A DNA stretch of 64,000 bases from contig NC_052169.1 in assembly GCF_902713615.1 (NCBI RefSeq), positions 17,628,439 to 17,692,438 of the forward strand, given 5' to 3'. This DNA is from Scyliorhinus canicula. Lineage: Eukaryota. This document shows positions 1 through 64,000 of the stretch, one piece after another. Made by a program: the position numbers and the translations under genes. How positions within the stretch are numbered: position 1 is the stretch's first letter; each line of letters opens with the position of its first letter. The notes beneath the pieces are model-generated. The model ran no database searches, had not been told where the DNA came from, and saw nothing but the letters and a program-made list of their open reading frames with translations.

Positions 1-911
1 AATCTAGTCCACTCCACCATACCCAGTACCTCTTCCATCACCCATGGAACCTTCCCATGCAATTGCAGAAGGTGTAACACCTGCTCATTTACCTCTTCCA
101 TGCTTAACATTCCAGGCCCAAAACACTCATTCCAGGTTAAGCAACGTTTCACTTACATCTCTTCCAATTTGGTCTATTGCATTCGCTGCTCCCAATGTGA
201 TCTCCTCTATATCGGAGAGACCAAACGCAGACTGGGTGATCGCTTTGCTGAGCATCTTCGGTCTGTGCGCATTCAGGACCCTGACCTTCCTGTTGCTTGC
301 CATTTTAACAAAAGAGCCTGCTCCCATGCCCACATGTCTGTTCTTGGCCTGCTGCAATGTTCCAGTGAAGCTCAATGCAAACGGGAGGAACAACATCTCA
401 TCTTCCGGTTAGGCACGCTACAGCCTTCTGGCCTGAACAACTTCAGATGATCAGCTCTACCCCACCTGGACCCATTTGTTTCCATTTCATTTTAACTGTC
501 TTTTAACAGTTCTTTCTTTCTTAATATATATTTAATTCCCCCCCCCCCAATCTTATCCACCTTTCCTTCACCTTTCTCCTCTTTGCTGCCCCCTTCCCCT
601 CCCCCCACACCTACAGTTCATCCTCTGATGTTAGTTTCCCTGCTGTTTGACCTTTCACATCTTTTGTCCTCTCTGGGGACTGCCATTAGCACTCTTTCCC
701 CTTGGTTTCTGTGGTCATTAGCACCCAGTTTCCCTGGGTTTCTGTGGCTATGACTCATCTTTCATTCTCACTCCACAGTATAAATATTCCCCACTTTCTC
801 TGTCTGTTAGCTTTGACAAAGAGTCATTGGACTCGAAACGTGAGCTCTTTTCTCTCTCTCCAGATGCTGCCAGACCTGCTGAGATTTTCCAGCATTTTCT
901 CTTTCGTTTCA
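1..911 (+). mobile_element. Penelope-like element 3' part (GIY-YIG endonuclease plus terminal repeat)
   Basis: ORF 100-450 NLVYCIRCSQCDLLYIGETKRRLGDRFAEH...REEQHLIFRLGTLQPSGLN; hammerhead motif downstream. Confidence 0.9.
809..846 (+). ncRNA. Minimal type I hammerhead ribozyme motif, U3-A8 variant (degenerate copy)
   Basis: AGCT-TTGACAA-A-GAGTC ATTG GACTC-GAAA-CGT-G-AGCT. Confidence 0.7.
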
Positions 912-1071
912 GTGCCACACTCCGTATGCTTCACCCGATGTCTGTGTCTATGTACTTACATTGTGTATTTATCGTATGTCCTATGTTTTTTCATGTACGG
1001 AACAATCTGTCTAGACTTTGTGCAGAACAATACTTTTCACTGTACCTCGGTAGATGTGACAATAAATCCAA

Positions 1072-2250
1072 ATCGAATTTCAAAATATGCCGATGACACA
1101 AAATGTGGACATACTGCAACTTGTGAGGAAGATAGTGGTAAACTTCAAGAGGAAATAGAGAGGCTGACAGAATGGGCAGACATGTGGCAGTTGAAACTTA
1201 ATGCAGGAAGTGTGTAGCGATTAATTCTGGTAGGAAGACTGGAGAGACAAAGGGTACCATTCTAAAAGAGGTGCAGGAGCAGAGGGACCTGAGTATCTAT
1301 ATGCATAAATTATTGCAGGTTGCAGGACAGGTTGCAAAAGTTTTAATAAAGAATATAGGATCCTAGGCTTTATAAATAGGAATATAGAGTATGAGAGTAA
1401 AGAAGTGATGTTAAAGCTGTGTAGAACACTTGTTCAACCTCAACTAGAGCATCATGTCCAGTTCCCAGTGCCGGACAGGGAGAGTTCAGAAAGGATTCAC
1501 TAGGATGGTTTCCAGGATGAGTAACTTCAGTTATGAGGATAGACTTGAGAAGTCTTGAGTGGCATGGTGGCACAGTGGTTAGCACTGATGCCTCACAGCA
1601 CCAGGGACCCAGGTTCGATTCCGACCTCGGGTCACTGTCTGTGTGGAGTTTGCACGTTCTCCCCGTGCCTGTGTGGGTTTCCTCCGGGGCCTCCGGTTTC
1701 CTCCCACAGTCCTAAGATGCGCAGGTTAGGTGGAATGGCCGTGCTAAATTGCCCCTTAGTGTCCAAAGGTGAGGTGGGGTTATGGGGGAGTGTGCCTAGG
1801 TGCTCTTTCAAAGGGCTGGTGCATGCTCGATGGGCCCAATGACCTCCTTCTGCACTGTAGGGATTCTATTCTATGATAAGCTGGGACCGTTCTCCTTAAA
1901 GAAAAGGTTGAAAGGAGATTTGATAATCACTGGACAGTGTAGGCAGGGAGAAATTGTTTCCATTGGCAGAATAATCGAGAACCAGAGAGCAGATTTAAGG
2001 TGATTGACGAAAGAGGCAATGGAGACATGAGAAAGGTTGCATTACATAGCGAGTAGTTAGGATCTGGAACACACAGTCGGAGAGTGTGGTGGAGGCAGTG
2101 TATTGGATAAAGGGTATTGAGTAAGAATCAGAAGATAAGAAGTGAGCAAAGCTAATGGTAAAGGGCAGTGGAAGCAGCTGAATTGCACTGGCTCAAAGCT
2201 GGTGTGAACTCAATGCACTGAAATGGCTCCTTTCGAACTGTAATCATTCA
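1072..2250 (+). mobile_element. Degenerate CR1 RT/3' fragment with a V-SINE inserted at ~1558-1875
   Basis: ISKYADDTK...LQEEIERLTEWADMWQLKLN. Confidence 0.8.
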
Positions 2251-2606
2251 ATGATTACAGATCAAGATTGGCAGTGAGAGGTAATCTGCATTCAGCACTT
2301 TCTACCCTGAAAGACTGCCTCATTCTGATTATATAGCAACCTTGTGTTTGCTCTAAGATTACTGGCAAGGCATCATCAATCATTTACTGCAAATGTTATA
2401 GAAATTTTATCAGTAAACACAATCAAACTTCTTCAATGGAATCTCACCACTGTTAAAATTTAGGATGGTTTAAAGAGTCTTTTATGTCATTCTAATCTTA
2501 CTAGACCAAAAGTAAGAGCATCCTGATGCTTTGGAATTTAATTTTTAAAACGTGGGACTTGCGTTTTTTTTCTCACCATTCTTGACCTCAGTATATCTCT
2601 GTACAA

Positions 2607-4135
2607 ACAGTACACATGCCCACAGTACACACCCTCACAGTACACACCAGCACAGTACAAACCCTCATGGTACACACCAGTACAGTACACACCATCACAA
2701 TGCACAATCTCACAATACACAATCTCACAGAACACAGCCTCACAGTACGCACCAGCACAGTACACAGCCTCACAATACACACCCTCACAGTAAACACCCT
2801 CACGGTACACAGCAGCAAGAGTACACATTAGCATTACACACCAGTACAGTACACATTCTCACAGTTCACATCAGCATAGTGCACACCCTCACAGTACACA
2901 CCACCATAGTTCACACCAGCATAGTGCACACCCTCACAGTACACACCACCATAATTCACACCAGCATAGTGCACACCCTCACAGTACACACCACCATAGT
3001 TCACACTAGCATAGTGCACACCTTCACAGTTCACACCAGCACAATACACACCCTCAGAGTACACACCAGCACAGTGCACACCCTCACAGAACACACCAGC
3101 AGAGTACACACCAGCACAGTACACACCAGCACAGTATTCACCCTCACAGTGCACACCACCACATTACACAGCAGAACAGTACACACCAGCAAAGTACACA
3201 CCAGCAGAGTACACATCCTCACGGCGCACAGTAGCACAGCACACACCAGCACAATACACATCAACAGAGTACACACCCTCACGGTGCACAGTAGCACAGT
3301 ACACACCAGCACAGTACACATCAGCAGAGTACACACCCTCACAGTGCACAGTAGCACAGTACACACCCTCACAATACACACCAGCAGAGAACACACTCTC
3401 ACAGCGCACACCAGCACAGTACACACCAGCACAATACACATCAACAGAGTACACACCCTCATAGTACACACAAGCAGAGTGCATACCTTCACAATGCACT
3501 CCAGCAAAGAACACACCCTCACAGTACACACCATCACAGTTCACACCAGCACAGTACACACTCTCACAGTACACACCAGCACAGTTCACACCAGCACAGT
3601 ACACACTCTCACAGTACACACCAGCACAGTACACACCCTCACAGCGCACACCAGCACAGTTCACACCAGCACAGTACACACTCTCACAGTACACACCAGC
3701 ACAGTACACACTCTCACAGTACACACCAGCACAGTACACACCCTCACAGCGCACACCAGCACAGTTCACACCAGCACAGTACATACCAGCACAGTACACA
3801 TCCTCACAGGTATAATCCCTCAGAGAACACACTCTCATAATGCACACCAGCACAGTACACACCAGTACGGTATTCACCCTCACATTACACAGCAGCACAG
3901 TACTCAGCCTCACAGTACACACCACCACAGTACACACCAGCACAGTACACACCACCACAGTACACACCAGCACAGTACATATCAGCAGAGCTCAGACCAG
4001 CATAGTACACATCAGCAGAGTACATATCCTCACAGTGCACACCCTGACAGTACACACCAGCAGAGTACACACCAGCACAGTACCACACGCTCACAGTACA
4101 CACCAGCAGAGTACACACCAGCAGAGTTCACAACA
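2607..4135. repeat. 15-bp minisatellite ACAGTACACACC(AGC/CTC), ~100 copies, in CIB2 intron 1
   Basis: 15-nt periodicity seen directly. Confidence 0.95.
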
Positions 4136-5099
4136 GGACAATGGGGTAGCTTTGACAGTGTTTTGGAGTATGGTGTGTATTGCGTTTTTACAAAGTTAAC
4201 TGGGTGAATTCATGATTTCTTGCCCATTCTCCATGTAGACACCAGTAGCGCCCCCCACCCCGCCCAATGGCAGGGCATCCAGCCTGACCAACAGAGGACC
4301 CTGTGCAATGAATTATTGACGCGGAAATGTTCAATCTGTCGGTTGCCAGCTGGGCACTGCGGCTTAATGCAGCTCGTTAACGTGAGTCTTGGTCACTCCA
4401 TCATCATGGACACAGCCTCACACACCGCACACAGGGATTTGGCTTCATTTCCCATCAATGTTCACCCGAAGTTTGAAGGTGTCTTGTCCCTGGTTCCCAG
4501 TGCCCCTGCCACCCTGCACATTTGTCTGAAATAAACACGCAGCCGCTTCCAGGAAATCCGTGTTTAACAGCGAGATCCCTCAATTCTTGGTGTTTAATCA
4601 GGCGGGAGAGATTTACGAAGGTTTATCTGAAAGATGTCTAAAACGGTGTGAGACAGGGAGAGAGAAACCGCCTCTGTGCTTAAGGTTCTGGAATGTGCAA
4701 ATATTATCATTAGCAAATGGAAAAATAACTCGGAAACCTCCTCAATTCAACCCATTTACATTCCCCTCCCCCGGTTTAAACTTTGAATAGATCTGATAAA
4801 TTTCAGGTTTGTTTGCTCCAGGGTTTGGGGAAAGGTTTATTTGGGGGGGGGGGGGGGGGGGTTGCGTTGACTGCTGCACTGAAAATCTCCAAAATTCACA
4901 GCGGGCAGAACGGATTCCCCCTCCCAACGAGTATTTTGAACAAGCAAGCCTGGGTTATACCAGGGATTTGAAAACAACAAGCTGTAGATAGGCTTCCCTG
5001 GTTAGTTTAATTCGGGGCAGTTTCAGTAAAGTGTTGGAGTTACATACACACAGGTAAACCCTCTCCCACCACCACACAGCCAGCTTTATCCCCTCTTAC

Positions 5100-5150
5100 C
5101 TGATAGGCATCTAGTTGTTCATCAGTAAATATCGTCTGCTTATTACCCAT
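5100..5150 (-). CDS. CIB2: Calcium and integrin binding family member 2, coding exon 1 (rest of gene probably left of the window)
   Basis: Minus strand ATG..CAG = MGNKQTIFTDEQLDAYQ (51 nt), followed by GTAAGA donor. Matches the CIB2/CIB3 N-terminus; TIFT.EQLD and linkage to IDH3A favour CIB2. Confidence 0.88.
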
Positions 5151-5464
5151 CTTAAACCACTGATATTCCTCTTGAGTAGATGCATCACATTGATAGTCCC
5201 GGGCGACCCTTCTACCGTATGCATTTAGGGCATTTACACAGCGCGAAGCCACGCATGAGATTCCCAAACCCGCATTGAATTTCCAAAGCAGAAACGGGCA
5301 TTAGTAAGTGGGTATTTATTTTTTAATTTTCCTTTCCTCTCTCCATGAAGGTTCTGCTGCTGCGGGCAGCCCTGGGCAAGGAGGGAAGGGTCACATTTTT
5401 CCCCCCGGCCACTTGGCGTTTTGTTTTTGTGGCGGGCGAAGGTTTCTCCTCTCCCTTGCAGCCG

Positions 5465-6012
5465 GTTTCAGTACTGGGTCAGGATGGACAGCTCCCCAGG
5501 GTCCGTTCTGTGCTTCCCGTTGTCTGTTTCAGCACTGGGTCAGGTTGAACAGCTCCCTAGGATCCTTTCTGAGCTTCCTTCTGCCTGTTCCAGCTATGCT
5601 TCGGGATGGACAGCTCCCTGCGATCCGCTCTGAACTGCCTACTGTCTGCTTCAGCACTGGCTCTGGATGGACAGCTCCCTGTGATCCGCTCTGAGCTGCC
5701 TGCTGCTGTTTCAGCTATGATTCGGGATGAACAGTTCACTGGGATCCTCTCTAAGCTTCCTTCTGCCTGTTCCAGCAATGGTTCGGGATGGACAGCTCCC
5801 TGGGACCCGCTCTGAGCTGCCTGCTGCTGTTTCAGCTATGATTCGGGATGGACAGTTCACTGGGATCCTCTCTAAGCTTCCTTCTGCCTGTTCCAGCAAT
5901 GGTTCGGGGTGGACAGCTCCCTGGGACCCGCTCTGAGCTTCCTGCTGTCTGTTTCAGCACTGGCTCTGGATGGCCAGCTGCTGAGGATCCGCTCAGAGCT
6001 TCGCTTCCCAGT
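5465..6012. repeat. ~60-61-bp tandem repeat, ~9 copies, with a 121-bp dimer
   Basis: Units start ~5469, 5530, 5591, 5652, 5712, 5773, 5833, 5894, 5955. Confidence 0.9.
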
Positions 6013-7639
6013 ACCACAAAGCTTCCCAGAGGAGGGGAGGGAGGGGTCACTTTCTCTGATGAGCTGTGTCGGAAAGTGGTTTCAACTTTCCCGGCAGGGG
6101 TAGTTAGAATTTAGCGAGTGTCGATTGCAGCGTTAACAGCTTTGCTTCCCCATTTCCAACCCCCTTCCCCCCGCCCCTTGACTGAATGCAATGCTGAGGG
6201 GGTCCCGCAAAGTTGCAGTCTTTTGAGTAAAGCATTAAACTGTTCAGGTGTCATTTGTAGACGGGCACACCCTTCCCCCTTTCGCATCCTGGTGGGTACC
6301 AACTCCAAGATGCACTGCTCATCATGGCTCCCAAGACAGCACCTTCCAAACCCATGACCTCGGCATCCATAGAATCCCTACAGTGCAGAAGGAAGCCATT
6401 CAGCACATCGCATCTTCACTGACCCTTAGAAAAACCACACCACCTAGGCCCACTCTTCCAACTTATCCCCATAACCCCATGCATTAATCATGGTCAATCC
6501 ATCTAACCACCTAACTGGAGCTGGTTTAGCACAGTGGGCTAAACAGCTGGCTTGTAATGTAGAACAGTGCCAGCAGTGCAGATTCAATTCCTGTACTGGC
6601 CCCCTGAACAGGCGCCAGAATGTGGCGACTAGGGGCTTTTCACAGAAACTTCATTGCAGCCTACTTGTGACAATAAGTGATTATTATTATTACTATTATT
6701 AATAACCTGTACATCCTTGGACTGTGGGAGGAAACTGGAGAACCTGGAGGAAACCCACGCAGATATGGGGAGAAGATGAAACTCCGGCACCCAAGGCTGG
6801 AACTGAACCCATGGTCCTTGGTGCTGTGAGGCATCACACCATGCCACCAGACACCATCTAGGAAGACAGGACATTAGATGCATGGGAATATCACCAACTG
6901 TAAGTGCCCCTCCAACTCACACAACATCCTGACTTGGAAATACATAGCCATTCCTTCACTGTCACTGAGTCAAAATCCTGGAACATCCTCCTTAACAGCA
7001 TTGTGGATGTACCTACACCAGATGGACTGGTTCAAGAAGGCAGCTTAAATAAATGCTGGCCTAGCCAGATCCCATAGAAGAATATAACATCCCGGACAAT
7101 ATTTCTCCTTCAACTAACATCACTAAGACAGATAATCTGGTCAAAGTCACAATGCTGTTTATGGAATCTTGCTGTGCACAAATTGGTTGCTGGGTTATTG
7201 CCTGCATTGCAAACAGGGTCTGAACAGAAGTGTTCATAAAAGTGTTTCATTGGCTGTGAATCATTTTGGAACATCCTGAGGACTGGGTAGGTGCAATAGA
7301 AATGGAAATCTTTATTTCTATTTGTTCTCCTCCATTGTGTTCATTGGGAGTTTAGATGTTCAATTTGAATACGGAGCCAATATTTTTTTTTAAAAGACAT
7401 TTGAACAGGAACACGGGTAAAACCTACTTATCGTTTATTAGTATGAAACAGCTGCATATGAAAAACCTCAGACCAAGATCAGCATTTTGTAATTTTCCTC
7501 AAATAAAATTAAACAACATGTATTTATATAGCATCTTAAACAGTAAAACATTCAAAGTAGCTGCAAAATCTGACACTGACCCCTAGAAGGAAATATCACA
7601 GTAGGTGATCAAAGCTTGACTCATTCCTCTGGCAACTAC

Positions 7640-7960
7640 TTGAGATTAAATCAGTCTGTTCACAACCTTGGTGTTATACTTGATCCTGAGATGAGTTTCT
7701 GATAACACTGTCACCGAGATTGATTATTACCCCCTCCGTTACACTGCCCAAACTGCCTCCTGTCTCACCTAATCTGCTGCCGAAACCCTCATTCATGCCT
7801 CTGTTACCTCCAAACTTGACTATTCCAATACACTCCTGGTTAGACTCGCAACTTCTACCGTCCCCTAAACTGGATGTCACCTAAAACTCAGCTGCCCAAG
7901 TCTGAACTCACACCAAGTCCCATTTGTCTCTCACTCCTGTACTCACTAATGTACATTGGT
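7640..7960 (+). mobile_element. L2 LINE fragment
   Basis: NLGVILD and ETLIHASVTSKLDYSN-type motifs. Confidence 0.65.
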
Positions 7961-9904
7961 TGGCTTTCTTTGTTTAATGAAACTCTGCCAATTCCCTACA
8001 TTTGTAAAACTAGTTTCTCTTTTCTAAAACAAACTCAATGAGGAGTATATCCACCTGATTTGAAAAGGGGACACCTGCAGTTTGCAACAAGATGCTCCCA
8101 GGAGTGGGGAGGGGGGAAATTATCAGCCAGGTTTGTGCTCCCAATTACTAACCACTGACCCCTGCTGGTGAGCATGTGTGCGGCAGGTAATAATAATAAT
8201 TTTTATTAGTGTCACAAGTAGGCTTATATTAACATTGTAATGAAGTTACTGTGAAAAATCTCCTAGTCGCCACACAAGGGCACTTGCTTGGGTACACTGA
8301 GGGAGAATTCAGAGTGTCCAATTCACCTAATAAGCTCGTCTTTTGGGACTTGTGGGAGGAAACTGGAGCACCCGGAGGAAATCCACGCAGACACGGGGAG
8401 AACGTGCAGACTCCGCACAGACAGTGACCCAAGCCGGAAACAAACCGAGTCCCTGGAACTGTGAAGCAACAGTGCTAACAATTGTGCTACTGTGCCATCC
8501 AATGTCATGGGACCAAGCTGCCTGCATGTCTATAGCAGCAACCACCTTTCAAAGAGCTGTCCTGAAACTCTGAAATTCTGAGGCAAGGCCAACAAAAGAA
8601 GACTTGCATTCTTGTAGTGCCTTTCATGATCGCAAGGTAACCCCCCCCCCCCCCCCAAAGTGGTTTATTGCCAATGAACTGCTCTGAAAGAGTAGAACTG
8701 CAAGGGGATTGGAATACAGGAATGAAGAAGTCCTGCTATAAATGTGCAAGGTTTTGATGATGCCACGCCTGGAGTAACAGCTTTGGCCTTCACATTTAAG
8801 AAAGGGTATACTTGCATTGTAGGAGGTACAGCAAAGATTCACTAAATTGTGCCCTGGGATGAGGGGATTGTCCTATGATGAGAGGCTGAGTAAACTGGTT
8901 TATATTCTGTGGAGTGCCCAATTCACCTAATAAGCATGAAAAGATTGTTGTATAAACCTTACCATTGTTCACTAATCATAGAATCCCTGCAGTGCAGAAG
9001 GAGGCCATTCAGCCCATTGAGTCTACACCCATCCTCTGAAGGAGCTCACTCCCCTGTAACCCCATAGTCCCATCTAACTTTTGGACAACTATGAGGCAAT
9101 TTGGAATGGCCAATCCACCTAACCTGCACATCCTTAGACTGTGGGAGGAAACCGGAGCACCCGGAGGAAACCCACGCAGACATGGGGAGAAAGTGAAAAC
9201 TCCACACAGATAGCCACCGAAGGTCAGAATTGAACCACTGTGCCACTGTGCTAAATGCTTTAGGGAAGGAAATCTGCCATCCTTACCTGGCCTGCCCTAC
9301 ACCCACTCCAGACCCACAGCAATGTGATTGACTCTGAAATGGGGGGTAGTTAGGACGAGCAATAAATTCTCAGAAGTCATACAGCCTCTGAATTTGAAGG
9401 TTGTGGTGGGTTAATGACTCCAGAGATTTGAGCCCAGGAGCCAGTCTGACACTCAGTACAATACTGAGGGAGTGCGATACGGTCAGAGGTGCTCTCTCTC
9501 TTACTCAATTAAGTCATTAAGCTGCGAACCCTCTCAGGAAGATGTGAGCGATCCCATGCAACTCATTGGTACTACACGTCCCCCTTGTATCCTCCACAAT
9601 ATTTACATCTCAACCAACATCACGAATGCAGAGTTATAATTTAACACAATATAAAACCCAAATTCTGCCGGTGCTGGAAGCCTGAAATAAAGACAGAAAG
9701 TGCTGAAAATGCTCAGCAGGTCTGGCAGCATCTGTGGAGAGAGAAACAGAGTTAACGTTGCAAGTTTGTTTAACTCTTCAGCTCATAGCTGGGTTGCAGT
9801 CAAAATTCCAGCCCTCTGCTCCCGACTCCAGCTGTGCACTACAAAAACTGCCACATTTTGGATCTTGTTGCTTCTCAGCTTAACAACAGCAGGCATTCGT
9901 ATAT

Positions 9905-10620
9905 TTTTTAATTCATTTCTGGGACATGGATATCACTGGTTAGGCCAGCATTTATTGTCCATCCCTCGTTGCCCTTGAGGAGGCAATGCTAAGCTGCCTT
10001 ATTGAACTGTTCCTGACCCTGAAGAATTGGCACACCCACAGTGCTCTGGGGGATGGAGTTCCAGGATTTTGAGCAAGCAGCAGTGAAGGAATGGAGATAT
10101 ATTTCTAAGTCAGGATGGTGAGTGACTTGGAGGGGAAAACTTCAAGTGGTAGTGTTCCCATGTATCAGCTACTCTTGCCTTTCTCTCGATGGCCGTGGTC
10201 GTGGGTTTGGAAGGTGCTGCCTAAGGAGCCTTGGTGAGTTGCTGCAGTGCATCTTGTAGATGGTACACACGGCTGCTATTGTGAATTGATGGTGGAGGGA
10301 TTGAATGTTTGTACAAGGGGCACCAATCAAGCGGGGCTGCTTTGTCCTGGATGGTGTTGAGTTGTTTGAGTGTAGTTGGATCTGCACTCATCCAGGCAAG
10401 TGGACAGTATTCCATCACATTCCTGACTTGTGCCTGGTGGACAGGCTTTGGAGAGTCAGGAGGTGAGTTACTCGCTGCAGGATTCCTACCCGCCGACCTG
10501 CTCTTGTGGCCACTGTATTTATAAGGCTAGTCCAGTTCAGTTTCTGGACAATGATAACCCAGGGTGTTGATGGTGGGGTATTCAGTGATGGTGGTGCCAT
10601 TGAATGTCAAGGGACCACAG
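9905..10620 (-). mobile_element. CR1/L2-group LINE 3' fragment
   Basis: MEYCPLAWMSA..TTLKQLNTIQDKAA; related pieces at 6870-7080, 25225-25420, 49430-49740. Confidence 0.72.
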
Positions 10621-12171
10621 CACAGAAAAATGTGCCTGTGCTTTGTTGGGGCATAGAATCATAGAATCGCTGCAGTACAGAAGGAGCCCATTCTGCTCCC
10701 TATCTAGCCTCCACCTTATCCCCGTAACCCAGTAACCCCACCTTACATTTTGGACACTAAGAGGTAATTTAGTACTAACAAATCCACCTAACTTGCACAT
10801 CCTTGGGCTGTGGGAGGAAACCAGAGCACCCAGAGGAAACCCATGCAGACACGTAGGGAACGTACAAAACCCAGACAGTCACCCGCGAATGGAATCAAAT
10901 CCAGGTCCCTGACGTTGTGAGGCAGCAGTGCTAACCACTGTGACACCATTGTCAGGCAAAATCGTATACCAAGCCATAAAAGGAGGTATCAGCATGGCTG
11001 CAGCCTAGTCAAAGAGCTGAAGAAATTTCTTCTGAATTCCTCTTTGGATTTATTGAGATTGCCGGGTGTGTCATTGACCATGGGGGGGGGGGGGGGGGAT
11101 TAGTGAGGGTGGTTCATTTCTGAGTAATCCATCATTGCAAGGGGACTTTGCAGTAGAGCACAGTGAGCAGAGACACCCCTGAGTCAATGCTGGGCATGGA
11201 CACACCTTCCGTTGCGCAAGTCGATTGATGGTTTTGATTACCTTAATCCGGAGGCTGCTCGTGTTGTCCACAGGGACCACCGCAATTGGGGATCACTGGT
11301 AACCTTGGCCTCATCAGAATCGCTCCAACTCACAACAACCCCACTAAAATTTACAACTCCCATCTCGATTCCACGAACCTCAGCTCCAGGTCTGTGGCGA
11401 AGGACTTTGTGAAACGGTTTCTGACAGTCAAGATCAAAAACATTGCTTCCATCAACCAGCTGGGTTAGATCCTGAGAGGAATGCGGTAAATCACTCGGGG
11501 TCAGACAATCTCTCCAGAAGCCAGCATTAGTTTTGATTTATTCTGTCTTATTTTCCCTGATTCTTTGACCTCTCTGCCCCCTCTGCCTCTAATTCTGTAT
11601 TAAAATACGATGTGAAGCTTTTCATACAGTGATGTTGACAGGAAGAATCACTCCCATGGCTCTTCTATTGAGAGGGAAGAAGCCAGGCTTTGGTAACTAG
11701 GGAAGACAATTTATCCCAACCATGTCACCCTTGAATCTTATCATTTCAATGTCAAACTGATATGTAACGGTCGATACTGAGCTTAAAGGGGTTAAATTAG
11801 AAGGTGAGATTACCAAATACCAGGTTTATATTCTCATGAGCAGAAAATATTAATATCTAATTCAGGTACATAAGATTTTTTTTTCCAGATGTATATTTAT
11901 AAAATTGGTAAAGATATAGTTAAATTTGACATTATATAAAGTCAGATCAGTCTTTTTCCACACAGTACTGTTCTAGGTCTGGGCCATATCCTCATTTTAG
12001 TTTCTGGACTATAACCATTTGCATTTGGCAAAACTGTGAGGGAATTTTACTGATCTACAGGAGTGATACCACTGACCAATAAACAGCTTTTGTGTGAAAA
12101 ATAAACTTCAATTTGAATATAGAATTCAGCACATTAGCAAAATAGAAATTGTTTTACAGCTAATAGATACA

Positions 12172-13170
12172 TTTTTTAAAATAAATTTAGATTACCCAAT
12201 TATTTATTCCAATTAAGGGGCAATTTAGCATGGCCAATCCACCTACTCTGCACATTTTTGGGCTGTGGGGGCGAAACCCACGCAGACACGGGGAGAATGT
12301 GCAAACTCCACACGGACAGTGACCCAGAGCCGGGATCGAACCTGGGACCTCAGCGCCGTGAGGCGGTTGTGCTAACCACTGCACCACCATGCTGCCCTAT
12401 AGATACAATATCTTAACTTGCATCCTGAAACCTGTCTCGACATTCTGAAAGGGGGCTCAGGGTAAAAGACCGTTAGATAAAGGTAGTGAGGACAAAGAGA
12501 AAGATATAAAAGTATGGATGAATATGACAGCATGAAGACATGTGGCACATACTCAGGTTAATTTACTAGATAAAGACAATGAAATAAACAGTAGAAAATG
12601 TATTCCCTAAGCATAGACACAGTAGCACAGTGGTTAGCACAGTTGCTTCAGGGCGCCAGAGGCCCAGGTTCATTTCCTGGCTTGGGTCACTGTCTGTGCG
12701 GAGACTGCACGTTCTCCCCGTGTCTGCATGGGTTTCCTCCGGGTGCTCCGGTTTCCTCCCACAAATCCCAAAAGATGTGCTGTTAGGTGAATTGGACATT
12801 CTGAATTCTCCCTCTGTGTACCCGAGCAGGCACCGGAATGTGGCAATTAGGGGATTATCACAGTAACTTAATTGCAGTGTTAATGTAAGCCTATTTGTGA
12901 CAATAATAAAGATTATTATTATTGTAGCAATCATTAACATTTAAATATGGGCGGCACGGTGGCGCAGTGGTTAGCATTGCTGCCTCACGGCGCTGAGGAC
13001 CTGGGTTTGATCCCAGCCCCGGGTCACTGTCCATGTGAAGTTTGCACATTCTCCCCTGTTTGCATGGATTCCCCACAACTCAAAAGATGTGCAGTGTAGG
13101 TGGTTTGGCCACGCTAATTTGCTCCTTAATTGGAAAAAACTAATTGGTAACTCAAAATTTATTTTAAAAA
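12172..13170. mobile_element. Cluster of three tRNA-derived V-SINEs (12172-12398 -, 12612-12925 +, 12948-13170 +)
   Basis: A/B-box head and V core GTGTGGAGTTTGCAC..TCTCCCCGTGTCTGC; TSD ATAGATACA around the first copy. Confidence 0.88.
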
Positions 13171-13193
13171 GGCAATTAAATATATATAGCCCC

Positions 13194-13765
13194 GGGCCAA
13201 ATTTGCGTTTGGCGTGGGGGTGGAGAATCCACTTTTACTCGTTAATTTGGCCCGGCGCCACTCCTGGGCTCCGGTCCTCGGAGAATCACCCGCGTGCGAT
13301 TTATGCGGCGCGGCTGGGGAGGGCATTGCCAGAGACCCTCCCAGCGATGCTCCGGTCCTGACTGGCCAAATTCCCGATGGCATGGTTCCAACCACGTCTG
13401 GCCGGTCGGGACTCTCACGTGGCGTTGGGGGGGGGGGCTGATGGGCGGCCGGGGCGGCGATCCATTGGGTTTGATGGAGTGGCGTGGGGCAGATCGTTGG
13501 GATCTTGGTTGTTGGTCCAGGTCCACCGGCTGAGTCCGCCATCGCGTTCGGCTCGGCCACTGGAGGCCGCTGCCGTGCGCATGCGTGGACTCGGAACCAG
13601 AAGTGCGGGGGCCCGTATCCGCAGCTATAGCTGCAAGAAGCACTCCAGGGCCCTGCCAGCCCCATACAGGTAGGTGAATAACCCTTGAATTTTTTAAGGA
13701 AAGTCTGGCATGTACGTTTTTACATCGGCGTGGAGTCCTAGCCCCATTTTTGGAGAATCCAGCCC
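13194..13765. mobile_element. GC-rich MITE (Harbinger-like TIR)
   Basis: Ends GGAGAATCCAGCCC; CpG-rich interior. Confidence 0.7.
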
Positions 13766-13780
13766 ATACTCTTCAAGCAT

Positions 13781-14707
13781 TGTAGTAATGAAACAGATAC
13801 ATTTTTCTCAATCATAAAATGCAAGGCATAATGGGACATCGCTAACTAAACTTGGCCATATTCTTTAGAAAAGAGGATTCACAAAGAATACAGCCTGTTC
13901 AGCAGGAAGCATTTCTTATCAGCAGCTCCATACAGCCCTTGCAAATATAGACAATGGTTCCAGTCAGGAAACAAGCTAAGATAGGAAGGATTGCAGACAC
14001 AAAGAACCGAGGACAGTTAATAAGGGGTCTGAAAAAACATTTGGAGATCATGAGAAAAACCCTAAAGGCCTACGAGCTGGTCACGCAGCCCCAAGCTGCC
14101 TAGTCGCCAAAATCCATTGGTCAATGTATGTAATCTATAACAGTAATGATTGGATCGTGTCCAGCCAAGGTGGCCTACCAGCCTTTTGAAAATTATATAA
14201 GTACCGAACTAAGAACAATATAAATTGAAATGAAATGAAAATCGCTTATTGTCACAAGTAGGCTTCAAATGAAGTTACTGTGAATAGCCCCTAGTCGCCA
14301 CATTCCGGCACCTGTTCGGGGAGGCTGGTACTAGAACTTGCCCCAGATTGCTTTCCCACGTACATTGGCCAAGCTAGAAAAATAACGGCCCACTTTAACC
14401 CGAGTTGCTGTCTACACAAGTCTTTATGTTAGCTGAGCCTTGGGCAGCACGGTGGCCTAGTGGTTAGCACAACCGCCTCACGGCGCTGAGGTCCCAGGTT
14501 CGATCCCGGCTCTGGGTCACTGTCCGTGTGGAGTTTGCATATTCTCCCCGTGTCTGCGTGGGTTTCGCCCCCACAGCCCGAAAATGTGCAGAGTAGGTGG
14601 ATTGGCCACGCTAAATTGCCCCTTAATTGGAAAAAATTATTGGGTAATCTAAATTTATAAAAAAAAAATGTTAGCTGAGCCGTAATTTAGAAGTGAAATC
14701 CTTCACA
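13781..14707. mobile_element. Possible solo LTR interrupted by two SINEs
   Basis: TGTAG...TCACA termini and a TATAA; no clear TSD. Confidence 0.3.
14440..14667 (+). mobile_element. V-SINE, poly(A)-tailed subfamily
   Basis: 14-bp TSD ATGTTAGCTGAGCC; similar copies at 21510-21720, 24860-25085, 27830-27995. Confidence 0.9.
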
Positions 14708-15145
14708 TGAAAGCCATCTTCATATTCAGTCTCTTAAAATGCTCCTACATATTCCAATTAGGCAACCCATATATTTCAAATACCACTTATGTATAAAGTT
14801 AACAACCAGGATTTACTTGCTTATCTTGGTGCAGAGTCCTTGATGAGAGAAAGCTTTTATTAGGACCAAGCTGAAAACCTTCTGCTCAGCTTTGGAAGCA
14901 ACGCCTTTGTCCAGACTGACCTGGCCCCTCCCATTAGCTACATCAGCTACACTCAAAGCACACAGCATTCTTTTGTCTCTTGTTAAAAGCCTTGATTTGT
15001 TTAGCCAGGCTCAAACTATTACAACATTATGTTAGTTCTCAACCTGCAAACAGGTAAAATGGCACTATATATCTATTAGCAAAACACTTGCCTTGCAAAG
15101 ATCACTGATTATCTTACGCTTAATCACAGCTCTGATAGACATACT

Positions 15146-15646
15146 GGGCGAGATTCTCTGTTGCCCGACGCCGATATTGTAATCGGCGATCAGGCATAGA
15201 ATCACCTCTAACGCCCAGGTCAGAGCCGGTGCAGGTTTGACGCTGGTCAGCCATGCTCTGCCCCCTCAGACATGGCGTAATCACGACGTGCGCCTCTTGC
15301 AACGGCGTTGGCGCGTCATCTGCAGGCCCTCTTACGATGCTCCGCCCCCCGATGGACTGGGCTCCCAATGGTGCAGGAGACTTGTGGTCTCGGCAGTCAG
15401 GAACCCGGTGGGGCAGCTGCGAACTGTGTCCAGCGTGCCGCACTCAGTCAGGATCTGTGCTGCCGGCCCGGGGGTGGCTTCCGCGAGGGGCTGGGGGAGA
15501 CTGGTGAGAGTTTCACCTGGCGCCGCTGCCAGCCCCTCACCAGTCCCGGAATCAGTGAGGGGTTGCTACCAACTCTTTGGTGGTAAACCTCCCACAAATT
15601 CTCCATTTGAGCCGGCACTTAGCTGCTGAAACGGAGAATCCAACCC
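15146..15646. mobile_element. GC-rich MITE
   Basis: GGGCGAGATTCTCT ... GGAGAATCCAACCC. Confidence 0.75.
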
Positions 15647-15996
15647 ATAGTCTGCAAGAATTTTAACCTCGGTTTTTAATAACATTACTGCAAATATAAA
15701 ATATGACCACTTCTTATATTCATCAGAGTAGATGTGGTGTCTCGCTACACTTGACCTTAGTTATATTCTCAATGTACATTTTACGTTTCGTGTCAAACGT
15801 TCTCCAGTTCAGGCAATTTGAGAGGTTTCACGTGCTTCCCAGAGCCTCGGAGCGAGAGGGCATTAGACACCATCCTTGTCCCTCCACGCCTTTGCAGCGG
15901 CTGCCCCAGGCTTTAGCGAGTCCCTCAGCATGGACATCAGGATGCGCTAGTCTGCAACAAGCGGGGTGGAGATTTCCCTTCTGGAGACCAAGGGTG

Positions 15997-16560
15997 GGGC
16001 TGGAAAATGCGTTGAGCCGTTCAAACGTCCATTGAGTTTGGCGAGACCGGAGGATCCCACAAGCGGGAGGAGCTGTAATATCCAGCACTGTGTGCAGTGG
16101 TGGGCAGGGAAATCCACATGATTCCCGCTGCGCCGCCTGAGGTTTTCACGCCAGATTTCCCGCTTTTCAGCTCATTCCTTCTGCAGCAACGAGCAGCTCG
16201 CTGCATCCTGTAACAAGCTGGGATTTGTCCGTCCCAAAATTACCTCATGGGGTTCAACGTCTGGGCGCCGTGTTAAATGATATCCACATATACGTTCCCA
16301 CTCTGCAGGATTTGTTGCAGCAAAGACAAGAAAGGTCCTGAGTTGATCCAGGCTATCCTTGGCCCTCAAATTCAGCAACAGCTCCCTGGGGAGACTCCTC
16401 CAGGCAATCCAGGACTTGCAGGAGGGCCTCTACCCCAGAGATGGCAACAGGAGGAGGCCTTCCAACCTGACCGTACTAGCTTGGGAGGACATCACCAGGA
16501 GATCAGTGCCTGTGTATCTCAGACAAGGACCTCCCTGATATGCAGGTAGAGGGTAAGAGC
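15997..16560 (+). mobile_element. PIF/Harbinger remnant encoding a broken Myb/SANT-like protein (~16359-16553)
   Basis: ALKFSNSSLGRLLQAIQDLQEGLYPRDGNRRRPSNLTVLAWEDI/QEISACVSQTRTSLICR; GGGCTGGA terminus. Confidence 0.7.
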
Positions 16561-16679
16561 TCCACCAGAGCCCAACAGGAAGCAAGTTGACATGTCTTTT
16601 CAAACATCACACCAGCATTTCACTGCCTAAGGCAGCCTTCAAAAGGCAAGAACAGTGACATGTAGAAGGAGGTCGCATA

Positions 16680-17378
16680 TCAGGTAGCTCCCGCTAGAGT
16701 TCCTGGGTTTTTGGTCCTTTTAAGCCGGTTCCCAGGGGTTATTGGTGGACAGATTTGTGTAATTTGAGAGCCTTTTGTGTAAAGATGTCAAAAGGCGCAA
16801 AAAAGAACTGATTGACGAGCACTCCCGGTCCCATCCAGGGGTGATGAAGCTGCAGAAGAAACCAAAGCCATGCTCCCGAAGCCACGGATGCCCAAGCCAG
16901 CGCCTGCATCACCACCGAAGCTACAATGATCGCAGAGGACGACCAGGGCCCCCGATCGACAAATTGCTTCATTCTGATTGTAAATAAATACTGTAAATAG
17001 TTGTGACATGTAACGAGGCAAAACACTGTGCTAATGTATACCGGGTACCACCATAACTTCAACCTCTACCACTGTATAACGCGAGACCACCACCCCGCCG
17101 GGCTCTTTTTTTTAACAGGGGGTGAATGTGGTAGTCGGTATTGGGGTATTACGGTTCCCAGGTTGATGCTGTAAGACCATTGGTGTGGGAGGTATCTGAG
17201 ACTGCTGTATCATTGGTGAAGCCTGCCTGCTGGTTCCACCCAGTAAGGCGGAGTATAAGAGCTTGTGTCTGCCCAGCAACTGCATTCTGTACCTGCGCTG
17301 CTGGGGGAAACATCTAGTACAATAAAGCCTTCAATTGTCGTCCAATCTCGCTTCTGGAGTCATTGATCGAGCATCACA
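16680..17378 (+). mobile_element. Gypsy-like LTR retrotransposon 3' remnant with 3' LTR (17127-17378)
   Basis: Degenerate pol tail (S QRTTRAPDR), purine tract AACAGGGGGTGAA, LTR TGTGG...TCACA with TATAA and AATAAA. Confidence 0.75.
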
Positions 17379-18149
17379 TATCATAGAATCCTTACATCGC
17401 AGGAGGCCATTCGGCCCATCGAGTTTGCAGCAGCCCTTGGAAAGAACATCCTACTTAAGCCCATGCCTCCAACCAATCCCCATAACCCAGTTACCCCACC
17501 TAACCTTTGGACACCAATTTATCATGGCCAATCCACCTAACCTGCACATCTTTGGACTGGGAGGAAAGCGGGAGCACCCAGAAGAAATCCACATGGACAC
17601 GGGGAGAACGTGCAAACTCCACACCGTCACCTGAGGCCAGAATCGTACCCGGGTCCCTGGTGCAGTGAGGCAGCAGTGCTAACCACTGTGCCACCCATGA
17701 TTGAATGGCAGAGCAGACCTGTTAGGCCGAGTGGCCTAATTCTGCTCCTGTGCCTTGTGGCCTTATCTCCAGCTCTGCGGCAGTACGCTCGGAGAGGACA
17801 TTCAACGAGAGGAGAGCAGAGTCTTGGGATAAGGGCTGAGGGGAAGAGGAATTTCTTCACTCGAAGGGTTGCGAATCTTTGGAATTTCTACACCAGCGGG
17901 CAGTGGATGGTGAATCATTGAAGATGTCCGAAGTAGAGAGTTTGAGGTGGACGGATTCTGAAGGATAAATAGAAAATGTTTGAAGTGGAAGATGGGTCAT
18001 GGTTGAGCTGGACACAAAGTCTGGTCAACTCCTGTCCTTGTTCCTTTTTCTAATTGTTTGTGTTGAGAATTTTGATTTATAAAATCCAAAATTTGGGAAT
18101 CTCACTCGTTATGGTTGGAAAAATCACATTGTCAAGTTGCCAACTGGCC

Positions 18150-18430
18150 ACCTCCCTGGCCGTTGGCTTCTGGGGACTCTCCCGCCTTGAACAATGGGGC
18201 CAGTCCGGGAGGGTTGGCAACCCCAGCGGCGGCCGCCCGGCTTGACGGTCGTGAAGTTCTATTTTGCGACAGTATCGCCGGCCTCTCGGCCGACAGCGGT
18301 TACCCCGGCGACGGGTCCAGGGCCGGCGATGGAGGCCGCGGGCCGGGAGGGGAGTGAGTTTGTCGCTGGCTGCCGGCACTGCTGAGAGAATCTTTCACCA
18401 TTAAACCGCACCCCCCCGGCCCAACTCCCC
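18150..18430 (+). promoter_or_regulatory. CpG-rich promoter/first exon of LRRC61-like with an RFX X-box candidate
   Basis: High CpG density outside any recognised repeat; GTTACCCCGGCGAC at 18299-18312. Confidence 0.6.
18329..18353 (+). CDS. LRRC61: LRRC61-like coding exon 1 (MEAAGREG, phase 1)
   Basis: GCGATGG Kozak context in a CpG-rich segment, GTGAGT donor, phase matches exon 2. Confidence 0.75.
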
Positions 18431-18434
18431 GCCC

Positions 18435-18910
18435 TCCCTGACCCTTGTCCCTCCCTCCCTGACCCTTGTCCCTCCCTCCCTGACCCTTGTCCCTCCCTCC
18501 CTGACCCTTGTCCCTCCCTCCCTGACCCTTGTCCCTCCCTGACCCTTGTCCCTCTCTCCCTGACGCTTGCCCCCACCCTGGCCACGTGACCCTATCTCAG
18601 CACCTGACCCTTGCTTACCCTCTGACCCTGGAACCCGCTCTAAACACATGACCCTTGAACAGCCCCAGTCACTGACCCCAGAACCTCTCTGACCCTTGAC
18701 TGCACACTCACTGACCCTTGACCCCAGCCACCGTCACCTCACCCCGCTCTCCCCAGCTTCCTAACCCTGACACTGCCTCCCTCTGTCCCCAAACACCTCA
18801 CCCAACCTGCACCCTGACCGCGAAACACACCCCTCGCCTCCGGCCACCTCGCCCTGACAAACCACTCTGGCCACCTGACCCCCACACAGTCCCTCTCACC
18901 CTGGCCCCCC
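18435..18910. repeat. 21-bp repeat CCCTGACCCTTGTCCCTCCCT (~6 clean copies), then degenerate TGACCC units
   Basis: Seen directly. Confidence 0.85.
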
Positions 18911-18915
18911 TCTTT

Positions 18916-19235
18916 GGGCAGCACAGTGGTTAGCACTGCTGCTTCACAGCGGCAGGGACCCGGGTTCGATTACGGCATTGGGTGATTCATGACTTGGGTC
19001 CCTGTCTGAGCGGAGTCTACACGTTCTCCCCGTGTCTGCGTGGGTTTCCTCCGGGTGCTCCAGTTTCCTCCCACAAGTTCCGAAAGATAGGTTTGTTAGG
19101 TGAATTGGACATTCTGAATCCGTCCTCTGTGTACCCGAACAGGCGCCGTAGTATGGCGACTAGCGGCTTTTCACAGTAACTTCATTGCGGTGTTGATGTA
19201 AGCCTACTTGTGACACTAATAAAGGTTATTACTAT
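18916..19235 (+). mobile_element. V-SINE with GTGACAATAA(ATT)n tail
   Basis: Same subfamily at 8190-8497 (-), 12612-12925 (+), 43452-43741 (-), 57100-57403 (-). Confidence 0.85.
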
Positions 19236-19359
19236 TGACCAGGTGACCTGGACTCGTCCCGCCATCCCTAACGTCTTAGCATCTCTGACCAATGCCCTCC
19301 TTACTCACACCGGGCCTGCGCTTGCCTCACATTTCTTTTCTCTTTCTGTTTTCTTTCAG

Positions 19360-19455
19360 GAGATCAAAATGTAAAAATCACGGCGCAGATGCTCAAGTCA
19401 AAAACCGGACAATTTGACCTGGAGTCAATTATGCTCCTGAAGCTGAAGAATGTTG
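19360..19455 (+). CDS. LRRC61: LRRC61-like exon 2 (RDQNVKITAQMLKSKTGQFDLESIMLLKLKNV)
   Basis: Polypyrimidine tract plus CAG acceptor, GTGAGT donor; resembles the LRRC61 N-terminal motif ITxxLLKSxTGxFxLESIxLLKL. Confidence 0.9.
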
Positions 19456-20973
19456 GTGAGTAGAAGGGTAATTGGGGCAACTCTCTCAAATCCTATCAAA
19501 CTGCTGAATATTTGCGACTGCTCCAATTCCTTATGAACAAGGCTCTGGGTTAATCCCCTGAGCAAAACTAGTTTCAGTATCGCATTAATATGTTGCTCAT
19601 TCAAGTAACGCAGTTGCCAGTATGTACTCTCGTGTCTTGTACCTCCATCGCTTCCCAGAGAACTCTACAATCAATAGATTAGTGCTTGAAATTGAGTGGC
19701 GTGTTGCAGGCAAAAACTAGATTTACATCCACTCCAGAGTTAAAACCAGGCAGATAATGTGTGTTTTGAGATGGTGGTTGAGGGTTAAATGTTGTCCATG
19801 ACAACGAGAAGCCTGCTTCCCTTTGTTTGACTAACGCCACATGATCTTTTATGTCCCTGCGAGCTGGCAGATGTGGCTTCTGTTTTTTTCAGCCAAAAGT
19901 CTAATTATTACTGTAATTATCAGGTTGTTAATTAAGGATGCGTGCACTATACCTGTGTTTAATATTTAAATAGACATTATACCCTCTCACTGCTGTTTTA
20001 AATATGTGGCTGAATAAATCTGCAGGTAAACCAATTTTATCTGTGGTAACATGCTGAGTTTTTAGAGTGATGTAACCCCATAACCAGCAACGTATTGTGC
20101 TAAAATTCTAGTAATGAACTGCTCGCTTCTTCTTTCCAGCTCATCAGTGTGGGAACAAGAAGATTCCCTTTCCTTCCCATGTACTGAATGATCTGTTGAG
20201 CTGCTTGCAGAAAAATACTTTTCACTGTACCTTGGTACACGTGACAATAAACAAATCCAATCCAATCCCTCAACCGCTTACCCTTGTCGAATAATTTCTG
20301 ATTACATTTTTTAAGAAGCCCACCCTTTCCCTCTCTCTCTTCGGCTTGTCTCTCTTCTGCTCCCTCCCTTTGTTTTTCTTGATGTGGAGATGCCGGCGTT
20401 GGACTGGGGTGAGCACAGTAAGAAGTCTTACAACACCAGGTTAAAGTCCAACAGGTTTGTTTCAAACACGAGCTTTCGGAGCACGGGAGAGGGGGCAGGA
20501 AGGCAGTAAATTCGGCACAGAAGGAGACCATTCAGCCCTCCATGCCGGCGCTAGTCATGTGACTAAGCATGTCAGGATGGCAAGGCGTAAATGAGGAGCT
20601 TGTGTTATCGAACAGGTCCGACATAGTCCCACCACTGCCGAATGCCACATTGGCTCCCATCTTGCAGGCATTTTATTTTGAAACAATGAATACTAAGTTC
20701 TTGTCTCAGCTTTCAACAGTACACAGCTGGATTTTGGTGGTCAAGTTTCTTTGAGAAAATGAGACTATCCTTCACTCTGCAATATCAACTAATTATTAAT
20801 CAAATATTTGAAAAGCAAATCCAAAATTTTAAAATAGCCAAGACAGAAGAACGTTTCTTTCAAGTTTGAGGGTTTGCCAAGAATGAGTGCAAAAAGAATT
20901 AATATTTGTGGTAACAAAAACGGTAAATACTGGCCGATCTCAGCAGGTCTTGCAGTATATGTGGAGACAGAAG

Positions 20974-21016
20974 AGAGCTAACGTCTTGAGTCTGGATGGC
21001 TCTTTGTCAAAGCTCT
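20974..21016 (-). ncRNA. Minimal hammerhead motif, U3-A8 variant (decayed)
   Basis: Reverse complement AGAGCT-TTGACAA-A-GAGCC ATCCA GACTC-AAGA-CGTT-AGCTCT; 6-bp stem I. Confidence 0.6.
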
Positions 21017-21161
21017 GCTCAACTTGTCATCCCGACTCGAAACATTAGCTCCGTTCTCTCTCCACAGATGAGATTGCCCCATATTTTCTGTTTTTGTTCC
21101 GGATTCCTGTATCTGCAGTAATTTGCTTTGATCTTAATATTTGTGGTGTTGCTCGCCGCAG

Positions 21162-21308
21162 GGATTTGCAACCTTGGATGCATTGGAGACTGTGTAAACC
21201 TGGAGCGACTGGACTTATCAGGAAACAACATCTCAAACCTCACTCCCCTCGCCTCACTCAAGCTTCTCACAGTGCTCAACTTGTCAGCCAATCGGATCTC
21301 CAAACTTG
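21162..21308 (+). CDS. LRRC61: LRRC61-like exon 3 (GICNLGCIGDCVNLERLDLSGNNISNLTPLASLKLLTVLNLSANRISKL)
   Basis: Two LxxLxLSxN leucine-rich repeats, CAG/GTAAG boundaries, phase 1/1. Confidence 0.92.
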
Positions 21309-22419
21309 GTAAGCTGGCTTTCCTGGATTGTGAGCACAAAGCCTGATAAGCTTAATAACAACTAGGATGTTAAATCTCTCTGCCGATTATTTTTACCCCA
21401 ACCTGCAATTGTTTAGTAACAGTTTGGGCTGAGAGAAGCTCAGCTACAGAATGTGCTGTGTTTCCGCGTGCACTGTAACACGCCTTGATTCTCTTTTAAA
21501 TGGAGAATTCATAGCACTGCTGCCTCTCGCCGCCGAGGACCCGGGTTCGATCCTGGCCCCGGGACACTGTCCATTTGGAGTCTGCACATTCTCCTCGTGT
21601 TTGCTTGGGTCTCACCCCCACAACTCAAAAGAGGTGCAGGGTGGGTGGATTGGCTACGCTAAATTGTCCCTTAATTGGAAAAAAAATGAATTGGGTACTG
21701 TAAATTTATTTTACAAAAAGGGGAATTCCATCATGCTCTAGAAAAGCAACATTTGTACGGCCAATGCGAAAAGTGGGGTGGGGCAACAGGTGAATTGGTC
21801 TAGCAGAGAGCCAGCATGGGCACGATGTGCAGAATGGCCTGCTTCTGTGTTTCTATGATTATTCGAGATAAGAAGCTGCTCAGGACTAGACATAGGCATA
21901 TAATTCCTACAGTGCAGAAAGAGGTCATTTTGCCCATCGAGTCTGCACTGGCCCTCTGGAAGAGCACCCTACCTAGGCCCTCTTCCCCACCCTAACCCTG
22001 TAACCCCACCGAGTCTGCACACCTTTGGACACGAGAGGCAATTTAGCATGGCCAATCCCCCTAACCTGCACACCTTTGGACTGCGGGAGGAAACCGGAGG
22101 AAACCCACACGCAGACACTGGGAGAGCGTGCAGACTCCACACAGGCGAGGCTGGAATTTGAACCCGGATCCGTGGCGCTGTGAGACAGCAATGCTGACCA
22201 CCGTGCCGCCCAGTCCTCTCCCTTGCCAGCGCTTCACCTGTGCTTTCTGGTCTGCCAACTGTACAATAGAACAACTGCATGACAAACTTAATGCAAACTT
22301 CACTTCAGCAGTTCGAGGCAGGGCCCTGCTTGTCCTAATAACTGGCACAGCTGTATTGTCACTGGGTTCTTCAGCCAAATTGGCCATCAGTAACACCCTG
22401 AGCATCAGAGAGGCCTGGC

Positions 22420-22790
22420 ATAAAAATAGAAAGAGTTGCATTTATATCTGATGTCTCGGCATTTTACAGCCAATGAAGTACTTTCTGAAGTGTGATCACT
22501 AAGAAACACAGTAACCAATTTGTAAACTCCCACAGACAGCACGATGATAATGACCAGATAATATGTTTACTTTTGTGTTGATAGAGAGATAAATATTGGC
22601 CAGGACACTGGGGATAATTCTTCTTCAAAACAGTGCCATGGGATCTTTTACATCCACCCGAACAGGCAGATTGAGTCACGTTTTAATGTCCCTTCCAAAA
22701 GATGGCACATCTGACAGTGCAGCTCTCCCTCAGTCCTGCACTGGAATGTCGGTCGAGGTCTTTTGTACACGAGGCAAACAGGACTGGCCA
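22420..22790 (-). mobile_element. Old Deu-domain SINE (SacSINE1-like)
   Basis: GTGTCCTGGCCAATATTTATCTCTC...ATTATCTGGTCATTATC core; related copies ~7090-7320, 9400-9630, 37060-37360, 49810-50100. Confidence 0.65.
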
Positions 22791-23068
22791 GTGAACCCGG
22801 GTGATCTTTGACCTGAATTCCCCCTGATCTCCAGATCCCTTGATTTTTCTGCTGGAGACCAGGAATACCTTTCGTATTGTTCGGCTGACCTGTCCAGCAC
22901 CAAACTCTGCCGCAGTGTGATGAATGGAAACCTCAGCTTAACAGGAAATTAAGGGGGTCAAAAGGTCAATATAGGAATCAGGTGAATGAATCACGGGTTA
23001 GGGGCGCTGAGTTCCTCTGTGAAATCCAAATGAGCTGGAAAAAAAGATATATTATTTGGTGACTCCTT

Positions 23069-23684
23069 GGGCGGGATTCTCCAATAATGGGGCTATGTCC
23101 CCGGTGTGAAAACCGGCACCAACAACTCCGGCATCAACGGCCCCCGAAAGTGTGGAATTCTCCCCTTTCTAGGGGGCTAGGTTGCCGCCGGAGTGGTTCC
23201 CGCAGCTCCAGTTGGCGTGGAACGGCCCGCGCGATTTCGCGCATGCGCGGAACGGGCCGTCTCCGCACCGGCCCCCGGGCAATATGGGGGAGCCCTACAG
23301 GGGCCTGACGTGGAGTAAAGTAGGCTCCCAAGGAACCAGCCACCCCGCCGATTGGTAGGCCCCGATTGCAGACCGGCCACCGTGTCCCCCCCCCCCAGGG
23401 TCAGATCCCCCTGCCCCCTCCCCCCCCCTCCAGGACAGCCCCCGCACACTCACCTTTGAGGTGAGTAATCCACGCCGGCGGGACTGGGCATAACTTGTCG
23501 GCCACTCGGCCCATCGGGGCCAGGAGAATCGGCGGGGGGGATGGTGGGCGCTGTCAACGGCCCCCGAGTGGCATGGCAGCGATCCCGCCAGCGCCGGAGA
23601 ATAGGGAAGCCGGCGGCCTGGCGGGATTCGTGCCTCCCCCCCGGGGATTCTCCGACCCGATGCAGGGTCGGGGAATCCCGGCCC
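23069..23684. mobile_element. GC-rich MITE
   Basis: GGGCGGGATTCTCC ... GGGAATCCCGGCCC. Confidence 0.8.
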
Positions 23685-23817
23685 TTATCTATGCTATATT
23701 TACAGGTTATAGCCTTTTAAACTCATCAGTGCACTCTGCCTGTCCCACATGTTTTGCGATGTTTTTGTTTTAACCTTGAATCATGTGCAGTAATTAATTA
23801 TTTTACTGGCGAATCGA

Positions 23818-23950
23818 CTTTGACAAAGAGTCATCTGGACTTGAGACATTGGCTCCGTTCTCTCTCCACAGCTGCTGTCAGGCCTGCTGAGATTGCCCAG
23901 TATTTTCTGCTTTTGTTTCAGATTCCAGCATCCGCTGTAATTTGCTTCGA
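23818..23950 (+). mobile_element. Penelope terminal-repeat fragment with decayed U3-A8 hammerhead
   Basis: CTTTGACAAAGAGTCATCTGGACTTGAGACATT followed by the same tail as 850-911. Confidence 0.65.
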
Positions 23951-25969
23951 TCACATTTAAAGCTCACTTTTCCACTCGTGCTTTACTAGCAGGAGAAAAA
24001 CGGGAAGGAGTCTGTGTCGCACAAACCAACGGCTAAACGGGCAGAAAAGGCATCAGCAGTTTGCAGGGTTGGGAGGGAGCACGGTTAGAAGGGCAGTGAG
24101 CATTTATATGATACAGCCTTGATGTTTCAAAGCCCTTCACAGCCAATCAGGTTCCTTAGGAAGCGGAGTCACCATGGCAGAATAGAGCATGGCTGTAATT
24201 CCGAGCGATCTGAATCCTAATGAAGACCCTTGCGGCATGTATCTCTGATTGTCTTTTTTTTGAAGTGCAGCTGTTTTGAGCATGGAAGAGCCGAGCAGAG
24301 ATTAAATATTGAGACATCTGTTTATTAAGGCATTGTGACATGTCCTTAATGAAGGTTTAGGCATGGCAGTGACAGTAACAGATGGCAAACCTGATGTAAC
24401 CTCAAACACACATTAACCCGATTGGGAGAAGCTTGCAGTAAATGACATTGGCTGCTGCCACGGCATTTAACAGAGCAGTGATTAAAAATATAGAAAAAGA
24501 GCAAAATCCGTCCAGTTTTCCTTCCGCCATCCTGGTAGTGACATGATGCAACAAAATCGGATTTGTTGCCAAATCCAAACGATCAATCACAATTATTCTA
24601 CCACTGAAACAGACATGAGGTGAGGAAAACGTCCCAGTGGTCGAGAACTCTGGCAACCACAAGTAATCTGTTCCTCTCAAGCCATGTGATACTTGCAAAT
24701 GCAAATCCACATGGCAGGTTTCAAATTAATCAGCACTCCCTCTTCCAATGTCTCTCTTGGGAGCATGTTTCTAGATTGAAAACACTTCTGCTGAAATAAT
24801 ATTTCCACAGATTATTTTCGAATTCCAACTTCATTAACTCTTTCAGTATGTTCCCGAAATTTAAAAAAAAAATTTTAGAATACCCAATTCATTTTTTCCA
24901 ATTAAGGGGCAATTTAACGTGGCCAATCCACCTACCCTGCACATCTTTGGGTTGTTGGGGTGAAACGCACGCAAACACTGGGAGAATGTGCTAACTCCAC
25001 ATGGACAGTGACCCAGAGCCGGGATCGAACCTGGGACCTCGGCACCATGAGACTGCAGTGCTAACCACTGAGCCACCGTGCTGCCAGTGACATTTTTAAC
25101 TTCATCCCTGTCCTCCTCAGAATCTAGCTCTCTGCAGCAGGCTGAACTGTTCCCCACTGAACTGTACTTGCCTTTTCCTGTCACTTCATATGTTTCAACT
25201 GAGTCAGAGTTTTTAAAAATTCTTACGTCTGGTGTGGACGCCACTGGCTAGGCCAGCGTTTGTTGCCCATCCCGAATTGCCCTTGAGGAGGTGGTGGTGA
25301 GCTGCCTTCTCGAACCGCTGCAGTCCCTGTTGTGTAGGTGCACCCACAGTGCTGTTAGGGAGGGAGTTCCAAGATTTGGACGCAGCGACAGCGAAGGAAC
25401 AGCCGACATATTTCCAAGTCCGGAGGAAGGTGCCTCTTACAGGCCAATTTCCCACCTGAATGTTGACCTGAGACTGTTGTCTAAGGTTCTGGCAAAAAGG
25501 CTGAAGGATATCCTTCCGACGGTTGTTCGGGAGAAACCAGACTGGGTTTATTCAGGGCAGATTCTCCAGCAATAATGTTAGAGAATTGCTGAATGTTATT
25601 CAAGCTCTTCAGAAGCAGGCATTAGATGGGCTGGGCGTCCCCCTGGACGTGGAAAGGCTTTTGATCGGTTGAATGGAATTATTTGATGTATACGTTACGA
25701 GATTCGGGTTGGGCGAGGATTACATTAAGTGGATTCAAGAGTTGGATCATTGGCCTGTGGCAGCTGTGCTCACAAACTGTTTATGGTCGAAGAATTGTGG
25801 GCTCCAGAGAGGGACTAGACAGGGGTGCCCTCTATCTCCTTTGTTGTTTGCACCAGCTATTGAGCCACTGGCGGAGGCCATTAGAAAAACATCCCCTAAT
25901 ATCAGGACTAGAATGTGAGGGCGAGGCAGCACAAGATCACGCTTTATGCGGATAATGTGCGGCAGTTTC

Positions 25970-26325
25970 ATAGATTATCATAGAATTTACAGTGCAGTAG
26001 GAGGCCATTCAGCCCATCGAGTCTGCACCGGCTCTTGGAAAGACCACCCTAAGCGAGGTCAACACTTCTACCCTATCCTCATAACCCAGTAACCCCACCC
26101 AACACTAAGTGTGTGTTTTGAACACTAAGGGCAATTGATCATGGCCAATCCACCTAACCTGCACATCTTTGGACTGTGGGAGGAAACCGGAGCACCCGGA
26201 GGAAACCCACGCACACACGGGGAGGATGTGCAGACTCCGCACAGACAGTGACCCAAGCCGGAATCGAACCTAGGACCCTGGAGCTGTGAAGCAATTGTGC
26301 TATCCACAATGCTACCGTGCTGCCG
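25970..26325 (-). mobile_element. HE1-like V-SINE with CR1-type tail
   Basis: Tail ...GCACTGTAAATTCTATG; similar copies at 1558, 8977, 10655, 17380, 21900, 50105. Confidence 0.85.
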
Positions 26326-26355
26326 TGTTTGTGTCGAACCTGGGTGTCTCGGTTC

Positions 26356-27175
26356 ATAGAATCACAAAAGTACGCAGTACAGAAGAGGCCCTTCAGCCCA
26401 TCGAGTTTGCACCGACATGTGAAAAACACCTGACCTACCTACCTAATCCCATTTGGCCCATAGCCTTGAATGTTGTGCCAAGTCCTCTTCAAGGTACCTT
26501 TTTAAAGGATGTGAGGCAACCCGCCTCTACCACCCTCCCAGGCAGTGCATTCCAGACCATCTCCACCCTCTGGGTAAAAACGTTTTTCCTCAAATCCCCC
26601 CTAAACCTCCTGCCCCTCACCTCGAACTTGTGTCTCCTCGTAACTGACCCTTCAACCAAGGGAAAAGCAGCTCACTATCCACCCTGTCCATGCCCCTCAC
26701 AATCCTGTCCACCTCGATCAGGTCGCCCCTCAGTCTTCTCTGCTCCAACAAAAACAATCTAAGCCTATCCAACCTCTCGTCATAACTTAAATGTCCCATC
26801 CCAGGCATTCTGGTAAATCTCCTCTGTACCCCCTCCAATGCAATCACATCCTTGCCGACCAGAACTGCTCCAGCTGTGGCCCCATCAAATTCTATACCAC
26901 TCCAACATGACCGCCCTACCTTTGTAATCTATATCTCGATTGAAAAAGGCATGTGTCCCATGTGCCTTTTTCACCACCCTATTAACCTGCCCTGCTTTCA
27001 GTGGTCTATGGACAAACACACCAAGGTCCTTTTGTTCCTCAGAACTTCCCAGTGTCAGGCCATTCATTGAACATTGATTGTCAAATTACTCCTTCCAAAG
27101 TGTACCACCTCACAATTTAGAGGGATAAATTCCATATTCCACTATCTGCCCATTTGACCATCCCGTCTATATCTT
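26356..27175 (-). mobile_element. CR1 3' fragment
   Basis: ALEGVQRRFTRMPGM...RRLRGDLIEV. Confidence 0.85.
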
Positions 27176-28172
27176 CCTGTAAAGGTTCCTGCCATAATTG
27201 GTGTCTTGGATAGATTTAGTGCCCTCTCCGGTTATACGATCCATTTTGCTGAATTTGAGGCCAAGCCGGTGGATGAGTTCAGAGATAAACCTCTTCCTCT
27301 CGTTAATTTCCCCTTTCGCTGGTCCCCCCTTGGGATTTAAGTATCTGGGTGTTTCCATTACCCCTTCCTTCGGGCAGTTATATGGGGCTAATTTCCCTCG
27401 GTTGATTGCGTCTATTAAGTGGGACTTAGCTCGTTGGTCAGCCCTGCCAGATTCATGGATGGGAAGGATAGCCCTGACAGAAATGAATGTGTTGCCTAGA
27501 TTGTTGTATCCTCGGCAGATGCTGCCTGTACTCCTGTCGGCTAGGGTTGTTAAGGAAATTAACAGAATGATTAGTTCATTTATCTGGAACAAGAAGAAGC
27601 CTCACCTTAAGTTAGCTAAGCTCCAACTCCCGGGGGCTAAGGGAGGTTTGGATGTCCTGAATATTAAGCAATGTTGATTGGCCTTTTTAAGGTTCATATA
27701 GGATTGGGTTAGGAAGAACCCTTCGCCATTTGGCTCAATATTGAAGCAGACCAGTTAGTTTTTCCTCTGCAGGTCTGGTTGTTTCATGGTGACTTTAAGG
27801 CAAGTTCTGTTAACATAAAAACATATCCCAGGTTCGTTCCCGGCTCTGGGTCACTGTCCGTGTGGAGTTTGCGCATTCTCCCCATGTTTGCGTGGGTTTC
27901 GCCCCCACAACCTAAAGGGTAGGTGGATTGGCCACACTAAATTGCCCCTTAATTGGAAAAAATGAATTGGGTATTCTAAGTTTATTGCAAAAAAACATAG
28001 AAACGTAGAAAATAAGAGCAGAGGGAGGCCATTTGGCCCTTTGAACCTACTCCACTATTCATTATGATCATGGCTGATCGTCCAACTCAATAGCCTAATC
28101 CCGCTTTTTCCCCATAGCCTTTGATCCCCTTCGCCCTAAGTGCTATGTCTAACTGCTTCTTGAAAACATATA

Positions 28173-28909
28173 GGGTGGGATTCTCCGACGGTTGCCCGAC
28201 GCTGAAATCGGGAACGGCGATCGGGCGGAGAATGGCTCCCGGCGCTGAAATCGCGGCAGGTGCGGTTTGACACTGGGTCACAATGCACAACCCCCCCCCC
28301 CCCCCCCACCCTCCTCCAAATCGGCGACATCGAGATGCAGTCGCAACCCCGTTGGAATGTCATTAGCGAGCCCACCCACGATGCTCTGCCTCCGATGGGC
28401 AGAGTTCCCGATGGCACGAGCCACGTGTGGTCTCAGCAGTCGTGAGCCTGGCAAGGTGGCTGCGGAGAGAGAGAGAGTGGGTGTGCGGACAGTGTCTAGC
28501 ACCGCCACACTTGGCTGAGATCTGTACTGCTGCATGGGGGGGGGGGGGCGTCATCTGTCAGGGCTGGGGGGTTGTGGTGGGGGCTGGCCAGGAGGTGGGC
28601 TGTGGGGTTGAGATGGGCGGGTACGCGGTCCAGCACAGCCAGCGCCATCTTTTCTAGCGCGATCGGTTCATGTTTGGGGGTGTAGGCATGTGCGCGACTG
28701 CAGCTCGTCAGCCCTGCGCATGTGCAGCACGGACCCGGCCATTCTCCAACCGTTTACCACGCGCTCCGTGGGTGTTTCATGCGGCGGCAGTGCTAGCCCC
28801 TCACCGGTAGCAGAATCGGTGTGGGTTTTGTACCGATTTTCCCATCGAGAAACACCATGGATCCTCCGTTGGCATCGACACTCAGCCTCAGGAACAGAGA
28901 ATCCAGCCC
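28173..28909. mobile_element. GC-rich MITE inserted in a CR1 3' fragment
   Basis: GGGTGGGATTCTCC ... AGAGAATCCAGCCC; CR1 sequence resumes on both sides. Confidence 0.82.
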
Positions 28910-29377
28910 CTAATGTTCTGGCCTCAACTACTTCATCTGGTAATGAATTCCGCTGGCTCACCAGTGTCAGTGTGAAGAAATTTCTCCTCCTCTCTGTGTG
29001 ATAATCCTATAATTATTAACACTCTTTTTTTTTTTTTAAATACTTTTTATTGAAGAAATTTTTCAGAGTACAAACATTTTAACCCCCCCTACATTTGAAT
29101 TATATCAAAACAAAGTCAAACCCCCCTACTTAACAAGAATCCCCCCCACCCCCTACCCGCGTGCCCCCCCCCGCCTCCCCCCCCCCCGCCGACGAACCGG
29201 CCGCCCGACCATCTTGTCATTTCTGGCAGTGTCCTCGGGCAGGCCTTGCCCGTGACACCACCGATACCGTGTTTCCTTCGTTGCTATCCCCCCCTCTCCC
29301 CTCCCCCACACCCTCCCCCCCCCCCTCCCTCCCGCCCTCCCCTCCCCTCCCGGTTGCTGCTGTCACGACCTCAGTTT

Positions 29378-32300
29378 CTATCTCTGATCTAAGAGGTCCA
29401 GGAAGGGTTGCCATCGCCTGAAAAACCCCTGCACCGACCCTCTCAGGGCGAATTTGATTCTTTCCAATTGGATGAAGTTTGCCATGTCGTTTAACCAGGT
29501 GTTAACACTTGGAGGTCTTGCGTCCCTCCACTGAATCAAGATCCTCCTCCGAGCCACCAAGGACGCAAAGGCTACTATTCCAGCCTCCCTCGCCTCCTGT
29601 ACCCCCGGCTCTACCCCAACCCCGAAGATCGCAAGTCCCCATCCTGGCTTGACCCTGGACCCCACCACTCTCGACACCGTCCCTGCCACCCCCCTTCCAG
29701 AACTCCTCCAGTGCCGGACATGCCCAAAACATGTGTGCATGATTCGCAGGGCTTCCCGAACATCTGACACACCTGTCTTCACCCCCGAAAAACCGACTCA
29801 TCCTTGTCCCCGTCATGTGGGCTCTATGCAGTACCTTAAATTGAATGAGACTCAGTCTCGCACATGACGACGACGAGTTGACCCTCTCTAGGGCGTCTGC
29901 CCATGTCCCATCCTCTATCTGTTCCCCCAGCTCTACCTCCCACTTGTCTTTCAACTCCACTACTGGTACCTCCTCCACCTCCTGCATAATCTTATAAATG
30001 TCCGAGATCTTCCCCTCCCCGACCCAGACCCCTGATAGCACCCTATCACTCGCCCCCCTGTCGGGAAGCACGGGAAACCCCTCTACCTGTCGTCTGGCAA
30101 ATGCCTTCACTTGGAGGTACCTGAACGTGTTCCCCGGGGGGAGCCCGAATTTCTCCTCCAGCTCTCCCAAGCTCGCAAACCTCCCCTCTATAAACAAGTC
30201 CTTCAGTTGCCTAATGCCCACCCTCTGCCAGCTCAGAAATCCCCCTCCTGTATTTCCCGGTGCAAATCTGTGGTTCCCTCTTAGTGGTGCCCTTATCAAA
30301 CCCCCCACTTCCCCCCTGTGTCGCCTCCACTGCCCCCAGATCTTGAGGGTGGCCGCCACCACCGGGCTCGTGGTATACCTCGTGAGAGGGAGCGGCCATG
30401 GTGCCGTTACCAGTGCCCCTAAGCTTATGTTGCCACAGGACGCCCTCTCCATACGCTTCCAGGCTGCCCCCTCCCCTTCCATCATCCACTTTCGTACCAT
30501 CGATGCATTTGCCGCCCAGTAATATCCTGAAAGATTGGGTAACGCCAGCCCTCCACTATCCCTACTCTGCTCCAAAAAGACCCTTCTAACTCTCGGGGTG
30601 CCATGTGCCCACACATACCCCATGATACTACTCGTTACCTTCTTGAAAAAGGCCCTGGGGAGGAAGATGGGCAGACACTGGAACAAAAACAAGAACCTCG
30701 GGAGGACCGTCATTTTAACTGACTGCACCCTCCCTGCCAGCGACAGCGGCACCATGTCCCACCTCTTAAACTCCTCCTCCATCTGTTCCACCAGCCTAGA
30801 GAAGTTCAGCTTGTGGAGGGTCCCCCAGTTCTTTGCCACCTGCACCCCCAAGTACCTGAAACTTTTTACTGCTCTTTTAAAGGGGAGCCTCCCAATTCCC
30901 TCCCCCTGGTCTCCCGAGTGTATTACAAAGACCTCACTTTTCCCCAGATTTAATTTATATCCCGAAAAGTCCCCGAACTCCGCTAGTATTTCCATAACCT
31001 CCGGCATTCCCCCCTCCGGGTCTGCCACATACAGCAACAGGTCATCCGCATAGAGCGAGACCCGATGCTCCTCCCCTCCCCTTGTCAGTCCCCTCCACCC
31101 CCCTGAACCCCTCAGTGCCATCGCTAACGGTTCAATCGCTAATGCAAAGAGTAAGGGGGATAGGGGACATCCCTGCCTAGTACCTCGATGGAGCCCAAAA
31201 TATTCTGACCTCCTCCCGTTTGTTACCACACTCGCCATCGGGGCCGAATAGAGCAACTTTACCCACTTGATAAATCCCTCCCCAAACCCAAACCTTTCCA
31301 ACGTCTCCCACAAGTATTCCCACTCCACCCTATCGAATGCCTTCTCCGCGTCTAGCGCTACCACTATCTCCGCCTCCCCCTCCACTGCCGGCATCATGAT
31401 CACGTTTAACAATCTCCGGACATTTGTGTTAAGTTGGCGTCCCTTCACGAACCCCGTCTGGTCTTCATGTATTACCCCTGGCACACAATCCTCTATCCTG
31501 GTTGCCAGGACCTTTGCTAACAGCTTGGCATCTACATTTAAGAGGGAGATAGGCCTGTAGGACCCGCACTGGACCGGGTCCTTGTCCCGCTTCAAAATCA
31601 AGGAGATCAGGGCCTGCGACATTGTTGGGGGCAAAACCCCCCCCTCGCGCGCCTCATTAAAGGCTCTCACCAGCACTGGGCCCACCAAGTCCACAAATTT
31701 CCTGTAAAACTCCACCGGGAACCCATCCGGCCCCGGCGCCTTCCCCGCCTGCATCTGGCCTATCCCTTTAATTAGCTCCTGCAGCTCTATCGGCGCCCCC
31801 AACCCTTCTACCAGCTCCCCCTGTACCTTTGGGAACCTCAATTTGTCGAGAAAGTTCTCCATTCCCCCTCTCCTCTTCGGCGGTTCAGACCTATACAATT
31901 CCCTGTAGAAGTCCCTGAAGACCCTATTCACCTCTTGCCCCTTCTGCACTACGTCCCCACCCCTCTCTCTCACTCCCCCAATCTCTCTGGCTGCATCTCG
32001 CTTACGAAGCTGGTGTGCCAGCATCCTGCTCGCCTTTTCCCCGTACTCATACGCCGCACCCTGCGCCCTTCTCCACTGCGTCTCCGCCTTCCTAGTGGTC
32101 AGTAGGTCGAACCTGGCCTGTAAACTGCGCCGCTCCCTCAGTAGCCCCTCCTCTGGTGCCGCCGCATATTTCCTATCTACTTCTAGGAGTTCCCCCACCA
32201 GCCTCTCCATTTCCTGCCTCTCCTTCCTCTCTCTGTGTGCCCTTATGGAGATCAGCTCTCCTCTAATCACTGCTTTCAGGGCCTCCCAGACCGTCCCCAC

Positions 32301-33173
32301 CTGCACCTCACCCGTGTCGTTCGTACCCAGATAGTTCTCAATGCCCGTTCTAACCCTTCTGCACACCTCTTCGTCCGCCAACAGCCCCACATCCAGGCGC
32401 CACAACGGGCGCTGATCCCGCGCCTCCCCCAATTCCACGTCCACCCAATGTGGTGCATGGTCCGATATCGCAATGGCCGAGTACTCCGTGTCCTGCACTC
32501 TCGGTATCAGCCCCCTGTTCAATACGAAAAAGTCTATCCTGGAGTACACCCTGTGGACGTGGGAGAAAAAAGAATACTCCCTCGCCCTAGGCCTACCAAA
32601 TCTCCATGGGTCTACCCCTCCCATCTGCTCCATAAACCCCCTTAACACCTCTGCCGCTGCCGGCCTCCTATTCGTCCTGGAACTCGATCTATCCAGCCCA
32701 GGGTCCAACACCGTATTAAAGTCCCCTCCCATGATCAGGCCCCCTGCCTCCAGTCCCGGGATGAGGCCCAGCAGGCGCCTCATAAAGCCCGCGTCGTCCC
32801 AATTCGGGGCATACACATTCACCAGCACCACATTCTCTCCCTGCAACCTACCCCTCACCATCACATACCTGCCCTCCTTGTCTGCCACCACTTCTGCCGC
32901 CACGAACGACACCCTCTTTCCCACCAGAAACGCCACCCCCCGGTTCTTGACATCCAAGCCTGAGTGGAACACCTGTCCCACCCACCCCCTTCTCAGGCGG
33001 ACCTGATCTGCTACCCTCAAGTGAGTCTCCTGCAACATCGCTACATCAGCCTTCAGTCCCTTCAGGTGCGAGAAGACCCTTGATCTTTTAACCGGCCCAT
33101 TCAGCCCCCTTACATTCCACGTAATCAATCGGATTGCTGGGCGACCCGTCCCTGCTCCCTGTCGATTAGCCAT
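29378..33173 (-). CDS. L1 ORF2p (APE endonuclease, reverse transcriptase, CCHC), one frameshift near 29690
   Basis: TWNVRGLN, LQETH, GGDFN, SDH; LDAEKAFD, QGCPLSP, YADD; CxxC..H....C. Confidence 0.97.
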
Positions 33174-33233
33174 GTTCTGTCCCTTGCTCGCCCCGGGTCA
33201 TCCCTCCCTTTCTGACCCGTTTCCCATAGCGAT

Positions 33234-33268
<35 letters not shown>

Positions 33269-34200
33269 AGCTCTCCCCTTCTCGTCCCTGGTCTTTCCAG
33301 CAGCAACCCGTATCTCCCCCTAACCCCCCTCCCCCCCTCCCCCCCCCTGGCTAGGACCCCTCCTAGCCGCGATGTGCCCAACATCGTACTCCCGAGAGTC
33401 AGCTGATCTCCGCTGACCCGGCTGCTCCTGCCACACTCCGACTCCTCCCGGTTCGAGGGGGGGGGAGGGACCCCCGCCATTCCACTCTGACCCCGCTCCA
33501 GCGCGGGAAAGGCCGCCATTACTGGCCACGCCCCACCCTTCTCCCCTCCTCTCTCCTCCATCCCGCGCGCGGAAAAACAGAGGAAAGCCCGCGCTTTCGC
33601 CCGGCCACACCCCGCCCCGCCATCTTCCACTCCCCCCCATCCCCATCCACGCCCGTGAAGGATCCCCTTAAAACCCCAGAGATAAACCCGCATGATCAAC
33701 CCACTCCCCCCCGTCCCGTCTTCCCAACTTAACAATATAAATACCCAATGGCAACTAAATACATAAATACTTAACTACATACTTAAATAACAAAATACTT
33801 AAATAGCTATCAACTAACAATGTGCTTAACCATCACCCTCCATCAGACAGTATAAATAACCACAGATAACCATAACCAGAGAGGGAAGAAAAAAACAAAA
33901 AAAAAGGGGACCAAACACCCGAAGAAAAAGGGGTAAAAAGGGTAAATGACTAAGGGAAGTTGGAAACGGGAAGAAACACACCATAAGAAGAAAACGACCC
34001 GCAATAGAAATTTCAACAGTTCAAATATACAGAAACACCAAACAACTCGAAACCTTCAAGATATTCAAAAAGTCAAACGTTCAAGAAAAGCCAAGCAATC
34101 CAAGAAACTGTTACCCAGCTCCGACCTGGCCTGAAAAGATAAGGGCCACTTGCTCAATCAAGAGTACCCAGGCGGCTACGACCGCCGGTGCTCCCAGGTT

Positions 34201-35105
34201 TTAGTTCATGTCCAGCTTTTCTTCTTGTACAAAGGTCCAGGCCTCCTCTGGGGACTCAAAATAATGATGTTGGTCCTTGTAGGTGACCCACAAGCGCGCC
34301 GGCTGCAGCATTCCAAATTTGATCCTCTTCGCGTGTAGCACCGCCTTCGTCCGGTTGAACCGGGCCCGCCGCTTTGCCACCTCCGCACTCCAGTCCTGGT
34401 ACACCCTTACCGTCGAGTTCTGCCACTTACTGCTTTTCTCCCTTTTGCCCACCTCAGGACTTTCTCCCGATCACATAGCCGCTGGAACCGCACCAGCACC
34501 GCCCTCGGGGGCTCGTTTGCCCTAGGCCTCCTGGCCATGACCCGGTATGCCTCTTCCAGCTCCAGGGGCGCAGGACCGGCCCCTTCCCCCATCAGGGAGC
34601 TCAGCATCTCCGCAACATATCTCGGGAGATCCGACCCCTCCAGGCCTTCTTCTAGGCCCAGGATCCTCAAATTTTTCCTCCTCATCCGAGTGTCCAGCTC
34701 CTCGAAACGGCTCTGCCACTTCAGGTGGAGTGCCTCGTGCACCTCCACCTTTGCCCCGAGGACCGTGGCCTCCTCCTCCCTCGCGGTCATCTCCTGCTGC
34801 AGCTCTCTGATCGACGCCTCTTGGGTCGCCTGGGCTCCCACCAACCTGGTGGTCGTCGCGTTCATGGACTCTAAGAGCTCCACTTTCAGCTCCGTGAAAA
34901 AACGGAGGAGAGCGGCCTGCTGCTCCTCCGCCCATTTCCTCCATCCCTCCGGAGCGCCGCCGGCCGCCATTTTGATTTTCTTCCCCCGCTTTTTTTTGGG
35001 GAGCTGCTGCCACTTTTCTTGCCGCTCCACTCCGAGTACCGACCATAAAATCGGTCTAGTTCTCCTCAGGGGACCTTCCCCCACCGGGATTCGTCTTTTC
35101 AGCAC
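34201..35105 (-). CDS. L1 ORF1p (coiled coil plus RRM/CTD), one frameshift near 34445; start codon uncertain (ATG at ~34970)
   Basis: RRKNLRILGL, PRAVLVRF, VYQDWS, FGMLQPARLWVT motifs split across two ORF-track frames. Confidence 0.9.
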
Positions 35106-35690
35106 CGTTGGGGCCCTCCAATTGGCCCGAAAACACCTTTGTCGCAGGAGCTTCCAAATGTGCGGCTCAGCTAGTCATAGCCGCAACCGGAAGTCAATTA
35201 TTAACACTCTTAAAGATTGGTCCATCGACTAGAAGGGAGATCTAAACTGACTTCCCTTCTCTCCCCTATCGAGGGCAGTCCAGAGTTTCCACCCAGTCTA
35301 ACCGGCCATGGATTGAACACTCTGAGAGATAGAAGCATTTGTAGGCTGGGAGACCTTTTCAGAGATGCTTCCTTGTGATCCTTTGAGCAGCTATGTCAAC
35401 AATTTGTCGTGTCGCGACACTCCTCTTTTTAAGTATTTACAACTTATAGACTTTATCCTTAACAAGACAATTTTGCATCTTGACTCCTCGATTTCCCCGG
35501 TGGAAAGAATCCTAAAATCTGTGGAGCCTAACTAATTAATCAGCTAGTTCTATGATACTTTAAATTCTAGAACTTGGCAATCATATTGGGCGAGTAGACA
35601 TGGGGTAATATTGGTCTGGTGAAATTTTGGTTTGCAATAAAATAAAGACGACCCAGTTTAAGGGACCGCACAGTTTGCATGTAACGCCTG

Positions 35691-35703
35691 GGGCTGGATT
35701 CTC

Positions 35704-35738
<35 letters not shown>

Positions 35739-36250
35739 ATTCTCTGGATGGCCCGAAGTCCCGCTGCTGTCATGCCGGTCCCGTCGACGGGAATCAAACC
35801 ACCTATCTTACCGGCAGGACCAGGCGGCGCGAGTGGGCTCCGGGGTCCCGGGGGAGGACGCGGGACGATCTGGCCCCGGGCGGTGTTCCCACGGTGGCCT
35901 GGCCCGCGATCGGGCCCACCGATCGGCAGGCGGGCCTGTGCCGTGGGGACACTCTTTTCCTTCCGCGTTCACCATAGTCTTCACGATGGCGGACGCGGAA
36001 GTGACCCCCTCCCGATCACATGCGCAGGGATGACGTCAGCAGCCGCTGACGCTCCGGCGGATGCGCAGACTTCCGTCGGCCGGCAAAGTCCTTTCGGCCC
36101 CGGCTGGCGTGGCGCCAAAGGCCTTTCCCGCCGGCCGGCGGGGCGCCAACCACTCCGGCGCAGGCCTAGCCCCTCAAGGTTAGGGTTTGGCCCCTAAAGG
36201 TGCGGACAAATCCGCACCTTTGGGGCGGCCCAACGCCGCAGTGCACGCCG
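35691..36250. mobile_element. GC-rich MITE (one TIR visible)
   Basis: Starts GGGCTGGATTCTC; interior similar to 50971-51589. Confidence 0.7.
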
Positions 36251-36587
36251 GTGGGTTCTGCTTTGCCACTCTCAAGGATTAGGGTAAGGTGGGTTACCAG
36301 AAATGTCTGATCTCCCCTTGCCGGGCAGACCACGGCAGCATCTTCCGGGCGACCTTTGCCAACCCCTCACCCACCATCCTTCCTGCCGGGCAGTCTGAGC
36401 TCCTGGGGATGAAGCAGCAGTGCCACCTCCAGCTTGGAAAGAGCAGCTGATGATTGAAATCCCCTACCTCAGAGAACTTTAAAGTCAGTGATATAGACGT
36501 CACAGTGGCAAAACCTGCATTCTTTTAGCTTCTACTTACGGGAGATGATATTTAAAAAGACAAATGTGTTTTTTTTTTAAATCGTAG

Positions 36588-36648
36588 ATCCCCTCCACTC
36601 CTGTGAAAACCTGCAGAACCTAAATTTGTCAGGAAACCTAATCAGCAG
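36588..36648 (+). CDS. LRRC61: LRRC61-like exon 4 (DPLHSCENLQNLNLSGNLIS)
   Basis: TAG acceptor, GTAAAT donor, LRR motif, phase 1/2. Confidence 0.9.
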
Positions 36649-36957
36649 GTAAATCAGAAGTTATTTCCTTTGTATAGTTTGTATTGTGTTCTAGGCAGCT
36701 CCATATTTAGTCAAAGCTGCTCCGTTTAGGTGAAATGAAAATCGCTTATTGTCACAAGTAGGCTTCAAATGAAGTCACTGTGAAAAGCCCCTAGTCGCCA
36801 CATTCCGTCGTCTGTTCGGGGAGGCTAGTACGGGAATTGAACCGTGCTGCTGGCCTGCCTTGGTCTGCTTTAAAAGCCAGCAATTTAGCCCTGTGCTAAA
36901 CCAGGTGTTGCAAATTTAGGCGGAGTATTGCTTTTAACTACCTGCACTGTCCTCTAG

Positions 36958-37043
36958 TGTTGATGTGCTTCGTCCCCTCTCTGAGTTGAAGAATCTGGAG
37001 ACAATTCGATTGAAAGACACCGTTTGCAACTTCACCAATCCAG
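36958..37043 (+). CDS. LRRC61: LRRC61-like exon 5 (SVDVLRPLSELKNLETIRLKDTVCNFTNP)
   Basis: TAG/GTAATC boundaries, phase 2/1, LRR followed by the start of the NP cap. Confidence 0.9.
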
Positions 37044-37736
37044 GTAATCGATTTACACCCTCGGGTCATGGTTCAGTGTGTAGCACTCCGGCCTTTGAGT
37101 CAGAAGACTGTGGGCTCGAGTTGCGCTTCCCGAGCAGAAAATCTGGGCCAGCGCTCAGGGGAGTTATCCCCAGTGTCCTGACTTACCCCTGAACTAAAAC
37201 CACTCAAACAGATTTCTATCTGTGGGAGCTTGCTTTGCGTAAATTGGCTGCCGGGTTTTCAAGCATTCCAATGTGCTGACACTGACAGAAAATGCTTAAT
37301 CGGTGGTTAAAAACCCTTCCCTGAAGCCATGAAAGGCTCCAGATAAATGTCTCATCTTTGAAAGCAATAAAATAATTGGACAAGAATCCAGTTGATTCCT
37401 TTCCTGTTATGTTTTCTCGCCTGTGTAAGTGGCAGGATTGCAGCAGGAGATAAATCCTCGGCCTTCTATTATTTATGGTACCTTGGCTACAAATAATGAA
37501 GCAAGGTTAAAGAAAGGGTGACTCATTTCAAGCTAGTTAGTCACCATGTAATGGTGCCTGTAGCAATGTGATGCGGCACATACTTTATGTGAGATATTAA
37601 ATAGCTTTTAAAGGATAAAATAATTGCTGCTCCCATGTTCCACTGTAAAGCTCTGCGTGCTCGAACGAAATGCGAATATCTTAGATGCTGTTTTTTATGG
37701 AAAGATGTAACTGTGAGTGAAGTCTTTTGTTTTCAG

Positions 37737-37802
37737 TTTGCATGAATACATCATATCGGAGGGCCATGCTGGAAATATTTCCAAAAATCAAAGTATTAGA
37801 TG
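37737..37802 (+). CDS. LRRC61: LRRC61-like exon 6 (VCMNTSYRRAMLEIFPKIKVLD)
   Basis: TTTCAG/GTGAGT boundaries; LRRcap motif YR....FP.IKVLDG. Confidence 0.92.
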
Positions 37803-38499
37803 GTGAGTAATGAAGCCACTGGATTACCAGCTAAATGTTTTTGCTTTATCTAAGGTATTCATTTTGGACTTGCAATGAAACAGCTTTATTGATCTTCACA
37901 GGGATTGGGCCTCCCGTTATTTAGCACGCACAGATATAGGGCCGCTGAACTTAAATTCAGAAAGGCAGATTAAATTGTTAAGGACGCAACTGGTGAAGTG
38001 TCCAGAGCCAACTCCTTTCTCCCCACATCAGCCTGTCCGTGACTATGTGAGTGACTCTTATTGCCCCCTGAAGGGAATCAGCCACATTCCAGGCCAAAAG
38101 GAGAATGATTCAAGGATTCTTTTCTTTAGAGTGGTCATTTTCAAGTCCTCGGTGCCCTCTTGTCATTCCCTGATCTGTTAAGAGCATGAAGAAGTCATTT
38201 GTTTCCAGGTTGCTCCCAGGGGTACAGCTGTAGACTCTCTCTCTCTCCCCTCCCCCCCCCCCCCCCCCCCCCCCCTCCGCTCATTGTCCCTCTCCTCCCA
38301 GGGTAAGAGAGAGCTGCCTGCTCTCTGCACTGCAACCTGGTTGCTGAGAGTCTGCATCCCAACATCGTGAGCTGGGATTCCAGTGAATTCATTGAAAATA
38401 AATCCTTGTTTAGTGAGATGTACTTACTGTGTACTGACCCTACTGTGGGGCTCAAGGGCTCCGTTGAGTACCCCCCCCCCCCCCCCCCCACACAGCTGT

Positions 38500-39520
38500 C
38501 TCTCCGCCTAGACCACCCCAGCTAAAGCCGGCACTGGGTAAGCCTGATACTCTGGGATAGAGGGGCAAACCTCAGTTATAACTTGTGTTTTCAAGCCCTC
38601 AACAGAGGAACAGGAGGATGAAACTGACAGGGGCACATCAACGGAAGAGAAGGCAATAAAGGCCACAGTGGGATTGCCACTCTGTGAACCACCCTGGCTT
38701 GCCATGCCATTGTGTAAAGATTGCCAACCCATCAGTATTGTGTGGTTGTCGGCTGCACATGGCTTCCTCGCGTTGAAAGATGACACTGACAGGCCTCTAT
38801 TCGAGACACTGAAACGCCCTGAGGCGATGGACGAATGGCTTCAGGCTGTGAATCTGGAGATCTCTCGGCACAGATCCGTGTGTAGACGGTGAATTCCTGA
38901 TGGTCGCTGAGCCCTTGGTTTCAGACAGAAGTGACCCCCTGGCAGCAGGACCCACCGAACAGACCTTTCTGGGGCCCCCTCTGCTCCCCTTGCTCGAGGA
39001 AAGGGTGTCCCAAACATGGGCGGTCCCAAACTGCTCTGACCGATAAAACTACACCCAGTGGGATCCTCACCCGTGTGGTCGAAAAGACGATAAAACACGT
39101 GAATTTCTGTTTGTGGTACGTGCGCACATTTATGGATAATCAAAACAGTGAATGCTCTGCAAATGCCATCGTTTCTCGGATGCTTACACAATATAATGCT
39201 GACATCTGTGATGCCCAAGTCTCTGCAGAAGGCGAACAGTGTGAACCTACCTTTACCTTTGATTGAACCTGTAAAGGGGCTGGTTTAGTTCAATTGTCTG
39301 GACAGCTGGTTTCATGATGCAGAGCGAGGCCAACAGCGCGGGTTCAATTCCCGTATCGGCTGAGGTTATTAACCTTCTCAACCTTGGCACTTGCCTGACG
39401 TGTGCTAATCCTCAGTTATATCACCAGCAGTCACCTCTCCCTCTCAAAGGAGAGAGCATCTGGGATTATGGCGACTTTACCTTTTACCTAAAGTCAGGGA
39501 GTGATTATTTTTCTCTACAG
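38500..39520 (+). mobile_element. RTE-clade LINE 5' fragment (UTR plus endonuclease start), with a SINE at ~39276-39485
   Basis: NFCLWYVRTFMDNQNSE..AIVSRMLTQYNADI resembles RTE WNVRTLMD...IVARELxRYNIDI. Confidence 0.6.
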
Positions 39521-39788
39521 TAATCGCACAGAAAGCAAATGAAACAGAAAAGCTCCATCTTAAATCAGAGAGCCATTTGTGATCAAACTTCTCATTCCTC
39601 TCTGTGCCGTCGCAGTCATCAGTTGTTACGGTGCTGTTCAGAGCTACGTCTTTCTATTCTTGATCTAAAATAATTCAAGCTGTGTATTGAATTATTTTGT
39701 TTCTTCCCATTTAATTAAAAATTAAAGTATCGGGATACTCGGCAACTGTGGTTTGGAAAGTGCAGCTTCTCTTCTGTTTTGTCCGCAG

Positions 39789-39857
39789 GGGAGAGGATGT
39801 CAGGCAGTGGTAGAGATTTGTACCAGGTCTGCAAAGATATGGATTCTTCTCTGAAAG
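39789..39857 (+). CDS. LRRC61: LRRC61-like exon 7 (GERMSGSGRDLYQVCKDMDSSLK)
   Basis: CAG/GTTTGG boundaries; resembles LRRC61 GERVxGxGxxxYQLCRDLDSSL. Confidence 0.9.
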
Positions 39858-40060
39858 GTTTGGTGCCTTTTCGTTATAATATTGTTGCGATGTGTAAATG
39901 AACGGGCGTTTCCCTGGAGGTGCTCGCAGAGACATTGACCAAACTCGGAAGTGTGTTTTGACGCTGGTGTGCTGAGTGGGGTTCCCGTCGTCCCAGTCAA
40001 GTTTATATCTCCAGTGGCCCTGCTGTCAGGTCACACTTATTCCACGTTTTCAGAAGTGTG

Positions 40061-40566
40061 GGGCGGGATTCTCCGAGCCTCCGTGCCGAAATCGCGCTCG
40101 GCGCGGGGGCGTAGTATGGGCGTCAGACGCGCAATCGGGTCCGACGCCGCTCCCGCGATTCTCCAGACAGGAGAATCGGCGCCAATCACGCGCAGTCAAC
40201 ACGGCGGCAGTCGGGGGCCAGTGAAAGAGGCTCACGCGGCGATTCTCCGCCGGCAACCGGCCGAGTTCCCACCGGCATGGTTCCACCCGGCAGGCACTCG
40301 GAGTGGCGGCTGCGGGCTGAATGGGGGGGCGGGGTGATCCATCAGCCGGGGGGGGTGGGAGCTCCAGGACGGCCAGGCACGCGATCGGGGACACCAATCG
40401 ACAACCGTGCGCGATCTCGGCTTATACCCTCGGGGCTGGCCCGCTGTGTGGGTTCGCTATGTTGCGCGGGGCTGCTGTGCGCATGAGTGGATCTCCGGCC
40501 CGGAAATGCATTGCCCCGTATCAGCAGCCGGAGCTGCGAGGACTACTCCGGGGCCCTGCTAGCCCA
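40061..40566. mobile_element. GC-rich MITE truncated by CR1
   Basis: Starts GGGCGGGATTCTCC. Confidence 0.72.
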
Positions 40567-40569
40567 TTC

Positions 40570-41730
40570 AGGATTTCAGTAAGGCGTTTGATAAGGTTCC
40601 CCATGGTCGGCTCATGAAGAAAGTAAGGAGGTGTGGGATAGAGGGAAATTTGGCCAATTGGATAAGTAACTGCCTATCACATAGAAGACAGAGGGTGGTG
40701 GTGGATGGAAAATTTTCAGACTGGAGACCAGTTACCAGCGGTGTACCACAGGGATCAGTGCTGGGTCCTCTGCCATTTGTGATTTTTATCAATGACTTGG
40801 AGGAGGGGGCTGAAGGGTGGGTCAGTTAATTTGCTGATGACACCAAGATTGGTGGAGTAGTGGATGAGGTGGAGGGCTGTTGTAGGCTGCAAAGAGACAT
40901 TGATAGGATGCAGAACTGGGCCGAAAAATGGCAGATGGAGTTTAACCCTGATAAGCGCGAGGTCATTCATTTTGGTAGGACAAATTTGAATGCGGAATAC
41001 AGGGTCAACGGCAGGGTTCTGAGGAATGTGGAGGAACAGAGATCTTGGGGTTCATGTCCACAGATCTCTGAAGGTTGCCACTCAAGTGGATAGAGCCGTG
41101 AAGAAGGCCTATAGTGTGTTAACGTTTATTAACAGGGGGCTTGAGTTCAAGAGCCGCGGGGTTATGCTGCAGCTGTCCAGGACTCTGGTGAGACCGCATT
41201 CGGAGTATTGTGTGCAGTTCTGGTCACCTCACTATAGAAGGGATGTGGAAGCATTGAAAAGGGTGCAAAGGAGATTTACCAGGATGCTGCCTGGTTTGGG
41301 GGTAGGTCTTGTGAGGAAAGGTTGAGGGAGCTAGGGCTTTTCTCATTGGAGCGAAGGAGAATGAGAGGCGACTTAATAGAGGTTTATAAGATGATGAGGG
41401 GGATAGATAGAGTGGACGTTCAGAGACTATTTCCTTGGGTGGATATAGCTGTTACAAGGGGGCATAACTATCAGGTTCAGGGTGGGAGATATAGGAGGGA
41501 TGTCCGAGGTAGGTTCTTTACTCAGAGAGTGGTTAGGGTGTGGAATGGACTGCCTGCTGTGATAGTGGAGTCGGACACTTTAGGAACTTTCAAGTGGTTA
41601 TTGTATAAGCACATGGAGCACACCAGAATGACAGGGAGTGGGATAGCTTGATCATGGTTTCGGACAAAGCTCAGTACAACATCGAGGGCCGAAGGGCCGG
41701 TTCTGTGCTGTACTGTTCTATGTTCTATGT
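40570..41730 (+). mobile_element. CR1 RT plus 3' UTR
   Basis: [26 protein letters not shown], tail (TTCTATG)n; followed by an inverted CR1 tail at 41735-41950. Confidence 0.92.
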
Positions 41731-42059
41731 TAACACTATAGCACAGTACAGGCCCTTCAGCCCACGATGTTGGGTCGACCATTCATCCTAATCTAAGATC
41801 AACCTAACCTGCACCCCTTCAATTTACTGCTGTCCATGTGCCTGTCTAAGAGTTGCTTAAATGTCCCTAATGACTCTGACTCCACCACCTCTGCTGGCAG
41901 TGCATTCCACGCGCCCACCACTCTCTGTGTAAAGAACCGACCTCTGACCAGAGAATTCCGCCCATGATTTTTGTTTCGTGATTAAAACAGCATCATCGGC
42001 CACCGAAGAAACTTTTTGTTTTAATCCTTGACAGGATAAATGACTGTTTCTGGCCTTTT

Positions 42060-42505
42060 TCCTTTTTTTTTGGAGTTTTCCCAATTAAGAGGCAATTTTT
42101 TTTTTTTTTTATAAATTTAGAGTGCCCAATTATTTTTTTCCAATTAGGGGGCAATTTAGCATGGCCAATCCACCTACCCTACACATCTTTTGGGTTGTGG
42201 GGGTGAAACCCACGCAGACACGGGGAGAATGTGCAAACTCCACACGGACAGTGACCCGGGGCCGGGATTCGAACCCGGGTCCTCAGCGCCGTAGGCAGCA
42301 ATGCTAACCACTGTGCCACCGTTCTGCCCATTAAGAGGCAATTTAGCGTGGCCAATCCACCTGCTCTGCACATCTTTGGGTTGTGGGGGTGAGACCCACG
42401 TAGACACGGGGAGAACGTGCAAACTCCACACGGACAGTGACCCGGGGCCAGGATCAAACCCGGGTCCTCCGCGCCATGAGGCAGCAGTGCTAACCACCAT
42501 GCCGC
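42060..42505 (-). mobile_element. V-SINE nested in a V-SINE of the same subfamily
   Basis: 15-bp TSD ATTAAGAGGCAATTT at 42084-42098 and 42330-42344. Confidence 0.88.
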
Positions 42506-42724
42506 TCTCTCTGATATCATCCCAACCAATATTTAGATTTTTTGTTTCTCATTTTCCACAATTCCAAATTTCCACTTCTATGGCATTCCCAGCAAGTCAA
42601 CAAACGGGCGTTTAAATTACGTCAGGAATGCTATTAATAAAGTGTGAAGGGAAATGTGTGTAACGTTTGCAGGAAGCCGTTGCACCATGCGAGGCTGTCT
42701 AATTAATCAACTTGATCGGCAAAA

Positions 42725-42967
42725 CTTTTTTTTAATAAATAATTTTTATTGCAATTTTTACAAAATATAAACATCTTAATTTTGTTAACATACAACCGCG
42801 GTAACCCCCCATGAGCAGTACCCAGCTTCAAGAGCAACTTCAAACAACAGGAAAGAACAAAAACAAAGAAAAAGAAAGAAGAGAAAAACAAAAGAGGAAA
42901 AAAAAAGAGAGAGAGATAGCACCTTCCACAAACCCATGTGCACAGTTCTCCCTCCCCCCAATCCTTA
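42725..42967 (-). mobile_element. Short L1-like 3' UTR fragment
   Basis: T-tract plus TTTATT; approximate TSD CGGCAAAACTT / CGGCAAGACCTT. Confidence 0.55.
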
Positions 42968-43751
42968 CGGCAAGACCTTCTTACAGAGTGATACAGCACC
43001 GATGGTGGCCTTCGGCTCATCAGGTGTGTGCTTTGCTTGCAACTTTCTATAGTCTGTTCCCAGGTAGTTATTGTGCAGTACGCTCATATTTTGGCCTTGT
43101 TTTTGTGACGCTGTTGTCTATCATTCCAAATCTAACTGAGCATCGGCTGTTTTTTGTTAGACTTAATTGCTTGTTCTGGTGCTTATGAAATTGAGGGCAA
43201 ATTTCCTGGGCTTGCTATCCTCCTCACAATCCTCTGTTGGTCGTGTTTTTGGGCAGGTTTTCTCCAGTGTTATTGATTCTGCTCCTTCGCCTGCACTGAC
43301 AACACTTTCAGTGTTTTGACAACACTGCAGAAGCAGCACTGCACCAAATCACACTGAGACACTTAGAATATTCCAATACTGCACCAAAACACACCAGGAC
43401 ATTGATAATCCACCAATACTGACCAAAACACAGACGCTTACAATCCTCCAATAATAATCTTTTTAATCACAAGTAGGCTTACATTAACATTGCAATGAAG
43501 TTAATGTGAAAATCCCCCAGTCACCACATTCTGGCACCTGCACACTGAGGGAGAATTCAGAAAGTCCAAATTACATAACAAGCACGTCTTGTGGGACTTG
43601 TGGGAGGAAACCGGAGCACTCGGAGGAAACCCACAGAGACATAGGGAGAACATGCAGACTCCGCACAGAGAGTGACCCAAGCCGGGAATTGAACCTTGGG
43701 CCCTGGCGCTGTAAAGCAACAGTGCTCCCACTGTGCTGCCCAATACAGCAG

Positions 43752-45168
43752 CAAAACACACCGAGACACACACACCCCTCAAATACTGCACCAAAACACA
43801 CCGAGACACTTACACCCCTCCAATACTGCACCAAAACACACTGAGATATTTACACCCCTCCAATACTGCGCCAAAACACACCGAGACACGTACACCCCTC
43901 CAACACTGCACCAAAACACACCGAGACACGTACACCCCTCCAACACTGCACCAAAACACACCGAGACACGTACACCCCTCCAATACTGCACCAAAACACA
44001 CCGAGACACGTACACCCCTCCAACACTGCACCAAAACACACCGAGACACACACACCCCTCCAATACTGCGACAAAACACACCGAGACACTTACACCCCTC
44101 CAATACTGCGACAAAACACACCGAGACACACACACCCCTCCAATACTGCACCAAAACACACCGAGACACACACACCCCTCCAATACTGCACCAAAACACA
44201 CCGAGACACGTACACCCCTCCAACACTGCACCAAAACAAACCGAGACACACACACCCCTCTAATACTGCACCAAAACACACCGAGACACGTACACCCCTC
44301 CAATACTGCGACAAAACACACCGAGACACTTACACCCCTCCAATATGGCACCAAAACACACCGAGACACACACACCCCTCCAATACTGCACCAAAACACA
44401 CCGAGACACAAACACCCCTCCAATACTGCACCAAAACACACCGAGACACACACACCCCTCCAATATGGCACCAAAACACACCGAGACACTTACACCCCTC
44501 CAATACTGCACCAAAACACACCGAGACACGTACACCCCTCCAATACTGCACCAAAACACACCGAGACACACACACCCCTCCAATACTGCACCAAAACACA
44601 CCGAGACACGTACACCCCTCCAATATGGCACCAAAACACACCGAGACACGTACACCCCTCCAACACTGCACCAAAACACACCGAGACACACACACCCCTC
44701 CAATACTGCACCAAAACACACCGAGACACACACACCCCTCCAATACTGCGACAAAACACACCGAGACACATACACCCCTCCAATACTGCACCAAAACACA
44801 CCGAGATACATACACTCCTCCAATACTGCACCAAAACACACCAAGACACATACACCCCTCCAATACTGCACCAAAACACACCGAGACACACACACCCCTC
44901 CAATATGGCACCAAAACACACCAAGACACATAAACCCCTCCAATACTGCACCAAAACACACCGAGACACACACACCCCTCCAATACTGCACCAAAACACA
45001 CCGAGACACGTACACCCCTCCAACACTGCACCAAAACACACCGAGACACGTACACCCCTCCAATACTGCACCAAAACACATCGAGACACACACACCCCTC
45101 CAATATGGCACCAAAACACACCGAGACACACACACCCCTCCAATACTGCACCAAAACACACCGAGACA
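43752..45168. repeat. 40-bp minisatellite, ~35 copies, indel-free
   Basis: CCGAGACACGTACACCCCTCCAATACTGCACCAAAACACA in exact register. Confidence 0.97.
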
Positions 45169-48107
45169 TTCCGCGCGCACGCCGCCCCCACCCCCCTCCC
45201 CCACGATTGCTGCTGTTGCTGACATTTTAATTTTCCTCAAGAAATTCGACGAACGGCTGCCACCTTCGAGCGAACCCTAGCGCTGACCCTCTTAAGGCCA
45301 ACTTTATTTCCTCGAGGCTGAGAAACCCAGCCATGACGTTAACGCAAGTCTCTACACTCGGGGGCTTCGAGTCCCTCCACATTAATAAAATCCGTCTCCG
45401 GGCTACTAGGGAGGCAAAGGCCAAGACGTCCGCCTATTTTGCCCCCTGAACTCCCGGGTATTCCGACACTCCAAAGATCGCGATCTCTAGACTCGGCACC
45501 ACCCGTGTGTTAAGCACCTTGGACATTGCCCTCACGAACTCTTGCCAGAACACTCTAAAAGCTCCGGGCATGCCCAAAACATATGGACATGGTTTGCAGG
45601 GCTGCCCTTGCACCTCATACAACTGTCTTCTATACCAAAAAACTTGCTCATTCTCGCTGCCGTCATGTGTGCCCAGTGGACCACCTTAAATTGAATTAGA
45701 CTGAGCCTGGCACATGATGAGGAGGAATTAACCCTGCCCAGGACCTCTGCCCACAGACCCGCTTCCAACTCCTCACCTAAGCTCCTCCTCCCACTTGCCC
45801 TTGAGCTCCTCCACCGGGGTTTCCTCCACCTCCTGTAGATATGCGAAGCCCTCCCCTCCCCCACCCAGGTGCCGGAGACCACCCTGTCCTGTACCCTCAG
45901 TGGTGGCAGCTTCGGAAAGGCTACTACCTGTTTTTTCAGGAAGGCTCGTACTTGCAGATATTTAAAGACGTTTCCTGGCAGCAGATTAAATTTGTCCTCT
46001 AGCGCCTGGGTAAGCTTCCTTTTATGAACAGATCTCCCATCCTTCTGAGGCCTGCCCTCTGCCAGCTCTGGAACCCACCATCCATCCTACCCGGGACAAA
46101 CCTGTGGTTGTTGCATATCGGGGTCCAGACCGACGCTCCTTCCACCTTCTTGTACCTCCTCCATTGTCCCTAGATCCGCAGTGTCGCCACCACAACCACT
46201 GGACTTTTGGAATAACGGGTCGGCGAGAACGGCAAAGGAGCCGTTTTCAAAGCCCCCAGACTAGTATCTTTACATGACTCCGCCACCAGCTGTTCCCACG
46301 CCTTTTAAAGTCCCCTTCCATTTGCTCCACCAACCGGGTCAGGTTGAGCCTGTGCAGGGCATCCCATTTCCTGGCCACCTGTATACCCAGGTAACAAAAA
46401 CTTTTCTCTACCATCCTGAGCTGCAGCTCTTTCAGTCTCTCCTCCTGCCCCTTGACCTGGATCACTCGCTCTTTCCCATGTTCAGTTTGTACACTGAAAA
46501 ACTACCAAAATCCCTCAGGATCCGCGGAACCTCCCCCATCCCCTCCACAGGGTCCAAAATGTACAGGAGCCATAGCTAGTGGTTCTATAGCTAGGGCAAA
46601 TAGTAACGGGGAGAGGGGACACCCCTGCCTCGTTCCCCAGTGAAGTTCGAAGTACCCCAACCTCAGCCGGTTTGTACATACGCTTGCTACAGGCGCCTGG
46701 TACAGCAATTTCACCCAGCCAATAAAGCCCTCACCAAACCCGAACCTTCCCAGCGTTTCCCACAGGTACTCCCACTCCACCCGGTCAAAGGCTTTCTCTG
46801 CGTCCATCGCTGTTACCACCTCCACCTCCCCTCCCTCTGAGGGCATCATAATAATATTCAAAAGTCTCCGGACATTGATATTAAGTTGTCTGCCTTTAAC
46901 AAACCCAGTCTGGTCTTCCTCCATCACCCCTGGGACGCAATCCTCAATTCTTGTGGCCAGAATCTTAGCTAGCAATTTGGCATCCACGTTTAAAAGCGAA
47001 ATCAGCCTGTATGACCCGCAATGTTCCAGGTCCTTCCCTCGTTTAAGAACGAGTGAGATTAAAGCCTGTGACATTGTTGGGGGGAGGGTTCCTTTCTCTC
47101 TAGCCTCATTGAAGGTCCTCATCAGGAGTGGGCTTAATATTTCCAAAAATTTCTTATAGAATTCTACCTGGTAACCGTCCGGCCCCAGGGCTTTACCCGA
47201 CTGCATGCCCTCTGTACCCTTGACAATCTCCCCCAATTCAATCAGTGCCCCCAGCCCCTCCACCAAGTCCTCTTCCTCCTTTGCAAACCTCAACTGGTCC
47301 AAAAATTGCCTCACCCCTTCAGCTCCCGTCGGGGGCTCCGACTCGTATAGTTTACTGTAGAATTCTTAAAAGACTCCGTTCAACCCCCCTGGATCCAAGA
47401 CCGTGTTACCCTCCTTATTCTTTACGCCCCCGATTTCCCTGGCCGCCTCCCTCTTTTGCAGTAGGTGTGCCAGCATTCTACTCGCTTTCTCCCCGTACTC
47501 ATAGACTGCCCCCCTTGCCTTCCTCAGCTGTGCTACTGTTTTCCCCGTGGTCAGCAGTTCAAACTCCGCCTGCAGACTCCGCCGCTCCCTCAGTAGCCCC
47601 GCCTCGGGGGGCCTCCGCGTATCTCCTGTCCACTCTGAGTATCTCCTCCGCCAGTCTCTCCCTCTCCACTCTTTCTCTCTTTCCCCTATGGGATCGAATT
47701 GAGATGATTTCCCCTTTGACAACTGCCTTCAGAGCCTCCCAGACCGTTGCCGCTGCTACCTCACCCGTATCGTTTGTTTCCAGGTAATCCTGGATGTTCC
47801 TGCTAATCCGCCCGCAAACCTCTTTGTCCGCCAGCAGCCCCACATTCAGTCTTCAGAGTGGGCGCTGCCCTCTCTCCTCACTAAGCCGCAGGTCCACCCA
47901 GTGCGGGGCATGGTCCGAGACTGTGATTGCTGAGTATTCTGTCCCCGCCACCTTTGGGATTAACGCCCTGCTCAACCCCATGATCAGGTGGTGTGACTAT
48001 AAATCCGGGATTTTGCCTAGCATGCGCCTCATAAATTCCACATCATCCCAATTCGGAGCATAGACGTTCACAAACACCACCAGGATCCCCTCCCACTTTC
48101 CACTACA
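45169..48107 (-). mobile_element. 5'-truncated, degenerate L1 (ORF2 endonuclease to C-terminus)
   Basis: ORF pieces homologous to the full-length copy (YEYGEKASR, DAEKAFD, QGCPLSP). Confidence 0.92.
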
Positions 48108-48594
48108 ATAGCCAAAGTCAATCGCACAAGAGGGATTTTGGGAGAACGGCTGGAACTAGTTTTGAAGGAGGCACAATACAAACAGGTAGATGTGCGAACT
48201 GTAGTTATCTATGTAACTGTGAAAAATCTTCAACCTACTCTTAAACCCCCTCAGTTCCATTTCTTGAGAAAAGAGCATAACTGTGGTGTGAATACAATAT
48301 AGGAATTTATAATGGAAATATAAAACTGATAAAAATGATGACTGAATTATGTCTGCACATTCTGCTACACTTGCCCTCCAACCTGTAACCCTGTTTCACC
48401 TGAATACTATATCTGGGTTGTGACTCTTTCTTTATTCATTCGTGTCAGCATTTATTGCCCAACTCTAAGTGCCCTTGAGAAAGGTGGTGATGAGCTGCCT
48501 TCCAGAGAATCAGTGCAGAAGGAGACCAAACTTTCCATCAAGCCTGCACTGATCCTCCGATAAAGCAATCCACTTAGGCCCACTCCCCCACCCT

Positions 48595-49245
48595 GGCCGG
48601 GATTCTCCAAAACTGGGGCTATGTCCTCCATGCCTGCCAGAAAACGGGCGCGAATCATTCCAGACTTTTTACAAAGTCAGGAGTGTTTATCCGATGTCAA
48701 GAGGGAGAGCAGGGTCCCGGCATGGTCCCGCAGCTCCTGCTGCCGATACGGGGCCCTGCACTAATGACCGTGGGTCCACGCGGCAGCCATTTTCGCGCAG
48801 GCCCCCGCGCAACATGGCGGAGCCACACAGCGGGCCGGCGCAAAAGAAGATAGCCCCCCCCCCCCGGATCAAGCGCGCCAGCCGATCGGTAGCCCCCGAT
48901 TACGGGCCTGGTCATCGTGGAGGCCGCTCCTGGAGTCTGCCCCCCCCCCCCCCCCCCCCCCCCCCCAACCAGGAACGGCCACTGCAGCCGAGACGGCGAG
49001 CTCCCGCTGGGTGAAACCATACGGGAACCACGCCGGCGGAACTCGGCGGGGACCCAGCCAGACGACCAAGGAGAATCACCACGGGGGCCTCCTTTCAACG
49101 GCCCCCGACCGGTACTGCGTCGACCGCGCACGCACAGCTGACGGGCGATTCTCCAGTCGCCAGAGAATCGCGTCCCGGCGTCGGACCCGATCGCGGGTCT
49201 GCCGACCCATTCCCCTCCCCTGCGCCAAGCACGATTCTCTCCGCA
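48595..49245. mobile_element. GC-rich MITE inside a SINE
   Basis: Starts GGCCGGGATTCTCC; reverse-complement similar to 40061-40566. Confidence 0.72.
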
Positions 49246-50451
49246 ACCCCATGCATTGATCATGGCCAACCCACCTAACCTGCACACCTTTAGACCGTGG
49301 GAGCAAGCCGGAGCACCCAGAGAAATCCCACGTGGACACGGGGAGAATATGAAAACTCCACACAGTTACCCAAGGCCGGAATCGAACCTGGGTCCCTGGT
49401 GCTGTAAGGCACCAGTGCTTACCACTGTGCTAGCCTTCCTGAACTGCTGCAGCCCATGTAGTGCAGGAACACCCACAGTACGGCTAGGAAGGGAATTCCA
49501 GGATTTTGACCCAGCTACAGTGATATAGGGCTAATACATGTTGGTGTGTCGCTTGGACGGAACTTGCAAGCGGTGGTGTTGCCCTTGTCCCTCTAGGCGA
49601 TAAAGGCTGCAGGTTTGGACGGATTACGAAGGTTCTTTAGGAGAGTTGTTGCAGTGGGTCTTGTAGATGGTACACTCTGCTGCTACTGTGTGCCGCCGGT
49701 GGTGGGGTGGGTGGGGGGGGGGGGGGGGGGGGGGGGGTGAATATTTGAGCAATTCCATAGGATTAACCACATAAAATGATATAATACACCAAAATAATTA
49801 GCATGACTCGCTGTGGCTCAGTGAGTGGCAGCGCCCTCATTTCTGAGTCACAACATCGGCAAGTGTTTCAATCATCAGATCCAGGCTGACGCTTCAGCGC
49901 AGTGTTGGGTGCCCTCGAGCCCCATCTGCCCACGCAAGCGGTGTTAAAAATCTCACGTCGCCATCTAAGGAAGAGCAGGATCGATTTACCTGGTCCCAGG
50001 GCCAATATTAATCCCTCAACCAGCATCGCTAAAACTGGTCATTATCGCAACTGGCTGTTTGTGGTAGTTTACAGTGCGCACATTGACTGCTGTGTTTCCG
50101 TGGGGTGGGACTGTGGTTAGCACTGCTGCCTCACATCTCCAAGGACCCGGGTTCAATTCCGGCCTCGGGTCACTGTCTGTGTGGAGTTTGCACGTTCTCC
50201 CCATGTTTGCATAGGTTTCCTCCGGGTGCTCCGGTTTCCTCACGCGGTCTAAAGATGTGCAGGTTAGGTGGATTGGCCATGATAAATTGCCCCTTAGTGT
50301 CCAAAATTTTAAGTGGGGTTACTGGGTTACGGGGATAGGGTTGAGGTGTGGGCTTAAGTAGGGTGCTCTTTCCAAGGGCCGGTGCAGGCTCGATGGGTCA
50401 AATGGCCTCCTTCTGCACTGTAAATTCTGCACTATAAATCCTATGTTCTAT

Positions 50452-50940
50452 CACACAAAAGACACAGGAGCAGAATTAGGCTATTCGGCCCATCGAATCT
50501 GCTCCGCCAATCAACCAACCATGGCTGATATTTTTCTCATCCCCATTCTCCTGCCTTTTCCCCATAACCCCTGATCCCCTTATTAATCAAGAACCTACCT
50601 AGCTCTGTCTTAACGACACTCAGTGATTTGGCCTCCACAGCCTTCTGCGGCAAAGAGTTCCACAGATTCACCACCCTCTGGCTGAAGAAATTCCTCCTCA
50701 TCTCTGTTTTAAAGGATTGTCCCTTCAGTCTGAGATGGTGTCCTCTGGTTCTAGTTTTTCCTACAAGTGGAAACATCCTCTCCACGTCCACTCTATCCAG
50801 GCCTCGCAGTATCCTGTAAGTTTCAATAAGGTCCCCCCTCATCCTTCTAAACTCCAACGAATACAGACCCAGAGTCCTCAACCGTTCCTCATCCAAGTTC
50901 TTAATTCCAGGGATCATTCTTGTGAACTTCCTCTGGACCC
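50452..50940 (-). mobile_element. CR1 3' fragment
   Basis: LGLYSLEFRRMRGDLIETY...RRNFFSQRVV. Confidence 0.88.
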
Positions 50941-50970
50941 CACACGGTGTGGACTTGTTTGGGACATGAG

Positions 50971-51589
50971 GGGCGGGATTCTCCAACGGGTCGGAGAATC
51001 GCTGGGAGGGGGGGGGGGGGGGTCAGCGTGAGTGCCGCTCCGACGCTGGCTGCCGAATTCTCCGCTGCCGGCTTTCGGGCGGGGGCGGGAATCACGCCAT
51101 GCCAGTTGGGGGCCGTTGGCAGCCCCCCCCCCCCCCGGCAACTCTCCGGGCCCCGATGGGCCGAGCGGCCACCCATTTTCGGCTAGTCCCGCCGGCGTGA
51201 AATAGACATGGTCCATCCCGACAGGACCTGGCTTGGAGGGCAGCTAGCGGAGTCCTCGGGGGTGGGGTTACCGGGTCCCACCGATCTGCGGGCGGGCCTG
51301 TGCCATGGGGGCATTCTTTCCCTCCGTGCCGGCCTCTGTAAGGCTCAGCCATGGCCGGCGTGGAGAAGAAACCCCCTGCGCACGCGATGGAAATACGCCG
51401 ACAGTTCTGCGCATGCGCCAACTCGCGCCAGCCCACGGCGGCCCTTCGGCGCCGGTTGGCACGCCGTCGGCCTAGCCCCTGGAAGTGCGGAGGATTCCTC
51501 AACTTCCGGCCGGCCCGACGCCAGAGAGGTTCGCGCTGCTCTTGCCGCCGGCGTCGGGCCGTCCCGCCAATTGCGGGAGAATCCCAGCC
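50971..51589. mobile_element. GC-rich MITE
   Basis: GGGCGGGATTCTCC ... GGAGAATCCCAGCC, flanked by GAG on both sides. Confidence 0.8.
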
Positions 51590-51641
51590 GAGGAATTTGT
51601 GAGGGGCGCTATTTAAATTAAGGTTTGTTTTTTATTTTCAG

Positions 51642-51764
51642 ACATGTGCAGCAGGGGCCCTATTGGTGGACGACCCGGTCCTATGAAGTGGGTTGAGGAC
51701 AGTTACTGGAAGCTCAAACCAACGTCGAAAACTCAGTCTGACAAAGCCGTGGAGCAGTTTTATA
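51642..51764 (+). CDS. LRRC61: LRRC61-like exon 8 (DMCSRGPIGGRPGPMKWVEDSYWKLKPTSKTQSDKAVEQFY)
   Basis: TTTTCAG/GTAAGG boundaries, WVExxYW motif, phase 1/1. Confidence 0.88.
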
Positions 51765-51912
51765 GTAAGGGTTACTGTTTTTGCTCCTGTGCAATTTGGT
51801 GTTGGAGCATCTGATTCCATTTTAAATGTCGTTCAGCACAGTATCCTTCTTAAAAGATCAAATATTTTGTGGACTGATTCTGACTGGACCTTTCCTTATT
51901 TTTGTCACACAG

Positions 51913-51998
51913 ATATTTTGAAAGAATGCAGGGAGCTCAACAATAAGGCTGCTGATATCATAGCAAACACAGAAAGGAACATCAGCAATGTAAAGTAA
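51913..51998 (+). CDS. LRRC61: LRRC61-like terminal exon 9 (NILKECRELNNKAADIIANTERNISNVK*)
   Basis: CAG acceptor, TAA stop; the nine exons sum to 759 nt = 252 aa with no internal stop. Confidence 0.88.
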
Positions 51999-52613
51999 CT
52001 GGGCACCACAGACAATAGGCGCAGTTACTTACAGAAACTCAAGGAATACTGAAACAAAATTCTACGATTCTATGGTTCTAACTGATAATACTGTCGTCTT
52101 CTCAACGAAACCGGATTTATTTTTTTAAATGAAGGAATCCCTATCGAAACCAAAGAAGGGGATGTGGGTCGTTTTCTGTAGAAATCTTTAGGTGTGGTAG
52201 TTCACAGGGGCCTGTCTCCTCACCATGCCCTATACTTGCGGAGTGGTGCATCTCAAGCTACCTGTAACCCTTTTGTCCCTCTCTAATGCAGAGGAATGCC
52301 TATGGTCCTTTGTGGACTATGGTTGATTACTTATGGGTGGGATATATGCTTGCCAAAAAGACATCAAAATAGCAGCACCATGTGAACCAGGAAATACGTC
52401 CAACCTGCACGGAATTAAATCTGTTTGTCTACCTCACTTGCTGCAGACAGGATTGTGTGTTTGAGATTCACACTATCTAGACCCTTTCACTGTAACTTCA
52501 CTTTTTATTCCAAGCCATTTAGTCCGAAGAATGCTCTTTTTCCCCCGATATTTTGAGGTTTGGCAATTAATTTAGCTGGAATGAATCATTCACGTTTATA
52601 CCTGTTGTGATAA

Positions 52614-52619
52614 AATAAA
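52614..52619 (+). terminator. Candidate polyadenylation signal of LRRC61-like
   Basis: AATAAA about 600 nt after the stop, followed by T/GT-rich sequence. Confidence 0.5.
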
Positions 52620-53359
52620 CAATGATTTGTAGCATGTCTGCCTCTTGTGATTTATTTTGAAATACAAGATCCATTTTGGACTGCACTGTGTTTCCTGCCA
52701 TCGCAAAATGGCCGCACAAGATGGCTGCCGGTACCCATCTGCACGTGCACACTGGTTCACACACGTTCTGTTCTGTGGGGAAGGGGGGAGGCGGTGTGTG
52801 AAGTAAATGACAAACTGTTTTTAGCTATTGAAAGTGCACGCCTGCAAAATACAGTCTTTGAGAGCAGTGGAGCTTCATGTCTGGGTGTGTTTGAAGTTTA
52901 AGATGTTTTTGTGAGTATTTGACAAAAGACGAACAAGGGCGCAGCTCTTAAGAGAGAATAGACAACCTAACCCTTCGCTTTGGGTAAAGAGCTTCATCTA
53001 AAACTTGTGAAATGCTTCTTCAACCCTGTTTTTAACCACCGTCAGAGTATGGTTAGATTGTTTCCTGAAGTTCAGAATGTCTCAAAGCATTTTTTGCTTT
53101 GCAAAAATATACTTAATTCGTAAAATATCTGAAAGAACATTACAAACATTTCAAAATGGCCGTCACACAAAGTGCAATAATATTCAGGTTTTCTGCATCG
53201 ATCATGTTGCACTTTGAGGTGTTTCAATATAGTCAAAAGAACATTACAGACCTTTCAAAGTATTGATTCTTTGCAAACTGGCTTCTCAACCCGAATCTTA
53301 TTTTAAACAAAGGTTCTGTACAAACTGACACGCCACTTCCTCTCCTGGCTTGCTTGCTA

Positions 53360-53530
53360 GGGGCTGGTTTAGTTCACCCGGCTAAATCGCTGGCTTTTAA
53401 AGCAGGCCAGCAGCACGGTTCGATTCCCGTACCAGCCTCCCCGGACAGGTGCCAGAATGTGGCGACTAGGGGCTTTTCACAGTAACTTAATTGAAGCCTA
53501 CTCGTGACAATAAGCGATTTTCATTTCATT
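53360..53530 (+). mobile_element. Short SINE with a different tRNA-like head (GGGGCTGGTTTAG) and the shared GTGACAATAA tail
   Basis: Copies at 6516-6700 (+), 36731-36903 (-), 14226-14332 (-, partial). Confidence 0.8.
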
Positions 53531-54084
53531 GAGATAAAGGCTGACATTTAATTAACCTTCCTGTTTACTCTTTGTCTATTACTTTTAAATAACCTGTCTG
53601 ATTGAACAGCCAAGTCCCATTCGCTCCTCTCATTCTAAATATATTCTGGTTTTGTTGTCTTGAAAACAAAATGGATGACTTCACACTACCCCACATCGAG
53701 CTCCACCAGTCACAGTTTAACCCACTCATTAAACCTTTCTCTGTCCCTTTGTATATAGATTAGAATATGTGGGGGGAGAGTGATAAGTAAGTTTACGAAT
53801 GACACCAAGATTGGCAGATGGTTAATAGTGAGGACGAAGGTCTTGGGAAGCAGGAAGCTACAGAAGGGCTGGTTAGATGAGCAGATCATGGCCTTTGGAA
53901 TATACAACAGAAGGAGTGCAGAAGGAGGCCATTCGGCCTATCAAGTCTGCACTGACCTCCTTAAGCCCTTACTTCCACCCTATCCCCGTAACCCAATCAC
54001 CCCTCCTAACCTTTTTTGGACATTAAGGGCAATTTAGCATGGCCAATCCACCTAGCCTGCACGTCTTTGGACTGTGGGAGGAAA

Positions 54085-54860
54085 TAGAGATAGAGAATCT
54101 GGTGAACTGGTGTGACAACAATAATCTCTCCCTCAATGTCAACAAACAAAGGAAATTTTCATCAACTCAGGAAGCGTAGTGGAGAACATGCCCCTGTCGA
54201 CATCAATGGGAACAAAGTAGAAAGGGTCGAGAGCTTCAAGTTTTTAGGTGTCCAGATCACCAACAACTTGTCCTGGCCCCCCCCCCCATGCCGACACTAT
54301 AGTTAAGAAAGCCCACTAACGACTCTACTTTCTCAGACGACTAAAGAAATTTGGCATGTCAGCTACGACCCTCACCAACTTCTACAGATGCACCATAGAA
54401 AGCATTCTTTCTGGTTGTATCGCAGTTAGTATGGAGCCTGCTCTGCCCAAGACCGCAGGAAACTACAAAAGGCCGTGAATGTAGCCCAGTCCATCACGCA
54501 AACCAACCTCCCAGCCATTGACTCTATCTATAATTCCCGCTGCCTCAGAAAGGCAGCCAGCATAATTAAGGACCCCTCGCACCCTGGACATACTCTCTTC
54601 CACCTCCTCCCATCAGGAAAAAGATACCAAAGTTTGAGGTCACGTACCAACCGACTCGAGAACAGCTTCTTCCCTACTGCCATCAGACTTTTGAATGGAC
54701 CTACCTCGTATTAAGTTGATCTTTTCTCGACACCCTGCTATAACTGTAACATATTCTGCAGTCTCTTTCCTTCCCAATGTACGGTATGCATTTTTGTACA
54801 GCATGCAAGAAATAATACTTTTCACTATATACCAATACATGTGACAATAATAAATCAAAG
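54085..54860 (+). mobile_element. Rex1/Babar-type LINE 3' fragment
   Basis: WCDNNNLSLNV, VESFKFLGV, RLYFLRRLKKF, FYRCTIESIL; tail GTGACAATAA; tail-only copies at 912-1072 and 20165-20270. Confidence 0.8.
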
Positions 54861-54942
54861 AGAGTTAGAGAAAGAAAACCTTTTTCACCCAAAGGGTGAT
54901 GAGAATCTAGAATGCACTGCCTGACAGGGTCGTAGAGGCGGG

Positions 54943-56134
54943 TGTCATATGAGAGTACCTTTAAGAAATGGCACTTTATAAAATAGCTGTAGTGGATGTA
55001 GCTTTAAGAAATGGGTGTTTATCAGTGATGGCAGAGTGTGGGTGGAGCTGGGCTGTCTGTCTGCTTTTACTTTTACTTTCGGCTTGCAGCTACAGGGTAT
55101 GTTTTAATTTTGTTTTAGGTTTGGAGCCACAGCAGGATGTGTGTGAATCTCTGCAAGCTTATGAATGTTTAGTTGGTGATTTCGAAGTGGTAACTGTTCT
55201 CAGTAGTGAAGTTAAACCTGCGGGGCGGGCAGTACCGGCGCTGAGGAGTGGCATGAACAACTCAGGCGTCGGGCTGCCCGGAAGGTGAGGAATCCCCCGC
55301 ACTTTCAGGTGCCAGGCCGGCGCCGGTGGGGTTGGTGCCGCGCTTGCCAGCGCCGAAGGGCCTCCGCCGGTCGGTGTGAGTTGGCGCATACGCGGGAGCG
55401 TCAGCGTGTGCTGACATCATCCCAGCGCATGCGCAGGGGTGTTCTTCCCTGCGCCGGCCATGGCGGACCATTACACCGGCCAGCGCGGAGGGAAAGAGTG
55501 CCCCCACGACACAGGCCCACCCGCGGATCGGTGGGCCCCGATCACGGGCCAGACCACCGTAGGGGCCTCCCTGGGGCCAGATCCCACCGAGCCCCCCCCC
55601 CCCCCCCCCATCCCCCATGGACTCCGGGGGCTGCCCGCAGAGCCATGTCCCGCCAGTACGGACCCTGTGTATTTTACGCCGGCAGGACCCACTGAAAACG
55701 GGCGGCCACGCGGCCCATCGCGGGCTGGAGAATCGCCGGGGGGGGGGGGGGGGCCTGCTGCCAATGGCCCCCCGAATGGAGCAGCGCGATTCCCGCCCCC
55801 GCTGAATGACCAGCAGGGGCTCGGAGAATCCCGCCCGATGTCTTTCTGTAAAGAGGGTTCTTTTTGAAAGATTGAGTTACTTAGGGAGTACTGTATTCTT
55901 TGGGGAATTTATTGGTATTGATAGTTGTTAAGATGTTTACTGTGGGTTTATAAACTGGCTTGTTAACTGGCTTCATTTACAAACATTGTTTTAATTTAAA
56001 AGTACTGTAGATTTCTGTTGCATCACACCTGCAGAGCAGGCCTGTGTGCTCCCCATAACCACAATCTATTGAAAGTTGTGGGTCAGGTGAACTCCATGAT
56101 ACACTTTGGGTTCTCTAAACCTTGGCACATAACA
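54943..56134 (+). mobile_element. Solo LTR with internal MITE insertion (orientation arbitrary)
   Basis: TGTCAT...ATAACA termini; 5-bp TSD GCGGG; interrupts a CR1 3' fragment. Confidence 0.88.
55221..55836. mobile_element. GC-rich MITE inside a solo LTR
   Basis: Ends GGAGAATCCCGCCC. Confidence 0.75.
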
Positions 56135-56307
56135 GCGGGAAACCTCACAACTTTTAAGATGTATGTGGCTGAGCACTTGAAATGTTGATGGCGCAAATCA
56201 TCATGAATGACTATGGTTTAGTGGCCATTACTAAAACATGATTAAAGGATGGTCACGACTTGGAGTTAAATATCCGAGGGTATCAAACTATTCAGAAGGA
56301 CAGAGTG

Positions 56308-57027
56308 CCCACGTGCCAGATCATCGACATGGATACCACCATTACACATGAGAACACCACCCACCAGGTACGTGGGACATACTCGTGCAACTCGGCCAAC
56401 GTTGTCTCCCTCATACGCTGCAGGAAAGGATGTCCCGAAGTATGGTACATTGGCGAGACCATGCAGACGCTGCGACAACGGATGAACGGACATTGCACGA
56501 CAATCGCCAGGCAGGAATGTTCCCTTCCAGTCAGGGAACATTTCAGCAGTCAAGGGCATTCAGCCTCTGATCTCCGGGTAAGCGTTCTCCAAGGCGGCCT
56601 TCAGGACGCGCGACAACGCAGAATCACCGAGCAGAAACTTATAGCTAAGTTCCGCACGCATGAGTGCGGCCTCAACCGGGACCGAGGATTCATGTCGCAT
56701 TACATTCATCTCCCACCATCTGGCCTGGGTTTACGAAATCGTACCAACTGTCCTGGCTTGAGACAATTCACACCGCTTTAACCTGGGGTTACCCCTACCT
56801 CTGGATCTGTAATGATTTAATTATCTGCAAATGCTCGCATTCTAAGCATTGTCTGGCATCTTTGAATTTGTCTGCATATATGTTTCTGGAACATACCTCT
56901 TCATTCACCTGAGGAAGGAGCAGTGCTCTGAAAGCTAGTGTTTGAAACAAACATGTTGGACTTTAACCTGGTGTTGTAAGACTTCTTACTGTGCTCACCC
57001 CAGTCCAACGCCGGCATCTCCACATCT
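56308..57027 (+). mobile_element. Second Penelope-like family fragment (GIY-YIG plus terminal repeat)
   Basis: NVVSLIRCRKGCPEVWYIGETMQTLRQRMNGH...EQKLIAKFRTHECGLN; terminus repeated inverted at 20381-20484. Confidence 0.9.
56906..56940 (+). ncRNA. Minimal type I hammerhead ribozyme motif with canonical core
   Basis: CAC-CTGAGGA-A-GGAGC AGT GCTCT-GAAA-GCT-A-GTG. Confidence 0.72.
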
Positions 57028-57404
57028 CAGTGACAGTGGGTGGGGTCAGGTGTCTCTGAGTGGCAGGGGCAGGGCCCATGTCAGTGACAGTATAAAGTAT
57101 AATAATCTTTATTGTCACAAGTAGGCTTACATTGACACTGAAAATTAAGTTACTGTGAAAATCTCCTAGTCACCACATTCCGGCGCCTGTTCGGGTACAC
57201 TGAGGAAGAATTCAGAATGTCCAATCCACATAACAAGCACGGATTTCGGGACTTGTGGGAGGAAACCGGAGCACCCGGAGGAAACCCACGCAGACACGGG
57301 GAGAATGTGCAGACTCCACACAGACAGTGACCCAGCGGGGAATCGAACCTGGGTCCCTGGTGCTGTGAAGCAACAGTGCTAACCGCTGTGCTACTGTGCC
57401 ACCC

Positions 57405-58107
57405 AGTGGGGATGGGGGTCAGGTGACTCTGACTGACAGGGGGCGGGCTCAATGTCTCTGAGTGACAGGAGGCGGGGTCAATGTCTCTGAGTGACAGGGG
57501 GCAATGTCTCTGAGTGACAGGGGGAGGGGTCAATGTCTCTGAGTGACAGGGGAGGGTTCAATGTCTGAGTGACAGGGGGCGGGGTCAATGTCTCTGAGTG
57601 ATGGGGCGGGGTCAATGTCTCTGAGTGACAGGGGGCGGGGTCAATGGCTCTGAGTGACAGGGGGCGGAGTCAATGTATCTGAGTGACAGGAGGCAGGGTC
57701 AATGTCTCTGAGTGACAGGGGGGCAATGTCTCTGAGTGACGGGGGAGGGCTCAATGTCTGAGTGACAGGGGGTTGGGTCAATGTCTGAGCGACAGGGGGC
57801 GGGGTCAATGTCTCTAAGTGACAGGGGGCGGGGTCACTGTCTCTGAGTGACAGGGGGAGGGGTCAATATCTCTGAGTGACAGGGGGAGGGGTCAATGTCT
57901 CTGAGTGACAGGGGAGGGCTCAATGTCTGAGTAACAGGGGATGGGGTCAGTGTCTGAGTGACAGGGGGTGGGGTCAATTTCTGAGTGACAGGGGGTGGGG
58001 TCAATTTCTGAGTGACAGGGGGCGGGGTCAATTTCTGAGTGACAGGGGATGGGGTCAATCTCTGAGTGACAGGGGGCGGGGTCAATGTTTCAGTGACAGG
58101 GGCGGGG
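57405..58107. repeat. 27-29-bp minisatellite TCTCTGAGTGACAGGGGGCGGGGTCAATG, ~24 copies
   Basis: Seen directly; merges into the IDH3A promoter. Confidence 0.93.
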
Positions 58108-58340
58108 CTTGGGTGTTAGTGTTTGCTGATGTCCGTCGGGATGATTGACATGAGCCGGGGCCTGTAGGCATTCAGGGGGCGGGACATTCCTGAGGAATCT
58201 GTGATTGGCAGGGATCTGGACCAATGGTATTAGAGTGGGCGGTCCCTGGGCTGACGGGTGGCTTTGATTGGTGAGAAGGCGGGTTCTATGGTAACCGGAG
58301 GAGGGCGTGGAGCTGCGGGTCAAGGTCCTGCAGCGGGAAG
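58090..58340 (+). promoter_or_regulatory. IDH3A TATA-less promoter with GC boxes and CCAAT boxes
   Basis: GGGGCGGGGC ~58099, GGGGCGGG ~58176, GGGCGG ~58237; ATTGG ~58204 and ~58268, CCAAT ~58221. Confidence 0.7.
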
Positions 58341-58367
58341 ATGGCAGCGGGTTTGTGGAGGAGAGCG
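58341..58367 (+). CDS. IDH3A: Isocitrate dehydrogenase 3 alpha coding exon 1 (MAAGLWRRA)
   Basis: AAGATGG Kozak, 27-nt exon, GTGAGG donor, CpG-rich promoter; same size as the mammalian coding exon 1 as I recall it. Confidence 0.85.
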
Positions 58368-58589
58368 GTGAGGAGAACCGGGGGTAGTGAGAGAGGGGAG
58401 GCCGGCAGCGGCCCAGGCCTGGGGGGCCTCGGGCTTCAGCTCCGCGGTGGGCGAGGGAGGCCGGGAGCCGCCGGCTCCACATGGACCCGGGCGGACGGAA
58501 GGGGCTGAGGGAGATGGGAGCGGATTGGCAGCGAGCCCCGGGCCGGGGTGTGTGTGGGAGGGGGGTGTTTGGGGCATCGGGGGAAAGGG

Positions 58590-60040
58590 GTGTGTTTGAT
58601 GGGTGGGGGGGTGGGGGGGGGGAAGGGGGATGTTTGATGGGTGGGGGATGGGTGAGGGTGGGGGAAGGGGGTTGTTTGATGGGTGGGGGAAGGGAAGGGG
58701 ATGGGTGGGGGGAGGGGGTTGTTTGATGGGTGGGGGGAGGGGGTTGTTTGATGGGTGGGGGAAGGGGGGTTGTTTGATGGTGGGGGAAGGGGGGTGTTTG
58801 ATGGGTGGGGGAAGGGGGGTGTTTGATGGGTGGGGGAAGGGGGGTGTTTGATGGGTGGGGGAAGGGGGGTGTTTGATGGGTGGGGGAAGGGGGGTGTTTG
58901 ATGGGTGGGGGAGGGGGGGTGTTTGATGGGTGGGAGAAGGGGGGTGTTTGATGGGTGGGGGAAGGGGGGTGTATGATGGGTGGGGGAAGGGGGGGTGTAT
59001 GATGGGTGGGGGAAGGGGGGTGTATGATGGGTGGGGGAAGGGGGTGTTTGATGGGTGGGGGAAGGGGGTATTTGATGGGTGGGGGAAGGGGGTGTTTGAT
59101 GGGTGGGGAAGGGGGGTGTTTGATGGGTGGGGGAAGGGGGGTGTTTGATGGGTGGGGGAAGGGGGGTGTTTGATGGGTGGGGGAAGGGGGGTGTTTGATG
59201 GGTGGGGAAGGGGGGTGTTTGATGGGTGGGGAAGGGGGGTGTTTGATGGGTGGGGAAGGGGGGTGTTTGATGGGTGGGGGAAGGGGGGTGTTTGATGGGT
59301 GGGGGAAGGGGGGTGTTTGATGGGTGGGGGAAGGGGGGTGTTTGATGGGTGGGGGAAGGGGGGTGTTTGATGGGTGGGGAAGGGGGTGTTTGATGGGTGG
59401 GGGAAGGGGGGTGTTTGATGGGTGGGGGAAGGGGGGTGTTTGATGGGTGGGGGAAGGGGGGTGTTTGATGGGTGGGGGAAGTGGGGTGTTTGATGGGTGG
59501 GGGAAGTGGGGTGTTTGATGGGTGGGGAAGTGGGGTGTTTGATGGGTGGGGAAGTGGGGTGTTTGATGGGTGGGGGAAGGGGGATGGGTGAGGGTGGGGG
59601 AAGGGGTTGGGTGAGGGTGGGGGAAGGGGGTTGGGTGAGGGTGGGGGAAGGGGGTTGTTTGACGGGTGGGGGAAGGGGGGTGTTTGACGGGTGGGGGAAG
59701 GGGGGTGTTTGATGGGTGAGGGTGGGGGAAAGGGGGGTGTTTGATGGGTGAGGGTGGGGGAAAGGGGGATGTTTGATGGGTGAGGGTGGGAGAAGGGGGG
59801 TGTTTGATGGGTGAGGGTGGGGAAGGGGGGTATTTGATGGGTGAGGGTGGGGGGAAAGGGGGTGTTTGATGGGTGAGGGTGGGGGGAAAGGGGGTGTTTG
59901 ATGGGGAGAAAAGGGGGTGTTTGATGGGTGAGTGGGGGAAAAGGGGGTGTTTGATGGGTGAGGGGGAGGCTAGGGAGTGTTTGATGGGTGAGTGAGGCTG
60001 GGGGGGAAGAGGGGTGTTTGATTGATGGGTGAGGGAGGGG
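58590..60040. repeat. ~25-bp G-rich minisatellite TGTTTGATGGGTGGGGGAAGGGGGG, ~55 copies, in IDH3A intron 1
   Basis: Seen directly. Confidence 0.95.
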
Positions 60041-60109
60041 GGTGGTGAGGGAGGACATTGGTGGAGCACGGGAAGATGTGCTGACCTTTCTCCCTTTCTG
60101 TTCCCTCAG

Positions 60110-60169
60110 GTTTGTCGTGTGTTGGGAGCAGTGAAGAGTCCCGGCCCTGTCTCCAGGCGCCTGTCTGAT
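60110..60169 (+). CDS. IDH3A: IDH3A exon 2 (VCRVLGAVKSPGPVSRRLSD, mitochondrial transit peptide)
   Basis: Branch point, pyrimidine tract and CAG acceptor; GTTAGT donor in phase 0; resembles VSRLLGAF. Confidence 0.78.
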
Positions 60170-61113
60170 GTTAGTATGCCAGCTCAGGGTAACCTCTTCA
60201 CACACAAGTACACACATCCACTGCTCCTCGGGCTGCTCTGTGGTCTCGAGCTCTGAAATGCCCTTGTTACGGTGCAGAAGGAGGCCATTTGGCCCATCGT
60301 GTCTGTACTGGCTCTCCAAACGAGCATTGACTTGGCACCATGTCCCACCTTTCCCGTACACCTGCACATGATTTATTTTATTCAAATAGTTATCTAATGC
60401 CCTGTTGAATGCCTCAATTAAATGATGATCTACCCAGGAGCATATTTCACTAGCCTGACCCTCAGCTACCATGCCAATATAGTCCAGATGCTTCCTGCTT
60501 CACAGACCAGACTATATTATTTGAAAAAATCTTGGCAAGTGTTTCAAGGCGGTGTGCCAGCATGTTCTGCCTGCACAGGGGTCGGTCGGTTAGCTCAATT
60601 GGCTGGACGGCTGTCTGTGATAAAGAGCAATGTCCACAGCGTGGTTTCAATTCCTGTACCAGATGAGGCTATTCGTGAAGGTCCTGTCTGTTCAACCTTG
60701 CCCCTTTCCTGAGCTGTGATGACCCTTGGGTTAAATCAGTCAGTGCTCTCTAAAAAAGGGGGCGGCCAATGTTCTTGAGCACTGTGGCGACTTTTGGGTC
60801 TTTTTAAATTCATTATTAGTATGTGGGCATCGCAGGCACAGTTGCCCGTAATCACTGTGACCTGCTGAAATATAGTGAAGGAACTCCCCCAGTGTTGCTG
60901 TGTGTGGTTCTCGTGTTTTGACTCGGCAACAAAGGACAGATGAGGCAACTTGAGCAGTGAGATTGCTGCCAGCTAAATTTGAATTTGGATCTGACGTAGT
61001 CCTTGATGAGTGAGGCTGCTGACTTTCTCACTACCACTAGATCAAGCTTTGGTGTGACGACAGCTGCAGGCTGTCTATTTTTCACCATTCGACTCCAACA
61101 GGGGTATGGTGTT

Positions 61114-61732
61114 TGTTATGGGCCAGGGTTCAGAGAACCCCAAAGTGTATCATGAAGTGCACCTGACCCACAACTTTTACTAGATTGTGGTATGGGGAGC
61201 ACACGGCCCACTCTACAGGTGTGGCGCAGCAGAAATGGAAAAGTATTTTTTAAAGCAAAACAATATTTATTCTATGAACTCCAGTTAACCTTTTTAAAAC
61301 AACAGTGAACATCTTAGCAACCATTAATTCAAATACAACCCCCAAAGAATGCAACACTATGTAATCCTTTAAGATTTCCTTTTAACATCCATAAGACTTA
61401 CAGAAAAACATAACCTTTAACAGAAGCACATCAGGTTAAAGTCACTACTGAAAACATTTAGAATTCTGAATTCACCAAATGATCAAGAGATAGTCTTTTC
61501 ATTGCAGAGAGAACAGCAGTACAGCTGCTTTGTCTGACTTCAGCTCCCACACTGAAAACAAAACTAAAACACACCCTGCAGCAAACAGCCTAAAACGAAA
61601 GTAAAAAGCTGACAGGCAGCCCAGCTCCACCCACTCTCTGACATCACTGCAGTAATAAACACCCATTTCTTAAAGGTACACTCACTACAGATATTTATAT
61701 ACACGCCCATTTCTAAAAGGTACTCGTATGCC
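61114..61732 (-). mobile_element. Solo LTR related to 54943-56134, opposite orientation
   Basis: Reverse-complement similarity at both ends; 5-bp TSD GTGTT. Confidence 0.85.
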
Positions 61733-63006
61733 GTGTTAATGGAAAAGTTCAGCACAGGTACAAGTTCAGTGAGTGCACTGACGAGCAAATGGGGAATTTG
61801 ATGCAGTTTTAAACTGCATTTTGATTAATCGGTCACTGCTTTTCTGCTGTGTTGAGAATCTATTCATGATTCTGCCAAAATATATTTAGTAACTGGGTGA
61901 TAAATGTGTGGGGCAATTAGGAAACCTTTTTTTTTAAATTGTAAACGTTCATGTGTATTTTGAGAGGATTTTGCACTGGTGTTATATACCTAGAGTGTGT
62001 CAGGTGTGGCAGAGAAGCCAGAACTGTGTCTGCAACATAGGACTGAATGTTATTGAGCACTGATTCTGTTCGCTTCTAATGGTTGCTGCACTGCAGTGTC
62101 ATCACTAATCCTGCTGTGCTACTTAATCTGTTGTCTGAAGCGTTGGCGTTTCTACTGTATGGCTACCTGAATAAACAGGCTACCTGCTGTAGAGGGATGA
62201 GTCTTGTCTTGTGGACCTGTCATGCTACAAGCACTGTGTGTGCGTGTGTGTATTGGTGGCTGTGGGCGGCACTTGTCAATTACATTAATCGGGCACTGTA
62301 AATTGCTCTGGGAATAAGATTCTCTTGCTGGTCTGAAGGTGACGTTTGAAGGACAAATGGCTTTTGGTAATGGCCGATGTGTTCAGATAATGCAGGTTTT
62401 CGATTTTGATTGTGATTTGTCCACATCATTTTAAGGAACATAAAAATATTGAATGACTGATATATCCGTGGCGAATCAGAAAACAATTGCAGTGTTTGGT
62501 AGACTGTACAGATCTCAAGGTCGTTACAAGTATCTTGGAATCAGCGAGTGACTGAATGACTGGGTAATAAAGTTAAATAGTTATAAAAATGGATGCGGAC
62601 AGGCCTAAAAACTCACTTCACATATTGAAGGACTGTGAACAAACCTGATCACTATTGGATGTATTTTAACAAAAAAAATAAAGCTGTGCTGTTACTAAAT
62701 GCCTGTAATGTCCTTCATGTATTTCTATAAATGGGTTTCAACAGGTATCTACACTACTTGCACTTTGAAACATTGCCAAAAATTTATTGACACAAAGTCT
62801 GCTTGCAAGACTATTTGTAACTTGTTTCTCTATACCATCCTTGTGTTCCATGCAGTTAGAAACACTCCTGTTTGCAATTACCAACAATAAATATTTGAAC
62901 CACCAGCTGATACGGCTGAATCATTACGCAAAGCAGTGCAATAAATGTAACTTCAGATTTTACATTTTGAGTTTCTGTTGACTTGTATATTTCTATTTCT
63001 GTTCAG

Positions 63007-63090
63007 GCTCGGACAGTAACATTAATCCCAGGTGATGGCATTGGCCCAGAGATTTCTGAAGCTGTCGTGAAGATCTTTGAAGTTGCTGAA
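63007..63090 (+). CDS. IDH3A: IDH3A exon 3 (ARTVTLIPGDGIGPEISEAVVKIFEVAE)
   Basis: Diagnostic VTLIPGDGIGPEI motif, 84-nt exon, CAG/GTAAAT boundaries. Confidence 0.95.
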
Positions 63091-63099
63091 GTAAATTAC

Positions 63100-64000
63100 T
63101 TTTTTTTAAAAATAATTTTTATTGGAATTTTTTACAGAAAATATAAAACATAACGACAAACAATGAAATGCAACAAAATAACCCATAATAACTGTAACAC
63201 CCCCCAGGCTGTATCGACGCATGTATCACATACCCCCACACCCCCAACCCCAATGAACAACAAAAGAACTTCAAAAAAAATTAAATAAACAAACATAGTC
63301 GTCGTCCCCCCCCCCCCCCGTACCCTATCGTTGAGCCAGAAAGTCGAGGAAAGGTTGCCACCGCCTAAAGAACCCTTGTACCGACCCTCTCGGGGCAAAT
63401 TTGACCTTCTCTAGCTTAATGAAACCCGCCATGTCATTGATCCAGGTCTCCACGCTTGGGGGCCTCGCATCCTTCCATTGTAGCAAGATCCTTCGCCGGG
63501 CTACTAGGGATGCAAAGGCCAGCACACCGGCCTCTTTCGCCTCCTGCACTCCCGGCTCCACCTCAACCCCAAAAATCGCGAGTCCCCATCCTGGCATGAC
63601 CCTGGATCCCACCACCCTCGACACCGTCCTCGCCACCCCCTTCCAGAACTCCTCCAATGCCGGGCATGCCCAGAACATATGGGCATGGTTCGCTGGACTC
63701 CCCGAGCACCTGACACACCTGTCTTCACCCCCAAAGAACCTACTCATCCTCGTCCCAGTCATGTGGGCCCGGTGCAGCACCTTGAATTGGATGAGGCTAA
63801 GCCGCGCACACGAGGAGGAAGAATTAACCCTCTCCAGGGCATCAGCCCATGTCCCGTCTTCGATCTGTTCCCCCAGTTCCCCCTCCCACTTAGCTTTCAG
63901 CTCCTCTACTGACGCCTGCTCCGCCTCCTGCATAACCGTGTAGATATCAGATATCTTCCCCTCTCCGACCCAGACCCCCGAAAGCACCCTGTCACTCACC
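63100..64000 (-). mobile_element. 3' end of a young L1 of the same family as 29027-35195
   Basis: 224-aa open ORF2 C-terminus very similar to the full-length copy, plus 3' UTR and T-tract. Confidence 0.95.

Follow-up and report, generated by a model that had tools for sequence, protein, structure and literature searches.

Orphan retrogenes, exemplified by the 25 human genes of Ciomborowska et al. 2013 (PMC3548309) and by SYCP1 of amphioxus (PMC5803294), have a characteristic pattern in common: a functional, intron-free gene stands at a new locus, the orthologous gene of an outgroup is multi-exonic, and the parent is missing alongside the retrogene. LRRC61 of vertebrates presents a similar pattern, with eight coding introns and a site between CIB2 and IDH3A in the catshark, a ray and ray-finned fishes, as opposed to the intron-free coding sequences of amphibians. 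LRRC61 is not included among the 25 human genes; the comparison in that study set human against chicken and worm (PMC3548309), and it would have missed any replacement that happened before birds arose. Our search of the literature returned no paper linking LRRC61 to retroposition, and the retrogene reading was not found there; the papers it found to name LRRC61, CIB2 and IDH3A jointly do so in unrelated gene lists only.

In human, LRRC61 is a three-exon gene on chromosome 7 with C7orf29 inside intron 2 (PMC3192792), and in species from frog to mammals C7orf29/ZBEDX is located upstream of LRRC61 (PMC3606216). The cattle gene order is TBC1D2B, SH2D7, CIB2, IDH3A, ACSBG1, DNAJA4, placing CIB2 and IDH3A adjacent to one another (PMC7655849). 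Here, we describe LRRC61 of the catshark Scyliorhinus canicula in a window of 64,000 nucleotides, the whole stretch of DNA that was analysed, together with its counterparts in other fishes and in amphibians. The region carries the already annotated catshark LRRC61 between CIB2 and IDH3A, and the gene itself is known and ordinary. Their comparison suggests that land vertebrates carry, as their intron-free LRRC61, an old retrocopy in place of a nine-exon parent.

The catshark gene, its neighbours and its product

Rebuilt by hand from the sequence, catshark LRRC61 extends over 18329-51998 of the + strand in nine coding exons separated by eight introns, all of them GT..AG. Coding exon 1 (18329-18353) supplies 25 nt of CDS from the ATG to a GTGAGT donor. 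It is followed by exon 2 (19360-19455, 96 nt, phase 1), exon 3 (21162-21308, 147 nt), which encodes two leucine-rich repeats and by itself matches Pfam LRR_4, exon 4 (36588-36648, 61 nt), exon 5 (36958-37043, 86 nt, phase 2), exon 6 (37737-37802, 66 nt), which falls in the LRR cap region, exon 7 (39789-39857, 69 nt), exon 8 (51642-51764, 123 nt) and exon 9 (51913-51998, 86 nt), with its TAA at 51996-51998. The entry phases of exons 1-9 are 0,1,1,1,2,1,1,1,1, and the frame of the 759-nt CDS is intact, encoding 252 aa before the TAA. The 3' UTR is ~0.6 kb long, with an AATAAA at 52614. The hand model agrees at every residue with NCBI XP_038640361.1, which bears the NCBI name LRRC61, and an exact spliced mapper supplied with that protein returned identical exon coordinates independently of the hand model.

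The gene is transcribed, and its splicing agrees with the model: four of the eight junctions (4-5, 5-6, 6-7 and 7-8) are borne out by RNA reads and transcript contigs, all on the strand expected of a + strand transcript. For instance, the joint 36648|36958, linking exons 4 and 5, is crossed by 11 reads in three runs and by a transcript contig; 37043|37737 has 9 reads and a contig, and 37802|39789 has 1 read and a contig, each joint being GT..AG and exons 5 and 6 having RNA joints at either end. A 943-nt transcript contig of run X1 leads from exon 6 across exon 7 into the sequence of exon 8; past 39857 its loose end matches the opening 30 nt of that exon (51642-51671) at 29/30 identity, and ~596 nt are left after the stop codon. 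RNA depth over the exons is low, at 0.7 to 6 reads, and a transcript contig has a depth of ~130. An earlier note, made from the sequence alone, had proposed nine GT-AG exons with consistent phases and an intact 252-aa protein, and this model stands; confirmation of its junctions by RNA was obtained for the four named above.

Upstream, and divergent from LRRC61, lies the first coding exon of an EF-hand gene (5100-5150, - strand). Its 17 residues (5150-5100) are identical to those that open the 187-aa EF-hand gene found 5' of medaka LRRC61, and a GTAAG donor follows them in catshark and medaka alike. We take this gene to be CIB2, from the human N-terminus and the gene order. Downstream, a tblastn search of the window with a translation of sawfish Iso_dh from its 5' part, together with open reading frames, located the first three coding exons of IDH3A on the + strand (start codon at 58341, ~60095-60184 and ~63004-63100), the start being 6.3 kb from LRRC61 and in tandem orientation. 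The position between CIB2 and IDH3A, which the earlier note had also given, is thus the one found.

Among the AlphaFold Swiss-Prot matches to the catshark protein, by fold and by sequence, mouse, cow and human LRRC61 take the first three ranks (45-46% identity over 248-254 residues, E ~1e-24), and from rank 4 onward the matches belong to other families (18-25% identity, E ~1e-10). A full-length match this far apart from other LRR families places the protein in the LRRC61 orthologous group, and the family is the same, as is the gene by name, tree and neighbourhood, with collinearity from N- to C-terminus, in agreement with the LRRC61-like assignment originally made. Among the 120 matches listed, the named ones are LRRC61, LRRC61-like, or hypothetical or unnamed products; identity among the matches listed is 83-88% to other sharks and 53-88% across amphibian, fish and shark entries. 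LRRC61 proteins of mammals, birds and frogs rank lower than these 120 matches. An alignment of 35 vertebrates has 40 invariant columns.

In residues ~12-165, SDS22-type leucine-rich repeats are modelled as forming an N-terminal solenoid that ends in an LRR cap, with a Pfam LRR_9 match at residues 39-164 (47.8 bits versus a cut-off of 30.5) and pLDDT >90 over the repeats of the AlphaFold model. After the cap, the model predicts a helix (169-187), a linker without order and, at the C-terminus, a second, long helix (213-251), which would be the build of a protein-protein adaptor. SDS22-type repeats with a cap, a helical C-terminal tail and a length of ~250-260 aa make up the LRRC61 domain build, and the catshark protein has all of these. 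DRC3, PPP1R42, DNAAF11/LRRC6 and ANP32, proteins of cilia or nucleus with SDS22-type repeats and a cap, have the same fold class of 22-residue repeats plus cap over residues ~12-190, but at 18-25% identity and with other lengths and tails they are fold relatives from a different family.

The catshark entry was retrieved by a workaround, using a profile of six exon peptides whose first row, an unrelated 147-aa ORF antisense of intron 6 and unique in the genome, set the length window only; the profile returned the protein at precisely the score predicted beforehand. Exon 3 alone, searched against protein representatives, had giant multi-repeat LRR proteins as its best 150 matches, with LRRC61 absent, because the many repeats of the giant proteins add up. 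Exon 8 gave no usable match in the protein atlas. A 103-aa open stretch around exon 9, of which the last 40 residues were scored, gave no homologous protein candidate, and therefore LRRC61 fragments are not separate entries of that size range.

Two forms of LRRC61 among vertebrates

All eight intron positions and their phases are common to LRRC61 of catshark, sawfish, fugu, medaka and sturgeon. The exon sizes are 25/96/147/61/86/66/69/123/86 nt in catshark, 22/96/147/61/86/66/69/123/86 in sawfish, 28/96/147/61/86/66/69/126/107 in fugu, 31/96/147/61/86/66/69/126/107 in medaka, and 28/99/147/61/86/66/69/123/107 in sturgeon. Exon 3 measures 147 nt throughout, and exon 2 is 96 nt in each species but sturgeon, where it is 99 nt.

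The neighbourhood is largely conserved. In fugu, the order is RabGAP-TBC, SH2, EF-hand (-), LRRC61 (+), Iso_dh (+), DnaJ; in sturgeon, EF-hand (-), LRRC61, Iso_dh; and in sawfish, LRRC61, Iso_dh. In fugu, medaka and sturgeon, the three species whose upstream flank was visible, the EF-hand gene is present, and sawfish, fugu and sturgeon have an Iso_dh gene downstream. There is some variation, as medaka has the order EF-hand (-), LRRC61, DnaJ, with no Iso_dh between LRRC61 and DnaJ. Because the nine-exon form, beside the neighbours just listed for each species, is common to shark, ray, sturgeon and teleosts, the multi-exon gene appears, from identical intron positions and phases in a shark, a ray, a sturgeon and two teleosts, to be the form ancestral for jawed vertebrates. 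The suggestion that the catshark gene occupies the ancestral locus is upheld by this. Its retention in cartilaginous fish also holds, for catshark and sawfish, but not as a form confined there, the parent form being found in sturgeon, fugu and medaka as well.

In amphibians, the coding span of LRRC61 is 801 nt (266 aa) in the caecilian Microcaecilia and 783 nt (260 aa) in each of the newts Lissotriton and Pleurodeles. The same field covers ATG to stop in the fish loci, introns included. In all three amphibians, the span equals three times the number of residues plus one, and therefore the CDS is without an intron. The amphibian CDSs thus lack the eight introns found in the five fishes, in an alignment that is collinear over the junctions; at seven of the eight intron positions of the fishes the amphibian proteins align free of indels, and every row shown has a gap in the columns just before the seventh position. 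The human CDS is presumably contained wholly inside one exon.

In an unrooted tree, chondrichthyans (support 100/99) are separated from ray-finned fishes (100/98) and from a sarcopterygian group of coelacanth and amphibians (97/78), giving the arrangement chondrichthyans | (ray-finned fishes, (coelacanth, amphibians)), which is consistent with the species tree for a single-copy gene. The tree is made up of these three groups and has no outgroup, and hence no independent root. A second copy was sought across the catshark genome, the intronless copy that the earlier note had thought worth looking for, and none was found.

Retroposition and the alternatives

Taken together, the catshark locus is very probably the inherited jawed-vertebrate LRRC61, replaced in tetrapods by a retrocopy at another site and lost there from between CIB2 and IDH3A. 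In the lineage to tetrapods, an LRRC61 mRNA would have been reverse-transcribed and the copy inserted at another locus, which it has in common with C7orf29/ZBED6CL in species from frog to human (7q36 in the latter). The retrocopy would then have taken over and the parent been lost, an event that would have made CIB2 and IDH3A direct neighbours. That retroposition was the mechanism is inferred, as is the time at which the parent was lost, and a poly(A) remnant or target-site duplication is unlikely to last several hundred million years. Survival of the parent form in ray-finned fishes, and a replacement that predates living amphibians, are supported. The earlier proposal that a retrocopy replaced the parent toward mammals finds support in the intron-free amphibian CDS, the three-exon human gene on chromosome 7 and the adjacency of CIB2 and IDH3A in cattle.

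An alternative is that the tetrapod gene is the fish gene's own DNA lineage, relocated by a chromosomal rearrangement and deprived of its introns in situ, for instance through recombination with its own cDNA, which is a known route of intron loss. This reading must accommodate the joint disappearance of eight coding introns in three amphibians, and the fact that TBC1D2B, SH2D7, CIB2, IDH3A, ACSBG1 and DNAJA4 are intact in mammals save for LRRC61, no old neighbour having moved with it. A lone gene departing without flanks and without introns is the product of retroposition, which counts against rearrangement, and we regard a move with in-place intron loss as very unlikely.

To a history in which the fish-type and tetrapod-type genes are ancient paralogs that predate the divergence of jawed vertebrates, one having disappeared from sharks and ray-finned fishes and the other from tetrapods, we give slightly less credence still. 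The two forms do occupy different loci, and with three groups in an unrooted tree a root on the sarcopterygian branch is formally possible. However, that branch is short (0.049 to coelacanth and amphibians, versus 0.16 for ray-finned fishes and 0.13 for chondrichthyans), one LRRC61 was found per species examined among the matches listed, and the catshark genome is without a second copy. At least three independent losses would be required, and the absence of all eight introns in the tetrapod copy would be left unexplained. The 'old paralog' that the earlier note had allowed for is not favoured, given a gene tree that agrees with the species tree and joins amphibians to coelacanth, and a single catshark copy.

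Finally, the idea that the nine exons are open frames joined by chance, or belong to a pseudogene in decay, to which the low read depth over the exons might be taken to point, is refuted by junctions backed by spliced reads and a deep transcript contig, by an intact frame identical to the RefSeq protein, and by the conservation among sharks and across 35 vertebrates, and has virtually no chance of being correct.

Consequences for LRRC61 in vertebrates

With retroposition as the favoured reading, LRRC61 of land vertebrates is likely to be an uncatalogued orphan retrogene, a cDNA that landed before the amphibian-amniote ancestor next to C7orf29/ZBED6CL, a ZBED transposase gene turned domestic, acquired 5' exons, replaced its nine-exon parent, and left CIB2 and IDH3A head-to-head. 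It is apparently a clean and very old replacement of a parent by its retrocopy, datable between the split of ray-finned fishes and the amphibian-amniote ancestor, with the parent and retrocopy states both still observable among living vertebrates. If true, this would explain why the tetrapod gene is without coding introns and beside a domesticated transposase gene, as well as the origin of the mammalian CIB2-IDH3A head-to-head pair, and the catshark locus would show what the parent looked like. The regulatory context of LRRC61 would then not be transferable from fishes to mammals, despite the orthologous protein.

A spliced LRRC61 gene between CIB2 and IDH3A

Rebuilt from the raw sequence, the catshark LRRC61 gene starts at an ATG at 18329 with a 25-nt coding stretch that runs up to a GTGAGT donor, and exons 2-9 all lie on the + strand, with a pyrimidine-rich tract and AG before each and GT after. 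The exons (25, 96, 147, 61, 86, 66, 69, 123 and 86 nt; entry phases 0,1,1,1,2,1,1,1,1) join into a 759-nt coding sequence of 252 codons plus a TAA at 51996-51998, and are separated by introns of ~1.0, 1.7, 15.3, 0.3, 0.7, 2.0, 11.8 and 0.15 kb. The nine-exon count and the coordinates 18329-51998 of the earlier note are thus correct.

Raw reads from three oligo-dT runs and a transcript assembly, all from the same species, were placed on 36400-40000. GT..AG joints are found at 36648|36958 (11 reads and a contig), 37043|37737 (9 reads and a contig), and 37802|39789 (1 read and a contig of depth ~130), and the contig over exons 6-7 extends past 39857 by 30 bases, 29 of which match the start of exon 8. 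Because of these spliced joints and the extension from exon 7 to 8, four of the eight proposed junctions (4-5, 5-6, 6-7 and 7-8) are confirmed, while 1-2, 2-3, 3-4 and 8-9 lie outside the RNA coverage. The strand of all spliced reads is that expected for + strand RNA in a reverse-stranded library. At 51661, in exon 8, the genome has A and the transcript contig of RNA run X1 has G, which would convert Ile to Val at residue 190; this difference is probably a polymorphism between individuals.

Upstream, 17 residues are encoded on the - strand at 5150-5100, followed by a GTAAG donor; residue for residue, they match the first exon of the EF-hand gene (187 aa) upstream of medaka LRRC61. From its position and its resemblance to the human N-terminus, we take this gene to be CIB2. 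Downstream, IDH3A starts at 58341, with more exons near 60095-60184 and 63004-63100 that match the Iso_dh gene downstream of sawfish LRRC61. The exon positions of both flanking genes place CIB2 13 kb away, in divergent orientation, and IDH3A 6.3 kb downstream of LRRC61, upholding the claimed placement between the two.

LINE and SINE debris is abundant throughout the LRRC61 introns. Intron 3 carries a LINE antisense to LRRC61 (29502-35105, - strand), with an uninterrupted 1223-aa ORF2 at 29502-33173 (endonuclease and reverse transcriptase) and a 232-aa ORF1-like frame upstream of it at 34407-35105. This appears to be a young and perhaps intact retrotransposon, and a decayed copy lies in intron 7 (45250-48100). 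The RNA depth of a short repeat in intron 4 (36642-36900) is very high on either strand, with hundreds of reads per run and a summed contig depth >100,000; the repeat has many variant positions, and most of its reads continue into unrelated sequence. It appears to belong to a strongly transcribed SINE-like family and not to LRRC61. Long, satellite-like tandem arrays with strongly negative GC skew occupy 43500-45250 (intron 7) and 2550-4200, where several frames are open on each strand, the longest ORFs reaching 508-551 aa of His/Thr/Pro-rich or Cys/Val-rich repeats. Directly after the first exon of IDH3A, its intron 1 holds a G-rich tandem repeat (58400-60100; GC 0.635, GC skew +0.83) with 650-690-aa proline-rich ORFs on the - strand. 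In addition, + strand ORFs at 100-450 and 56260-56781 encode the kind of GIY-YIG-like motif (..YIGET..) that Penelope-like elements typically have; the former ORF is near a hammerhead ribozyme at 809-846.

Identity, fold and copy number

Exon-by-exon protein searches with the gene model gave no identification. A profile built from six exon peptides and padded to the length window by placing a unique, unrelated ORF in its first row (an improvised workaround) retrieved XP_038640361.1 at 136 bits, the score that the hand-built model itself obtains. The retrieved protein is identical to that model; the window is therefore from the small-spotted catshark, whose gene was already annotated. A full-length search found 170 relatives; the best 120 of the 170 are all vertebrate, spanning sharks, rays, a chimaera, many ray-finned fishes, coelacanth, caecilian and newt, and every entry among them with a family name is LRRC61. 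An AlphaFold model built on 35 of the relatives (mean pLDDT 82) predicts a capped leucine-rich-repeat solenoid that continues into a helix, a disordered linker and, at the terminus, another long helix. Among reviewed UniProt structures, the three that match it best are the mouse, cow and human LRRC61 proteins (45-46% identity over ~250 aligned residues, E ~1e-24), whereas other LRR families reach at most 25% identity and E ~1e-10. Together with a Pfam LRR_9 match above its cut-off, these results bear out the family assignment. By its fold, LRRC61 is a putative adaptor.

In the case of Chiloscyllium, a 203-aa isoform (P0163) lacks, relative to P0154, exactly exons 4 and 5 (61 + 86 = 147 nt, in frame), a skip that removes two repeats. 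Isoforms of 202-208 aa are annotated in four other elasmobranchs, three sharks and one skate (P0153, P0159, P0162, P0164, P0258), and, judged by length, may be the same form.

An unrooted maximum-likelihood tree calculated from 35 proteins falls into three clean groups: chondrichthyans, ray-finned fishes and sarcopterygians. Amphibian LRRC61 is placed beside coelacanth (support 97/78), and no branch is unusually long. As to a second copy, the catshark genome gave no match elsewhere to LRRC61 exon 3, and with caecilian LRRC61 the real matches were only the exons in the window, the rest being generic LRR stretches (E >0.001).

The ancestral locus and its tetrapod counterpart

Annotated LRRC61 proteins of other species were mapped to their own loci with an exact spliced mapper. 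Nine coding exons with the phases of the catshark gene are present in all four species: sawfish (22/96/147/61/86/66/69/123/86), fugu (28/96/147/61/86/66/69/126/107), medaka (31/96/147/61/86/66/69/126/107) and sturgeon (28/99/147/61/86/66/69/123/107). In fugu, the gene is preceded by RabGAP-TBC, SH2 and EF-hand (-) genes and followed by Iso_dh (+) and DnaJ; sturgeon has EF-hand (-) upstream and Iso_dh downstream, medaka EF-hand (-) upstream and DnaJ downstream, and sawfish Iso_dh downstream, its upstream flank being outside the view. The Iso_dh gene that follows LRRC61 in fugu, sturgeon and sawfish is thus missing ahead of DnaJ in medaka, and the EF-hand gene annotated in fugu (198 aa) has another first exon than the one with the MGNKQTIF start in medaka and catshark. 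Since the nine exons and their phases are common to shark, sawfish, sturgeon and teleosts, with largely the same neighbours, jawed vertebrates ancestrally had this nine-exon gene between CIB2 and IDH3A. The arrangement is not a shark peculiarity, which extends to ray-finned fishes an ancestral locus that the earlier note had proposed as retained in cartilaginous fish. The mammalian order given in a cattle paper, TBC1D2B, SH2D7, CIB2, IDH3A, ACSBG1, DNAJA4 (PMC7655849), is that of fugu, but LRRC61 is absent from it, in line with the earlier note, which has no coding gene in the human CIB2-IDH3A interval.

In tetrapods, the gene is organised differently. The "gene" field of the fish locus records begins at the start codon, ends at the stop codon and counts the introns in between; the same field is 801 nt for 266 residues in Microcaecilia, and 783 nt for 260 residues in Lissotriton and two Pleurodeles assemblies. 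These spans are exactly three times the codon number, and the coding sequences are therefore uninterrupted. At seven of the eight positions where the fish genes have introns, the amphibian proteins align gap-free; immediately ahead of the seventh position, the alignment columns are a gap in every row displayed. Both introns of human LRRC61 presumably lie in the 5' UTR. The human gene is on chromosome 7 and has three exons, with C7orf29 nested in intron 2 (PMC3192792); in frog, platypus and several mammals, LRRC61 has C7orf29, or its frog relative ZBEDX, as its immediate upstream neighbour (PMC3606216).

Probable retroposition with loss of the parent gene

LRRC61 would have gone from a conserved neighbour block, all eight coding introns being lost together, and would have emerged at a new locus with its protein kept intact, the old site closing up. 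Retroposition leaves this signature when the parent gene is afterwards lost, and it is the very probable explanation. That the gene's own DNA moved and lost its introns in place would be less economical, and is very unlikely. Ancient paralogy of the fish-type and tetrapod-type genes, which requires several independent losses and leaves the intron pattern unexplained, is likewise very unlikely.

The gene and its name are already in RefSeq, and the pattern is open to anyone comparing public annotations; in the literature searched, no paper links LRRC61 to retroposition. The 25 human orphan retrogenes listed by Ciomborowska et al. (PMC3548309) do not include LRRC61, but the human-chicken design of that study would have missed so old a replacement. 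If tetrapod LRRC61 arose by retroposition and parent loss, the event is younger than the divergence of ray-finned fishes and older than the most recent ancestor shared by living amphibians and amniotes.
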